Origin: Obrimoposthia wandeli | Lineage: Eukaryota | Assembly: GCA_977020255.1 (NCBI GenBank) | Contig: CDROCS010000851.1 | Span: 434,001-498,000, forward strand | Direction of reading: 5' to 3' | Length of the DNA: 64,000 nt | Shown: positions 1 through 64,000 of the stretch, piece after piece | Layout: every line of letters begins with the position of its first letter | Position numbering within the stretch: position 1 is the stretch's first letter | Position numbers and translations under genes: made by a program | Notes under the pieces: model-generated | Seen by the model: only the letters and a program-made list of their open reading frames with translations | Database searches by the model: none | What the model was told of the DNA's origin: nothing

Positions 1-1302
1 TACATCAACACTAGCAGGCCAATTCAGTGAATCACACACATGGCTGACAATGCACGCACATGTCACCTAATTTATACAGACCAATTTCGGGAAAAGTAGG
101 ATTTATTATTAGTGAATTTATAAAGCGGTATCTCCAGGCGCTTTTGTAGACTCAAAATATACGATTGTTTTAATCCAAAATGATGATATATTCTAATTTT
201 AAAGCATACTTCTGAAATCTCACGATATTTTTCAGAACACCACCTAAAATGTCATCAGAATTAAATGGGTCCGGTTTGCAAATTCAAAGTCAGAATAGAT
301 AGACGAATATTTCATAAATTAATCCAAGACTTTCTAGAGAACAAACATTTTCATTAAATTATTCGCTGTATTGAAAAGCGAAAAAGTTCAAATCTATGTG
401 AAATTTGTCGTGTAGTTTGTTCTCAAGTTTTTCATCGCATGTTGTATAGTAGCTACAGTAAAGCATGGCTCAGATATATTTTTGAATGCCTTTTAGATGT
501 TTCAATATGCTTATTTTGTCCGTTTTTATTTCTGTGCTGGCTTTTACTGATGTATTTACTTTTTATAGTCACTTCCATTTCCTTGTATTTAAAATATATA
601 CAAACTGTAACAGGAAGATTCAGTGATCTTTTACTTATATAGGAGTACATTCCAACGGGGAATCTACGAAAGAATTTATATGAATACCTGCACCAAAAAA
701 CATTTATTGTATGCTGTATATTGTTTTGTTACCTTATGTATCTGTTAAAACTGAAATGTGTTATTTCACCGTTTAAATATATTAGTTTAAAATAATCTAT
801 AGCTTATAACAGCTAAACATGTATATTTATAAAGGGAATTCAAATATAAAATTGACCAGCTAATTTACAATTAATTTAATTTTTTTTGTCAAAACTTAAC
901 TGTATTAATAATATATTGCATTATCAAAAAAATTCCAGTGTATTTATTATTTAGTTTAAATATTTACGAAATTTTGTTTGTTACTAATATTAAAATTTTG
1001 TTATTCCAGTTTTTAATATATCAGGATATTTTATTAGGTGACTTGAAATTTTTTATTCAAGATATTTAAACAGAAAAATTACTTTATATTATTTTCAAAA
1101 TAAAAATGTTTTGTGATTATCGTTTTTTGTTGTTATAACAATAGTACACCTAATTCTCCTTTTACACAGTAGATACGTTCCACAGAAAACTGTGTAAAAA
1201 GACAGACTTCATAGTAAAATAAGGGATACGTTCTATAACTTCCAAAAAATGTGCAAAACAAAAGAAATATCTATAAACCTGCAACAACAAAAAGATTGGA
1301 TG

Positions 1303-1577
1303 TACACCTAAACCTCGATTTGCGTCGCTTTCAAAGTTGCGCCGTTCATACATTTTGATGTTTTCAAAGTTGCGTTGTTAAAATTTCTATTTGTTGAAGT
1401 TGATATGTTTTTTAAACTGTTAATATTTTTATTTACATTGCTTGAGTTTAGAGGTAATATCCCCTTTATAAAGAGGATTTCCCATTTAGTATAAGCTAAA
1501 TATATGTGAAAATTGATTTCGATTTGCGTCGTCTTTATCTGATCAGAATTAACGACCCAAATCGAGGTTTTAGTGTA
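1303..1577. mobile_element. MITE-like element with ~20-bp imperfect inverted termini, TA-flanked
   Basis: tacacctaaacctcgatttg (1303-1322) vs caaatcgaggttttagtgta (1558-1577). Confidence 0.35.
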
Positions 1578-1736
1578 TTCAACTCATCACAATTAAAATT
1601 CATAATCAATATACTAATAAGTAAGTATTTCATTTCATAAGTTTGAAAAATTCAATAATCAATACTTCAAAAATTATTAACTTTATCACTTCCGCATTGA
1701 TTATGCTGACAATTGTTTTTGAAAATCTTATTTCAG

Positions 1737-1827
1737 AGGGCACATGTCTCTTTTGAAGAAAGAAGGCGAGCGCAACAGCTTCTACGATAATTGTCCAAAA
1801 GACGGAGCCAAATCATCATCAGATAAA
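1737..1827 (+). CDS. MAP4K3: MAP4K3/5-like kinase, linker exon (GHMSLLKKEGERN...)
   Basis: tttcAG acceptor and GTAAGT donor; phase-0 end matches next exon; SLLK resembles the MAP4K3/5 linker. Confidence 0.55.
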
Positions 1828-4271
1828 GTAAGTTTTTATCATATGTCTTATATTTTGATTGGTTACAATAAATCAGGTTTTATGATATGTTTAAATATAG
1901 ATTTTTTCCTATTATTCTACTTATAATGTTAATTTATCTGCTTAAAATGAACCAATTTTATTACATGAAATACATTTAATATTGAGAGAAAATTTAGACG
2001 CAACTGAAAATAATTTTAATATACATGTCGATAAATTCTTATCAAAGCAATACTTGAGTTACTCGTTTTCCGATTGATTTGTGTGACAAAATAAAATGAC
2101 TGAAAAATTCTCAGTCAAATTATGGGGATATTTTTATAATAATTTTCATTTCCAAGATAACGCATTTATTTATTAAAATTATTCTCCTTCAATAAAATAT
2201 AATTGAATGCCAGTGATGTGTTATATGGTTATCATTATACATCAATTGGTTAAACTCTATGTCACATGGACATCCGTAGGGTCTGCTCAGACTCTTAGAC
2301 ATGTGCATTGCACTTCAACTTTCATGAACTTCCACTTGGACTAATTTTAATTCTGTTTATCCAATGTGACCCATTAGAATAATATAAATCTTAAATCGGT
2401 TTCAAATAAAATAAGATTTGTTGATGTAATTTATAAGCATGTTACTCATAATTATAATCTTCTTTTGATTAGTTTGATGAATTTTTTATTAATTTGTGTT
2501 TCAAAATCCCCGTTCAGTTGTCGATTAGAATTGAAGTTCAAATATGTTTACTAACAGATAGTACAACTCAATGGTGATAATCTTCAAAGATGAACATCAT
2601 ATATATTATATTGATAATAAAATTGAGAATATGAATGAACTTACTACACGCACATGCATTTTCAAATGAACAATGATACCTCAAATCATGTGTGATAATA
2701 ACATATAAGTATATAGGCACACATAAATAAGGAATTGTATGTGATGTAGTCTTTATTTTTTAATATAGAAGATCATTTTTTCAAGAAACTAACACTTTTT
2801 AGACTTAAAATGATGATTAACTATATATTTTAACATTCTTAAAATTAGCGTTTTAATACTTAACATTTAAGAAAGTTATTGCTAAGAAAGCTCTCTTCTT
2901 TTTTTAATAAAAATATAATGAAATTTCAATGATGCTGAAAATTATAACACAATGTGGAAGACAAGACGCTTCAAAAGATATTTTTGTTAAGAAATAAATT
3001 AATTTAAAAAAAAACCTCGAAAAAGTTTTATTTTTTACCTTAAAACATAATCACATACAAAAATCCATATACTGTTACCATGTATTTCTAATGATGTATC
3101 GTCGTTGAGATGAGCCAGGTATATCTGAATGAAAATCAAATGTACTGATAATTTGTCACAATTGGAATTTTAGGGTATCTATTTAGGACAAGATTGGCTA
3201 AAAGTTTAATTAAATAATTAAAATTTCTCGAAAAATATGTAGAGTTCACAAATACAAATTTTACTGAAGTAATCATTATCCACTAAATAATACAATTAGA
3301 TATTCGAAATAAATTTAAACCATAAATTTCCATTTCTATTTTGTAATATTTATCAATTAAATATTTTACTCTGACCATAATTATTGCATAATTCAAAAAT
3401 ATTTACATTTACATAAATTATATCCTTAATATTAAGTTAATAAAAGTAAGCATTTTTTAGTTTATATTATGAAAATCGAAGAATTTGGGTCGATAAAACT
3501 TAGCTCGTACAGGGAATATATAATAATGTTTTGTTATGATTGCTAAGGAACTGCAACGAAAGTTATGCTTTCAATTTATATAAACTATATCAGTAAAGGG
3601 ACTTTTATATAAGAATGGGCTTTTTAGTCGGATTGCTGCTCTGAAACCAAAGATTTAATTGTTAAATAAAAGAAGGCTTCAATTTTCACAAAAGATGGAA
3701 TTTAAATCAATGGATTCTTTCTCTCGCATCAATGCAGAGTTGTTAGACATCAATGGATTAGACGGTTTGTTCGTAATATTTTAAAATAACATAGATGTAC
3801 ATTTTTATTAAAATATTATTATTTAATTTTTTTTATTAACTAATAGTGTTTTATTTAATTAACTTTTGTACTTTTGTAAGTACTGAAATTCAGAGATCTT
3901 TTAATTATATTTCATATTTTAATTATATGAAATAGTTTTCACCACTTCTGTATTACTCAAATCTAAATGTTTCTTCAAAGTATGTTTCTGAAATATTTAT
4001 TATTTGACATTTTTCTTAATAATTACAAAAAGTGCAAAAAATAATTTCTAAAACGCAAATTTTGTTTTAAAACATAAATTCCATTGGTAAAAGAAATATT
4101 CAAGGTCATTGAATTTAGAAAGACAGAATAACATATTATAAGCTCAGTAGAATGAAATGAAATATTAAAAAAAGAATTAGTAAAGGATAAAAAATCATTT
4201 TGGTTTAGTGTTTGTAGAAGTTATTGGGATGCTACATATTATTATCAGTAATGTAAGTAATATGTTTATAG

Positions 4272-4661
4272 GACCGAATCTGCTCGTCATTGGGTGACCT
4301 GCACCTGGTGGTATCGGACAACCGCGGTCCGCGCCCGAATCCCTCCATACAGGGTGGATCTCCGCAGGTGCTACCACCACCAGTACCACCCCAGCGACCA
4401 CGGTCTATGGCGGGCAGCAGTGGTGACGTCCTAACTTCAGGCGGTAGTCAACAGAAGCCGAGCAGGCCAGACAAACCTCCCCAGTATCTACCTGAGTTGA
4501 ATGTGCTGGATGACAATGTAGCTGGCGTTGCCACGGGGCCCTCACAACCTCCCACCCCGGCCACGCCCAAGACTGCTGCGGCCAATAACAAGCGCGTGTC
4601 GCAACAAGAGTTTCTCGACGAATTTGACCGCTTCAACATTCCACAGATTCCCAAGGTTCAT
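4272..4661 (+). CDS. MAP4K3: MAP4K3/5-like kinase, proline-rich exon ending IPQIPKVH
   Basis: AG/GTAAGT boundaries, 390 nt in frame, PPPVPP motifs, ...PKVH directly precedes the CNH start MGACF as in MAP4K3/5. Confidence 0.85.
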
Positions 4662-5221
4662 GTAAGTTTTCAAATTACAATTGATATTATCTGCGAGTAT
4701 CAGTTCAAAAATACACGATATCAGGGTGGTTCGAAGAGTGGATGAACGTTTGTTGAGACATGCTCATCACTGTTTGCTACTACACAATAATAAACACCGT
4801 GTAAACGTTATTCGAAAATGTGTAACAATTTCTAAATTGCATTTGTCCGGAATGAGTAGTCTTCACATGAGTACACCTTACACTCAGGTACATGTGAATT
4901 AAATCCTATGCGCACTTTGAAATATTTTGCACACATGATTTACAGTTTACATTAAATTTTCAAAACTGTAAATGGGTTTAAATAAATATTTATGAAACAA
5001 AAATCAGTTCCCACACTAGATTAGCTTCATAAACATTATTTTGGGATCTGATTCTTTTTAAATATTTAAATATAAATACGATTTTATTAATTGAACTCGA
5101 TATTTATGGGTCCTTCATGTAATTAGAATTATCGGAATAAAGTACTATATGTATTTTTGTTTAAGTTTTTTGATGTCATATGTGCCGAATAAATCAAAGT
5201 AGTTCCAATAAATAAATATTA

Positions 5222-5224
<3 letters not shown>

Positions 5225-5300
<76 letters not shown>
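5225..5300. repeat. (TA)n microsatellite
   Basis: ~38 uninterrupted TA units. Confidence 0.98.
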
Positions 5301-5303
<3 letters not shown>

Positions 5304-6499
5304 GTAGAAACGAATTTGTAATGTCTTGTAACTGTGTTTATTGGTTGCTAATTCTTGTCCATTTAGTTTTATAGTTTTTCAAATTATTGATTAAAAAATC
5401 AAAACATAACGTATACAACTTTTCTCATCAATTTATTATTATCGCTAGATCTGCAAGTATTTCAGACAAATATCACGATCAATAAATGCTGTAATACGAT
5501 GCATTTTGAATTCATAGCTTATAAACGTTGAAATGTGTTTTTCAAAATACTTCTGGTTATGTAATAGTGAAGACTAATCTATCCTGCTTGAAAGTGTCAA
5601 ACCACGTACTTTTATATAGACGACATTTTCCCATCTAAATTTCTAAACGGTGTTTCTCCACTTATTTACATTCAAAGAAGAAAGATAAAATCAACATAAA
5701 TAAAAGGTAACTGACATTTGATTCACCCTTATATCTGTGCAATTTAATCTAACAATTTACATGCTCAATTGAGGTATTTACAATTTTCTGGATTGTTTAT
5801 AAAAAATAAGAATATTTATTAGTTTATGATTGAAATATTTAAAGTTGCATAATGTCTCCCAAACACAAAAGTTAAAAATAATACAAAAGTTGTATTATAT
5901 TTAAAAAATAATAAATTTATTAATATACATTATAAATAGAATCTAATTTATTACAACAACTATGTATTATGTTAAAATGTACCAATATAAAGTTGTATTC
6001 AAACTCATTTAATTCCCCCTAGAATACTGAAATTCTCAAGGGGGAATTCCCCGCAGTTTTGGGATCACTGTTCTAGATAAGTAAAACAGTTTAAACCTTC
6101 CTATATACCATTGCTGTCACATTTTTAAATTACGAATTTGCTTTTCAGGTTTACTTTCTCATCAACACTCCCATTCTCATCGAATCTTTTGAGTGATGGT
6201 ATTGACTTCCTATCAATTGAATGTCCATAAACTGTTTCAAATAATCTACCAACTTCTTAAAAATAGCAAGTTAAAATAAATATTCAGTAAAATGTGTTCT
6301 TTCGTTTAACGCTGCAATATAATGATAAAATTATCGACTATAAATTGCTACTCAATTGATAAAAATAAATAAATTATCTAGTCATTTATTATTTCATAGA
6401 AATAATATGAATTACTTTTGGGATTGAGGTACTTTCTGTGTTTGGTTATTTTTGCACATGACATTATATTTGTTTATATAATTTATAATACTTTTTTAG

Positions 6500-6584
6500 A
6501 TGGGTGCTTGCTTTGCACTCATATTCGAAGGTTGCCCATTGAAAATCAATTCTTCTGGTTCCTGGACGAATCCTGCAACAAAGG
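6500..6584 (+). CDS. MAP4K3: MAP4K3/5-like CNH exon (MGACFALIFEGCPLKINSSGSWTNP)
   Basis: Matches the family motif MGACFSKVFNGCPLKI; AG/GTGAGT. Confidence 0.92.
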
Positions 6585-6971
6585 GTGAGTGTGCATCAAA
6601 ATCGAAATTTTGCCCTTTAATATAGATAATTCAATTCACTTTAGTTTGTGAAGAAAGATTTGGCGAGAAAATATGTTTTAAAAAATATAAAGATTTTTTC
6701 ATGCATACAAACTGTTTTTTTTTTTGGGAATGCTGTGAATTGAAGTTGTAACAATGATTCTCAATCACCCTGTATATTTACAAAAAAAGTACTTTTTTAT
6801 AATCACAGCAATCGGTTATCAACAACATCCGGTGTGCATTTGTGTGCTGTCTGCTGTTCATTTATTATCTTAATTCGCGTGCCATTTAAAATGTCGTAAT
6901 GTTTTTATTTTTACTATTTCAATTGAATAATGTGATATATATTTATTTTGAGATTTTGAGATACCTTAGTC

Positions 6972-8111
6972 CAGGGTTTCTCAACGGGGGCCCTGGGGCC
7001 CCCTGGGGGGCCACACAATTTGCCAGGGGGGCCACACGAGCCAAACAAAAAAAAAAATTAACACCCCTGTTTTCACTGGGTTAAACACTTCGATGGCTGC
7101 ACACGTGTGCCACAAATAAATGTTTGACATGGAATAAAAACAGAGTATAGACTTCTAGATACATATGGACGCGACGCGTCAACTTATTGCGTGGGCGTAC
7201 CAGCCCAATGAGGGCCGACGGTAAAACATCATAATATGCCTTTGCAAAAATATCATCGCGCTACAAAAGTTTGTGTGGCGGATGTGGCATGTGCATAATC
7301 ACCATCCTGAGTAATCTATGGACTAAAATCCGTAATCGTGTTGTGTCTCAGCGTGTGAAGAGAAGAGTGTCACACTTCATGTGTACATGCCCAAAATACG
7401 CTGCCATTGTAAAATGCTACCTACCTAACTCACAAACGTCCACTTGTGTTTGTTTTGAATGAGTCAGTGGTTGATTTCTTTCTCTTGTTTGTCATTCACC
7501 ATATCTGAATGTATACACATAAGACCTTGTTTTTCTAATTGTCTTTTTGCTCACGTTACCCTTGTAAACAATTTTCATTTGTGATTTTTAGTTGACAATG
7601 AGCAGCAAAAAAAGTGCAGACAGTATAATTGTGATTATTTACGTTTCGGATTCATTGCAAGCTAAAGTAATTCTAGTAAAGCAGAATTGGGTGGCAGCAT
7701 GGCTGGAAAATTCAGAAATTTATCCGGAAATTTTCAAGAAGATTTATCCCTTTATTGTTAATCTACCGACGTCGGTGTTAGCTGAGAAGGGGTTCTCAGT
7801 TGTCCTTCATTCGTTCGCAAAACAGCGGATGAATCTCAAGTTGTGTGACAATGCAGAAATCCGTTTACGACTTTCTGAAATTGCTCCAGATTTCACTACA
7901 CTTGTTGGCAAACGCCAAGCGCAAGGGTCACACTAACATTTTTTAAATATAGTTTTCTCATTGATTATCTTTTTGAATGTTTCCATGACAGAATAGTATA
8001 ATTGAAAACAATACGTATACGATGTAATCTTTTTGTCCACAGTAGAGGGGGGCCACAGCAATTTGCTGCAAACTAAAGGGGGCCGTGGTGAAAAAAGGTT
8101 GAGAAACCCTG
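6972..8111 (+). mobile_element. Buster-type hAT non-autonomous transposon (1140 bp)
   Basis: TIR CAGGGTTTCTCAAC/GTTGAGAAACCCTG; 8-bp TSD CCTTAGTC (nnnTAnnn); residual dimerisation-domain ORF 7592-7936 (LAEKGFSVV...KRQAQGSH). Confidence 0.95.
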
Positions 8112-8699
8112 CCTTAGTCTAACTAAAATTGATACATGTGCAAATGTTCATAGCAACAAATTTTGTAAATATGGAATTATCTTTACATTTATGTCTAATT
8201 AGCATTGTTTCTTGTTTCTTTTTTCTTTACCAACCACACTATCTATGACATTAGTTGAATATGAATTTGTTCAATCTTGTTCAACCTATGTAATCTCGTG
8301 AAAGACGAAATAAAACAAGAGAAAAACATAAATACATGTATTTAATATAATATTAATAATTTGTTGAACAAGCGTTGTATTTTAAAACTTTGTTCTAACA
8401 TAGGTACCGAAATATAAAACCTAACTCTACAAAAACTAAAGAATTATTTTTCCAGTTTGTTAATTTTTTTTATTGTTTTTAAATGCATTTTTTCCTGATT
8501 CCAAAAATTTATTTGTTTATTTTCAAACTTTAATATTTTTAGAGTTATTTTAATTTTGATTTTTTTTAAAATTAAAAAAGTAGTAATTTAAGTTTTTATA
8601 TAATAACAATTATAAATATATTTCTGTAAATATGACAGTGTAAATGAACAGAAATTTCAATTTGCTATGTTTTTGGGAAATACGCATTAATCCTAAGAT

Positions 8700-9620
8700 T
8701 AATAAATATAAAATCCAATTAGTTGCGAAATATGCTTATGCTTTTCAAGAATATTTTGATTTACTGATGTGTGATCAAGATTATATATGTGAATGTTGCC
8801 GCTCAACTTTAGAGGGATGGCTATGTGTCTCAAGAACATGAATTAGCTTTTCAATACAAAGAATTTGAAAATAGCCATCTAATGACCTTGATGATTGCTT
8901 TTTGTTGTACAGATATATCAAAGGCAAGAAGTGTCAACATTTAGTTTCCAGACATACCTTATTTTTTGGTCCCAGTTCCATATTATGATGATATGTCTAT
9001 TTAAATATATATATTTCCTCCCCTTCAATTAGCCTCGGTGGATAGTCCAAGTCTTCTGTAACTTACTTTGATCCAAACTTTGAATAAGATTTTCATTTTC
9101 CAGATCAAGAAGAATCTAATGATTTAATAAGATATCTTCATTTAATTAAAAACGGTACTTTGTCATTAGCATCTATGTTAAAACCATGGAATTTATTGGA
9201 TAGAAGCTGTAAAATATCTTATTACATAAAGACACATTTAAAATATTCATCATATTTCACATTTTCCGAACAAAATCTTTTATTCTATTTTGTTGATTTA
9301 TGGAAAATGGTCATTCAGTATTCTAAATCTGAAAAGCATTTTTTATTGATGGGTTCACTAAAAGCCTGAAAACAGTTTTACTTGACAATGGTTATACGCT
9401 TTCATCAATACTTGTGGATGCAGAATTTAATTAAAATGCGCTATTTTCATCCACACCTCAACTTTTTCAAAGAAAACTTCGGTGAAGAACATGGCTAGCG
9501 TTTCCATCAAGACATTGTAGATATAGAAAAACGATATCAAAGCAGATGAGATGAATAGAAAAATTGATATAAAGAATTTTATTGTTTTTTCATATTTTAA
9601 TGGATATAATATCATTTGAA
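8700..9620 (+). pseudogene. Chapaev3-like (CMC) transposase remnant
   Basis: Decayed ICECCRSTLEGWL (Chapa zinc finger), ESNDLIR, and HPHLNFFKEN...EEHG*RFHQDI..IEKRYQ motifs; family assignment from recalled motifs. Confidence 0.6.
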
Positions 9621-10040
9621 ACGCCTATACTTAAAAACGTTGAGACTTTGGGGAAAAAGGTAAATTCATATTATTTTATGAATGTGAAGAACCAAACATT
9701 TTCCTAACACATTTATCCATTGTAGATTCAATCAGTCAATTTCAGAATATAAATGTTTGTTTTTCCATCTTCGACAATTTAGATTGAATTCGAGAATCTT
9801 ATAATCCCGGTTTTCCCGAAATATTTGGCTCACTAACAGATTTAGTGATTGTTCATCAGTAAACTTCAAACCCGACTTTCTCGATTGTTTTCGTAACACC
9901 AAACGATATCGGAGAATAGAGTTTCTCTGTATCAAATAGTTACTCAACACAGCAACATTGAATAATAAATTGATCCAATCACTAACAATTAAAGATTATT
10001 GTGTATTTTATAAAATACGCTTAAACTGTTGCCTTTGCAG

Positions 10041-10120
10041 ACAAACTGATGTTACTGGGCACCAACGACGGTATCTACTACCTCAACACCAATGAAATGC
10101 ACGAGAAGTCTTTAGAAATG
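10041..10120 (+). CDS. MAP4K3: MAP4K3/5-like CNH exon (KLMLLGTNDGIYYLNTNEMHE)
   Basis: Matches LIFGAEEGIYTLNLNELHE; splice phases consistent. Confidence 0.9.
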
Positions 10121-10375
10121 GTAAACTATTGATATTTCGGTGAAAATTCTCAACAGTGTACAATGTGAACATTTGTGTCACGACAATTTTTTATTTATTC
10201 TTCAGTCTGTCGGAATTTATCTTAGATTGCGGTGTATTCTGTGACTATGTCAGTGTGTCTACGTGTTTGCATCTTGGTTCGGAGTGGATCTTACATAGTG
10301 TAGCTTGACATACTACAGTGACGACACAGGCTTATTGTATAAGTGTATTGTGTTTATGTTTTTTACCCATTGCAG

Positions 10376-10536
10376 CTGGTCCCGAGACCGTGTCTATGGC
10401 TCAGCATCATCCGAGACACGATGATGACCCTATCAGGTCGCGGACCGCAGCTTTACACGCACAACCTCGTCAGTCTCATCCGCATGAAACCACAGGAGCA
10501 GTCAATGGGCCGCCTCACCACGCGTCTCTTGCCAAA
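10376..10536 (+). CDS. MAP4K3: MAP4K3/5-like CNH exon (LVPRPCLWLSIIRDTMMTLSG)
   Basis: Matches LFPRRCTWL...LSG; AG/GTATGT. Confidence 0.9.
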
Positions 10537-12127
10537 GTATGTGCATCACATATCCCATTCTTTTCTCGAGACACACTGTTTCTTGACCTCTATATCATAG
10601 CTTCTACATACTATGCAGCAATTATTTACGTTTTTGGATGTGTGGTGCAGTTTTTGCTTTTTGAATCCGATTAAATGAAAGGTTTCCGGATAATGGATCA
10701 AGTCTGTGGCACATTGTAAAAGAAGGTTACGCTAGAATTTGCAACTCGCTTCTAGGAATTCTTAAGTGGTGCTCATTTTGAAAATAAAATATTGTAATTT
10801 ACATATCAAAAAATGAATACATCTAAAAAATTGTGACGCATTTTCTGATGACTGGATTTTACCTGTCACTATTGTTTTCTCGAATCGACAAATTAATAAT
10901 TAATTAAACACATTCAACATCGTCAAATTCAACATTTAAAGGTCATAGGAACTTTTAAAATTGTGCTGTACATAATTCTATTTATGGTCTTCAACGTTGA
11001 TGACATAACGGAATATTTTCAGTATATTTATTAGACAGTCTTAATTATAAACATTTCCACCAATTCGCAAAAGATTCTCATTTCCAATCTTTTTAATAGC
11101 AGCAATTTAAACATATCAAAAGCCACTTTCAGTTCATACTCACAATTATAACCATTTCATCGAATGACCTTACAGCGTCAGAGAATAGTAAAGTTATTCA
11201 TATTTCCAATTGTACAATTTTTGTTTTTTTCTCTACCGTAATCATAGTTTGTAAAGTATTAACCTTGACATGTAAAGAATATTGTTTTACTTTCATTCTG
11301 AACTGATATGTGATATTAACATTACACTTTTAGTTAAAAATAAAAGGTTTAATTTGTTGCATGAATATGTCATTTAAAATGACATCCAATAACATCCAAG
11401 GTGAATATAACAGGAGATACAAATTTCTGATTTATTTAACTTGAAAATTGACATTTTATCACACTCTCAAGAAGAAATTATTTCGTCGAATGATTGTACA
11501 TCGTCAGAGAATAGTAAAGTTTTTCATTTTTCAGCTTATTTGCAAATTTTTTAAAAAACAAAGTCGTCAGAATTATATTCACATTGAATTTTTTTTACAA
11601 ATGATTATTTAATGAACCTCCATCGGCTTCCGATCAGGGCCAAAATGGAATTTTAGAGCTTACTGTTACTTAAAAAATGTAAACATTGTATATGCATCTT
11701 AAAAGGAACGATGATGACTGCAGATTGATTAATAATTTCTAACATAACAAACAGAGTGATGCAATATTTGAAATAGCTCCGAATTTTACAACAATCTACT
11801 AATGAATAGAATAAACTGTAACAATGTTGAAAATTCAAGAAGCATACGAAGATTTTACTATTTAGAGAATTTACGAAGAAAAATATTCATCTTGATAACA
11901 CTTTTGAATTCTAATTCATATGTTTAGCGCTGTATTAAATGTATTATTGTTACTGAATTAATGCGTGATTAAAGATCAATGGTTGCAAAAACAATACTTT
12001 TGTAAGCACTGTTAGGTAATATTTTTATTTCGCTACCATTGATAATATCTACTTAATTGATTAATATATTTTGCATTTCGTGATCAATCTCTCGCCCATA
12101 GTACCTCTCTCTTGTCTCCCATATCAG

Positions 12128-12293
12128 ACGGTTCCGGCCCAGTTCAAAATTACCGGACACAAAGGGCTGTCAGATGGTCAGCATCATAAGAAACCCCTTT
12201 ACGGGGTCTAAGTACATGTGTGCCGCTGTCGGCAAACAGATCTTCCTCTACGAGTGGTTCAGTCCGCACAGCAGCTTCATCGAAATTAAGAGG
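12128..12293 (+). CDS. MAP4K3: MAP4K3/5-like CNH exon (KLPDTKGCQMVSIIRNPFTGSKYMCAA)
   Basis: Matches KIPDTKGC...RNPYTGHKYLC. Confidence 0.92.
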
Positions 12294-12369
12294 GTATAGT
12301 CCTAGATATCTGTCTGAAAATTTAAAAGCCATGAATGAGCGAATAGTCAATAATCTCGATGTTGTGCAG

Positions 12370-12550
12370 GTCGATGTACCGGTGATGCCGTGTCCTTTGC
12401 TGAACTTTGATCTATTGGTGAGTCGAGAGCAGAATTTGCCCATTGTCTGCCTCAGTGTTTCACGAACGACTGACACCGACAAGTACAAGCTCAACCTCGT
12501 CAATATGGAGGAAAATAATCGCAGTGTCTGGTTTCAATCACCTCCTGGAG
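12370..12550 (+). CDS. MAP4K3: MAP4K3/5-like CNH exon (VDVPVMPCPLLNFDLLV...PIVCLSV)
   Basis: Matches FPLPSPLNVFEMLV...PMVCV; splice phases consistent. Confidence 0.88.
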
Positions 12551-12653
12551 GTAACACATTGTTTAAATTTTATTTATACTACTGATAATTGTAAAAAGTA
12601 TTTCAGGAAATATTTAAACTTATTTATTTTTAATACTCAACTAATTTGTGCAG

Positions 12654-12722
12654 TGGAGGACAGAATGGACCTTGTGAAAGTGTTGCAAATTGAGCCCAAT
12701 ACTCTTCTGATGTGCTTTCCAG
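12654..12722 (+). CDS. MAP4K3: MAP4K3/5-like CNH exon (DLVKVLQIEPNTLLMCF)
   Basis: Matches VTQLERDTVLVC; followed by a 45-nt intron. Confidence 0.85.
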
Positions 12723-12767
12723 GTATGATATTGACTTAATTGTTCTTGATCTTACACCTTCCTTCAG

Positions 12768-12860
12768 AACGTGCTATCTTTCTCAATATGAGCGGTAGAG
12801 TTAAGACGAGTCGTAACAAGATTAACTCCCTTGAATTCGGTACCTGTATCGAGTCCGTCG
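12768..12860 (+). CDS. MAP4K3: MAP4K3/5-like CNH exon (FLNMSGRVKTSRNKINSLEFGTCIESV)
   Basis: Matches VNLQGKLKSSKK...FDFRIESV. Confidence 0.88.
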
Positions 12861-13292
12861 GTGAGTGACTGACATTTTGTGCTTTATTGTTAATTTTGAT
12901 GAGCCATTTAATTTCTGTTGTAGTATAATTCATAAGTACTGAAAACCTTTCTGGTTGTGGATCTTAAATGATTTATTAGATATAAATATAGAAATAAATA
13001 CATGGCGGGACATAATTAAAATAATAACTACTAAGTCTATACTATTTGAATATTTAAATTGAATTGTAATACATTATAGAAAATGAGGTTTGGTATGGGA
13101 ATTGAGTTTCTAAATATTGACATGTATAATTTTAAGATGTTATCCATGAAAATATTAAAAGCAGTACAAAATGTTCATTTTATAGTGTGTATATAGATGC
13201 CGATTGTTATTCTGCATTAACACAAATCCGTATTATTTTATGTGATAATTGGTTGCTATAGTAACAAGAGATCTCTTTGGGATATCGTACAG

Positions 13293-13416
13293 TTGGTCTA
13301 CGGGACAGCATCTTGGTGTTCCACACCCATGGTCTCAAAGGCATTGATTTCAGTGACCAGGTGACTCAGGACATAACCGACGAGAAACACATATATCGTT
13401 TGCTCAGCTCCGACAC
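13293..13416 (+). CDS. MAP4K3: MAP4K3/5-like CNH exon (GLRDSILVFHTHGLKG...VTQDITDEKHIYRLL)
   Basis: Matches CLQDSVLAFWKHGMQG...VTQEISD. Confidence 0.9.
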
Positions 13417-13899
13417 GTGAGTAATTTTGGTCAAATAGTCACACAGTACTCTTGAGATAGTACCATCTTTGTTGTACATCGGTCGTTTCAACCTGACTCG
13501 GTATTACTAGCTTTGCGACAAAGTTTGTCCCCTGAATTATTTTCAAGTGGCATTTGACCTAAATAAATAGTATTTTAACATTATTTTCTTTTTGTGCTTT
13601 TGTAATTTCTACATTATATTGTCTAATTTCTCATAATGTATTACTTACAAATTAAAGTAGTAAATCAATCATAAGTAATTCTATCTGCATATTGATTCAA
13701 AAAAGTTACAACTTCAATTCCTAGTAATTTATGAAATAAAGTTTGTTTGCTTACAAAATTCCCTCTATTTTACATGCATACAAACTGTATTTGTGATATA
13801 CTAGAAATTGAATGGGTAACAGTTATTTTGAATAGTGCTGTTAATAAGTTTTATATGATTATCAGAATTGTTTTGATTTTAAGATAACCTCAGATAAAT

Positions 13900-14790
13900 A
13901 TTGAATTAGTGCAAAAAAATTAAGTTTTTATCTATTTTGAGTTTTTGTACTAAATAAATAGAGTTGAATATTTTTGAAAATTTTATTATAGTATTTTTTA
14001 GACTAATTTTTTAAACAGTTTTAAAAATAAGTCAAATAAGATGTAGATGTTTCTCGAGATCATCTTCGGTAATTGTATTTACCTCACAAACACTTAGAAA
14101 TTTGTTCAAAAAGTTAAAGATTTGAGCATTGATGACAAACCCCGACTAGGTTGTTCAAGTATTCTGAACAAAAAGGCGCGATGTGAACCAATTCTAGACT
14201 AATAACGTATGGGTTAGTAGAGGTAGGTCAATCAACAGTTCCGTATTCAGCTTTTATATACAACGGGTACCTCATAAACTCAGAATTTGGTAAATTTAGA
14301 CGTTTCGATATTTGTTCATCTTTAATTTTCTATAAGCGTAGAAATGATTGGTTATACAAAATACTCGCTTGAGATGAAGGTAACACCCAACATTAGTTGA
14401 AACTCTCATTGGGTGAACTGTGGACAGTTGAATTCAATTTATGTTTACACCAGATGCAGGTGATGTTCAGTGTGCAGCATTATCTGATGGGAATTGTTTG
14501 AAAACAAAAATAATATTAGTTCATGCTGAGAATTGCTACTGCACCGACCATACCTGCTAGATATTGCACCGTCGGATTACTCTCGTTCTAGTCTTTGTCA
14601 CATTATCTTGATGGTATCGCATTTTATGATAAGAAAGAAATCAGAAAGGAACTTAGCAACTTCTTTGATTCAGAGCCACGACAGTTTTACAGAGAAGGGA
14701 TTAGCTTCCTATGAAATATTTTTGTTATTAAATAAATTAATTTTGTTAAAATTATTTATAAATCACAAAAATTTTTGCACCCTCGAAATT
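13900..14790 (+). mobile_element. mariner-type transposon remnant
   Basis: DDKPRLG (cf. DEPRSGRP) and HRPYLLDIAPSDY (cf. HPPYSPDLAPSDY); many stops. Confidence 0.65.
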
Positions 14791-14935
14791 TACGCAAAAT
14801 TAAGATTCCAATTTTGCCAATGCTCATGTAATTTGTATGAAGAAATTTAGAAAAAAGCTTTTTATTTATTTAATACATTTTGCGGCTGTAATACTCTGCT
14901 GTGTATCTACTTGATGTGTGATCTCCATCCGCCAG

Positions 14936-15029
14936 GTACACTAACTCCATCCTGGTTGAAAGCAAGCCCTCAGACAACCCTATGGACAACGGCAACATAT
15001 ACATGTTGATTGGTCACCAAGATCCCTAG
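14936..15029 (+). CDS. MAP4K3: MAP4K3/5-like terminal exon (SILVESKPSDNP...IYMLIGHQDP*)
   Basis: Matches VVLESRPTENP...LYILAGHENSY*; phase consistent; TAG at 15027-15029. Confidence 0.9.
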
Positions 15030-16497
15030 ACATGCTCTCTACCGGTCCAGCCACTCTATAAACTAAGTCTTTCGGTCGTCAGCGACAACCACAATTCAAA
15101 ACACATCTCTCTATTCCATTGCTCTCGACTGTTAGCTTAGCCTTTGCTCTTCAATGCCCCCCCCCTCTGACTCAAGCAGACAACCTGCTATTCGGATTAG
15201 TTTATGTCGAGGAGAATCACTGTTAAACCAAAAAACATTTCCAGATTCGTTAAATTTTGCATCTCTTTTGGTTTGTTTACTTCCAATTAGAATTTGTGAG
15301 ATATAGAAAGTTTAAATTTTTTTACTAATATTAATCTTTCAAATAATTGACAATATCTGAAACTTCTTTTTCCTAATTTAAATTAGCGATTTTTTTCAAT
15401 TTTGAAATGTTTTAATTGTTTTCTGATAATTTTGAATTGCATTCTACATAAATACAAGCACCTCTACTTTAAAACTTGTCTGACTTTGTTGTGATTCTTG
15501 TCGAAAGAAGCCAATGTGTACTGCTGCCTCTTCCCCACTATCTGTTTACTACTGACTATTGTAAATAAAAAACTCAGCCTGTGTGGCGTATTGTGATACA
15601 GATTAACGAAATGCCAACCAGATTCGAAATGAAATTATTTCTTTTTCAAATCACTACTTTTGTTGCTTTTATGAGCTGCACTAATTTCTGCTAATTTATT
15701 TTGTCGTATGATCAACAATATTGATTATATTTATACATATACACTTGAACTGGGATTTGGAATATAGTTCTCTAACTTTTGGTGTGTAGTGAATAGAATT
15801 ATTTATGGGAACTTGTGAGTATTTCCTTTTACATGGTCATTTCTGTGAGACTGAATTTGAAATATTTTGGTAAATAAATGATGATGGGATTTTATGAGTT
15901 TCATTTTAATTTTCTTTCAAAAACAAAATTCCAGTAGAGTTAGTTTTTAAGTGTTTTACATATCCATTGTGATTTGATCTTTTATAACAGTATAATTTCG
16001 TTAATAATTTGGGGGTTTTTCTATTTTTATTTTCTTTAATGGACAAATCATAATATCAAATTATAAAATTTCCCAACATTTCAGTATTTAAGATTGCTTT
16101 GAAGATAGGTTCAAACGGGTTTAAAAATTAAAGTTGTTAACATGCCTTAATTATTAAGAGAGTATGTGTGGCTTCTAAGTAGGTTGTGGTTATAAAGATC
16201 AAAAGCAGATTGGTAACTAATAACTTCAAACATTGAACTATTTAACATAAGTTGAGTTCAAACATACACCTATGATGCATAACACAGTAGAACCTCGCAT
16301 ATTTCAGCTACAGCATTCTCATTTATATTATATTTACAATAAAAATGTATTGTATAAAAATCTTTTTAAAATCCTTCAGTTAAAGCATATTTCTTTGATT
16401 ATGGCATAATTTTAGTTGTAGCATGCTTTTTCTTAATCATTGTGTATCGGAAATATTTAATTGGTAAAAATTATTTAAATTTTTTGAAATTGGAAAA

Positions 16498-16751
16498 TAC
16501 TTAAAAATAAGTATTTATAATTTGATAAATATGTTTAAACGTTCTTGTATCTATCTATCTAACAAAGACAGTCACGTACTGCATCTATATAGCAAATACT
16601 TGCAACTTTATGTAATCAATAGTAACAAGTCATGTACTACATTTATTCTTTTACATGTATGTATGTGTGTGAGTGTCTAACAAAGATAGTCATCAATACC
16701 TACAAAGATAGTCACGTACTGCATCTATATTGCAAACTATCTGCAACTTTA
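16498..16751 (+). repeat. Element A left inverted repeat (with internal direct repeats)
   Basis: Reverse complement of 28280-28521; aacaaagacagtcacgtactgcatctatat occurs twice. Confidence 0.9.
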
Positions 16752-16833
16752 AATAAAGACAAGTATTTTTGTAACATATATTCCTTAAAATCACAAAGGA
16801 GAGTAAAAATATATACATAAACATATAAAAAGA

Positions 16834-19800
16834 TTATACAATATCGTCCGGGTATAAAAAGTGACCATAGGCAACTGATTGGTTTTTCTCCACCCATTTG
16901 CGTTTATCATCGTTACTACTTAAGGCAATTTTACTTAACCTTACAGTAAAAAGTTGATGATTTAGCGAGCTTATACGTTGTTGTACACACTCGCTAACGT
17001 CACTCTCATAGACGGCTAAGTAATTAGAGTGTCTAATACTTGTCTGTCGGAGACTAATACCTTTAGCTCTCATTTGAGTTTTACCTTCTGTAGTCTGTAA
17101 GCTATATGATTTTGGACGAAGAAAAATCCCTTGCCTATAGCTAAATAATCCCATGCTCTCATCATTAAATTTGCCTATCGCTTTATTAAGCGTCGTATAA
17201 AGCGGCTGGGTTTTTGGAAATTTTGAGTTATCCAACAGTCCATCAGCAATCATAGCAGGTAACAGTGATTCTTGAACATTTACATTATTGCACTTCAAGA
17301 AAAAACTACCAGTGTCACCCGCTATAATTCTAATGTCACAGTTAAATTGAGCTCGATATTTCTCCAACTGCTCATATTGTAGCTCATACATACGAATTTT
17401 GCTTAAATCTAATTCTGCCTGGCCCATATAACTAGTAGAACTGCAATAAGGTCCGTATCGATTTCGATTGTCCTACGAAAGTGGGCTTTACTGCAATAGG
17501 TAACCAGCTTCTGTGGAGTATTACAAATCCGGAGGTTAATTCTTTTCATCAGATTCTCAATGAGTTTTCCAAATAAAGAATTCACCTTCAGTTTGTAATA
17601 ATCATGCTCGAAATCTGTTGTAGCTGCAGCTCTTTTAAGAGAATTATCCTCAATATATTTTGAAAAAACAATAGTTTGTTCAAACTGTATTGCTCTATAT
17701 ACAAAATCTACCTTAGCACCAAGTCTAACGTACATTTGTAGCAATCTAGAATTCACAACATAATGTTTCTTAGGGTAATGCGTTAATAATAATTTTTCAG
17801 TCTTATACCCTGGTGGACGCTGTTTAATTGGAGCAAGGAGAAGATCGTCGAATTTATTATGTAGCTCATTGAGAATGGATAAATCTATTTCCAATAAGTG
17901 AGCGAAGCGACTACAGGATAAATCTGCTGATTTTAACCTGGAAATAATATTCCCAACTCTAACCGATCAGTCACCCAGGAAAAGTTACCACAAGGTAAAA
18001 ACTGGGACATGGCCCACCCGTACAAGTTATTTACATCAATGTACAAAAGTTCAGTATCATTGATGGCGTCCACTTTGTGTTCATTCACGAAGGTCATGCC
18101 CCCACGAATCCCGGAGCGGAAGAGACGGACATCTCCGGATCCTGGATTAGCTCGACTTGTACAGGAGGAACAGAAGAATCCAGGCAAAGCAGGGAATTGA
18201 AAGCACTCGCGAAAGTCAGTCCTGGAAATAAAACATTTATTAAAATCATTACTTTGTGAAAATTATTACTTTGTGAAAATCATTACTTAGTGAAAAGTTA
18301 CTTAATAAAAATTTACTTAGAAAAAATTAGTAAAATACAAACCAGGGATGGAGAAGAAATTGAGCGGCTACAATCCATCGTCAGCAATGGCCTTGATCCG
18401 GAATGCTGTAAACACATCTGCTAGAAGGTAGACGTCCATCTTCATATAGACCAGCATATAGTCCCAGAGCGATGAGCAGCCGCTCTGAGTCCAGACCATC
18501 TTCGCCATCTCATATTGTGCTGGCTTGATCTTTTCATCCCACTTTGGCGGTAAGCTGGTGATTACACGAAAAGCAGTCTCGATACTGCCATATCGTATGG
18601 GAAGATTCCCTTGGCGCTCACTAGATGTTGCGGGAAGACCGAATGTGTAAGAGGAGTCACACCCAGGTTTTCCACAAGTTTTTCAAGCCCGCTGTTCAAA
18701 AATTGCTAGGAATCTATAAAGTGAATATGGACTCCTCCAATATACACCATCATAGCCCGAAATTTATATGTTGATTAAGGTATAACAGATACATTCCAGT
18801 CAGGCAACTTGCACAGTGCGTGTTTCAATATGTGGTGCATATCATAACCCATCAGATTATGAAAAATGACGGGAAAAGATCGATTGAGTCTCCTTGATAA
18901 GTTACATTTCGTATGCGATGCTCCAAGGTACTCGCCCGTCATGTGATCGTGATCTCGAACTTTGTTTGTTAGTTTCTTCTTACACAGGTAACAGATTCTT
19001 GCGGCATTGAAACTCGATACTTGTTCCTGTGTAAGTTATCGCATCATCTCGATCGCATGATTTTTGTACCACGGGAGAACAACCTCTTTCGCCAAGTCCT
19101 CTAATTTCTGCAAAAAGGATACCAGACAAAATTCTTCGGTAAAGACCGAGTAATTATGTGTGTACCCTGACGTGGCTGTAACGGGAGACATGAGCATGCG
19201 GCCGAGATTGAAAGCTGAATCTGATGATGTATTCCATGCGGCGGCAGCACAGCCTCAAAGTCCACGTAAACAGCAAAAGACGGAGAAATCATTTTTGAAA
19301 AGTCCTTAAACTCAATATGCTTCTCTGTAGGCAGTGAATAAAGTGCGTATGATCTAAATTCATCCTGCAGAGCGGAACGTGTTTGGCGTAATTGATTGCT
19401 TTCTGGAACCCATAGAGACACTTATGGCACCAAGTACACCGAATGCAATTAGATACACCTTTGTTCCTATAATTAAGCAGCCTATTGAGTTTAGGAATAC
19501 CAAGATAATGAAAATTATCATTATTTTCTAAAAGGAGAAGATTGATTGGCTTAGCGTCCGGGTTTGTGGTTCTGTACATGACATCAACATAGGGATTTTT
19601 GAAGATATCCCTATCCGTTTGCACATTTGAAAACCTATTGAATGTAAATACTTTGATTGGGAGAGATGGATTTTTTTTCTCAAATCCCGGTATATTACAT
19701 AAACGCATCGGCATCTCATTCTCATCAAAAACTAATTGACTCAAAAGGGCATCATATTGATTAACCCTATGAGGATTAGAGCGAAATACTTCACGGTAAA

Positions 19801-20839
19801 GTACAGCTAAGATGCTGTAAAGGAAACAAAAGGTGTTAGAGTTCTGCACATTGATAACGCAATGTGAGAGTGCTAACTCAGATGGAGTAGGTATATAACT
19901 ATTCCCCTGGAGATAGTTCATTGTTGTTGTTTTAGTCACAACAAACGAAATCTCCAGGAAGCGGTTCACTATCCAAGTACTACTACTCTGGGAATAATTC
20001 TCAATCTTCTTTTTGATCCCATCTACTCCATCATCTATGGGGAGCCCTCTATTGGAAAAATTCCAAGCGCGTGTTTCTCCAATATTGGAAAATTCAACAC
20101 GCACCCCGAATTGTACCTTACAAGTCGCAAACTTGCTGACTGTATCCCTTAAGCTAGTCAAAAGTGATTCGGTAACTTGTAAATCAATGACATTGTCATT
20201 AGAAACATCTAATGAAAATGTCTCAATCGTGCCCCGAAGACTAGTTTTTCGCTTAACAGCATCAACCCTGGGCAACTTCGCAACAGAGCTACCTGAAGTG
20301 GGCATAACATTTCTCTTGCGGGTAGATGCTGGTAACGGCGCGGGATCATACCAACTGTTGATGGAGGAGGCACAACTTGAAGCATAGTAAAATGTACAGC
20401 AAATGGTGGAGCAGCAATTGGCGCAGCAATTGGAGAAGTAATTGGTGCAGCAACTGGGGCAGCAGCAAATGGAGTAGATAGTGGAGCAGCAATTGGGGCA
20501 GTAACTGGCGAAGAAGCAGCAACCCGATCTTGAGAAATGGAAGCAGTAGAAGCAGTCATATTACTGTGAGCTCTATCCTGGAAGATGGCCTTCTTGCCAC
20601 GTTGCTGGAAATATCGTAGATGGGTGCGATGACGCGCTACAAACTCCAACCAATCAATCTCCTCCGCGGATAGATATACTGGACAGTCGTAGAAGAGTTG
20701 TCCATTGAACTTTGGCTCAAAGTAGCTCTTCATTTTCAAATCACATTCCTTGTGACTCTCCTCTAAGCATAATCGTTTATTCATGTTGCAATTCTAGAAA
20801 TATATTAAAATATCAGAAAAATAACAAGAAACTTACCAT
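16834..20839 (-). pseudogene. pPolB: Protein-primed family B DNA polymerase with N-terminal Cys/His domain and EndoVII/HNH insert; two predicted introns; frameshifts and stops
   Basis: VYVDFE (ExoI), CYLC..VRDHDHMTG..GASHTKCNL, FHNLMGYD (ExoII), IRGG, YIDVNNLY, KLKVNSLFGK, AGDTGS (mutated YxDTDS), RAKG. Confidence 0.93.
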
Positions 20840-20884
20840 TTTCAATTTTGTTTATAATAGAGAGTTAATTGTTGATTGATGCTT

Positions 20885-20976
20885 GCTTTTATACTATTTT
20901 CGAGCTAGTATTCAGCCAATCAGATTCATTAATTATTTAAACCAATCAGATTAATTTATTATTTAAACAAATCAGA
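20885..20976 (-). promoter_or_regulatory. Candidate pPolB promoter: TATAAAA plus three tandem CCAAT-like boxes
   Basis: ccaatcaga at 20916 and 20942, caaatcaga at ~20968; TATAAAA ~50 nt upstream of ATG 20839. Confidence 0.45.
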
Positions 20977-20988
20977 ATTGAAAATAGT

Positions 20989-21501
20989 TTACTGATTAAT
21001 GTAAGTAGTTGATTTTTCATTAATATTTAAATAATCCAAAGTAGCTGCAAAGCATTTCTTGTATGCACAATGCTCCCCATGTTTAATATATGGACAATTG
21101 ATATTTGATGGATTTAATTGTTTTAATGTTTTCGAGTAATTTATCACTCTAAATTCAGGAAAATATTTATTGATTGTCTTTATTTTAGCTCCCTTATATT
21201 CATCCAAAACAAAGAAAATTGATTTGGATACATCACAACAATGTTTTATTTCCTCAGTTATTTATTTTATCTTGAAATAACTATTACCATCAACTAGTTT
21301 TAGTCGATGGTAATGCTTAATGAGATATCTATTTATTTTTCTTGATTTTCTATTCATCATGTCCCATATGGGTTGCATTTTAGAAACATAATGTTAAGGA
21401 TAGAAGATTGCATCCACATCCATTTTACATAGTTACTTTATTACAAATTCAGTATTATTATTATCAATAAAAGCTTCAAAATCAATAAAATAAACAGACA
21501 T
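20989..21501 (-). pseudogene. DEDD-exonuclease-like Polinton accessory protein (homologue of 39955-40407)
   Basis: IDFEAF..K*LC and CPYIKHGEHCAYKKCF; in-frame stops. Confidence 0.7.
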
Positions 21502-21532
21502 TTTTTATAGCAGTAATTTTATTTGATATTGT

Positions 21533-21916
21533 TTATATCTTTTGTTTATGCTTTAACCAAAGAAAACAGAGTTGTCCACATGACTGTGTTAAAACATTTT
21601 GATAACGTTTCTTACTAAAATGTACTTTCTTTCTAGAGTCAAGTACTGTAGCTACTAATTTAAAAGGGTAATATATCCCAAAGGGGACAAAAATAAAGTT
21701 TTCATTTTCTTTAACATGTATTGCAATCCAATGTTCATCACGCAAATTAGACGAATGTATATTGATTACATATCCACTTAAACGAGTCAAAGAGGGGATA
21801 TGATCAAGACTGTAGACTCCATTGAAACGCGAACCGAGTAGTTTTTTTCCGCTTTTTGTTATCTCGTCCGAACTAGATTATATATTAATTAATTAATTCA
21901 AACTGACTCACTTCAT
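21533..21916 (-). CDS. PRO: Adenain-like cysteine protease, spliced (exon1 21912-21916, intron 21873-21911, exon2 21533-21872)
   Basis: MNSDEITKSGKKLLGSRFNGVYSLD...EHWIAI...FVPFG...QSCGQLC; catalytic H and C present, D position reads V. Confidence 0.85.
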
Positions 21917-23111
21917 TTATATCTTCTTGTTTTTTATTGTTTTCATTCTGTTTATACTAGTACTGTTCATTGAAGTAATTTTGGTAATTTGAACCTCAGA
22001 ATCGAATACTCCATAGATTATAATATTAGTAGGATGTTCAAGTGCTTTTGTAAACTTGATTTCTACTTTAAAATTTCCCTGTTTAGGGATTTGAGCTCGA
22101 TTAATATCGAAATCAGGAGAGAGAACAAATGTGAACAGTGTATCTTTAAAATCAGTCATTGAAATTCCAACATTAGCATCCTTATCCAAATTAAAGATTG
22201 CACATAAGAAAACACATAATCATTATTTTCAAAGTCATTCGTATACGTTTCTTGATAATCAATATTTCGTGCAAGTTTAATTGAACTCCCATATGTCCCA
22301 ATTGAGAAACCTCATTTTTAGACTCACCTCCATAGGTAGAAGTATTTTGGAAAGCAATTAAAACAAAGTTTGGAAGTTGCATATCACCAAAATTCTGATT
22401 CTTGTAATAAGATAGTGCTCCTGTAGGGATAGCATGAGAAACAAGATTAGTTTTTCTGATAGGATAACATGCATTTTGCTTCTCCAACCATATTTGATGT
22501 GCAACGAGTACAGATGGTTCCACCTTTACTCTACGAACCAGCAGTTTTGCTTCCGTAATCTCAATTGCTGCTTTAATAGTATCATCGCAAACAACACTAA
22601 AACCTACTGGATTTCTCTTCATTCGAATATGTGCACTTACACCGGGTAAAAGATACTTTGGTTGATTAAAGAAATCCAAATGAAGACTCCCACAAAGTGA
22701 CAATACTTTAGATTTCGCAATCGAAGCTGTTCTTCTTTTTTCATCATCATCAAACCCAATTGCATCAATATTAATCAATTTCGTATCATTACCCTAATTC
22801 AGTAATGTTTCAATCATTGCTTTATGGGTGTAACTAGTATTATTTCCCTCAACTTTCACATTATTGAGACTGAGAATCACATGCTTGAAAAGAGTATGAA
22901 ACATGAAATTAGATGATTTGATAACCAAATCATCATCCAAATCACCTCCTCCTTTCTTTGTAACTTTCAATTGAACGAGAAATAAACTATCCGGAGAAGA
23001 TGTCATGTTAACCGTATTTGTTGGATTATTTTCTTCAAAACTAGCACTATCAATCACAACCCGAGGTATAGGTTTATCGAATATACACAATTCAGTTTTA
23101 GCACAACTCAT
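21917..23111 (-). pseudogene. MCP: Major capsid protein (double jelly roll), frameshifted
   Basis: Collinear with intact MCP at 38310 (ELCIFD, LDFFNQPKYL, LSPDFDI..GNFKVEIKF). Confidence 0.9.
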
Positions 23112-23422
23112 TTCTTAAAAATTGTTCCACCTAGTTTGTTTATACCAGATGCTTTAGATGTTTTCTTACGTTTAGAACCACTTCCATTTTGAGTTTTTTT
23201 CTAATATTCAGCTAGACTTGGAGTGGGAAGAAATTTCTCATCACCAGACAAGTATGTTGATCCAACATTAGCAATAAATTTCCCGAGTCGCTTGAGTAGT
23301 GAGAATGCAAAACAACCAAAAACTTTCATCCATCCTGATCCATACTGTTTTCCCACAAAATAAGGCAAATCACCTCCTTGCATGGGTTTACTATACGCAT
23401 CGATTATACTTGAATCAATCAT
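23108..23422 (-). pseudogene. Small Polinton core-like protein (GGDLPYFVGKQYGSGW), frameshifted
   Basis: Homologous to 37913-38317. Confidence 0.75.
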
Positions 23423-24437
23423 AATTTACGAAAATGAACCGTTAAACTTGTTTTAGCTCCGTAAGCAAATGTAATTAATCTTCTAGAATCATTACGTATA
23501 TTAACTTCAATATAGTTTATATAAGAAGAACTCATTGGAATATAAATTGGATTTTCAATTGGAATATGTATAACATCACCATACTTGTGCTTTTCCTGCT
23601 GAACCCAAATTTCTATTATTTATGGAAGTTTAGTTCCTCCTACGAATATTGGTTCAGTAATACTCGTGTAGATATAAATTTGATTATATGCATTAGTTAT
23701 TTTAGCCCCAACCTTTGCTTTGAAAACCTTATTTTTATTTTCAAATTCATTTTCATCAAAACCGATAATCGTAGCTAATGATTTATCCATAATAACATAA
23801 TATTTGATTTCAATTTGAAATGAATTAACTTATTAACTATTTTAAAGTTTTCAAATACATTCGGGAACACTGTTTTAAAATGTTTACACATGCTTTCACT
23901 ATCTGGAAAATGAAAAGCATTGGGAACTGAATATATTTTCCTCTCGCATTTAGTGAATCTGCTTTTTATCTTGAATGTAATTATCGGATACTTGATGTGT
24001 TTATCCATAATTCTCGAAAACACATGCTTTCCTTTTTCAGGGTTAGTTGGAAATCCATATTGTTCTGCAACAATTTCATAACTAAAAACTATTTCAAAAT
24101 TATCCCCTTGTCTTATAATTTGAATTCGATTCTTTTTATTTAAAAAGATTGTAAAATCATCGCCTGCCTTAATACGAGCCAAATCCATTTGACCCTTATC
24201 AAATAGTAAAGTCACATCAGTTACTTTATCAGCTTCTTGTTGAGTAATATATTCAATCTCAGTTTCACTTTGAATAGATAGAGGAGAGTAATTGAAAGAA
24301 AATTCCGTAAGAGCAGCTTCCCAAGCACCAGGTAAATTATTTGAGCTTTGATAATCAATACTAAAAGTATTAGCAGTATTATTCGGTTGAGTTAATGGCG
24401 AACCATTACTTGGTAATACAACATACATTGAGTTCAT
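23419..24437 (-). pseudogene. mCP: Minor capsid (penton-like) protein, frameshifted
   Basis: YVVLPSN..PNNTANTF..WEAALTEF N-terminus and YNQIYIYTSI..VGG, IEVNIRND C-terminus; homologous to 36858-37871. Confidence 0.85.
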
Positions 24438-25680
24438 TCTATTTGAGAAGTTAATATCCAACTAAGTTCAGTTTATCCATCCCACTTAACTCGATATTGT
24501 TTATGCTTTCTTCTCCCTTTTGTCTCTAAGATTTCTTGAATTCTATATATATTTGGTTTCTCAGGCAAGACTTGTAATTCCTCATGATAAAATTTACTTT
24601 TGATTATATTATTGCTATCATCCTCAATGAAATACATTACATGTTTATTATCAATTTTAGTTATACAAAATACTTCATCGCTCCAATTCTCTTTGAAATT
24701 CTTTATAAAAAGAGTAGTACTAATTTTAGAAATACGTACATAATCACCAACTTTATACTTGGGTTCCTTTACAACTTGACTTTAGTTACGGCGTTGCCAA
24801 ATTTCCATAGCATTTTCATCTGTAACATCAACAGGTCTCTTTCGGTTTAATGATGAGTGTTCACTATGATTGTATGCATGTATTATTTGAGGTAAAACAG
24901 TGACCCAATACTTATTTCCCTGCTTTGTGAAATACTTTTTCAATCGATCTCTCAATGTTCGATTAAAACGTTCAACTAAAGCAGCTTTATATTGGGAAAA
25001 TACTGAGTAATGATTAATATTATGTTTTTTCAATAATGCACTAACATGTTTATTATAAAACTGCTTTCCGTTTGGAAATTTCTTGGTTTTATTTCTTTAA
25101 TCAAAAGCTTCATTGCCTCTAAAATATCGTTACCAGACATAGACTTTAATGGAATAGCTCGTGAGAATCTGCTAAAGACATCAACACAAGTTAAAAGATA
25201 TCGATGACCACCGTTAATACTCGCATACAGAATCATTTCCATCAAATCTGCTTGCCATAAATCATTTGGACCGCTCGTTTTGATGATCTTGTTGGGAACC
25301 GACGTCTCATTGGTTTGTTTAAGCCAGGGTTTCTCAACCTTTTTTCACCACGGCCCCCTTTAGTTTGCAGCAAATTGCTGTGGCCCCCCTCTACTATGGA
25401 CAAAAAGATTACATCGTATACGTATTGTTTTCAATTATACTATTCTGTCATGGAAACATTCAAAAAGATAATCAATGAGAAAACTATATTTAAAAAATGT
25501 TAGTGTGACCCTTGTGCGTGTGCAGTGAAAACAGGGGTGTTAATTTTTTATTTTTGTTTGGCTCGTGTGGCCCCCTGGCAAATTGTGTGGCCCCCCAGGG
25601 GGCCCCAGGGCCCCCGTTGAGAAACCCTGGTTTAAGCTGTAAGCTAATTGATTTCTCAACCACGCCTGAGTTTCCAGAGG
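24434..25680 (-). pseudogene. INT: Retroviral-like DDE integrase with chromodomain, interrupted by a hAT MITE
   Basis: WQADLMEM, CVDVFSRF, FQTE, LVERFNRTL, YRVKWDG*. Confidence 0.9.
25325..25629 (-). mobile_element. Buster-type hAT MITE (305 bp), deletion derivative of the 6972-8111 family
   Basis: Same TIRs; 8-bp TSD GTTTAAGC (25317-25324 / 25630-25637); internal sequence shared with the 6972 copy in reverse orientation. Confidence 0.95.
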
Positions 25681-25899
25681 TTTCTTATGCCGATTCATGT
25701 TAGCCTTGACAGTTATTTTACCAGAAACTATTTTCTGTATCATATTAAGTAAATCATCAATTACAAAAGTAGGGAATGATTTAAGAATAGTTGGGCAGCG
25801 AATAGCAGGTGCACGCACGAGAGAATTGAAATAGGCACTAATCCTAGATTTCTTATTAACAATTATTTTCTTATTTGATTTTTGAGCAACCATTTTCAT
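25680..25899 (-). pseudogene. Small pX-like core protein, C-terminus deleted and fused to integrase N-terminus
   Basis: LKSFPTFVIDDLL homologous to 35358 and 30426 ORFs; GGF tail missing. Confidence 0.65.
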
Positions 25900-25959
25900 T
25901 GTACTTAAAACTGATTTAATCCATTTTTTAACTTCAGGTTTAACAGTTTACTTTTTAAA

Positions 25960-26128
25960 ATTTATCTCCGAGAAACTGGTTTCTTTGTTTGTTTATAGAC
26001 GCTAATTTTTGATGGATTGATTATATCAGTTTTAACTTTAAAGTCATCAGGACAATCTTGAGTAAAATCAATAATAATGTATCCATGAGGAATAGTAGTT
26101 GCATCTTGAAATAAATCAATTAGGAAAC
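25960..26128 (-). pseudogene. Packaging ATPase C-terminal fragment
   Basis: FLIDLFQDATTIPHGYIIIDFTQDCPDD matches the C-terminus of 34626-35255. Confidence 0.8.
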
Positions 26129-27024
26129 TTATATTATGTGTTTAAGTGGCCACATGGGAAAAGATTCCACGGAAATCATATCCGTTATGCAAACGACACA
26201 TTCGGGATTTGGTAAGAGGTATTCGAGATAATTTATACGATGTTTTGCTTCAGATTTTATTTCTAACGATCTTAAATCCATTATAAACTCATATATAGAA
26301 TCATATTTATTACCGAATGTTTTAAACCTATTAACTAAAACGGCTTTGATTCTATCGTGGCTATACTCACGTTTCAGCAAAACTATTTGACGAGTTTCCA
26401 TCTGAGCATCAATTTCATCATTACTAATATGATATTCCACAATACATCCGTTCTTGATTCCCATACTAGATGCTTTACAATCTCGAGTATGAAAGATTCT
26501 TTCGGGCATAGTATCAATAAACTCTTTCAGTTAGAAACCACATCGATAAAATCATTCCAAATATAGACATGTAGGAAAATCGACAATGTAGGTATTTCAA
26601 TATCATTAAAATAATTATTACGTACAATAACTACTTTATCTATTGGAGTTGAATCAAAATAAATTTCCTTGGTGTTGGAATCAATTATTAGTATATTTGA
26701 TACATTCATTTTCAAAACAAACGGACATGTTGGGAAATATAGCATATGCTGCTTCATTGGTTTCAGATCGTACTCCCATTCCGATATTCCTCCCAGACAG
26801 TAAACACACATTACATTATCTTTCGAATCATCGTGCTTATAAAATCCTGCTTCTGCTACAGCTTTCTTATCCGCTAGACCAGTAAACTTTGCTTGTAATG
26901 ATTCTAATCTTCTTTCTTCATATATCATATTTTCATTTCTTCTTGAAATCTTTTCAAAACACCGTCGTCTAATGCTGAGTTCTCCATTTTGCGAAACATA
27001 ATGTGCAATAAATTTAGTAGTCAT
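26129..27024 (-). pseudogene. iap: IAP-like gene: BIR domain plus C-terminal RING, frameshifted and truncated
   Basis: C-x2-C-x16-H-x6-C (CVYC..H..PTC) preceded by AEAGFY; CVVC..SF then PCGH after a one-base frameshift. Confidence 0.85.
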
Positions 27025-27033
27025 AACAAAATT

Positions 27034-27060
27034 GAATGAGGAAATTGTCTAGCTTATATA
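27034..27060 (-). promoter_or_regulatory. TATA box and TCATTC initiator upstream of the IAP gene
   Basis: TATATAAG ~20 nt upstream of TCATTC, then ATG at 27024. Confidence 0.4.
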
Positions 27061-27443
27061 GTAAGTGAAATCTATTTTAGTAACATTCTTAGTTTTTACA
27101 AGAAATGTCATGTGATGTCTTTGTCTTAAGAATAAAGCAGTATAAACAATATTTTGATAATGATTTTATTGAAAATGAATAATCAAAATAATCAAAGTAG
27201 AGTAGAGTATATAGGTTCTGGTAGTAATTTATATTCTAATATGAATTAGAATAGAAATAATCAGAGAGAAAATATTAATCCATCAAGTCAAACAATAACA
27301 AGTCCTACGCGCGTAACCGAAGAACGTAAGCCCTTTAAGGATATGACTAATACTAAACGATTTTCATAAACAAGAATGTCGACCAATTAGAATTGAGCTT
27401 TAGAGGATAAACAATTGAATATTTCAACTTATAATTGTAAATA

Positions 27444-27830
27444 TGAATTTTGAAAGCTATATCAACCTATGCATACATATTATGGATATGAGATGCATTT
27501 TTTGAAGAAAGCTCATAACTATAATTTTATTTTTTCTGTCAACACCGAGCCGTTTAAATTTGATTTTGAAGTATCACATTTGACATCTGTGGATAAAGAG
27601 AGAATCAATATTATCTTGACTCAAATAGGAAATAACTATGCGCTTCAGGAAAACAAATTCATAATCAAAGGATAAACTGCCACTTTCAAGCAGGAGAATG
27701 GAACAATATTCGAAGGACCTCATCCTAAAGTAGAATGGATTCTCTCAATCAGAATTCAAGGATGCAAGATCGATCCCAGTGGATTGGAAACTCCGATATG
27801 GAAAATAATTGAAGCTGTTAGAGTTGACTA
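27444..27830 (+). pseudogene. Uncharacterised Polinton protein, homologue of 34170-34544
   Basis: YYGYEMHFL ~ YYEYDMFFL; WILSIRIQGCK..TPIWKI ~ WMLEIKILGYK..TLIWRI; frameshift and stop. Confidence 0.6.
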
Positions 27831-27968
27831 ATACATTTTTGTGTCTTTATTTGTATTATTTTATTTTATATATAAACAATAGTGATACTTTAATAATATT
27901 TATTATGAAAATGACTAAAAAAACCTACTAAATCATTAAAGTCAAAAAACACTAAGGTTAAAAAGACT

Positions 27969-28232
27969 ATGAGTAAAAAGACTATAAGTAAAAAGAAAAT
28001 CATGGAAGTTTTGGGTATTCATATGGTGGTAGGAAATCTTTTAGGTGGATGGTTTGGTGGAGTTGATAAAAAAGCTATAAAACATAAAAAGAATGTGGAT
28101 TATATTAGAGGTATACAAAAAGGGAATGGATTGCAAAAAGGGGATGGTATACAAAAAGGGGATGGTATGCTTGATATTTTTGTAAAATTAGATAAAGTTG
28201 TAAAAGCATTTGAAAAGGATCCTAGTTCCTAA
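27969..28232 (+). CDS. Small basic protein with QKGxG repeats
   Basis: Lys-rich; IQKGNG-LQKGDG-IQKGDG. Confidence 0.5.
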   Translation: MSKKTISKKKIMEVLGIHMVVGNLLGGWFGGVDKKAIKHKKNVDYIRGIQKGNGLQKGDGIQKGDGMLDIFVKLDKVVKAFEKDPSS

Positions 28233-28279
28233 CTTGGTAGAAAACTTTTACTAAAATCTCCAAAGAGTTTGTAATTACA

Positions 28280-28521
28280 TAAAGTTGCAATATAGATGCA
28301 GTACGTGACTGTCTTTGTAGGTATTGATGACTGTCTTTGTTAGACACTTACACACATACATACATGTATAAGAATAAATGTAGTACGTGACTTGTTACTA
28401 TTGATTACATAAAGTTGCAAGTTTTTGCTATATAGATGAAGTACATGACTGTCTTTGTTAGATAGATACAGGAACATTTAAACATATTTATCAAATTATA
28501 TAATACTTATTTTTATAAGTA
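28280..28521 (-). repeat. Element A right inverted repeat
   Basis: Reverse complement of 16498-16751. Confidence 0.9.
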
Positions 28522-28559
28522 GATAATTTAATTGAATTTAGTTTAAATAAATTATATAA

Positions 28560-29034
28560 ACTTGATTACACACACACACATACACGGGATGTCTTTTGGT
28601 GAAGGCCGCGTGTTAGTACAACCTTTAGATAAAAATATATATAGTTTTAAAGTATGTTACTAAAAATAGAATATGAGTCATGCAATGAGTTATCGAGGAG
28701 TCATCTTTTTGACCTCACCGCGACCTTAATGTTATATGACCTTAAATTGACCTTAAATGACCTTGTCCTCATGAGGTCATGTCCTCATCGTGACCTTAAG
28801 CTGAGCTCAAGGGGGTGTGTGCTCAAAATGTCTTTGTCCTGAAAGACGCACATCCCCCTACTTGATGTATGTCTTTCAGGACAAAGACATTTTTCTAGAC
28901 CTAGATTTTCTTAAGGTCATGACCTACGTCTTGTTCTCACCGTGACCTTAACTTGACCTACATTTTTTGTCCTCATCATGACCTGAACCTTTCCTCAGGG
29001 GGGTTTTGTTCCAGAAGTGCTACATCTACCTACT
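28560..29034 (-). repeat. Polinton terminal region: GACCTT-rich repeats, 23-bp-stem hairpin (28825-28893), ending CTACCTACT
   Basis: Same 9-nt terminus as the right end of element B (41794-41802). Confidence 0.7.
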
Positions 29035-29262
29035 CACATGTACACAATTCCGTATCACGAATTGCGCAATTCAATGTTCTCCAAGAAGATTTGAGGTATG
29101 AGTATTGACAATATATCCACCAGGCACTAATGTTGGGATTTTTTCCATCGTGTATACACTCTTAAATTGCGGTCCTAGCAACAAACTAGTTATTTCATTC
29201 ACTTGAACAGTACTTTAGGTTAATAAAATCGTTAAAAAATTAAATTAAAAAACACATTTCAT
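29035..29262 (-). pseudogene. PRO: Protease 5' part with decayed intron (29213-29257)
   Basis: ATG AA...AG T ACT GTT CAA gives MNTVQVNEI..FKSVYTMEKIP..GGYIVNT..GEH*IA. Confidence 0.75.
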
Positions 29263-29511
29263 ACAATCACACGTCGGCCTTTAGTTATTTCAACTTCAGA
29301 ATCAAAAATCCCGTAAATCAGTACGTTTGTCAGGACTGTTAATGACTTGTGAAACTTAATGTCAAGATGTAAATTACCCTGTTTTTCTAATTGGTTTTGT
29401 GTGATATCAAAGTCAGGGGCTAAATCAAAAGTGAAAAGTAAAAAATGGATAATAATTTTTGAATTCACCCAATGATACGCCATTGTTTATATTCTTATCC
29501 AAGTTACCCAT
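29259..29511 (-). pseudogene. MCP: MCP C-terminal fragment
   Basis: LAPDFDI..GNLHLDIKF..IYGIFDSEVEITK. Confidence 0.85.
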
Positions 29512-30420
29512 ATGAATACGGAAAACTGTAGGTTTATCAATTACTTGTAATTCAGGTTTATAAAATTTCCCTGTTATTACATTACAATCATCATCAACTA
29601 TAGAGTACATTACAGGATTTGCACGTTTGTCTATTTTCTCTATCCTAAACACCTCATCACTCCAATTCAGATCAAAGTTTTTAATAAAGGGGCTACCACT
29701 AAACTGTCATATCCGAACATAATCATTATTCTTATGTTTAGGTTTCTTAACTTTACCGGCTTGATTAAATACTTAACCAAATTTCCATTGAATTTTTGTT
29801 GGTAATATCAACAGGTCTCAATCCGTCTAAACATCTATGCTTACTGTGTTTGTATGAAGTCATTACGTTTGTTAAACGTCAGCACATCTTTGATTGCCTT
29901 TGCAATAAAATGTCTTTTCAAACGATCTTTGAATATTCTATTAAACCTTTCAACTACTGCAGCTTTGAATTGTAAAACTACATAGTACTATTTTAATTTC
30001 TTAAATAAATGACCTACAATTTTGTTGTAAAACTATTTACCCTTATCGGTTTGCACATGTATAGCGAACATTTTCAATCATTATACTTAGATGAGCCAGT
30101 ATATCCTTTCCTAATTTAGATTTTACAGGTAATGCACGTGCATACCTTGTAAACACATCAATACATGTTAAAATATAATTGTTATCATCATATGGTATCA
30201 TTTCCATCAAATCGGCCTGCCATAAATCGTTAGGACCGCTTGTTCTGTATTCTCGAGTCTGGGGCCTCCTTTTCATTGGCTTGTTTAGACTGTATGCTAG
30301 CTGATTGCTTAGCCATTTCTAATTTTCTTTTGACTCGTTTGACCATTTGATGATAGTTTGCCAATATTATTTTTTACAACAAGTGAATTTCAAATCGATG
30401 TTTGGTAAGGTGTTACCCAT
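29512..30420 (-). pseudogene. INT: Integrase (chromodomain deleted)
   Basis: WQADLMEM, CIDVFTRY, VERFNR, GKFYKPELQ. Confidence 0.85.
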
Positions 30421-30425
30421 TTTGT

Positions 30426-30755
30426 TTATGATTGTGTCCACTTTACAATCAAAGGAGATAATAAAGTAGCAATTATCGGTATTAATGCATCGATAAAACC
30501 ACCTTTTTGTTTTTGAATTACTCTACGTTTACATATTTTGCCTTTAGTATTCACTAAATCAAGTAAAACTTGTTGATGTTTTCTTAGGTTGAGTTTATTA
30601 TTACCGATTTTTACAGAACCTTTTGTAATATTAAACAACTCTTCAACCAACTTATCAATAACTAAGGGTTGAAATGACTTGAAAATACGTGCTCTATATA
30701 TGCTTGGAGACTTGATTAAAGCCTGAATGTAGGGAAGTATAGATTTTGAAATCAT
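30426..30755 (-). CDS. pX-like small core protein (QKGG/FIDALIPIIATLL)
   Basis: Homologous to 35358-35687; intact ORF. Confidence 0.7.
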   Translation of the reverse strand: MISKSILPYIQALIKSPSIYRARIFKSFQPLVIDKLVEELFNITKGSVKIGNNKLNLRKHQQVLLDLVNTKGKICKRRVIQKQKGGFIDALIPIIATLLSPLIVKWTQS

Positions 30756-31030
30756 ATTTAATGAATTAAACTATTTTTCTTAATTGATTTCTTAACAGGC
30801 TTATTCTTCTTTAATGTGTTAATTTTTACCGGTTTCCTCTTTACTGTCTTGGCCGATTTCCTTAATGATCCATTGACTACTTTACGTTGATAAAGCACTG
30901 ATTTAATAAGATGTTTAATATGAGAATTTAATATTTATCATCAATTTGTTATCATTTGCGTGTAATGTATCACCCGGTCTCCATTTACGTCCAACTCCAA
31001 CGGGCATTGTTTCTTTCACAAATGACAGAA

Positions 31031-31643
31031 TTAACATGTATATATGCTTTTCTTTTGCTTATACACAAAATCATTATTGAAAATATCGGTTCTCACGCAT
31101 AAATCACCTTGACATTCCTGGACAATTCATGAGGGTTTGTTGTAGCATCTTGAAATGTGTCAATCAAATATTGCTTATTACAAGGGAAAGCTTGACAGGC
31201 AACAAAGTCGATAACCGTTTGATCTCATGGATTCTTAAATAATACCAGATAATAAATATTTAAATTCCGAGTACAGTGTTGACCACCTTGATGAAAGAGA
31301 TTTTAAGTGATAAAAATCACTGTTACATTCCTATGTCTGGCTATTTCTGTAAACATGTTTATTAAAATCCGACTCTTTATTTGCTTCATCATACAAGTCA
31401 TTAATTACAATGACATCTCCTGAATTTAATCTCATAGACCATTTATTATCAAAATCATTAATAAACTGAATATCCGTCAATTTACATAATTCTGTGCGTG
31501 TTAAATCCGTAATGCCAGTATATTCTACTAAACCTTTGATTGAACATGCTTTTAATTTTAAGTAATTTAGTTACAAAGTGGATTTTCCCACTCCCACTAG
31601 GTCCTACTATTTGGTAAACAGCGTTATTTTTAAGTTTCATCAT
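31031..31643 (-). pseudogene. Packaging ATPase
   Basis: GPSGSG Walker A, VIVIND Walker B, FKNP*DQ; frameshifts. Confidence 0.85.
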
Positions 31644-32362
31644 AGTAGGTAAAAGGATGAAGTCTAAGCCACTTGACCCCCCCTAAAGGGTGTCACACCA
31701 TAACGGTGTCTTGCCACACCATAAGGGTATATGTTGCCTCACCTCAGGTGAGGCAACATATACCCTTATGGTGTGACACCCTTTAGGGGGAGGCGGGAGG
31801 GGGAGGGGAGGGGGAAGGATAGGGGGGTCAAGTGGCTTAGACTCCATCCTTCTTTGATATACCACTATGGTCGTCCATAGGTTAAAGGGTCAAGTGGCTT
31901 AGACTCCATCCTTCTTTGATATACCACTATGGTCGTCCATAGGTTAAAGGGTCAAGTGGCTTAGTCTCCACCCTTCTTTTTGAGATATACCACTATGAAA
32001 GGGTCAAGTGGCTTAGTCTCCACCCTTCTTTTTGTGATATACCACTATGAAAGGGTCAAGTGGCTTAGTCTCCACCCTTCTTTTTGTGATCTAGTCTCCA
32101 CCCTTCTTTTTGTGATCTAGTCTCCACCCTTCTTTTTGGTTAACCACTAATTCAAAGGGTCAAGTGGCTTAGTCTCCAACCTTCTTTTTGTGATCTAGTC
32201 TCCACCCTTCTTTTTGGCTAACCACTAATTCAAAGGGTCAAGTGGCTTAGTCTCCACTCTTCTTTTTGTGATCTAGTATCCACCCTTCTTTTTGGCTAAC
32301 CACTAATTCAAAGAGTCAGGTGGCTTAGTCTCCACCCTTCTTTTTGTGATTTAGTCCATAAT
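31644..32362 (+). repeat. Element B left TIR: palindromic terminal ~210 bp plus tandem tagtctccacccttctttt units
   Basis: Matches reverse complement of 41329-41802; perfect hairpin 31715-31775. Confidence 0.95.
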
Positions 32363-33584
32363 AATGCTTTTCTAATGACAAATCGGTTTTGAAACCATGT
32401 AAACACTTTTCACACCATTTTCTGCTAATTCTAGTCGTTCCAGTTCGAATATTTAATAGCCGGTTAAGACAACTTATTCCTATATAATGAAACCGTTCCT
32501 TGGATTCTAGTAACAATAAATTAACTATAGTTCCTTCCTTCATTTTTGATTTGTATGCAACATCGATATAAGGATTCTTGATAACATCAGTTTTTGATTC
32601 TTTTTCACTTACCTCGTTGAATATGAATACATTTATTATTATACCAGGATTTTGCCGTTCAAATTTTGATATATTTGATATTTTCATAGGCATGTCTTCG
32701 GAATTATATACAAAATCATTTAAAAATCTTTCATAGTTGCTTGGTCTATTTCTATGTGAGTCTATTTCATTATATTTAAGTATTGACAATATTGCATAAA
32801 TAAAGCAAAGATTATCAGAGTTTAGAATATTTATGACTGCTTTAGATTTTGTAAGAGAATTTGGTGATTTAATATATGAATGACCTGACAATGCACAAAT
32901 TTGACTATATTTAGTAACAATAAATGCATATTCAAGTATATTCATCAATTTCCAACCACTACCCTTTTCTGAATATTCTTCAACTTTATTTTCCATTGTA
33001 TCTTCCATTTCTGAAATTATAGCATGTGAAAAAATCATTGCTCGATGTGAAGCATACCATTCTTTAGTTTCTCCATCATTCTTTTCAAACCTCATTCTAA
33101 TGATGTATTGTATCTTTGCTTTTCCCATTAATTGCACTATTCTTTCTAGTTCGTTTAATAATGAAACTGGAACCTTAAGACTTACAAGATTGAGATGATC
33201 TACTTTCATGGATATCATTGAATAACTATTTTCTAACGATGTTTTAGTATGTATATTGTCATTTATTTTACGTTTTCGTGACGGAGTAGGAGCTGAAATT
33301 ACTATGTTTGATGGTACATTAATTATATCAGTTCTTTTGCTTAAAGCCGGTACTTTAAATAATTTTTTCTAACTAACATTTTCATATTCTTTTAAATGAC
33401 TAACATGTCGACTATAAAATAAGTTGTAATCAACATTTTCAGTGCTTAAACATTGTGGACATATGAAATAATTTATCCTTTTGTATGAATAACCATAATA
33501 TTTTTTCATTATATCATGACATTCTTGAGGATTAAAATGTGTATCCGAATAACAAAAATTTGAATAAGTTTTACATATACTCAT
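32325..33584 (-). pseudogene. pPolB: pPolB N-terminal region only (Cys/His domain and terminal-protein region), truncated at the TIR
   Basis: Collinear with A 19289-20793 (YIKSP..AVINILNSDNLCFIYAILS, NPYIDV, FHYIGI..LNRLL, WCEKCLHGF); in-frame TAG at 33369-33371. Confidence 0.85.
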
Positions 33585-33689
33585 CTGATGATATGATTGA
33601 TTTGATTGGACTTGAGATATTGGTTGATTTGTAGACTGAATAAAAAAATATATATATATAAATACAATAATTTAATTATTTTACTTACA

Positions 33690-34154
33690 ATGTTAACAAA
33701 TATTAATTATAAAGGAATTTGCTTAGATGATGTATCCAAATTAAAATTTCGAACACGACCAGAACAATACGTTTATAAAGCCAAAGATTATACAATACTT
33801 ATTTTTAGAAATAAGAAATGCAGGATTATGGGATGTAAGGTACCTATTAAAAATATTTCTTACCCTTTAAGAATAAATATACTTGGTATTCAATCAATTA
33901 CGATATGTGAAAATTTAGAACAAAGTTTCAATCTATTTAAATTATCGAATGTATTACGTAATGCATGTTCATTTGACCCTGAGGTTTTCCCAGGCTTAAG
34001 ATTAAATATTTTCAATCCATTGTGTGTAAATATTTTCACATCTGGAAAGGTCGTAATTTTAGGTCTTAGAAATTTAGATTTTCAAAATCAAGTTAACGAT
34101 ATTATGACATACATTAAAAATAAATTATATAAATACGAAACAATTTCTAATTAA
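33690..34154 (+). CDS. TATA-binding-protein-like protein (154 aa)
   Basis: Two TBP-like repeats: TILIFRNKKCRIMG and SFDPEVFPGLRL..VNIFTSGKVVILG (cf. YEPELFPGL..LIFVSGKVVLTG). Confidence 0.85.
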   Translation: MLTNINYKGICLDDVSKLKFRTRPEQYVYKAKDYTILIFRNKKCRIMGCKVPIKNISYPLRINILGIQSITICENLEQSFNLFKLSNVLRNACSFDPEVFPGLRLNIFNPLCVNIFTSGKVVILGLRNLDFQNQVNDIMTYIKNKLYKYETISN

Positions 34155-34169
34155 ATCATTCAATTTTAA

Positions 34170-34544
34170 ATGTCTTATAAAGCCGTTCAAAAGTATTACG
34201 AGTATGATATGTTCTTCTTGGCATCTGTATGGATTCAACCAATGACATTATCGAAAACTTTGTACAATTACCGAGTCTCTGATTTTGACGACAAAGACAT
34301 TCAAAAATTCAATGAAATCGTCAAATATTTGAAAATTGATGTCGAACTTGAGAATGAGGGTATATTTATGCGCGGAGATAAGTGCAAATTTTATGATTGT
34401 GGTGGAACAAAGATTTCGGATATTCAAGAAGATGGAAGAAGTTGGATGCTCGAAATAAAAATTCTCGGATATAAAATAAATAAACAGAATGAAACAACTC
34501 TCATCTGGAGGATTCATACAGCGACCGAATATTTTGATGTTTAA
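34170..34544 (+). CDS. Uncharacterised Polinton protein (124 aa)
   Basis: Intact ORF with a homologue in element A. Confidence 0.7.
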   Translation: MSYKAVQKYYEYDMFFLASVWIQPMTLSKTLYNYRVSDFDDKDIQKFNEIVKYLKIDVELENEGIFMRGDKCKFYDCGGTKISDIQEDGRSWMLEIKILGYKINKQNETTLIWRIHTATEYFDV

Positions 34545-34625
34545 TAAATATTTAATAAAATGTTGTTATTGTTATAAACATGTACTTATTCTGATATATT
34601 TATTTTATATTAATATTTATATATA

Positions 34626-35255
34626 ATGTTATTAACAAACAATTCAACTTTTCAAGTAGTAGGACCAAGTGGTAGTGGAAAAACTTTATTTGTTTGTAAA
34701 TTATTAAATTCAAAAATGTTTAAAAATAAATTTAATAAAATATATTGGCATCAAGGTGGTGATGGAGAAGCTGGTTTAACAAACCAAGAATTTAATAAAA
34801 TAAAAAACATTAAGATTATTAACGGTTTTGATGAAAATTGGACGACAAGACTCGTAAAAGGTGATGTAATTGTTATTGATGACTTATATCAAGAGGCTAA
34901 CAAAGAATCTGATTTTAATGATTTATTTACAAAAATTGCAAGACATAGAGAAGTTACTGTAATTTTTATAACCCAAAATTTATTTCATCAAGGAGGAAAT
35001 CATCGTACTCGTAATCTTAATGTACATTATTTGATTTTATTCAAAAATCCTAGAGATCAGACAGTGATAGATTTTATTGCTCGTCAAGCATTTCCTCATA
35101 ACAAGAGTTATTTAATTGATGCGTTTCATGATGCTACATCTTTACCTCATGGTTATTTATTTTTAAATTTTACTCAATCATGTCCTGATGATTTAAGAAT
35201 TGTTACTGATATATTTAACCGTAATGGTATTACAGTCTATAAACAAAATAAATAA
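34626..35255 (+). CDS. A32/FtsK-like packaging ATPase
   Basis: GPSGSGKT, VIVIDD, IFITQNLF, LFKNPRD. Confidence 0.95.
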   Translation: MLLTNNSTFQVVGPSGSGKTLFVCKLLNSKMFKNKFNKIYWHQGGDGEAGLTNQEFNKIKNIKIINGFDENWTTRLVKGDVIVIDDLYQEANKESDFNDLFTKIARHREVTVIFITQNLFHQGGNHRTRNLNVHYLILFKNPRDQTVIDFIARQAFPHNKSYLIDAFHDATSLPHGYLFLNFTQSCPDDLRIVTDIFNRNGITVYKQNK

Positions 35256-35274
35256 TAATAATGTTTTAAAATAA

Positions 35275-35400
35275 AATGAATTTTAAAAAGAGTATTCTTA
35301 AACATAGCAAAAGGACAGATAAAGATGAAGTTAAAAAATTAATAAACACTGTATTATATGATCGTAATAATATTGAATTTTCAAAAAGTTTATTATTTTA
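35275..35400 (+). CDS. Small basic ORF (41 aa)
   Basis: KDEVKKLINTVL ~ KPEVKKWIKSVL in A; a basic ORF occupies the same position in C. Confidence 0.4.
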
Positions 35401-35687
35401 AAACCTTAATTGACGTACCAAAAACGAATAAAATGAAAATGTTGAAATCATTTCCAATTTATGTAGTTGATGATTTAATAAAAATTTTAAATAAAATAAT
35501 TTATGGTAAAATTAAACCTGATGATAATATTTTAAAATATAAAAATTCATTAATAAATTTAGCAAATTCACGTGGTAAAATTAATAAAAGAAACATTATT
35601 TATAGTCAAAATGGCGGATTCATATTGGCCCTACTGCCCGCTATAGCATCAGTAATAGCTAGTGTTATATCTTCAAGATGGGGATAG
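35358..35687 (+). CDS. pX-like small core protein (QNGG/FILALLPAIAS)
   Basis: GG followed by a hydrophobic helix, like adenovirus pX; homologues in A and C. Confidence 0.7.
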   Translation: MIVIILNFQKVYYFKTLIDVPKTNKMKMLKSFPIYVVDDLIKILNKIIYGKIKPDDNILKYKNSLINLANSRGKINKRNIIYSQNGGFILALLPAIASVIASVISSRWG

Positions 35688-35832
35688 TTGTCTTAATAAC
35701 GAAAATAATTACATTCATTCGTTTTATACAAACATATAAACAGATTAAAAATATATTTAACTTTTATAATAATGGGGATAAACAATACAAAGTTGTCTAA
35801 CTTATTTATAAATTTTAATTCTTCATGCTGCA

Positions 35833-36858
35833 ATGGAAAAGATTTGGAACAATCCAGAAGATCCAGACGGTTATACAGGGTTAGAAAAATTGACAAAAAG
35901 AGTCAAACAATCAAAAACAAACACACAAAAATGGTTAAGAAATGAATTATCATATAGTTTGAATAAACCTTTAAGACGTAAATTCCCTACTAGATCATAT
36001 AAAACTAATGGTATTAATTCGTTATGGCAGATGGATTTAATGGAAATGATTCCTTATTCTTCAGTAAATAATGGATTCAAGTATATTTTAACTTGTATTG
36101 ATGTATTTAGTCGTTTTGCAAGGGCAGTTGGTGTTAAATCAAAATCAGGTATTGATTTATTACATGCAATAGAATCTTTAATTGTTGATGATGTACCAGT
36201 AAATATCCAAACCGATGAAGGTAAAGAATTTTTTAATTCACATGTTAAGAAATTATTTAAAACTGAAAATATCAAACATTATTCAGTATATTCTCAATAT
36301 AAAGCTGCAGTAGTTGAAAGATTTAATAGAACGTTAAGAGAACGGTTAAAGAAATATTTTATTAAACAAGGTAATAAGAAATGGGTGAATGTATTACCAA
36401 AAATTATTTATGCTTATAATAATTCTAAACATAGAGGTTTAGATGGTTTAAAACCTGTAGATGTAAATAATAAAAATGAATTTGATATTTTGTTGAAACA
36501 AAATCTAAAAGAAAAGAAAGTTAAATCTAAATATAAAATTGATGATTATGTTCGAATATCAAAAATAAGTACAAGTCCATTTATTAAAAATTTTAATCAA
36601 AATTGGAGTGATGAGGTTTTTCAAATTCATGATATTAATTATAAACAAAATCCAATAATGTATATTTTAAAAGATATTGATAACGTCATCATCAAAGGAA
36701 AATTTTATAAACAAGAGTTACAATTAATTGATAAACCTAAACTATATCGAATACAAGAAATTTTAGAAACTAAAGGTCGTGGTAAGAATAAACAATATTA
36801 CGTAAAGTGGCACGGATACTCTGAACCTTCTTGGATATTTGCTTCTCAAATTGAATAA
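35833..36858 (+). CDS. INT: DDE integrase with C-terminal chromodomain
   Basis: WQMD, QTDEG, VERFNRT; YYVKWHGY..SW; intact 341 aa. Confidence 0.96.
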   Translation: MEKIWNNPEDPDGYTGLEKLTKRVKQSKTNTQKWLRNELSYSLNKPLRRKFPTRSYKTNGINSLWQMDLMEMIPYSSVNNGFKYILTCIDVFSRFARAVGVKSKSGIDLLHAIESLIVDDVPVNIQTDEGKEFFNSHVKKLFKTENIKHYSVYSQYKAAVVERFNRTLRERLKKYFIKQGNKKWVNVLPKIIYAYNNSKHRGLDGLKPVDVNNKNEFDILLKQNLKEKKVKSKYKIDDYVRISKISTSPFIKNFNQNWSDEVFQIHDINYKQNPIMYILKDIDNVIIKGKFYKQELQLIDKPKLYRIQEILETKGRGKNKQYYVKWHGYSEPSWIFASQIE

Positions 36859-37871
36859 TGTCAAAATATATTATTTTACCTAGTAATAGTTGTCCAAGTA
36901 CTCAACCTAACAATACAGCCAATCAATTTACTGTAGATTGAGAAAACTCTCTAAATTTAGATGGTGAATGGGAGGTTGCCTTGACTGAATTTGTATTTAA
37001 TTATACTCCTTTAACAATACAAACTAATTCAAAAATACTTTATAAAACGGAAAAGATAGAAATGAAAACTTTCGATGTATCTTTTGCAATTTTAAATGGA
37101 TTAATTTTTAATAATTTAAATACTGTTTTCAATTTCAAAATTACAAAGGGTCAAAAATTAGAAATAAGTACAATTAACAGTATTCATCGAATGTTGTGTA
37201 AATTCGAAACTTTAGAAGAATCAAAAATTATAGGTTTTAATGAAATACAAAAAATTTCTAGTCATGTTATAACAAGTGATGAAATTGTTGACATAAATAA
37301 AAATATTCATGCTAAAATGAGAATTACAATTTATTATTTAGCTGAATATGAATACGAAATAAAATTTAATCAAAATTATTTGATACAAGATAGTTCTTCA
37401 TTATGTAATATTATAGCCAGTAAATGTAATGAAATTTTTAAAAGCTGTAATATAGATTCAGACGGATTATTTGATATTTTATTAAAGAAAAATGTAAAAT
37501 CAGTTTTATTTGACGAAAAACTTGCATCTTTATTAGGTTTTAATAATGTTTTCTTTGAGAAACGAATTAAAGGTTTTCAAAAACCAACACTTTCTAGCTC
37601 ATATAATCAAATGTATATTTATACTAGTTTAACAGATTCTGTCTTAGTAGGATCTGATTATGTTCCACTGTTAAAGTCTATTTGGTTAAAATCATTAAAA
37701 TATCGATATGGAGATGTAGTAAATGTTAAAATTGATAATCCAATGTACTTGAAAATGAGAGATTCAAGTATTAATAGAATCGAGGTAAATATACGTGATG
37801 ATTCTGGTAATTTAATTCCATTTTCATATGGAGCAAAAATTAGTTTAACTCTTCATTTACGTAAAGTATAA
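36858..37871 (+). pseudogene. mCP: Minor capsid (penton-like) protein with one in-frame TGA (36939-36941)
   Basis: ATG overlaps INT stop (TAATG); LPSNS..PNNTANQF..WEVALTEF; YNQMYIYTSL, IEVNIRDD. Confidence 0.85.
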
Positions 37872-37912
37872 ACAATATAAATATATTTAAAATATAAATA
37901 TATATATATAAA

Positions 37913-38317
37913 ATGAATACATCAATTATAAAATTTTATAGCAAAAGTCAACAGGGCGGTGAACTTCCCTATTTCATTGGTAAACAATATGGATCTGGTT
38001 GGTATCAAACTATTTCTAGATTAGCTATTCCATTATTAAAAAAAGTTGGTTTATCAGCAGCTACAAGTGCTGCCAATGTAATTGGTGAAACGGTAGGAAC
38101 TGCGTTAACAAATCCAAAAAACATAATTTCATCTCTCAAAGAAAATACTATCAAAGAAGTCAAAACTTTGATTCCAAAATTAAAAAATAATGCTGTTGAG
38201 AGTTTAAATAAAGTCGCAAATTGTGTTGAACAAAATGGAAAGGGTCTTAAACGTAAAAGAAATAATTTAAATAGTATAAACAAACGTCTTAAAGGTACTA
38301 TTTTCCAAAATGACTAG
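37913..38317 (+). CDS. Small Polinton core-like protein (GGELPYFIGKQYGSGW)
   Basis: Homologue in A; basic C-terminus. Confidence 0.8.
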   Translation: MNTSIIKFYSKSQQGGELPYFIGKQYGSGWYQTISRLAIPLLKKVGLSAATSAANVIGETVGTALTNPKNIISSLKENTIKEVKTLIPKLKNNAVESLNKVANCVEQNGKGLKRKRNNLNSINKRLKGTIFQND

Positions 38318-39530
38318 TATAAAATCTGAATTGTGTATTTTCGATAGACCACTACCTCAAGTAGTGATTGAAAATTCAAGTTTTGAAGAAATATTTCCAA
38401 TCAATTCAATTACTGGAAAAAATTTAAATGACATAGAATTTAATATTCATGCATCTGAAGAAGATTATCTGGATTTGAATGATACTTTGTTAAATATTAA
38501 ATTAAAAGTTGTAAATGAAGATGGTACTGATTTAATGAAAGATAGTGATGTAACTCCGGAGAATTACATGTTTCAAACTTTGTTTAGAGATGTTATTCTA
38601 ACACTTAATAATGTAAAGGTTGAAGGAGGAAATGGAACGTATACTCATAAGGCTATATTCGATACTCTTTTGAATTTTAGTAGTGATACCAAGTATACTA
38701 ACCTTGAATGTTCCGGGTATGATGATGATGCAGAAAATCGTAAACAATGGATTAGTGAATCTAAAATATTTTCATTGTGTAATTCAATTAGATTAGATTT
38801 CTTTGATCAACCAAAATATTTGATTCCAGGGATTAATGTTCATTTGAGATTTATGAGAAATCAGCATAATTTTTCGCTCTATTCAGAAACTTCAAAACCA
38901 ATTATTCAAATTCTAGATGCTAGATTGTATGTTAGAAGAGTAAAAGTTGATTCTTCAGTAATGATTGGACATCAGTTAGGTTTGCAAAGTCAGAATGCAG
39001 TTTACCCAATTAGAAAAACTCAGTTAGTAACATATTCAATTCCTCAGGGTTCTTTGGAACTTAATAAAGATCAAATATTCGGAGACTATCGTTTACCCAA
39101 GTTCATTTTGATTGCTTTCAAAGATACACCTCAGGGTGGTAAGGAATACAAAGTTAAATCTTCTACGTTCAATACATTTAATGTTTCAACAATATCATTA
39201 GCTAGAAATACAGATTATCGAGAAACTTATAATCTAGATAATAACAATTTTTCATTAGCATATATGCAGTCAATTATTCGAAATATGAATATTTTAGATA
39301 AAAACGTGAATAATGGTATCAGATTTTCTGATTTTAAATCAGGAAGTTCGATTTTCACTTTTCTATTAGCACCAGATTTTGATATAAACACTACTCAAGT
39401 GCCTAAAACTGGTAATTTAAGACTTGAAATTAGATTTAATTCTCCTTTGACCGTTCCAACAAGTGTTTTGATTTACGGAATATTTGATTCCGAAATTCAG
39501 ATTACGAAAAATAAAACTGTGATTGTATGA
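38310..39530 (+). CDS. MCP: Major capsid protein (406 aa, intact)
   Basis: SELCIFD N-terminus, LDLNDTLL, LDFFDQPKYLIPG; size and position typical of Polinton MCP. Confidence 0.93.
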   Translation: MTSIKSELCIFDRPLPQVVIENSSFEEIFPINSITGKNLNDIEFNIHASEEDYLDLNDTLLNIKLKVVNEDGTDLMKDSDVTPENYMFQTLFRDVILTLNNVKVEGGNGTYTHKAIFDTLLNFSSDTKYTNLECSGYDDDAENRKQWISESKIFSLCNSIRLDFFDQPKYLIPGINVHLRFMRNQHNFSLYSETSKPIIQILDARLYVRRVKVDSSVMIGHQLGLQSQNAVYPIRKTQLVTYSIPQGSLELNKDQIFGDYRLPKFILIAFKDTPQGGKEYKVKSSTFNTFNVSTISLARNTDYRETYNLDNNNFSLAYMQSIIRNMNILDKNVNNGIRFSDFKSGSSIFTFLLAPDFDINTTQVPKTGNLRLEIRFNSPLTVPTSVLIYGIFDSEIQITKNKTVIV

Positions 39531-39903
39531 AGTAAGCTTATTGTATATTATATTCTTTATTTAAATTAGTACTTTAGAAATTCATAAATCCGGAAAAATA
39601 TTATTGAATAACAAATTTAATGGAGTATATTCATTGGATAAAATTCCATCATTAAAACCCGGAGGTTACATTATCAATACTAATACTTCAAATCTACCAG
39701 GCGAACATTGGATAGCAATATTCGTTGACAGATTCGAGATTCGAGTGTTTGACCCTTTTGGATTCTATTATCCTGCAAAGTTGGTGTCTACACTTGAAAA
39801 AGAAAACATTCCAGTCTACTATAATCGAGTTAAATGTCAGAATCCATTAACTAAAAACTGCGGACCTCTGAGTCTTTTATGGTTGAAACTTCAACACAAA
39901 TAA
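39527..39903 (+). CDS. PRO: Adenain-like cysteine protease, spliced (exon1 39527-39531, intron 39532-39569, exon2 39570-39903)
   Basis: MNTLEIHKSGKILLNNKFNGVYSLD..GEHWIAI..FDPFG..KCQ..NCG. Confidence 0.9.
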
Positions 39904-39954
39904 TTTTAAGTATAAACAAATATATCATTATAGTATTTTATTTTATTTTTTCAA

Positions 39955-40407
39955 ATGGCTTTTCTTGATTTAGAATGTTTTATTGATAATAATGGAGAAT
40001 ATATTCCAAAGGAATTATGTATAATGTATGTGAATGATATGACTTGTCCATTTCATTACGTGTTTAAAAATCAAATACCATGGAGTAGTTTATCATTTAC
40101 AGTTAAAAGAAAAAATCTATATTTGATAAATCATCATCATCAGTTATCCTGGTTTGAAGGTGAAAGCTCTGATATTCATATTGATGATGTTGAAACAATA
40201 TTCTATGTTATGGATTCTATTGATGGAAAGAAAATTAATTTAGTGAAACGAATGTTTCCAAATTTGAGAATTGTGAATTATAATAAAAGTTTCAAAAATT
40301 TAAAGAAAATGCCAAAAAATATTCGATGTCCGTTTAGAAAACACGGAAAACATTGTGCTTATTTGAAATGTTTTTCTCTATGTATTGATTATGTAAATTG
40401 TATATAA
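39955..40407 (+). CDS. DEDD-exonuclease-like accessory protein (150 aa)
   Basis: FLDLECF..KELC; C-terminal CPF..HG.HCAY.KC; homologue in A. Confidence 0.7.
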   Translation: MAFLDLECFIDNNGEYIPKELCIMYVNDMTCPFHYVFKNQIPWSSLSFTVKRKNLYLINHHHQLSWFEGESSDIHIDDVETIFYVMDSIDGKKINLVKRMFPNLRIVNYNKSFKNLKKMPKNIRCPFRKHGKHCAYLKCFSLCIDYVNCI

Positions 40408-41468
40408 ATATATTTATTAAGGATATTTTATTTTAATATATAATTTATGTTATTTAAATAAATTTTACCATAATTCTTTAGATGTGTAAGCCTGGAAAAA
40501 CTTTAGTCTAAATTTTCGCATAGAATAGTATGTGTGTGATTACGTAATACATTCTTAACTAATAAGAGTGAACTTAGTATAAATTTCACATAAAATAGTG
40601 TGTGTATGATTACGTCATACATTCTTAATTGATAAGAGTGAACTTTATCCTAAATTTTCATTATGGACTAGATCACAAAAAAGAAGAGTGGAGACTAAGC
40701 CACTTGATCCTTTGAATTAGTGGTTAGCCAAAAATAAGGGTGGAGACTAGATCACAAAAAGAAGGGTGGAGACTAGATCACAAAAAGAAGGGTGGAGTAA
40801 ATCATCATCATCAGTTATCCTGGTTTGAAGGTGAAAGCTCTGATATTCATATTGATGATGTTGAAACAATATTCTATGTTATGGATTCTATTGATGGAAA
40901 GAAAATTAATTTAGTGAAACGAATGTTTCCAAATTTGAGAATTGTGAATTATAATAAAAGTTTCAAAAATTTAAAGAAAATGCCAAAAAATATTCGATGT
41001 CCGTTTAGAAAACACGGAAAACATTGTGCTTATTTGAAATGTTTTTCTCTATGTATTGATTATGTAAATTGTATATAAATATATTTATTAAGGATATTTT
41101 ATTTTAATATATAATTTATGTTATTTAAATAAATTTTACCATAATTCTTTAGATGTGTAAGCCTGGAAAAACTTTAGTCTAAATTTTCGCATAGAATAGT
41201 ATGTGTGTGATTACGTAATACATTCTTAACTAATAAGAGTGAACTTAGTATAAATTTCACATAAAATAGTGTGTGTATGATTACGTCATACATTCTTAAT
41301 TGATAAGAGTGAACTTTATCCTAAATTTTCATTATGGACTAGATCACAAAAAAGAAGAGTGGAGACTAAGCCACTTGATCCTTTGAATTAGTGGTTAGCC
41401 AAAAATAAGGGTGGAGACTAGATCACAAAAAGAAGGGTGGAGACTAGATCACAAAAAGAAGGGTGGAG
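40127..41468 (+). repeat. Tandem duplication, 2 x 671 bp
   Basis: 40127-40797 equals 40798-41468; ORF stops at 40407 and 41078 differ by 671. Confidence 0.95.
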
Positions 41469-41802
41469 ACTAAGCCACTTGACCCTTTGAATTAGTGGTT
41501 AACCAAAAAGAAGGGTGGAGACTAGATCACAAAAAGAAGGGTGGAGACTAAGCCACTTGACCCTTTCATAGGGGTATATCAAAGAAGGGTGGAGTCCAGA
41601 TCACTTGACCCCTCCCCGCTACCCCTCCCCGCCTCCTCCTCCCTAAAGGGTGTCATACCATAAGGGTATATGTTGCCTCACCGGAGGTGAGGCAACATAT
41701 ACCCTTATGGTGTGGTAAGACACCTTTATGGTGTGACATCCTTATGGTGTGACACCCTTTAGGGGGGGGTCAAGTGATCTAGACTCCATCCTTCTACCTA
41801 CT
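41329..41802 (-). repeat. Element B right TIR with hairpin (~41657-41712)
   Basis: Reverse complement of the left TIR with fewer repeat units. Confidence 0.95.
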
Positions 41803-44555
41803 CACCTTTAATCACAATTAATTCGACAATTCTCTACATTGAAAACTATGTTTCATAATTGAAGCGTGTACAAACGTATAGTTGGCAAACGTTTTTAGAT
41901 ATTCAAGTTGGTATCTCAATCGGAGGCAAATTGGATAAAAATCCTAAATTATATCCAATGACATTAAAAAGGACTTTGAGAAATGTTTTAATCGAACTTG
42001 ATATTTCTGTACTTTTTTGAGCTAATATTTTGTTAACATTGTTCATCAGAAAAGATAAGGAACATATGAAAGAGGTAGAACGATATATCATTTTACAAGC
42101 GAAGCTGTTTAGTCATCTGATATATTCAAAAGCAGACAATTATTTTGTTACATTATACTTATTAGAACCATTGATAGACAGAAATCAAAAGACAAAAAAG
42201 TCGTAGTAGACATAAAATATAAAAATATATTTCGTAATTTCAAAGTATAAAAGTATTAAAAAATATCAGACTAAAGTACACAGTCGGGACTTCATGCAAA
42301 GAAAAGCGATCATTCCGGTTAAAAGTACATTTAATAAAGAAAGCATTGTGAAAATAAAATATCATGCAAATTATTCTGAAACCAAATCAGCAAAATCACA
42401 AAAAAACATAAGTCAAATTAGCCAGATGAGCAATAGAGAACAATAAAATTCAATAAGGAGTATGAAACCATTGTTTGAAAGGCAACGTTTTGGTTAACGT
42501 ATAAATATTTTTCGAAAAATAATATAACTTTTTATCTCTTTGTTTAATTTAGATAAAATATCATTAATTTAAAATGAAAACTCTAGTTTTACTAAATTTC
42601 ACAGTTTTAGACTTTTTAAAGCAATACAGCAATGTTATAATTGAGTTCTTACTCCAAGACTAATTTTCATATAATTTATTGAAATATTTCTCGCTAAATT
42701 TTATTATTTATGAACATATTTGTTAAATTTCTACCATTTGAAGTTGTTTAATATAAAACAATTAAAATAAATTTGACTATTTAATTTTAATTCGAAAAAA
42801 TATTAAATATGTAAAAGTAATATATTCAAATGATAAACCTTAAAAATATGAATGAATTTTTTGCTTAAAAGCAATTTCTATGGCTAACTTCTAGAATATT
42901 AATTATACCCAAATTTGTTCCAAAAAAATTTAATTGGCACACAAAAAATCTCAATATACAATTATTAAACAATTAAGTTTGTGAAAATTGATAATTATTT
43001 AATTTTGTACAGCGAATTACAAATTCCAATTTTAAACAATATTAGTTTTCGATTATTTAAACAAATTAACTATATTATCTAACCAAATTAATTAATTTTT
43101 GGTTAAATTTATTGAAACGTTGAAAATTATGAGCTAACAATAAGAATTATCATAGTAAATTGAATAACTTTTTGATCTTCTAACACTGACAACTTAGTCG
43201 CAGTAACAAATAGAATGTTCAAAAAATAGAATAATTTCAGAAAATTGCTTACAAATATCTGTAACATTTTAAAAATTCTTTAAACATTTTACTCCAGAGT
43301 TTTGTTATTTTTTAAAATAAAACTTACTCACTTCAAATAAACATAAAAATATTTAAATAATTCCATAAATTTAATCGATTGATAACATTTAAATAGATTT
43401 TAATTTAGTTTGAATAATTTTAATTTTAGTAAATTTCAAATCGATATATTTCAATTTTCAAATGTGATTTTTTGAAGTTTTATAAATTTCTAAGAAAAGT
43501 TTTATATTTTTGTGAATAAATATCGATTCTATTTGAGATATCAGTTGACGGGTTAAAATTTATATAGCCCTATGATGTATGATTTTATCAACTATAATTA
43601 TTGACTTTTAAAAAGCATTTATAGAAATTTATTGTGATATTTTAACTAAAGTAACCACCAAAACATAAGCTGAAATACTGATTTAATCGTTTAAATACAT
43701 TTCACACCCATACACAGGAATATCACATATAGTCAATTAATTTGAAAAAGAAAAACACAAACCTCAGGTTAATTAGAACCTTTTCTTTTCCATTAGATAT
43801 TAATATTACTAAAACATCAAATCATAAATTTATTTTAATTAAATTTAAAAATCTTCAAAAATACGAGTTATTTTCTTTGGGAATAATGATAAAAACACGC
43901 ATTATAATGAAAAATCAAATGCAGATGAATCCGAATCACCAATAAATAATAAACAGGTACAATCTCTGAGTTATAAATATGTCAGATTTTGGATCTTTTG
44001 AGAATAAACTACACAAATTTCGCTCTCATTTGAGACCATATTTCGTCAATAATTAGTATGTAAGCTGGTATGATAGAAAGATAAATAGACGCTGGAAGAT
44101 GCTTTTATACATGTATCCACAGTATAACACTTAATTATCGTACATATTGGAACTGTCCAGAAATAGTTAGCTTAGAAAAAAATCTTTTATCTGACTAGAC
44201 TCGAATACAATTATACGTAGCCATATGTCAAATACGATTGATAATAGAATAATTAGTATAAATTAAATATTAATTTTATTTCTGGTGGAGTTGTTTAATT
44301 TGGAAATTGCGAATCACTGAATGAATAATTGCAAGAAAGCCCATGTTAAGGGTGTTTTGAAGAGTTAAGAAAAGAAACAAAAAACTGGTAGGAGAATCTC
44401 TTCAGATGGGTCGTTATCGGAAGAAAGTGTACTTACCATTAACATCGAAAACAAGTACAATAATATGATTGCGCAAACTTTATCGACTGAGGTTTTCTGG
44501 TGGTCCGAGATGTCTTGAAGAGGAAAACGTACCGGTCTACGAAGTTGAAGGTTGG

Positions 44556-44771
44556 TCAGTTGTTAAGGTAGAACTTTGAACTGGCGCTCCATGCCTTCTC
44601 CATCTGTGGGATCAGGTCTTCCTCGGGGGGGCTCGCTGTCTCAACGGCCGAATTGTTGATACCACCGGTCATGTAGGCCGGTGGTTCGAAGAAATGACTG
44701 TTGCCGAGACTCTGATTAGTTGATGGCGTAGGCGACACATCTGGCGCTGAGTTTGAGAACACGAATGTGAT
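44556..44771 (-). CDS. PTEN: PTEN terminal exon (ITFVFSNSAPDV...FYLNN*)
   Basis: tgtcAG acceptor, phase 0, Ser/Thr/Pro/Glu-rich tail. Confidence 0.7.
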   Translation of the reverse strand: MTFVFSNSAPDVSPTPSTNQSLGNSHFFEPPAYMTGGINNSAVETASPPEEDLIPQMEKAWSASSKFYLNN

Positions 44772-45384
44772 CTGACAGTGGGAGAAGCAGATCGAACGCA
44801 TGACAATATAGTTTATCAAAATATTCAGCGATCCAAACGATATACAGGGGATAGGTAAAAAAGGTTTAAAAAAGGTATAAGGTAAGAAAGTAAAATACTG
44901 AAATTAAAATAATTGTATTTTCAGATCTCATGTTTTCATGAATAAAAAATATATAAAAATAATAAAATATGTTCCAAAATCATTTCTGTAAAAAATAAAA
45001 ACTTGAAAGAAGTTGTCGGTAAATGAAAGTATAAAGGAATATAGATAATATACAATTATTTATATACTACCACTAGAAGAATTGATAAAAAATAATTTCA
45101 AAGTTCTCACTTAACCTTAAAGCCTAAGTATTTTATATTTCTCCGATAACTTTTTATATTTTACACTTTTTAAAATTTTTGCAACCATTGGACATTGAGC
45201 TTATTTCTAAATGTTCATTAACTTGGAGGCTTCAAATCGGAAAATAATATTCACGGGAATTATAGGCTAGTAGATCAATCGTAATATTCAGTTCCTTTTC
45301 ATTTAGACTTAAACTGACGTTGTCGAATTCTCTGGTTAACAAACCCGCTACAAAACACAGCCAACATTAGCCAGACTAACTTAC

Positions 45385-45867
45385 CGAGAAATTGTGCGGA
45401 AATATTCGACAAGTGGCATCCTTGTGGGCTCCATCGATCTCAGACTTGCTCAACGTGACCTTGTAGTTGTGACCTTGTGACGACGATTCGAGGTCATCTG
45501 CTGCGGTGATGGCGCCAACAGAGCCACCGCTACTGAAGGAAAACTGGGGTGACTCTTCGTCACAGTCCCCCTGGTTGTCGGCCAACATGTCCTGATAGCT
45601 GCGCGAGTGTCGCAGTTTGCCATACGGAGGTGGCCTCAACTGTTGGTACTGATTGGTGCGCGCACCAGTGACAGCAGCAGCTGTGTTGGTGACCCCGACC
45701 GGCTGGTGTCGGTACCGGGTACCGCCCGAGTCGTAGTCGCCGGTGTCACACATACTCAGACTGGCACTGTCTCCGCCAATCGCTACCGCCATAGCAGATG
45801 CCGCCAACTGCAGATGAGCCGGTTTGTGCACCACGAAAAAGGTGTTGAGCCAGCACTGACACAGGCT
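45385..45867 (-). CDS. PTEN: PTEN C2 exon (SLCQCWLNTFF...VTLSKSEIDGAHKD...FPHNFS)
   Basis: Matches FHFWVNTFF and LTKNDLDKANKD..FSPNFK; 483 nt, AG/GTAAGT. Confidence 0.9.
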
Positions 45868-48800
45868 CTGTATGCACGACACTCTTGTTATTTGCCCTTA
45901 TATTAATATAGACCTATGAAATTTATTATTGAATATTCTACGTTGCATAATGACATACTGTCCTCAAACTGTTAAAAAAGCATCAAATGTCAATTTGTGT
46001 TCGGTCAACACACACCAATATGAATAAGCTTTGTAATTTCACGGGAAGACAAGCTCTTTTAGAAAGTTTCTCTTAGATCATTGCATGACTATGAACTAGC
46101 GATGCCAGATATGATTTAAACCTCATCAAAAAATTCTGATTTGTTAATTCGGCTTATCATATTATTGGGAAACATGGAAGAGCAAAGATAACTTATTTAT
46201 TTAGAGCTACTGAATGAGAAATGTTGCTGAACAAAATTCAATGTCAACAGTAGCTCGACTATAGTGCATTCATCTTGGGTAACAAAATGCTTTTCGTTTT
46301 ATTTTTTTCTGTATTTCCTGGTGGGGCTCAACAATTTTTTACGAATCACACCTTCAGAATGAATAATCACAGCTCGTTTGCCCATGTTGCTCAACATGAT
46401 ATCATTTTTGCAAGTTATTAACTGACTCTAATTTTCACATCGTAGAGACAAAACCCAACTGTGGTCGAATTAAGTATATTTCATTGTATGGTTAAAAGCC
46501 TGTAAATTGATAAATAAATTCTTTAAAATATTTTTCAATTTCTTACTTACTTGTAAATTTGTCAAAAATTAATCAGTAAATTATTTTTCAAAAATCAAAA
46601 TATTACATCAACTTATAGTACTAATATTAATAAGTAAACTAACAATATATATTATACACAATTCAATCACAAATAATTTTAAATCAAAATAATTCTAATT
46701 TTAAGAAAAGACTTACAAGGGAAGTTATCGAAGATTTGTATCATATTTTAAAAATTTTATTCACTATAATCACTATTTTAAAATATATGTTTATATTGAT
46801 ATATTAGTTATTTGTAATAATTTTAACTTCATTTTTAAAATTAAAGTTAATTAATAAACTTTCGATTACCTAAAAGTATTAAGTATAATTATTTCAACAT
46901 CAACAATTTTTGAGGATTTTTATAATCTGATTCAAAATTTTAGTACCACTTAATATTTTGCATTTAATCGCTTCCTTTTATATAGAATATTTTAAAGTCT
47001 TTTTGAAATATTTAGTTAGGTTTTGTATATATTGTAATGTTAATACTGAATGATTATGACGATGGTATCTATGAAAAGAAAACCTGAAATAAAAAGAATT
47101 AAATTTTAAATAAAAAATAATTTATATCGATTTTGAAATCTATATGATCTAGTTGCTTGTCAGAAGTTTATTTCTATTGAGAGGTTGTCAGAAATTTGAA
47201 TAAAGAAATCAATTGCCTACAAGTCTTCTTATTTGAAAATTAAAGAAAAGTACCAGCAAAAGTGAACATGTAATGAAGCTCCATTGACAGCCGAGCAATG
47301 CCAGAATTGAATTCAATATACTGATTATTATCAAAAAATGCTTTTACTCACAAACGCCCAAATATTTATAGGACTTAAACTGACATTGTCGAATTCTCTG
47401 TCTAACAAACCAGCTGTAAAACATCTGTTGATTCACATCCAACATTAGTCAGATTAACTTACCGAGAAATTGTGCGGAAATTTTCAACAAGTGGCATATA
47501 TACAAATATAAAACATCACTTTAAAGGGTGGATAGTTTTTTAGACCAATCTGAATTACGAGCAGCTATTTCTACTGTTAAGCTGTTTGCCAAAAACCCAC
47601 TTAATAGAACAAATATTTGCAGATAGAACAGTGCAAAGCAGAGCTTGTCAACAAAACAGCCTGCACCAGTCGCTACGAATCTAAATGTAATTCGAACACC
47701 GTTTCAGTGAATCGAAGAAAACCATGGGTATTGTTGACTGAACCACTGTTATTTGTTGTAGGTGGTTATTTATAAATCGAGTGGCTAGATACACACGGTG
47801 TCAGATACAAATAAAGTACATCAGCACAATGGAGTGGATCGACCAAGGAAGCAGACAATTTGTAGTGGGTGTGTTGCAGAGAGTTTACCTAGCATTCATT
47901 GCAAACCTCAACATCACCATTGTCGTCGTCATGGTACAACAGGCGGAAATCGTTGTTCCCTCAAGTCGAGCTTCGTAATCTGTAATTCGTGCATAAGTGT
48001 AAACATAAAATCCACACACAAGCACAATAATGATACTAATAATGATAACATACGAGTATTTTGTGCTATTGTTCAATCCTTTTGCATTTAGATAACTTAC
48101 AAGAGTTATTTAATTACGTTTTGGTCAGTTAAAAATGGAACGACATCACTTAAATTCAGGCAATAGTTAGAAAATTAACTTTTATTTCTGATGCATGTAA
48201 TTGTTGTCATTTCTATTTGACCTCATTTATTCGGTAAACGCCGCAGAACAGATTGAGAAAATGCATCAATTATCGGCTTCGAGGTTAACATAAACCAGCT
48301 GTTATAAATGTATAACGTTGCCTCTGAATCTCTGATATTGCACTTTGAACAAGTAAATAACTTCAGCGGGATGTAGTAACTTTCTTTTCAGTGATTCCAA
48401 TTTCTGAATTAGCTCACACAAATTTGTTTTTTGAACATGTTCTTCATTTTGTTGTTGGAATGGAAAATTGACAGAGAAAAAATTAATACGCAATTCTAAT
48501 GAGACCGAATTCATATAAGAGATGTGGCTAATTTCTTCATTATTGAAAATTTTGTTGGTTTACAATGTCCGATGTTCTTATTAAAGTATTCGTAGGTATA
48601 TTACGTCAACATTAAAATCAAAAGATTTGCATACATAGTGTTGTGAAGCGACTGTTGTCCGATACTGAATTGTAAATAACTTGTGATATGAGAAAGACAA
48701 TTTAGGTAAGCTAGAAAAATGATCTACGTCATGAAATCATATGGTAATCGAATCGATATTCTGTAGATATTATACATCAAATCGAGAAACTTTTATATTT

Positions 48801-50462
48801 GCTTTGGAAAGATGGTCTTACACCTCGCACTAGAGCTTCGAAGGTAAATAAGTGTATTGGTGTAAAACCAATATCTGTCAAAGATGGGTGAGTAATTTTA
48901 AAGAATTAATGTTGAGGTAAAGGATACCAATCACCATGGAAGGCCGATTTACAAGAAGATATTTGTGCAACGCCTAGAAACATTGGTGCTCACTTAGAGT
49001 GTGTAAAAAACAATTAACAACCATTTAAAAGCAATAGCTGGTTGATTGAACGAACATGACAATACAGAAATAGTAGTAATTTAATCGCTAGCAATCGTGA
49101 TAACAATTTTCTTGTTCAGCTCAAAGCTATATATAATATGTGGCTATACTAGTCTTCTTCTGGGGACTCTAAATGTATTATCTAGGTGGAAATACTACCA
49201 AAGGGCCAATTGATAAACTATTGATATCTTTAAAAAAGAAAGCGTAGGATCATCACACATCCAGACCAACTGTTATAAGTTGCACAATCCTGGCTTCAAA
49301 GTTTTTCCTCGATCAATTTAGTTGTTTTCTTATGCTTTCTTAATGATGAAGTGTTGTATTCGTGGAAAGACTTTTGATAATGAAACAGAAATTCTGAATA
49401 CCGAATTTCACTGCACTGAAAAATCGTTTTTTTATATCGAGGTTCGTTATATCTAGGCTTTACAAAGCTTTAAACACAAACGAGGAATTGAAGATTTGAA
49501 CTAAATGTTTTCAAACAATAATCAAAAGTAGGAAAATGTCCTCCATTTTCTGCTTTGTTAATATTCAAATATTTTCCACAACAAAAAATGATAATGTATT
49601 CATGTTTCTTGTTTTCTTTGCAAATTCTTATTAGAAAATCAGATTTTTCTAATTTAGCGATTTGGAAAGTTTTCATTCAGAAATTACTTGACGAATTTCC
49701 CAGTTATGTTGGAATATTGAGTTTCCAAAACGTCTGATTCTCTTGAGTAAAGGTATGAAATACGTAATTCGCGTGAAATTCTAGTCCGTAACATTATTAT
49801 AAATTAAAAACTATCCGATGGCTTTGTTTGAAAATAAGCTCCAATCGCTAGGCTATGTAAGAAAAAGTATACGTCAGAAATGTAAAAGATGCCGACAAAA
49901 ATAGAATCAAAACATTATATATCTACTAAATTTTGAAAGTAAGCTTTTGTTGCTTTACAATTTTAATATATGGTGTTTTTTAGTTAAGTAGAATGAGTGA
50001 ATATGATTTTTTATAAAAGTCAACTCTATTGTTTTGACGCTTTTTTCGCAAATGGAGAGAAAGTATGTGTGGATTTCGATGTTTAAATCACATGTGCTTT
50101 ATAAAGTTATATTAATCACTGGGAGTTTATTCCAATTTTATAAAAACGAGCTATTTTGTTCTTGCATTCTTGTAATAACAGTTTATCGAAATTTCTTTTC
50201 ACATATTATAATAGATTAAATCTACAGAAAATCTCAGAAAATCAGATGGTGACAAAAAGAAGCTGTTGTTCTACATGTGTGTGAAAATCCATCACACCAA
50301 TCCGATGTTATTAGAAAAATTGGATAGTGCAGAGTATTTTAAACAAAGAACACTGTCATCCAACAACTTAACCCGCAATTTATTTTTGGTGCCGACAATA
50401 GACTATCTAATTTTTGTGAAGAAATGCGGTGAAAAAGATTCAATCTATGGCATGCTGTAGAT

Positions 50463-52514
50463 CAGGGGTTCTTAGCCTTTTTGGAGTCGTTGACCCCTTT
50501 AATAATCTGGTGTAAGCTGTGGACTCCCTCCTGAGAATAAAAACTCATACAACGAAGCATTTTAGAAAAAGGTTTTGAAATGCTAAATATGGCTAGAAGA
50601 TTACAAAAGATATTAAAAAACTTCAAAAAACAAATTTGTAATTTAAGATTGCATATTTAATTAAGAATTATTAAATTTTAAAGAATACAAAATTTTAATA
50701 TTAGATTTTGTGAAGGCAGTTGTTGCTTATCCTTAATTAGAAAATCCAAATGTTGAATTGTTTTCGACAAGGAATCACGCATGTCATGTTGGACATCCAG
50801 ACGACTTCTATTTTTGGCCTTGATTGTTACCAATGCAGAAAATCCCGCTTCGCAGAGATACACCGCGACAAAATGAATTCTGATTCCCATATCGGCTTTA
50901 TAAGGCTACTTTTAAGGAAGACCAGATGTCTCCAAGTGTTTTTGAGTAAAACTCGATAATGCAGCAAGACTTTTGTTCTGAGATCGATGAGTTCATCTTT
51001 GGTGAGGTCGACATCACAAATACAGTATATATCTGAAATAAAAAGACTGCAAAATCATGGCTCAATTTTAATTCCATATAGATAAAAAATAATTTTGAAC
51101 GAGGTTTAAAGAGTTTCCAGTTCACAGATTGCATTTTTCAAAGTAATCGGCAGATAATTTTGGTTTTGACATCCATTTTCATCAAGCATTTGAAAGTTTG
51201 ATAAGATTCCGGTGTCAACACTTTTTTCCAAAATGGCAGTTTAGACAATAAAGCTTGTAATTATTCGGTTGCGTCCATAAGGGTGACATAGGGTCCATGA
51301 ATCGAAAGATTTACATAATCTGTGCAAAGTGAATGAAGTTTTTAAACACTCATTGTCGTGTTCACCTTTGTAGTTTCAAAGCGAGACTCACAAAATATCA
51401 ATTCCACTTTGATGGCATTTACATGAACATAGCGAATAATACAGGAAGTCGGCTCCAGTTCGAGATGTCTCTAGATTCATCCAGTTGAATACTGAAGCGA
51501 AATTGTGATAGTTTCAATTCATTGATGACTTAATTCAAGACATTGCAGGAAATATCAACTGTTCTTGAACGTAACACATCATTTGAAAGTGGAACAGCTT
51601 CAAAATTTACCCAGTTCCAGACCACAAACCAACTGCATCATTTCAAGTTTTGAAGTGTTCCAGATTTTGCCAATTGAGCTTTCTTCACATGAAAAAATCT
51701 GGGTCTTCAGGCTTGAGATGCTCTATCAGTTTTGTTGCTTTCATACATCCGTTGGCTAGAAAATATTATGGCTTTTCTCTGCCGTCGCGTTCCTCCATGC
51801 AGCAGAAGCCATTCAACACGTAATTTCCATCATGCCTCCTTTGTTAGATGGTTGGAATTAAAATGGCATGCAAAAAATCACATATTCCCAGCTGCATTTT
51901 GTTATGAAATCACATAACGTTAAGAATTCAAATTTAAATTGATCAGAACTAGAGTATACAAAAATATACAGAATATCGCTAATTAATCACTTACAGTCAC
52001 AATTTACTAAGTACTTTACAGTGGTCGAATTATCAATGATTTGAAATATAAAAATACTTGTAAATAGGTTGAAATTTTTATTTGATCAAAATGTTTACAC
52101 GTTTTTTATTTAACGCGCATTAATTTAACTTTCAAATAAAAAGTCTACATTTCTAGCATGAGTTAGTTCTTCGACTAAGATTCTGTTTTAAGTCAACGGA
52201 CCCCTGATGGAGATGAAGCCTTATTTAAAAATATGTAAACAAACCCCAATATAAAAGTAAGCATCTGATTTGTTGTAGCGAGTCACAAAGAAATTCCCTT
52301 TACACAGTAAAAATACCTCAAAATCACCGTAGCATAAAGCGCTAAGATTTCAAAGTTCAATTTGTTTAATATTCAAGAAAGATAAACTTAAAACTAAATA
52401 TCTGATATTGTGTGCTATAACAATCAACAGGTTGTGTAATACAATTGCATTTGATATAAATAGAAATATCTATGCTAATTTAAAGTCAAAACCTTTCACA
52501 TCTAAGAACCCCAC
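50463..52514 (-). mobile_element. Buster/Charlie-type hAT remnant with decayed transposase
   Basis: CAGGGGTTCTTAG terminus after CTGTAGAT; YLCEAGFSALVTIKAKNRSRLDVQHDMR; partial opposite TIR at 52502-52512; no right TSD. Confidence 0.75.
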
Positions 52515-53129
52515 GACCCACAATACCCGAAGAATTGTGCAAAAATATACACTTTTCCTATTGAAGTAAAGCATTGTTAATAAAGAAAATGCAAAGTTCA
52601 TTTGGATCGAAAATTGATTACAGATATGCTGAGCTACTTTTCCTTGATCTGCAATATAGATCAGATGATATCCCGCTTGCTGAAGGGTTACAACCTTATT
52701 TTTATGTAAACTTTATTATTATAAAGAATAACTATAAACTAGCGATTTAATCTGTTTTCTAAATAAAATATTATAGCAAAAATTTAAATAGTTTTTAACG
52801 ACTATTTTCTCGTTAATATTAATCATTTGCAACAGTTACTAAAAATTTCTTTATTAGAAATCAGTATGGCTTTTTTCCGCTCTATAATTTAGGCTTTAAA
52901 ATTGAAATCAAACTAAATTATACAATGTCATAGTGTCTCAGTTAGGTTTAATGTACAATTTTGATAAATTAAAATACATAAATTTACATTTTCCATTTTA
53001 AGTGTATTTAATTCAAATAATGCTCAAAAGAAATGAAAAATTGTGATTTTGTGAAAATACGCCAATTACAAATATAATCAAACCTGTTCAATATGAACAT
53101 CACTGTACCAATTTTTACTTATATTCATG

Positions 53130-54410
53130 CGCCATAGTAAAAATCAAAGATGTCGACAAGAATCCACTTTTATTCAACTTTCCAAAAACTACAATTATTC
53201 CGAACATTTAAACAATAAATTATCACAGGCCCCCGTGATGTTATATGAGAGCATTCTTCGTAGTCTAACAGGTACGCTCGTCTTCTCCTCACTTCTCCAG
53301 ATCTTGGAGCTAAAACGTCTGCGTCTACTGCTTGCTCGTTCCATGGTCCCACAAAATTATAATTCTCGTTCGTTTTTTCGATAACCTCTGTCACAGTCAT
53401 TATATGGGAGACTTGTCAATGTTGTCGATATCTATGTTGATCGATGAATTTGTCTCTGTCACTGTTCCTAGCTGCCACTGGCTTGTGCATCTTCCATTTG
53501 TTGGCTTGACGTAGACGTGAGAGGCTTCAATCGCTTGATTATGATCTTGAAGCAACTCCTTCCTCTAGATACATTCTCTTTTCTAGTGCAGCGATGATGG
53601 AACCGTAGCACTATCTTGCTTGATTTTGAAGTGGTGTTATAAAATTAAACCATTTCAATTGGATTTCTACTTGTCCGCGCCTACATTCTCTTGATTGTCT
53701 ATGGTTTCGATCTACTATCCAATTTCGTTGAAGGCGATACGCACACTTAAAAAGTAGGCGCACCCCAGTATTTGAAAAATTCTAAAAACACGCATGAACG
53801 AAAGCTTCCTGAATTGTCACATATTTGTACTGTTCTTCTTTCTAAGAAAATTTATCGCATAACATTCAATATATTCCCAGCCTCTTTATTCGGTATATTT
53901 TTCCAAATTGCAAAACGGCTATGACTGCTGTCCACAATTGTTAAATACAATGAATCCCAATAACATCGATTGCAAACAGAGACCATTCATCATCAACACT
54001 TAAACGCCCTTTCTCCCGAGATATCGGATTGGGATCGATAGATTTACATTTATGGCTACTTTGAATTACATTACTTATTTCTTTATCCTCGATTTCTGGC
54101 TCCGATATCTTTATTAAATATGCTGTCCTATCAAAGCCTATCTAAGCCTTATTTCATTTCTAGTCATTCCAACTGCTCCAACTGTCGTGTTATTTAACCA
54201 GACTCTCAATACTCTGGTGAGTATATCTGCTATGATCTTTTCCGATCTTACAAACGTTACTGAAATATTAATGTTTATTCCTTCTTGGATGTTTATTATG
54301 ATACCTAGCGTATCTTTATTAGTAATTTTGAACTACATCGAGTATGAACTTTACTTTCTCCAGTCAGTGTCGCTTAAATCCACCAAAAGACCGTTTGTGA
54401 GTGTGTCATG
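53130..54410 (-). pseudogene. Gypsy LTR retrotransposon pol remnant (RNase H end and integrase)
   Basis: IADILTRV..WL; FRSCVFLEFFKYWG..TIKRM; YVKPTNGRCTSQW; many stops. Confidence 0.6.
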
Positions 54411-55125
54411 ATAAGGTCAAACATGGAAAATCATCATCACAATCAATCTTTAATTTTTCAATTTATGCGTTTTTAAGAAGATTAGGTCCTTCTTATAATC
54501 TTTTAATGTCTTTATAGTACCTTGATCAAGATGTTAAATAAGAGAATACATATGTAGTGAGAGTAAAAATATTTCAATGTTGTTCATTTAAAAAAACCTT
54601 GGGGTGAACAAAATTTCATGACTTGCTTTGTCTTTTTAGAAATGGTTTATGTTCATTTTAAAGAAAAGACCGGAAAAGACTGGAAAAAACATTTCATTCA
54701 CGACTCTTGATTCAGAAATAATTCAGTTGCATGATATCATCTTTAAAAAGAAATAAATTAAGCCAGCAGTTAATATTTTAAAATTATAATTTCAATTTTA
54801 ACGCATGTTATTGTAATATAATGCCACAGATACTTATATTTCTTGTTCTTTGAATCTGAAACCATTCATAATGATGCACAACCAAGTTCATATCCAATAC
54901 AATTATGTAATTTTCTTTTCTGATCAATATTGTATTGCGTTCATATTGTAAATTTACATTTTCATGATATGCTTATTATATTTCAATAACTTTACTCTGA
55001 TGTTCATATTGAGCTGTATTGAACAGGTTTGACTGCCAATGAATAACTGGTATTGCTAACGACAGTTTGAACCTCTGCATGACTAGTCACTTCTAATTTA
55101 TTTACAAAGATTTTTGTGAACTAAC

Positions 55126-55298
55126 CTTGGTGCCAGTCAGAGCCGACTTGTAGAGGAATTGAAATTTGAGATCTCCGTAAAGAGGAAAGTTCATCATCTC
55201 GAGGAATACCACAGTTCGAGACGTCTTTGTGACTCTGTGAACACCGCTGCGATACAGTCGGGCATTGGAATCGATCTTGTAAATGCAGAACTCCAGAT
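55126..55298 (-). CDS. PTEN: PTEN C2 exon (DLEFCIYK...FPLYGDLKFQFLYK..GTK)
   Basis: Matches PLPVCGDIKVEFFHK; phase 1 to 0; AG/GTTAGT. Confidence 0.88.
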
Positions 55299-55860
55299 CT
55301 GGGAAATGATGCAAACAGTTTCTCTGTCAATGGCGGTTTGTGTTGGTATGATAATTACGATAAGATCTCTCCAATCTGGACAGCTGTCATATTCCCATTT
55401 TCCGTCATTGGCTGTTATGACCCCTTCATATTTACTACTAAAGTGAGTGTTTGGTTTCCTATAGATTTTTTATCTCACTTTGTATACAAAAAGGTAATCA
55501 ATTTTATATCTGTATATATCTGTATATCTGTAAAGAGGAAAGTTCATCATCTCGAGGAATACCACAGTTCGAGACGTCTTTGTGACTCTGTGAACACCGC
55601 TGCGATACAGTCGGGCATTGGAATCGATCTTGTAAATGCAGAACTCCAGATCTGGGAAATGATGCAAACAGTTTCTCTGTCAATGGCGGTTTGTGTTGGT
55701 ATGATAATTACGACAAGATCTCTCCAATCTGGACAGCTGTCATATTCCCATTTTCCGTCATTGGCTGTTATGACCCCTTCATATTTACTACTAAAGTGAG
55801 TGTTTGGTTTCCTATAGATTTTTTATCTCACTTTGTATACAAAAAGGTAATCAATTTTAT
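55177..55860. repeat. Tandem duplication, 2 x 331 bp with 22-bp filler (55508-55529)
   Basis: 55177-55507 vs 55530-55860, one substitution seen. Confidence 0.93.
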
Positions 55861-56029
55861 TGACAATTGCATGCGAAAAAACTATTTAATTTATACCAGT
55901 TTCATTTTTCATTAAGATATAACAGGTTTGGCAATTTGCAGCATTCATATACGGTGGTTTAAAAAGAGTGGTTGTAGCATAATTTAATTAATCTTTGATG
56001 TCAAATAATGAGATTGAACTCAAGCTCAC

Positions 56030-56300
56030 CACAGACTCCAAGAAGTGGCGCCACGTCCAGGGTGACCATTTGAAGCCACAGTGGTAGCGGCTCATAACGT
56101 AGTGCTGGGACAGAGACCGAAAGCGGCCCATGTCGATTGATGAGCGCGTCATAGTAGCGGATGTAGCGCACTTGGCTGGGAATTGTTACACCCTTGCCAT
56201 TTAGCGTACGAGAGCGACCGTAGTCAGTGAGGGCGGATCCTGCATCCCTGGACACGGCTAGTCGGAGAAGGCAACAGCAGACGACAACCCCGGTGCGACC
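56030..56300 (-). CDS. PTEN: PTEN exon (GRTGVVVC...GVTIPSQVRYIRYY)
   Basis: Second half of P-loop and the TI loop; AG/GTGAG. Confidence 0.95.
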
Positions 56301-58299
56301 CTGAGTAAATTAATAGGTTTGTGACGGATAAGTATAAATAATTAAGATAAGTAAAACATTCTTTGTGCTCCATTTGGGTTCGGCATGGATGATACGACAC
56401 ATATGTTACGATATAAGCTCTTAGGGATGAATTGTTAAGGAACAATTCTTCGAACAATCCGGAAGCTACGAGTATGCAAGATGAGTGAGTGTACAATTAA
56501 CATGCTGGTTGAGTATGTGATATAATATAGTAATAAAGGGAGTTGATGGATGTGAGAAAGATTAGTTAATGAGGTGATTGATATAATGAGAGCGTGACTG
56601 GATGAGTGAGTGTCAGTGACTGCTTAATGGAGTAAAAGTAAGTGTGAGTAATTACGAGAAAAGTAGCAAATATCTGTGAAAGTTAGAAAATAAATTGTTA
56701 TGAATTTTTTTTCAACAAAATGAATGAAACATTGTTTAAAACTTTCTATAGTAAAAATTATAAGTTATACCCATCAATTGAATTCAAGGTGCTACTTTTT
56801 ATCTCTTCCAAAAGCCGAAATAATTAAATAATCTTCAAGAGCCTGGTGCTGTGAACATGTATATGCATCTTAAGAGAAACGATGATGAAGATATTCTCAA
56901 ATAACAAACAGAATGATGGAATATTTTACATTTATGTTTTACATAAAAATCTGTAGCAATGCAAAAAAATCAAAAATGAGCTGAAAACAGAAAATATTTT
57001 GAAAAACAATCGATTTTTTAGATATTAGCGCTATATTAAATATACTATTTTTATAATAATCAACTTGAATAATTTATTAAAAATATTTTTCTTTGACTTT
57101 GTTAATATAGATTTCAAAAAAACGCTTAATATCTAAAAATATCATGACAAATTGTTAATGGGCAATTAGTTTTATCTGATTTTGTTATATTAAGCAAATA
57201 AATAACACATGACAACCATTGGTCAGTATTTCGGGATTTTTCGCTGTATAAGCTTCCCATTTTCTATATCACATGAAATCTGTTTGATACGAATACATAG
57301 TTAGATTTATTTGTTCAAGGAAGCATGGTAGTTTATATCTACAGTTAGACGTTCTGAAATTGCACTGTTTTTAGTCTATTTTAGATAACCATATTAATAA
57401 ACTATAAACAATGTATTAAGGTATACACTTATATTGAGATAAGGGTGTTTATTTTTAAAATCTGACAAGGATACAGGTAGACAAAAATGAAAAAATAAAG
57501 TCGTTTTAAATAAGGTAAGTATGTATTAATAGCAAATGCAGGTAGGATTATTATTCCCTTCAGCAGCACACATGTCGTCATCAACTTCACATATATCTAA
57601 GATTCAATACGCTCCAACTTGTCAGATGATAGTGCGTCCACACGACCTGGGATTATATCCACTGGTACACGGATGCTTTTAGCGTAAAGGCAATGTCATT
57701 GAGCAGCTGTATGTAGACTATTCGTAATTTGTTCTGTTTTTTATCGTCTTCTTCATATTTTAAAGCCAGAATAGTTGATCATTCACAAGGTTTCTAATTG
57801 TATGGATTCCTCTTTGATTGTGCGTTGTTCTTTAGCAATTTCGATAAGGTTCTGATATCTCTGCTCAGCCTTGTAGCTGTCATTTTGAAATTAATTTCCA
57901 CAGTGGAAGAATCACACCTATGTAACAGTGATTAACCTGGCTCTTCAATGTTCGGTTACTATCAATACTGATTTTGTCTTCTACATTTTTTGTAATTTTC
58001 TTTTCTCTTTTCGTTTCCGGATTTCGTAGACTTCTCCTTCTATCGGACTTTTTAGTTTCTGGTTTCTTCATTATCTCACTGATGATTAATTCAAGTCATG
58101 CTTGGTGTTTGTCATCTTGAATATTTGTATAATAGCCTGCATGTTGCAAGTAGGCATTTGACTATAAATTTATATAATTAATATTATATAAATTATTGAG
58201 CAAAAATTGCGCCGAAGTACTTTCTTTTTATAAAAAACTATCCTATTAACATTATAATTCATATTTAAAACATTCTCGTATACCGTTGCCCTTTGCATT

Positions 58300-58860
58300 A
58301 ATAAAATAATACAGGATCAACCCATGTTTTAGGCACAATGTGTTTCAATGAATTTTAGCAAATTTTTGGTTACTAAAATCCAAATTTGGCTTCAGTTTCT
58401 TTTCTATCACATCAGTTTTTTAGTTATAAAATCATTTTGTAATTTTTTAGAAAATGTTCTATTGTGATGAAACCATATATTTTCCATTGTGAACTAAAAT
58501 TCATTTCAAACTTATTTTAGAACTATCAATAAAAAGTCTCCACTTACTTGAATCGTGTGCAGGCAGTCCATTAATGCGATTAAGCTCTTCAACATTATTA
58601 CAATAAACAAGCTGATCATCTGGACGAAAGTACTTCTGCACACTAAGCATGTGAAAAATACACAAAAATAGTAAGTGGTTGCAAAACAAGATTATTTAAG
58701 ATCAGCATGAAAATTGCAAATAGAGGTGAAAAGAAATATTTTGTTTTAAAAAAGCGGTAGCATAAAATGTGATGTGATATATGAAATCTGAATTCAGATT
58801 TGGATTCACCACCACAAACCTAACCTACAGCCGCTCTAAGTGTCCATGTCAGGAAAGAAG
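58300..58860 (-). pseudogene. Chapaev3-like transposon remnant(s)
   Basis: LVYCNNVEEL..WRLFIDSSKISLK..LVHNGN; ETEAKFGF; terminal-like gatttggattcaccacc on +. Confidence 0.55.
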
Positions 58861-59554
58861 CAACATTGTTATTTAATCAAAAGTAAAAATATTATCTTAT
58901 TCATTCGAAAATTCCTAAGAAATATTTTACGAATTGTCCGGTATATCGAGGTAATGTTACAGAATAAAAAAGGTGTCTGATAAACTCTATATAAAAAAGG
59001 TGAGACAGATTAGTCACAAGTGTCCAAAATGGCAAGGAGTTCGGCAAAGTGAGGTTTCACTGTACTGTATTATTTTATCAACATACAACGTTCTAAGAGC
59101 TTATATTATCAATATCAATAAATTCTTACCTTGTACAGACTTATTTCATTATAATTCAATTAAATGCACATCACTCTTAAATTTAACGTTTAAAAATGAT
59201 AGTTACTCTTTTCATTTTTGTTGTTGTGAATTTATTAACATTTTTATTAGATTTTGAACTGAAATTACTTCTTTTTTATAGTTTAACCCTTTCAGGTCCT
59301 TTTGAAAAGTTTCAAAATTCTAGTTAAGTGAGAACAAATATTTTTATATGTAAAATGTATCGAATACAGAGATTTTCTCAATAAAATTTCAGTCAATTCT
59401 ATCATGTGAAGCAACTAAATATTGTATCAGGATGAATTAGTTGGATTCCCATTCATATTGCAATTGCAGAAATTCGATAGATCAAACTGACCATCTAAGA
59501 TACGTCCAGAAATACAGTTAGTGTAAAAGACAATAAAACAAACACTCAAATAAC

Positions 59555-59729
59555 CTTGCCAGCCTTACAGTTGATTGCAACCACATTGTCCGAGTCCCTA
59601 CCGAGAAACTCTGCAATGTCCTCAATACAGCTGATGAGAATCTTGAATTCGGGCGGGTTATGATCATCGAAGGGGTAGCGAGCAGTTTCACCCGTGAACT
59701 TCGACACATCAAATTCTCGCTCTCGGCAT
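59555..59729 (-). CDS. PTEN: PTEN exon (CREREFDVSKF..YPFDDHNPP..VVAINCKAGK)
   Basis: WPD-equivalent loop DDHNPP and first half of P-loop; upstream intron at the same phase-2 position as human PTEN. Confidence 0.95.
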
Positions 59730-60016
59730 CTGGCATTACCACGAACAATATTTATATTTCATCGTAAATGTGTTCGAAAAAAATCTCTAGTTAAGCTTTT
59801 AAGCTTAAGGGCATCGGCATCAATTGATCTGCGAGGGATTTTTATGACTGATAGATAATCTTATTAAGCTGCAAATTGATAATAATGAAAGAAATTAATA
59901 TAAAACACATTATCCATTGACAAGTGCGAAATCATCGCGAATTCGTTACACGATGGGGAAAATATGGGAACATGAATAAATTAATTGAATAATACTTCAA
60001 CATTAATAGTATAAAT

Positions 60017-60605
60017 CAGTGGTTCTCAACATTTTTCCACATGTGCCTTTTTCACCATATGTTAGAGCGTTTTTTTTTAAATAGCGTGGAAACATAAAAG
60101 AAGAAAGGAATAAGATAAAATTCAAAATAGGAAAAATAATTTTAGCAGGTAGGATTCAAAAGCATGATCAACAGTTCAATGGTCATTGGAGAGTACACTC
60201 AATGGTATATATATATACTTCATGAATATACAAAAATATGGTCAGTCATTATTTCTAACAAGAAAAGAAATCAAAACTATGTAAATGAGATTCATAATTA
60301 TCACAAGGCATTATAAAACCTATAAAGATGTACAGGTAAGTTACAAGGTACTTAGAAATTTCCTTTGGACAGCACCGATAGATAATATTTTGCAAAAGAC
60401 TTTCTGGATCAATATTTCAAAAAATCTCAGACCTCGTTACAGTAAATGTTGACATACTTTGTCTACGAGATAATATTGAAATCTTATAAAATATTTCTAT
60501 AATTTTCTTTTCACTCGATACATTTTCAACAAAAAAATAAATCAATATGTGATGTCAATTATTTCCATTGAAAATCTGCAATTCCACCCAGGTTGAGAAA
60601 CTTTG
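60017..60605. mobile_element. hAT (Buster-type) MITE
   Basis: CAGTGGTTCTCAAC / GTTGAGAAACTTTG; degenerate TSD GTATAAAT / ATATAAAC. Confidence 0.7.
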
Positions 60606-61704
60606 ATATAAACTATACATATTTAAAGTTTTCCTTTTAGTCTTATTTAGTTTAGAGTATATTTTATTACTTTTAAAGAATCACTCAAATGATTAAACTT
60701 TAATAATAGCATAATTTTTTTATGGATTTAAACATGACAAAGTAATATATTAGAAGATAAGACGTTTGTTGAAATAATAAATGATGGTTATAACCTAAGA
60801 ATGACTGATGTGTCAAAAACACAAAAGCCAGAATCAATACCAAAAGGAGGTAAGAAAAAGTATTTAGCATCCTGATTCAAATCCGTATAAGCCTAGATTT
60901 TTTAATAAATATAAAATACACTTTATGATTCTAATTATGATTCCATCAAAATTAAATATACCTAACTGCAGTCAACTGGGATTGGAAAATTTTGTACGAA
61001 GATCATAGAGAATATGATTAATTAAATAAATATTTCTTAAATAGTGGGAAAAACAGTATGTAATATTATAATTATTGTTTAAGACATAGCTCAGTGGTTG
61101 TAGAGGAATTATTCAACATCGTTTAAATTTTTCAGCACGGTTTAAATCATTATCTAGAGAAAAACTTCTTCACAATATTTTTATAACCCAATTTCGCAGC
61201 ATTATGAAACAAGTTTTGAAACATTGTCATTGTAAAATCTATGGAACTACTTCAGAATCATATACCATTGGAATGGATTAACATTATTTAGACTCTTATA
61301 TAAACAGAATGATAAAAATGCTTCATGGATACTAACTGTGAGTAATGCAGCTGAAATAGAATTTTCGATATATATGAATTATTAACCTAGAAAGAGAATG
61401 ACTAAAAATGAATTGGAAAATCTTGATATGAAGGCAAAAAATTAATATTTAATAGCAGATTTAATTTTTAATATGTATTAAACCCTGAATTTTATGTGAT
61501 TTTTAAAAAACTCCCGCTTTTGTAATTTAAACTTGATTGAATAGCAATATATTAATATAAACATTGGTTTTAAAGATAGTTACGCAGCTAATATACATAT
61601 ATAAGGTAGGAATAACCCAAACCGCAAATTAAATTTGTTAACAAAAGAACTTTGTTTCACATGATTAATTTTTTTACAAAAATCAAAATACAACTTAAAC
61701 TTAC

Positions 61705-61749
61705 AAATTATAAATTTTATAACATCCATTATGATTCACATCGAAAAAT
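61705..61749 (-). CDS. PTEN: PTEN exon 2 (FFDVNHNGCYKIYNL)
   Basis: 45 nt like human exon 3; preceded by a 39-nt intron. Confidence 0.93.
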
Positions 61750-61787
61750 CTATAAAATAAACATAAAATCGCAAAACCAAACTTTTA

Positions 61788-62021
<234 letters not shown>

Positions 62022-64000
62022 TTATTTTCATGTTAGAATTATTTAAACAAATGTAAATATTTTAATACAAGTATTTAAATATTTATATTAGTATACAATT
62101 AATTTTTTTGTAAATAAAGTTATAATATAAATTATATATTAATAATAAAAATAAAAGATTTTGATTTTGAAAAGATTTTTCAATAAAGATACGCTCTATG
62201 TTTAATAAGAATGATACTTTCAATTACATGCATTACGTTCGTTATATGTATATAATTTCCTTATCTCTAAATGGTGGTCCAACAACAATAACACAGCATA
62301 GTAGTTAAAACTTTTAGGCTGTTTAAAAAGATTTTTTTAACAATGTTTGTGGACACATTTTTCAATGTCTTTTATATTTTTACTCAAATGCTTGATTCCA
62401 ATCGATTCCAAATATACACTATATTGAATCCTGTGATACCTCTAAGATATCATTACAGTCTAATCAATATGTATGTAAAAATATTTTATGATAAAGATGT
62501 TAAAATAAGTATGTGATATTGCAAAATTGCTGTAGTTCAATTTACATGAATTTTACTTGTAACTTCAAAAACAGTTTATTCAATCTATTTAATAAGATTC
62601 AGAATTAATAATAAATTATATTAAATTTATATATTGAATACAATATATTTTAATTAAATAGTGGATTCAAGTATATTAATTTATTGATAAACATGATTAT
62701 AAAACAAAAATCATAAGTAAACATTCAAATTATCGAGAATATATATCGTACATATAATATTCAGAGCATTGGTTTTTAAATGCAGCTTAATTTATTATTA
62801 TGTTACGCAAATATTACTAAAAGATGAAATAATTAAAAATCTTATACTTAATAATATTGTTTAAATGCTACGTTACAAAAATGTTTTAATTACATGTCCT
62901 ATTGTCAATTTAGCATCTGAATCGTACTCGGAAGTGATTTCACTTGTGTAATCAAAAATGTTGTGCTCACTTCATTCTAATATCAAGCTGATTATGTTAA
63001 ACGTTCATCAATTACACAATAATAATACCCTGACTATTTACGATTTGACATCTGATGTCACCTGTTTTTCATGCTACTGTTTTATTTGAAATTGAAAATA
63101 AATTCTACTTGTGTGTTTCAGCAGCACTTACATTTCATCTGCTGTAGCCTCTGTGCAGGACAAAATAAGCTTTATCCCCACAACTAGTATCATATTAAAA
63201 CAAGAAAATCGTTTTTTTTGTAAAAATAAATAACATAATAACTGCAAGATAACAAAATTTTAGTTAAGTAACATTTATGACAACTCATTATCTGACAAAT
63301 ATTTAAAACATTCAATATATTTTACAATATGTAAAAACTTCGGAAAATTAAGCTTTTAATTCAGATTTTTTTACAACCATCTTTACAATTAGTATACAAT
63401 TTTTAATATTTATCTTTTCTAAATTAATTTACGTTTATTTGTATAAAAAAGGCAGGATAATTAGGGAAAACATACAAATCATACAACCTTTCATACTACT
63501 TCATATATAATTTAAAGTTTTAGCTAACTTCATTTCTGCAATATACAAAACATTACAAAATTACTAGTTATTCCTTCATGACAGTTAACTAATAAATTTG
63601 TACAAAAATAATGATAGAATCTTGAGTTTAAAAAAAATTTAATGAGAAATGTAAAAATGATTTCTTTATAATAAATTATATTTCATAATATTCTAAAATT
63701 TAAGAAACTGTATTTATGTAAGTTATTTCAAAATTATAAAAATTTCGTATCAGATTTTTCAAATAAAATCTACAAAACGTTGTCAGGAATCTACAAATGA
63801 TAAACAAAATAACAATAAACAGAGAGTGAATGAGTGAGAAGAGAGTGTGTGGTTGACATATACAGTGAGTGCATAATCACAAGCACAAACTGTGATAAAA
63901 CTCTCCCTCGCAAAGTTAGAGATAAGCCGTCCGCCTGATAAGGCCGAAACAGTAAATAACTGTTGAATACTAAAAGACACTGAAATAATAAAATACCAAA

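What the first reader, a model, noticed from the sequence alone, without database searches (positions are those of the whole stretch)
16498..41802. An intron-containing Polinton lineage whose introns match host intron size
Seen: five GT/AG-type introns at three positions in Polinton genes (protease in A, B, C; two in pPolB of A). Each restores a conserved reading frame or N-terminus. Four are 38-45 nt, the same size as the host's shortest introns here (39 nt in PTEN, 45 nt in MAP4K). Established: Polintons are usually described as compact with largely intronless ORFs. Inference: this lineage uses the host spliceosome to gate replication and maturation enzymes, and ORF-based annotation would miss or truncate these genes. 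Novelty cannot be confirmed without a literature and database check.
Basis: partly seen in the sequence, partly recalled or inferred. Interest (0 to 1): 0.85.

Follow-up and report, generated by a model that had tools for sequence, protein, structure and literature searches.

The report
Tiny intron marks a Polinton clade
In eight related lineages of Polintons, virus-like jumping elements usually described as intron-free, a tiny AT-rich segment with standard splice-site ends sits right after the protease start codon, so the host's splicing machinery is likely needed to make that enzyme, although no spliced RNA could be checked.

Summary
The introns are well supported at DNA level; splicing is inferred, as no RNA could be examined. 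Four of the five segments are GT..AG (38, 39, 43, 121 nt); B's begins AT, a decayed donor. The protease intron sits after ATG-xA in four families of this genome (complete in 42/42, 36/36, 18/20, 4/6 copies) and four metagenomic families, with mostly unrelated interiors. These elements form one side of a 100/100 capsid-tree branch against 19 intronless relatives. Unspliced RNA stops at codon 3. Polymerase introns are family-specific: A's internal one (118-534 nt, 16/16 GT..AG) is absent from B, C, D, and both flanking exons show purifying selection (pN/pS 0.08-0.15). A's first polymerase intron is not needed for the frame. Nothing shows a regulated gate; constitutive splicing fits best. Sizes match host short introns in a small sample. 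Papers read call Polinton core genes intronless. This scan noted polymerase introns in Polintons on other DNA before (unchecked notes). New variant of a known kind.

The parts
39527..39531 (+). Protease exon 1 of copy C (start codon plus two bases), overlapping the major capsid stop codon
39532..39569 (+). Protease intron of copy C, 38 nt, phase 2, GTAAG..TAG
   Evidence: 42 of 42 family copies keep ATG, GT and AG, 37-39 nt
39570..39903 (+). Protease exon 2 of copy C, open, no Met
   Evidence: Pfam Peptidase_C5 E 0.002, below cut-off; profile A1 hits adenain 1avp E 5e-5
38310..39530 (+). Major capsid protein gene of copy C
   Evidence: atlas neighbours carry PF21738 DJR-like in 15-30% of members
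31644..41802 (+). Copy C: Polinton with terminal inverted repeats, ATPase, integrase, minor and major capsid, protease; polymerase truncated
33636..33688 (-).
   Evidence: GT..AG in 17 of 17 copies with both flanks, 47-57 nt, 20 examined
21873..21911 (-). Protease intron of copy A, 39 nt, phase 2
   Evidence: 36 of 36 family copies complete
21533..21872 (-). Protease exon 2 of copy A, no Met
20794..20836 (-). pPolB intron 1 of copy A, 43 nt, directly after an ATG (phase 0)
   Evidence: GT..AG in 20 of 20 family stretches, 25-58 nt; same position relative to the start codon in family D
18222..18342 (-). pPolB intron 2 of copy A, 121 nt, phase 1, in the Gly codon of the FSIPG motif
   Evidence: GT..AG in 16 of 16 stretches with both flanks, 118-534 nt, 20 examined; selection on both exons
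16498..28540 (-). Copy A: decayed Polinton (stops and frameshifts in most genes); ends approximate
29213..29257 (-). Protease intron of fragment B, 45 nt, donor decayed; exon 2 broken at codon 47 and truncated
61750..61788 (-). Host PTEN intron, 39 nt (size comparison)
   Evidence: PTEN_C2 hit in the same gene region
12723..12767 (+). Host MAP4K-like intron, 45 nt (size comparison; gene name recalled from motifs)

Best explanation
These segments are likely ordinary host-type (U2) introns that the host spliceosome would remove every time; the protease one sits at the same site in eight diverged Polinton families and was likely inherited from their common ancestor, while the polymerase ones differ by family and were likely gained later. 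Shown: position, GT..AG ends, a stop at codon 3 when the segment is left in, no Met before the catalytic His in 6 of 8 families, a start codon overlapping or within 2 nt of the capsid stop codon in 8 of 8. Inferred: transcription by host Pol II in the nucleus; splicing gives Met-X-exon 2; the protease is likely translated by re-initiation after the capsid gene or from a promoter inside it; the junction lies a few bases behind the capsid stop, so it would not trigger nonsense-mediated decay (50-nt rule, recalled). The splice sites are kept because losing them would kill the gene, not necessarily because they regulate it.
For: Protease intron complete in 42/42 (C), 36/36 (A), 18/20 (B) and 4/6 (D; two further rows were false anchor matches and are dropped) copies, and in 7 of 30 metagenome loci (four families), whereas the other 23 have a contiguous Met start. 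Lengths 37-45 nt in all three frames, AT 0.79-0.90; interiors no more alike than shuffles in 25 of 28 pairs. Capsid tree: 15 intron-bearing rows against 19 without, one change, 100/100 (6 of 40 loci dropped as too short). Intronless relatives start M-x-T/S exactly two residues before exon 2. pPolB intron 2 varies 118-534 nt with fixed ends, recurs with another interior in a subfamily 12-16% diverged, and variants shared between copies have pN/pS 0.08 downstream (11 non-synonymous, 38 synonymous) and 0.15 upstream, against 0.70 and 0.59 for single-copy variants (15 copies). Families B and D carry further short GT..AG segments near the pPolB 5' end.
Against: No spliced read was seen; splicing rests on DNA alone. 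Branch points were not tested. In the weak protease tree (111 columns, 84/75) four database proteins with a contiguous Met start (P0001, P0008, P0013, P0020) fall among the intron-bearing rows; their DNA could not be seen, so the intron may have been lost in some members or gained more than once. Family D and L183 have a Met at exon-2 position 24 and 27. Copies were picked by best match, so tallies favour young copies. D's second and third pPolB segments lack an end in 3 of 20 and 5 of 21 copies.
Confidence: 0.7

Rival explanations
1. Regulated gate: the introns are retained in most cells or stages and spliced only when the element replicates, so that protease and polymerase are made on cue (like the tissue-specific P-element intron, recalled).
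For: Only the protease and polymerase genes gave convincing candidates in a motif scan of nine stretches from seven families; retention gives a stop at codon 3; A's internal pPolB donor GTTTG is off-consensus and kept in both subfamilies.
Against: Protease donors are GTAAG or GTGAG in 8 of 8 families, near-consensus; the codon-3 stop follows automatically from phase 2 plus GTRAG; the internal pPolB intron is missing in B, C, D and L181; relatives do without the protease intron.
Confidence: 0.17
2. Expression aid: 5'-proximal introns are kept because spliced transcripts are exported better or escape silencing of intronless RNA, whatever protein they encode.
For: All four families of this genome have a short GT..AG segment at the pPolB 5' end, in two of them in the UTR or where no frame needs it. 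Polintons are piRNA targets in planarians (PMC8532177, passages).
Against: L181 shows no comparable strong candidate at its pPolB start in the 130 nt held; integrase, ATPase and capsid genes show none; not exclusive of the best explanation.
Confidence: 0.08
3. Not introns: AT-rich spacers or insertions; the protease starts at a non-AUG codon or is reached by read-through or frameshift, and the pPolB segment is an insertion into a dead copy.
For: No RNA evidence; the genome is AT-rich and GT/AG pairs are common; the motif scan also gave off-strand hits.
Against: Fixed GTRAG and AG at one site across families 50-60% identical in protein; lengths in all three frames exclude a fixed frameshift; purifying selection on both sides of the pPolB segment.
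Confidence: 0.05

Closest known systems
Vertebrate Mavericks (Barreat and Katzourakis 2021, PMC8097293; passages)
   Same: TIRs, 6-bp target duplications, pPolB, integrase, ATPase, protease, two capsid genes, PZ- and PW-like genes
   Different: [quoted passage not shown]
Nematode Mavericks (Widen et al., 10.1101/2022.07.12.499685; passages)
   Same: Core gene set; introns occur inside the element
   Different: There the introns are in captured host cargo genes and the core genes are called intronless; here they are in core genes
Introners in dinoflagellate Maverick/Polinton-like elements (PMC11957031; passages)
   Same: Spliceosomal-type introns inside Polinton-like elements
   Different: Those are recent insertions of intron-generating transposons; here one position is old and shared while the interiors are unrelated
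Adenovirus late and E2 transcription units (PMC7851563; passages)
   Same: Related nuclear dsDNA viruses whose protease and polymerase mRNAs are spliced by the host
   Different: Adenovirus uses long leader-to-ORF splicing; the protease ORF itself is not split after its start codon (recalled), and there is no integrase
Group I introns in cryptophyte PLVs (PMC12220804; passages)
   Same: Intron close to the capsid gene of a Polinton-like virus
   Different: Self-splicing, 309-376 nt, not GT-AG

Membership tests
Polinton/Maverick | Terminal inverted repeats | tested here: met
   C ends 31644 and 41802 are inverted copies; A arms 16552-16735 and 28285-28468, 96%
Polinton/Maverick | 6-bp target-site duplication | tested here: met
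   Exact in 9 of 9 family-C copies with both ends found, 19 examined; only 4 of 6 bases match at the window's own copy C
Polinton/Maverick | Retroviral-like integrase with chromodomain | tested here: met
   rve E 1e-10; Chromo E 0.002, below cut-off
Polinton/Maverick | A32-like packaging ATPase | tested here: met
   Pox_A32 E 8e-6, above cut-off
Polinton/Maverick | Adenain-like cysteine protease | tested here: met
   Profile A1 hits 1avp E 5e-5 over positions 5-109; Pfam Peptidase_C5 below cut-off
Polinton/Maverick | [quoted passage not shown] | tested here: inconclusive
   No Pfam hit; atlas neighbours at 0.98 carry PF21738 in 15-30% of members; no fold predicted
Polinton/Maverick | Protein-primed family B polymerase | tested here: inconclusive
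   ORF of about 1200 codons with polymerase-like motifs (recalled) and an Endonuclease_7 hit, a domain also listed for insect Maverick POLB (PMC5803895); Pfam DNA_pol_B_2 not hit
Polinton/Maverick | Intronless core ORFs (description in PMC8097293, not a strict criterion) | tested here: not met
U2-type spliceosomal intron | GT..AG ends, GTRAG donor, T-rich 3' part | tested here: met
   8 of 8 families for the protease intron; decayed in window copy B
U2-type spliceosomal intron | Branch point | not tested
   No host model built
U2-type spliceosomal intron | Removed from RNA | not testable with these tools
Introner | Similar intron sequences at many unrelated sites | tested here: inconclusive
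   Interiors unrelated between families; no genome-wide search for copies in host genes

The most novel reading that the evidence does not exclude
A widespread, so far unannotated Polinton clade (about 65 capsid clusters above a score gap) has made its maturation protease depend on splicing of a micro-intron placed just behind the capsid stop codon, and uses retention of that intron as an on/off switch for particle maturation; the 37-45 nt size would tie the clade to hosts whose spliceosomes handle very short introns.
Probability: 0.17. Interest if true: 0.8.

Novelty: new variant of a known kind. Interest (0 to 1): 0.58.

Why it matters
Surveys of Polintons assume intronless genes: one defines intact elements by intronless ORFs (PMC8097293), another uses a prokaryotic gene caller because endogenous viruses 'do not contain introns' (PMC10120064, passage). 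A clade with a fixed protease intron and family-specific polymerase introns would be scored as dead or truncated. The introns also imply nuclear transcription by the host, give a position marker for the clade's history, show intron gain inside a selfish element, and offer a simple RT-PCR read-out of element activity in a genome where Polinton coding sequence covered 11.5% of 390 kb sampled.

Tried and rejected
RNA: no RNA holder listed for a family-A stretch. The four listed runs, laid on window 9900-22400, behave as DNA: one contig crosses two host introns without a gap, and none of the 15 joints shown (339 not shown) lies at an intron. Neither result bears on expression. Word-index search with the protease exon found nothing; the full HMMER search did. 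IMG/VR gave 47 loci with weak matches only (E 2e-6 or worse, 30-34% identity); not analysed further. The L181 protease has its best scored match in this genome at 62%, so that family was not found here (only 150 candidates scored). Host phylum was not determined. Host intron sizes from a chaperonin search gave only a few candidates (40, 42, 43, 90, 125 nt, picked by composition and ends) because at least 20 top hits were bacterial-type groEL genes. The family-B second pPolB tally is off by one base because the anchor took the G; the sequences show GT..AG. Kapitonov and Jurka 2006 and Krupovic and Koonin 2015 were not held; Repbase entries and bioRxiv supplements could not be seen and may already annotate spliced Polinton genes. 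Word finds for intron/splic in PMC10748475, PMC8502044, PMC11296320, PMC9004415, PMC11071296, PMC11161782, PMC5803895 and 10.64898/2026.10.13.758929 (passages only) gave no spliceosomal intron in a Polinton core gene. Searches for such a report: (listings; planarian; adenovirus) were for background. No structure or complex prediction was run.
Full report
Setting. The window is G000:C851:434001-498000 in a 1.35 Gb AT-rich assembly, probably of an invertebrate animal; I did not determine the phylum. Between a MAP4K-like gene (name recalled from motifs) and PTEN lie three Polinton copies: A (about 16498-28540, minus strand, decayed), B (a fragment, about 29100-31643) and C (31644-41802, with terminal inverted repeats and a truncated polymerase). 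They belong to three families. The window's C is about 1% from most of its family and A about 7%. Each protease search filled its 150 scored places from about 26,000 first-look candidates. Polinton proteins covered 11.5% of 39 stretches of 10 kb taken at round positions on contigs already known to hold a Polinton, so the figure is biased upward. That sample showed a fourth family, D.

Observation. Four are GT..AG; B's begins AT. The two host introns of 39 and 45 nt are there, next to 76 and 103 nt ones.

Protease intron. Among fetched copies that hold the start of exon 2, start codon, GT and AG were all present in 42 of 42 (C, 37-39 nt), 36 of 36 (A, 39 nt), 18 of 20 (B, 42-45 nt) and 4 of 6 (D, 41-42 nt; two false anchor rows dropped); the window's own copies are included. 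No copy lacked the segment. It always falls after ATG plus two bases (phase 2). With the segment left in, the third codon is a stop in 42, 36, 19 and 4 of those copies. Exon 2 has no Met before the catalytic His in 6 of 8 families. The start codon overlaps or lies within 2 nt of the capsid stop codon in all eight, and several intronless relatives show the same coupling, so the coupling is likely older than the intron.

Outside this genome. A full HMMER search gave 1,735 relatives. Many begin M-x-T/S two residues before our exon 2. P0003-P0006 instead have leaders rich in F, L, I, Y ending in Ser at the junction, as reading through an AT-rich intron would give; P0002, P0007 and P0009 start at a late Met. 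A metagenome scan gave 30 loci: 7 (four families: L180/181, L182, L183/187, L184/185) carry ATG-AA, GTRAG, 39-43 nt and AG at the same site; 23 have a contiguous Met start. On a capsid tree of 34 rows (6 of 40 loci too short) the 15 intron-bearing rows are one side of a 100/100 branch (midpoint root, so gain versus loss is not settled by the tree). Interiors of the eight introns are no more alike than shuffles in 25 of 28 pairs (mean z 0.34), while all eight keep GTRAG and AG. Against a clean story: in a weak protease tree four proteins with contiguous Met starts fall among the intron-bearing rows (84/75). They may be losses, spliced transcripts or misplacements.

Polymerase introns. In family A the internal segment was found in 16 of 20 stretches (4 lacked a flank), all GT..AG, 118-534 nt, in all three frames. 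A subfamily 12-16% diverged has it at the same codon with another interior. Among 15 copies, shared variants have pN/pS 0.08 downstream and 0.15 upstream, single-copy variants 0.70 and 0.59: the polymerase stayed under selection in lineages that all carry the segment, which argues against an insertion into a dead copy. The motif is uninterrupted in B, C and D and the match runs through it in L181. A's first segment follows an ATG in 20 of 20 stretches with GT..AG ends, but an in-frame ATG follows four codons later in all but one copy printed, so no frame needs it. Family D has one at the same place (47 nt, 23 of 25 GT..AG) where the next Met is about 22 codons on, plus two more (17 of 20, 16 of 21). 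Family B has a 5'-UTR segment ending AG-ATG (11 of 11) and a second one; family C has a candidate 5'-UTR segment (17 of 17). So a short intron near the pPolB start recurs in all four families here, but the sets differ.

Mechanism. Shown: positions, ends, conservation, codon-3 stop, selection. Inferred: host Pol II transcription (TATA- and CCAAT-like boxes upstream of pPolB, seen; motifs recalled), removal by the U2 spliceosome, and a protease beginning Met-X-exon 2. I commit to constitutive splicing (0.7). A regulated gate is possible (0.17) but nothing here shows it: protease donors are near-consensus, the early stop is a by-product of phase and donor sequence, and relatives lack the intron. 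Size agrees with the host's short class in a small sample (39, 45 nt in the window; 40, 42, 43 nt candidates in chaperonin genes), but families from other samples have the same sizes.

RNA. Splicing could not be tested with the data on offer; details are under Tried and rejected.

Known and new. The elements meet most Polinton criteria tested, including exact 6-bp target duplications in 9 of 9 family-C copies with both ends found. Passages read call core genes intronless (PMC8097293; Widen preprint) or assume no introns (PMC10120064). Known exceptions are introners in dinoflagellate elements, cargo-gene introns and group I introns. Seven searches showed no report of a conserved spliceosomal intron in a Polinton protease; the founding 2006 paper, Repbase and most subscription journals were not available. 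Unchecked notes of this scan describe polymerase and small-gene introns in Polintons of other genomes, none the protease one; they suggest that intron-bearing Polintons are not rare, which I did not test. Spliced genes are normal in nuclear DNA viruses such as adenovirus, so the principle is not new; a fixed micro-intron marking a Polinton clade appears to be.

Verdict. Real feature, new variant of a known kind, interest 0.58.

Noticed in passing
L164:1350-2210 (family B pPolB 5' part): About 285 extra codons in front of the polymerase, ending in a ubiquitin-like stretch with LRGG right before the usual N-terminus; could be cut by a deubiquitinase, the vOTU domain or the adenain-like protease. 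Pfam gave no ubiquitin hit; the likeness is recalled.
   Followed up: partly
L084-L100, pPolB intron 2 of family A: In one subfamily the intron holds variable numbers of repeats like the element's own subterminal repeats, growing to 534 nt with unchanged ends.
   Followed up: no
window 33691-34154 (+): Family C carries a TBP-like gene (Pfam TBP E 8e-12) head-to-head with pPolB.
   Followed up: no
window 26530-27048 (-): ORF with a BIR (inhibitor of apoptosis) domain inside copy A (E 1e-12).
   Followed up: no
window 35772-35945 (+) and about 30367-30412 (-): Small ORFs starting Met-Gly with a Cys-Cys pair just before or overlapping the integrase start in C and B; possibly myristoylated peptides.
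   Followed up: no
window 40127-41446: 671-nt tandem duplication inside the right part of copy C; C's flanks do not form a clean target duplication.
   Followed up: partly
L274-L297: At least 20 diverse, intronless bacterial-type groEL genes (50-97% identical to each other) in G000: the assembly likely holds bacterial contigs.
   Followed up: partly
G000, 39 sampled stretches L121-L159: Polinton proteins cover 11.5% of 390 kb (biased sample): an unusually high load from at least four families.
   Followed up: partly
L180-L181: A metagenomic intron-bearing element has two minor capsid genes in tandem.
   Followed up: no
window 6965-8126 and 25310-25636: A small DNA-transposon-like repeat (211 nt arms, 96%) lies in a host intron and inside copy A.
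   Followed up: no
G000:C88:474838-482473: Five family-C protease matches in tandem about 1.8 kb apart.
   Followed up: no

Follow-up and report, generated by a model that had tools for sequence, protein, structure and literature searches.

A putative short spliceosomal intron separates the start codon from the protease frame in one clade of Polinton-like elements

The window, which is the whole 64,000-nt stretch of Obrimoposthia wandeli DNA analysed here, consists of AT-rich eukaryotic DNA (22-41% GC) and contains three Polinton/Maverick-like elements, in the order A, C and B (Table 1). The elements have a common gene order: ATPase, a 113-aa gene, rve integrase, minor capsid, a 139-aa gene, major capsid, protease and a 157-aa gene. 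Element A contributes ATPase, integrase, minor capsid, 139-aa, major capsid, protease and 157-aa genes as well as pieces of PolB and a BIR gene. The rve integrase matches PF00665 in B (E 1.2e-10) and has homologs in A and C. The packaging ATPase (FtsK/A32) matches Pox_A32 (E 7e-6), and the B capsid homolog has an Atlas score of 0.98 with double-jelly-roll (DJR)-like clusters. Atlas clusters rich in arthropods are at most a hint at the host, which is likely an animal. A match to a protein-primed family B polymerase (PF03175, E 1.4e-4, below the cut-off) lies on a fragment in A, whose PolB pieces compare at 45-53% with those of the related loci L014, L016, L021 and L022.

The inverted repeats of B lie at 31644-32362 and 41331-41802. 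When compared with the AGT/AG end motifs and 6-bp target-site duplication of Polintons, their arms start with AGTAGG, the hexamers flanking them differ, and no end of this kind was seen in A, for which the 235-nt arms are the putative true ends. All three copies in the window are damaged. B and the loci L014 and L018 have uninterrupted reading frames for capsid, integrase and ATPase. The A and C families are highly repeated in one sample, where 72,407-96,099 contigs per contig set match positions 21000-29700 in four sets. The BIR gene of A encodes an inhibitor of apoptosis (26527-27048, minus strand, E 1e-12). The left inverted end of B (31644) adjoins the start of the ATPase gene of C (C 29050-31643), so B appears to be inserted into C. 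Other structural features of B are tandem repeats of 26, 52 and 78 nt in its arms and, close to the right end, a 671-nt duplication (40127-41097).

Table 1. Positions of the elements and of the protease-related features in the window
Feature	Position	Strand	Remarks
A, decayed Polinton	16502..28515	-	235-nt inverted repeats, 93.6% identity; ends approximate
B, element with long inverted ends	31644..41802	+	PolB truncated; stop interrupts minor capsid gene; ends approximate
C, partial element	29.0-31.6 kb		
A major capsid gene	21917..23120	-	Broken into three frames
A protease exon 1, coding part ATG AA	21912..21916	-	Directly 3' of capsid stop codon 21919-21917
A protease intron, putative, phase-2 GT-AG, 39 nt	21873..21911	-	Donor GTGAGT (6/6 against GTRAGT), end TCTAG, acceptor TAG
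A protease exon 2, 112 codons, adenain (Peptidase_C5) family	21533..21872	-	No Met; adenovirus proteinase 1avp match, E 4.6e-5
TATA-like TATAAACA, candidate protease promoter	21949..21956	-	ATAAAC starts 39 nt before protease ATG, within the final codons of the A capsid gene
Second start-codon intron candidate in A	20794..20839	-	ATG, then 43-nt GTAAGT...TAG (20836-20794); ~100-aa Cys/His gene upstream of PolB
B protease	39527..39903	+	ATG AA 39527-39531, overlapping capsid stop; 38-nt intron 39532-39569; exon 2 39570-39903, no Met
C protease remnant	29050..29262	-	ATG AA; 45-nt intron 29257-29213; exon 2 truncated; donor non-GT in this copy

On a reading of the sequence, A has a gene for a capsid-maturing protease in which a short intron of host type stands between the ATG and the remaining frame. 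The segment is 79% AT, and its donor itself gives an in-frame stop if it is left unspliced. Since the intron cuts the start codon off from the rest of the gene, the protease can apparently be obtained from spliced RNA only. From stop to stop, the protease frame is free of Met in both A and B. Exon 2 of A retains the His, Gln and Cys columns of the family, and Val occupies the catalytic-acid column, so this copy of the protease is probably inactive. The pattern ATGAAGTRAG-N25-45-AGY occurs three times in the window against 0.22 expected, a number reached in 1 of 100 shuffles, and two of the three matches are the A and B junctions. A group I or II self-splicing intron or other structured RNA was considered and rejected: Rfam gave no match to E 1 over 21700-22100, and the segment measures 39 nt, as against hundreds of bases.

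The ATG of B is out of frame with its exon 2 unless the 38-nt segment is removed; the B protease matches Pfam Peptidase_C5 below the cut-off (E 0.0024). Other C-family contigs of the one sample have a canonical donor, and the C copy in the window is an outlier at two donor positions. The protease bodies of A and B are 54% identical over 112 residues. Their intron interiors align no better than shuffled sequence (z = -0.9), and the interior of A against all 13 other intron rows gives z from -0.9 to 0.9. The preliminary description had read the A junction as ATG AA, a 39-nt GTGAGT...TCTAG segment and then the protease frame, and its coordinates and letters are exact. It had also claimed that A and B have the intron at the same position and in the same phase with unrelated interiors. 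Both points are borne out, the second by the shuffle alignment and the first by the common ATG AA|GT junction and the joined Met-Asn start.

Related loci were sought in a metagenome scan, which gave 41. In 37 of these the region before the protease is present; L024, L025, L039 and L052 lack it and were excluded from the counts. The same junction, ATG AA|GTRA...AG|Y, is found in 11 of the 37 informative loci, and a contiguous in-frame ATG is found in the other 26. Together with A, B and C the 11 loci make up 14 intron rows, or 11 distinct elements once L015, L019 and L027 are counted as near-copies. The five bases ATG AA are identical in 14/14 rows, and in all of them joining gives Met-Asn followed by the protease frame. 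Read unspliced, 13 of the 14 rows give Met-Lys-stop. Lengths range from 37 to 45 nt and fall into mod-3 classes of 6, 4 and 4 rows. L014 and L015, which are near-identical in the capsid, differ by 2 nt inside the segment, and both flanking frames stay open. One locus, L023, has a protease frame that is open upstream through another Met, and it could for that reason make a longer unspliced product.

Conservation is concentrated at the borders of the segment. Among the 11 distinct elements the acceptor AG is present in all and GT in ten (the exception is C), and donor positions +4, +5 and +6 are conserved in 10, 9 and 9. The donor matches GTRAGT at five or six of the six positions in 10/11. Interior columns mostly agree in 5-9 of 11 elements, in a background of 79-91% AT. 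No conserved branch-point motif was found among the 11 distinct elements, in which loose TRAY-type matches occur at scattered places and three have none. ATG-NN-GTRA has a frequency of 2.3e-4 per base in the sequences compared.

The joined start also agrees with the N-terminus of the protein family. A Met stands at the family start position, 14-23 residues before a GV(Y/F) anchor, in 97 of 142 scorable protein homologs, and Asn is the commonest second residue of these (30/97). The joined Met of A and of B lies 19 residues before the anchor. Nine further database proteins, known from protein records alone, begin with a hydrophobic AT-rich read-through followed by Ser at residue 2, which is what an AG|Y acceptor gives. 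Two otherwise identical proteins, P0008 with an internal start and P0179 with an MNT start on a short contig, could be the genomic and the spliced form of one gene. The codon position is constant and the splice signals are conserved, whereas the interior and the length vary freely; there is no other start, and joining restores the family N-terminus. For these reasons the 39-nt segment of A is, judged by its sequence, almost certainly a genuine major-type (U2-type, GT-AG) spliceosomal intron, and a shared, inherited intron of this type in the clade of A and B is well supported by the comparison.

The capsid tree places the intron in a single lineage. Among its 30 rows, all 11 intron rows fall in one clade of 13 (support 100/100), and the 17 rows outside this clade all have a contiguous ATG. 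The two remaining members of the clade, L021 and L022, are intronless and have ATG GAT directly after the capsid stop. With near-copies removed, label shuffles were as clustered as observed in 3/500. On this reduced set an intron-only clade is not rejected (AU p = 0.41), and the base of the clade is without resolution, so that both loss and early branching are compatible with the intronless state of L021 and L022. The protease tree (64 rows, 113 columns) is mostly without resolution and alone gives no single intron clade. P0019 and P0179 begin with MNT among close protease relatives; P0019 is placed near A and B in this tree (92/81), and its MNT start could reflect either a further loss or an RNA from which the intron has been spliced. 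Given L021 and L022 and these two MNT starts, the intron is dispensable or has been lost at least once.

The preliminary description took the intron to be ancestral and kept by selection, and each half of this stands in part. The intron is ancestral for the one clade. It is not ancestral to Polintons and is a gain of one clade, because the 26 loci with a contiguous ATG, and likewise the family position of Met in most homologs, speak against a wider presence and the intron carriers all lie within one capsid clade. A single gain in or close to the stem lineage of a Polinton/adintovirus-like clade, followed by inheritance, is quite likely. As for selection, it is visible in the splice signals, which stay fixed while the interior and the length drift, and not in the presence of the intron, which L021 and L022 do without. 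Precise intron loss is rare, so persistence requires no benefit. Most likely the intron persists through efficient removal and purifying selection on the splice sites while the protease is needed, and not through a function of its own. Among the 15 of 828 joints and 12 of 78 indels listed for the contigs of one sample (together with 40 of 623 substitutions), none excises the A intron, and intronless A copies may still exist in that sample.

A short motif upstream of the protease suggests how the gene may be transcribed. Against a background of 0.87 per kb, the sequence ATAAAC, usually in the form TATAAACA, precedes the protease ATG by 31-46 nt in nine of the 11 distinct intron elements and by 30 nt in L021. 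It is absent from the expected place before the protease in B and C. The motif also precedes the capsid ATG, by 32-47 nt, in 8/9 elements, and it is at most 75 nt from the 157-aa gene in 11/12. The protease copy of the motif is mostly spelled by the last Ile-Asn codons of the capsid gene, with A and L023 having it in other places. These codons are ATA-AAC in 8/8 loci against 0/11 other Ile-Asn pairs of the same capsid genes, a contrast inflated by common descent. From the position of ATAAAC in the nine elements, a separate protease transcript from its own promoter appears likely.

Several further features concern the same motif. In the form (T/G)ATAAAC(A) it occurs about 30-47 nt before the starts of the capsid, protease, ATPase and 157-aa genes, including 38270-38281 (plus strand), and often overlaps the last codons of the upstream gene. 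The outgroup loci L026, L028, L030 and L032 have a TATA-like motif about 70 nt before the protease ATG. The capsid C-terminus of A is about 14 residues longer than that of B (21917-21990, minus strand); the TATA-like motif lies in this extension, in which a 6-nt indel segregates among A-family contigs. A further gene of B (33606-34154, plus strand) has a TBP-like product (PF00352, E 8e-12) with homologs in L026, L028, L034, L035 and L039, and this protein could serve the TATA-like promoters of the element.

Taken as a whole, a spliceosomal intron gained once, inherited within the clade and removed by the host from a protease transcript is very likely the best explanation. Host RNA polymerase II would make a separate protease transcript with a short leader, directed by the ATAAAC about 30-45 nt before the ATG, from a promoter mostly hidden within the last capsid codons. 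A very short first exon, ending five bases into the coding sequence, would then be joined to exon 2 by the host spliceosome. Unspliced RNA would give only Met-Lys-stop, since AA|GTRA spells Lys-stop.

The AT-rich segment could instead be a mere spacer in a capsid-protease fusion that arises through frameshifting or through read-through of the stop (the 'Hexain' idea). Buck et al. (10.1101/2024.03.25.586562), in the section concerned, suggest possible -1 frameshift Hexon-Adenain fusions for adintoviruses, and two of eight longer homologs (P0184 and P0186) are fused capsid-protease frames. Both are distant from the present elements (33% and 21% to the B capsid). Each is a fusion in one frame, either natural or an annotation artefact, and one of them is named from a nematode. 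In the 11 elements exon 2 is in frame 0 relative to the capsid in two, +1 in three and +2 in six, and stops in the protease frame precede the acceptor in 10/11, so the length changes cannot be reconciled with a coding spacer, with frameshifting or with read-through. A slippery heptamer is present in 1/11, and a phase-2 GT within the last 30 capsid codons, as needed for an in-frame capsid-protease splice, in 1/10 loci. A fusion is extremely improbable on these data. It is very unlikely that the acceptor serves an upstream leader exon in the manner of adenoviruses and adomaviruses, or a non-ATG start, with ATG-AA-GT being incidental. Adomavirus late genes, in the part of 10.1101/341131 that describes them, do use a spliced leader and acceptors just upstream of each gene, and B and C are without a local ATAAAC. 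However, those acceptors precede an ATG, whereas exon 2 of A and B is without a Met and no row has one within its first 20 codons. In addition, ATG AA|GTRA invariably sits at the capsid stop, the position of the ATG in intronless relatives. Independent insertions at a favoured site, for example by introner-like elements, or chance decay would agree with the unrelated interiors, and introners are reported in maverick-polinton-like proviruses of dinoflagellates (PMC11957031, in the portion that treats these). But all carriers share a single position and phase and are confined to one capsid clade, with the clustering seldom equalled by label shuffles. The introns contain no repeats and no shared family sequence, and ATG-NN-GTRA is rare per base. 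Recurrent insertion or decay is highly improbable.

A different question is whether the intron is kept for a function, as an enhancer or splice gate governing when or how much maturation protease is made, with Met-Lys-stop the default product; long capsid transcripts would then give no protease by reinitiation unless spliced. The intron is retained across elements that are only about 50-60% identical in the protease, and the genomes concerned are compact, with no introns in the genes for capsid, integrase and ATPase. Another gene of A has a candidate second start-codon intron with ATAAAC upstream, and the donors are near consensus. The strength of the donors equally suggests constitutive removal. 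The stop follows automatically from AA|GTRA and needs no selection of its own, the interior holds no conserved element, and L021 and L022 lack the intron. A functional role is therefore doubtful, and simple persistence of the intron is the preferred reading. The corresponding idea that the clade controls virion maturation by splicing, with a buried promoter of its own and a five-base exon so that the protease is made only when and where the host splices the short transcript, is put forward as tentative. If it is true, a switch conserved across elements that are about half identical would be an indirect sign that these Polintons continue to form and mature particles from transcripts made in the nucleus, and in RNA data the junction would precisely mark active elements.

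Comparison with known systems brings out what is particular to the present elements. They resemble animal Polintons in the module of integrase, minor capsid, PW-like gene, major capsid and protease, and in the packaging ATPase, PolB and inverted ends. The core genes of Mavericks/Polintons are called intronless in the relevant passages of Barreat and Katzourakis 2021 (PMC8097293). Widen et al. (10.1101/2022.07.12.499685), in the passages on gene structure, likewise give intronless core genes with introns in cargo genes only, and PMC10120064 describes intronless Maverick or endogenous-virus core genes where it deals with them. The elements described here depart from the intronless core, as far as these published accounts give it, by a conserved protease intron after the fifth base. 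Adintoviruses, in the relevant parts of Starrett et al. 2021 (PMC8502044) and Buck et al. 2024 (10.1101/2024.03.25.586562), have in common with them an adenain, an rve integrase with a weak C-terminal chromodomain match, an FtsK/A32 ATPase and an IAP-like accessory gene. They differ in that no spliced adenain is mentioned in these parts of the main text; the frameshift Hexon-Adenain fusion proposed there does not fit this clade.

Splicing of virion genes has precedents. Virion genes of adenoviruses and adomaviruses, adenain among them, are expressed from spliced nuclear transcripts, and the protease belongs to the same family as here. In those viruses a non-coding leader is joined to acceptors before each ATG, which the portion of 10.1101/341131 on late genes describes for adomavirus, whereas here the intron would lie in coding sequence behind the ATG and a local promoter is likely. 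Dinoflagellate introners, from the corresponding part of PMC11957031, are also spliceosomal introns inside polinton-like elements. These are recent copies of intron-generating transposons and mostly postdate integration, in contrast to the one old inherited position here, which has no sequence family inside. No spliced Polinton protease appears in the relevant portions of PMC8502044, 10.1101/2023.08.22.554363, PMC12220804 and PMC11296320, or by word search in the searchable part of 10.1101/2025.02.07.637071. No description of this start-codon protease intron was found in the literature searched; Repbase entries and the supplementary maps of adintoviruses could already annotate it. As far as sequence can tell, the new part is real, and it consists in the specific layout, a clade-wide start-codon intron in a Polinton protease gene.

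Relatives among viruses and prokaryotes were also sought. No viral contig held a relative with the B protease or the B capsid. Eleven viral loci from the alignment scan were rejected as longer, unrelated-looking proteases matched on one motif. A motif scan of viral contigs gave 120 stretches, none matching the element proteins, and a single 19-residue match in prokaryote genomes was dropped.

These results bear on the question whether animal Polintons make virions. Intact splice sites combined with full turnover of the interior suggest that, throughout a deep clade, the protease gene has been needed, transcribed in the host nucleus and spliced. In RNA data, the junction of the two exons offers a cheap, DNA-proof assay of late-gene activity. 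In addition, the intron explains the junk or truncated N-termini that gene callers give for proteases of this clade, and surveys that demand intronless frames would call such elements broken. The effect is limited: it concerns one short putative intron, and any function beyond its being removable would be hypothetical.

Other short introns and unusual structures were noted in the same material. The homolog in B of the Cys/His gene with the start-codon intron candidate (33369-33671, minus strand) is contiguous, and the homologs in L012, L013, L021 and L023 have other short GT-AG introns. A GT-AG intron on the 43-nt scale, accompanied by a change of frame, interrupts the 157-aa homolog of L023 (L023:2920-3110), and L014 has two minor-capsid genes in tandem. 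Outside the elements, the window contains exons of a PTEN-like host gene with long introns (45376-45897 and 56001-56309, minus strand; PTEN_C2, E 3.5e-6), which presumably includes the phosphatase motif. A 353-nt tandem duplication lies at 55177-55860.

Follow-up and report, generated by a model that had tools for sequence, protein, structure and literature searches.

The open reading frame at positions 33690–34154 of the window (the whole 64,000-nucleotide stretch of DNA that was analysed) is confirmed, by sequence comparison and structure prediction, as encoding a two-lobed homologue of the TATA-binding protein (TBP) within a Polinton that is bounded by terminal inverted repeats (TIRs). Comparison of the upstream regions of related elements further provides strong sequence evidence for a promoter box, TATAAAC, that matches this TBP in a clade of Polintons, and points to a mechanism in which the element TBP probably reads TATAAAC and recruits host TFIIB and RNA polymerase II (Pol II) as a late-gene switch.

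In a Pfam scan the TBP-like protein matches PF00352 with an E value of 5.4e-12 (45.8 bits, the curated cut-off being 22.9 bits) over residues 67–130, which is repeat 2 only, while repeat 1 gave no PF00352 match in the same scan. A sequence search against the PDB returned TBP chains or fusions as 35 of its 36 solved-structure matches (best 5e-14). The AlphaFold2 model, built from 17 sequences, has a mean pLDDT of 92.2 and a pTM of 0.82, and a Foldseek search with this model produced 44 matches at E ≤ 0.001, all among those listed being TBP, with alignments spanning 153–179 columns of whole TBP saddles, TM scores by query of 0.60–0.73, and fold-alignment identities to cellular TBPs of 19–24%. 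The best named matches in a fold search of a viral library are the TBPs of large DNA viruses. Both lobes are predicted to be present, as the AlphaFold2 model and the Foldseek alignments span whole TBP saddles. A TBP fold is thus indeed predicted, and the two-repeat TBP identity proposed by the initial annotation is borne out, as is its claim that repeat 2 keeps the stirrup and both intercalating Phe (DPEVFPG at residues 96–102; F100 and F116). Its description of repeat 1 as shortened and diverged stands with a refinement: lobe 1 is modelled as a strand, a short helix and three strands, with coil at residues 50–61 in place of helix 2, and the spacer between the marker motifs of the lobes measures 46 residues versus 58–62 in canonical TBPs (mostly 43–50 in close relatives), and one of its two Phe, F39, is retained.

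The gene is carried by a 10.2-kb element in an AT-rich animal genome of 1.35 Gb (Table 1). The inverted repeats open with AGTAGG and therefore start 5′-AG, at 31644 and 41802, as in Polinton/Maverick elements, and the TIRs, rve integrase, A32-like ATPase and protease-like frame around the TBP gene agree with the Polinton setting that had been claimed for it. The labels of the minor and major capsid, PW-like and exonuclease genes are ones we presume from position or motif; the minor capsid, major capsid and exonuclease genes had no Pfam match. No Pfam match above cut-off was found for the 124-residue gene either, which stands beside TBP in several of the families and also in metagenome contigs, aligns with 11 relatives, and encodes last strands that we take to resemble those of a viral single-stranded-DNA-binding protein.

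Table 1. Features of the TBP-carrying Polinton and its TATA-type boxes (positions in the window).
Feature	Position	Strand	Remarks
Polinton, 10.2 kb	31644–41802		
Left terminal inverted repeat	31644–32363		begins AGTAGG; contains tandem subrepeats and palindrome
Protein-primed DNA polymerase remnant	32364–33584	-	in-frame stop near 33370; truncated at left repeat
TA run ending TATAAATA, canonical-type TATA box	33649–33664	+	33 nt before TBP start
TBP-like gene, 154 aa	33690–34154	+	ATG 33690 to TAA 34154, no internal stop
TBP-like protein, lobe 1	residues ~1–60		without helix 2
TBP-like protein, lobe 2	residues ~61–154		
124-aa gene	34170–34544	+	often adjoins TBP gene in relatives
TATAAAC, intergenic	34573–34579	+	53 nt before packaging ATPase
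A32-like packaging ATPase	34626–35255	+	PF04665, 7.7e-6
TATAAAC in last ATPase codons	35238–35244	+	before pX-like core gene
Small basic pX/mu-like core gene	35358–35687	+	homologue at 30426–30755 matches Adeno_PX at 5.5e-4, under cut-off
TATAAAC, intergenic	35735–35741	+	98 nt before integrase
Retroviral-type integrase with chromodomain	35833–36858	+	rve, 1.1e-10
Two TATAAAC words (36640, 36706) in integrase frame	36640–36712	+	218 and 152 nt before presumed minor capsid gene
Presumed minor capsid gene	36858–37871	+	label presumed from position; in-frame stop near 36940
TATAAAC on minor-capsid stop codon	37867–37873	+	46 nt before PW-like core gene
PW-like core gene	37913–38317	+	label presumed
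TATAAAC inside PW-like frame	38275–38281	+	35 nt before presumed major capsid gene
Presumed major capsid gene, 406 aa	38310–39530	+	label presumed
TATAAAC inside major capsid frame	39383–39389	+	~180 nt before protease frame
Adenovirus-type protease frame	39565–39903	+	Peptidase_C5, 0.0024, under cut-off
TATAAAC, intergenic	39911–39917	+	44 nt before DEDD-like exonuclease gene
DEDD-like exonuclease gene, 150 aa	39955–40407	+	label presumed from motif
Right terminal inverted repeat	40678–41802		ends CCTACT; broken by duplication of exonuclease 3′ part, 40797–41078

The polymerase gene is broken and mostly missing in the window copy; its siblings carry a frame of ~1240 codons, unbroken in 4 of the 10 that were fetched. 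PF03175 matches 1242-codon frames beside TBP copies, and the Pfam scan of one sibling polymerase frame gave an Endonuclease_7 and a weak ACT match only. The target-site duplication is absent from the window copy, and 6-bp duplications are present at both ends in 2 of 10 siblings, these two being both of the siblings whose two ends fitted the end pattern. Palindromes lie just within both terminal repeats (31686–31790 and 41640–41760), and the right end of this copy (40400–41400) carries a duplication of ~670 bp that takes in the 3′ portion of the exonuclease gene. Neither here nor in two siblings does an ATG stand near the beginning of the protease frame, which may be spliced or start elsewhere.

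Residue conservation was counted in 73 family rows, 47 of them close and 26 distant, most of the database rows coming without genomic context, and compared with 8 eukaryotic and 13 archaeal rows. Three of the four intercalating Phe of canonical TBP are retained (F39 and F116 in 73/73 rows, F100 in 72/73); the first of lobe 1 is lost in a three-residue deletion, and the N-stirrup is shorter by three residues and without a conserved Phe in all 73 rows. The acidic stirrup is kept as E98 in 73/73 and E/D96 in 71/73 rows (D96 and E98 in the window protein), and N4 is kept in 68/73. On the DNA face a set of substitutions is near-invariant, namely R45 (72/73), M47, S/T69, T/S71 and N114 (73/73 each), together with N6 in 45 of the 47 close rows, where the eukaryotic and archaeal rows at R45, M47, N114, S/T69 and T/S71 have mostly Val, Thr, Leu, Asn and Val. 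From the motif register we take R45, M47, S/T69, T/S71, N114 and N6 to correspond to yeast V122, T124, N159, V161, L205 and V71. Table 1 of PMC12529657 lists all of these yeast residues as DNA contacts and gives KSHV ORF24 as polar at V122, T124, V161 and L205 with N159 and V71 unchanged. The changes in the Polinton family are likewise mostly polar, and four of the positions (not N159) are also altered in KSHV ORF24. The accessible sections of PMC7221094 describe the two stirrup acids as contacting TFIIB and a basic helix-2 patch of the N-lobe as binding TFIIA, TAF1, Mot1 and Brf1; the model of the TBP-like protein has coil at residues 50–61 and is predicted to lack this basic helix. Most of the listed relatives are 135–200 residues long, and a few reach 376.

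At least 150 copies of the TBP gene are present in the genome at 97–100% identity and are stop-free in 150/150 cases, these being the best-scoring 150 of 41,438 candidates, so that decayed copies are under-counted. A family search added three or more further Polinton families of the same genome that carry TBP, at 42–56% identity. All 20 locus pairs picked for a TBP match contain the gene, as do 8 of the 10 pairs picked by the capsid gene of a neighbour, the two without it being rearranged before the TBP region. TBP is found in every sampled family of this module type in the genome; the earlier statement that it is not a core Polinton gene holds for Polintons at large and understated its presence here. 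Outside this genome, a word search returned 16 proteins at 42–53% identity and a profile search 53 clusters at E ≤ 1e-30 (the 650 clusters at 1e-10 include canonical TBPs). Fifteen of 80 metagenome loci (L027–L041) belong to the family, and Polinton genes adjoin the TBP gene in 7 of these 15, the remaining contigs measuring just 1–3.4 kb. Gene order varies among the relatives, and TBP therefore travels with the element type and not with one locus. Between families dN/dS is 0.08–0.45 (11 sequences, where computable), with dS near saturation.

In phylogenetic trees the family forms one side of a long branch (SH-aLRT 95 in a 102-row tree, and 100 in a 47-row tree obtained with a mixture model and a quick search only), set apart in both from host, eukaryotic, archaeal and large-virus TBPs; fragments, near-duplicates and the intron-split TRF-like gene of the host were omitted from the trees. 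A recent retrocopy of a host TBP, modelled by grouping the window protein and its relative L140 with three host genes, is rejected, because of the AU test (p 1.45e-216; 30 rows, simple model) and because siblings and distant relatives have the gene as well. Joining the whole family to the host paralogues gave p values of 0.33 and 0.125 under the same AU settings and is not rejected, so that the gene may stem from an ancient capture of a host-type TBP. Two host TBP genes (L127/L128, G000:C238) lie head to head ~1.2 kb apart, and two divergent host paralogues (L130/L131, G000:C60 and C1092) are intronless.

TATAAAC is present in 26 of 27 upstream regions (110 nt before the gene start) of ATPase, pX-like, PW-like, major capsid and exonuclease genes, five classes that were selected after viewing the upstream alignment. 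These regions come from eight elements, four families of this genome and four metagenome contigs, with the near-duplicates A2, C2, E and L034 dropped. The reverse-strand word occurs 0 times in the same 27 regions, and 1000 shuffles gave a mean of 0.8 and a maximum of 4. Twenty of the 26 boxes lie 34–56 nt before the ATG. In the other classes TATAAAC precedes 3/6 integrase, 1/4 minor capsid, 1/2 protease, 1/3 124-residue and 0/2 polymerase genes, and three accessory genes of L032, outside the chosen classes, have it at 33–36 nt. TBP genes themselves have it in 1/15 cases (L037); TATAWA[ATG] precedes 8/15 of them, and a canonical TATA word is absent within 110 nt in 7/15. In the window element the TATA box of the TBP gene sits in the ~105-nt gap between this gene and the polymerase gene, which are arranged head to head.

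Over 41 kb TATAAAC occurs 56 times in sense versus 3 times in antisense, and 23 of the 56 sites lie 25–60 nt before a gene start, compared with 3/47 for TATAAA[TAG], 3/31 for [ACG]ATAAAC and 0/25 for GTAAAC. The boxes are not independent, since 13 or more of the 26 fall within the coding frame of an upstream gene, at homologous positions; 13 were scored as intergenic, a count inflated by frameshifted copies, and 7 are clearly intergenic. At one homologous Ser-Ile-Asn site in the minor capsid gene, four lineages spell TATAAAC with the less frequent Asn codon (used for 122 of 686 Asn); the family of the window element uses other codons there and has a new box downstream, on the stop codon. This codon turnover, a single event, is what would be expected if the DNA word were under selection.

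It is possible, and in our estimate unlikely, that TATAAAC is a real promoter element read by host TBP, by a paralogue or by a forkhead protein, with the element TBP acting otherwise. The forkhead consensus RTAAAYA overlaps TATAAAC, and the forkhead-like words ATAAACA (61 sense versus 4 antisense) and GTAAACA (10 versus 2) share its strand bias; however, GTAAAC is found at promoter distance in 0/25 cases, the final A is missing after TATAAAC in 11 of 56 sites, and orientation and spacing are strict. Reading by a TBP of the host finds support in its several TBP-family genes, including two that are divergent and lack introns, and in the tolerance of cellular TBP for C at position 7, which can be bound (PDB 1QN3) with a Hoogsteen pair (PMC8643651). 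In a plant assay TATAAACG also retained an activity of 27% (PMC10005294), so that a host factor may read the box. Against this, TATAAAC occurs in 0/12 upstream regions of host histone genes (from 30 of 60 matching loci) and in 0/43 upstream regions, over nine genes, of a second Polinton type in the genome whose integrase has a PLA2-like domain, a control that consists of a single decayed family, covered by partial copies that overlap. In total this second type has 6 + 6 sites in 49 kb versus 33 + 3 in 24 kb of the TBP type. No TBP match was found within its span, the matches there falling in adjoining elements of the first type; among the elements sampled, none of the same module type as the TBP carriers was without TBP. 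Also against a host-read box, TATAAAC persists in metagenome relatives of different base composition.

Two side observations come from these controls. Several host histone genes (L235–L250) have a common upstream TGTTTA word, and the integrase frame of the second type at L216:7336–8634 (- strand) has the phospholipase-A2-like domain at its front; a phospholipase-A2 domain joined to a pX-like tail is described in the available part of PMC8502044.

The reading that we consider most probable is that the element TBP recognizes TATAAAC. Lobe 1 of TBP grips the 3′ half of the TATA box, and given this polarity the change at position 7 of TATAAAC falls under lobe 1. TATAAAC is weak for cellular TBP and would be read by the element TBP because it is lobe 1, over the 3′ half, that has changed; the preference may be attributed to the loss of one Phe and the gain of Asn, Arg and Met on the DNA face. 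In an early step host TBP would read the ordinary TATA box that precedes the TBP gene, and in a second step the element TBP would read TATAAAC before the packaging, core and capsid genes, with the kept acidic stirrup docking host TFIIB and so bringing Pol II to these genes. Host TFIIB is the likely partner because the element has no TFIIB of its own: no PF00382 match was found among 24 window proteins, and the genome gave 12 TFIIB matches among 29 candidates, none high-copy and 7 looking like exon-split host genes, a search that a very divergent TFIIB may escape. Loss of helix 2 would remove the TFIIA/TAF1/Mot1/Brf1 patch and thereby free the element TBP from host control. The term 'late' is our inference, because two of the genes concerned, those of the integrase and the exonuclease, do not encode parts of the virion structure. 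The capsid genes of a coral polintovirus, which form an expression cluster of their own according to the accessible text of PMC11131425, fit such staged expression. A bolder version, which we offer tentatively, is that an animal Polinton clade has the smallest known viral late-transcription system, in which one ~150-residue TBP reads a private TATAAAC, is immune to host TBP regulators and borrows host TFIIB and Pol II, the box and the DNA face co-evolving between lineages.

The initial annotation had suggested that the protein either redirects Pol II to element promoters or is a TFIIB decoy. The positioned, strand-specific TATAAAC lends the former indirect support, whereas the latter is disfavoured because the DNA-facing surface hardly varies among family members. 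A decoy that titrates TFIIB or other TBP partners of the host and so damps host transcription, with DNA binding dispensable, would account for the acidic stirrup being the best-kept partner surface (E98 in 73/73 rows) and for an eroded lobe 1 with one intercalating Phe gone. Its chances are nevertheless slim, as a decoy could do without the near-invariance of the DNA-face residues of the two lobes, the helix to which most regulators bind has been lost, and the positioned TATAAAC is left unexplained. Very improbable, too, is a role in bending or binding element DNA for replication, integration or packaging instead of transcription: in two families the TBP and polymerase genes do stand head to head, and in many elements the TBP gene adjoins the probable single-stranded-DNA-binding gene, yet gene order differs among relatives, the TFIIB-contacting acids are retained, and TATAAAC precedes genes at promoter distance. 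Herpesviruses use six late factors. Herpesviral TBP mimics need partners, in the part of PMC12529657 available, and the element TBP might similarly belong to a larger element-encoded complex that takes its specificity from another element protein, which we consider highly unlikely, as no second candidate was identified among the genes of the gene-dense window element.

With cellular TBP and its paralogues (PF00352; 1YTB, 1CDW, 1MP9) the element TBP shares the two-lobed saddle, N4, F39, F100, P101, F116 and an acidic C-stirrup; it differs in its 154-residue length, in an N-stirrup three residues shorter, in the missing helix 2 of lobe 1, in R45, M47, S69, T71 and N114 on the DNA face, and in forming its own long-stem clade. 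The closest working model is provided by the herpesviral TBP mimics and their late box; the element TBP is not a member of that family. In the accessible portion of PMC12529657, KSHV ORF24 and EBV BcRF1 resemble it in having a viral TBP fold with polar residues introduced at the corresponding DNA-contact positions, in the lack of a viral RNA polymerase, and in a variant TATA word upstream of structural genes, the late box of the beta/gamma-herpesvirus mimics being TATT. ORF24 is described there as a multi-domain protein of 752 residues that contacts Pol II itself and depends on partner factors, whereas the element TBP is a bare saddle with a TFIIB stirrup, and the analogy is partial because ORF24 is modelled as unable to bind TFIIB. 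EBV BcRF1 is a weak fold match only (E 1.2e-3), and sequence kinship with the herpes mimics was not seen.

The TBPs of large DNA viruses, as covered in the available sections of PMC7221094, likewise have both lobes and the conserved Phe before the last strands and have lost the eukaryotic N-lobe signature, but nearly all of these viruses bring their own TFIIB and their stirrup acids vary, unlike the element, in which no TFIIB was found and the stirrup acids are fixed. A term look-up in those sections found no naming of Polinton, Maverick or virophage. For MELD viruses with an adintovirus-like PolB, a gene is already labelled 'TBP' in the legend of Figure 5 of PMC8502044; in the portion available this is a label only, without family, residue analysis, promoter or function, and it may or may not denote the same family. 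AG-starting TIRs, 6-bp target duplications in siblings, and polymerase, integrase, ATPase, protease and capsid-like genes are shared with Polintons/Mavericks (adintoviruses), beyond which the element adds TBP, a probable single-stranded-DNA-binding gene and an exonuclease-like gene. Term look-ups in PMC11161782, PMC11131425, PMC8097293, PMC11071296 and 10.64898/2026.10.13.758929 found no mention of TBP or TATA, and neither a TBP family nor a promoter box of Polintons was found described in the literature covered, which was mostly open-access and without Repbase reports.

Polintons have no RNA polymerase of their own, and no description of their promoters was found in the literature. A conserved TBP together with a matching box would provide a testable mechanism for expression of Polinton capsid genes and would support a real early-to-late viral programme, and TATAAAC offers a motif by which gene starts in such elements may be located. 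The protein also represents a natural TBP in which the TFIIB site is kept, the regulator site is dropped and the DNA face appears rewired, in parallel to herpesviruses. If the mechanism is true, the pair would be a natural orthogonal TBP–promoter system and would indicate that elements whose particles remain unseen go through a staged viral cycle.

Finally, the surroundings of the element are themselves rich in Polinton sequence. Its left end adjoins the decayed remains of two or more further Polintons of this module type (16500–31643), and its terminus directly touches the start of the ATPase frame of one such neighbour. A neighbouring decayed Polinton contains a BIR (inhibitor of apoptosis) gene at 26527–27024 on the - strand (E 9.8e-13). 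Polinton copies elsewhere (L207–L228 and others) also often lie beside or inside Polintons, including those of the other type, which suggests an insertion preference or local accumulation. To the right of the element, a GC-richer, host-like exon at 45376–45792 (- strand) has a weak PTEN C2 match (E 4e-4).
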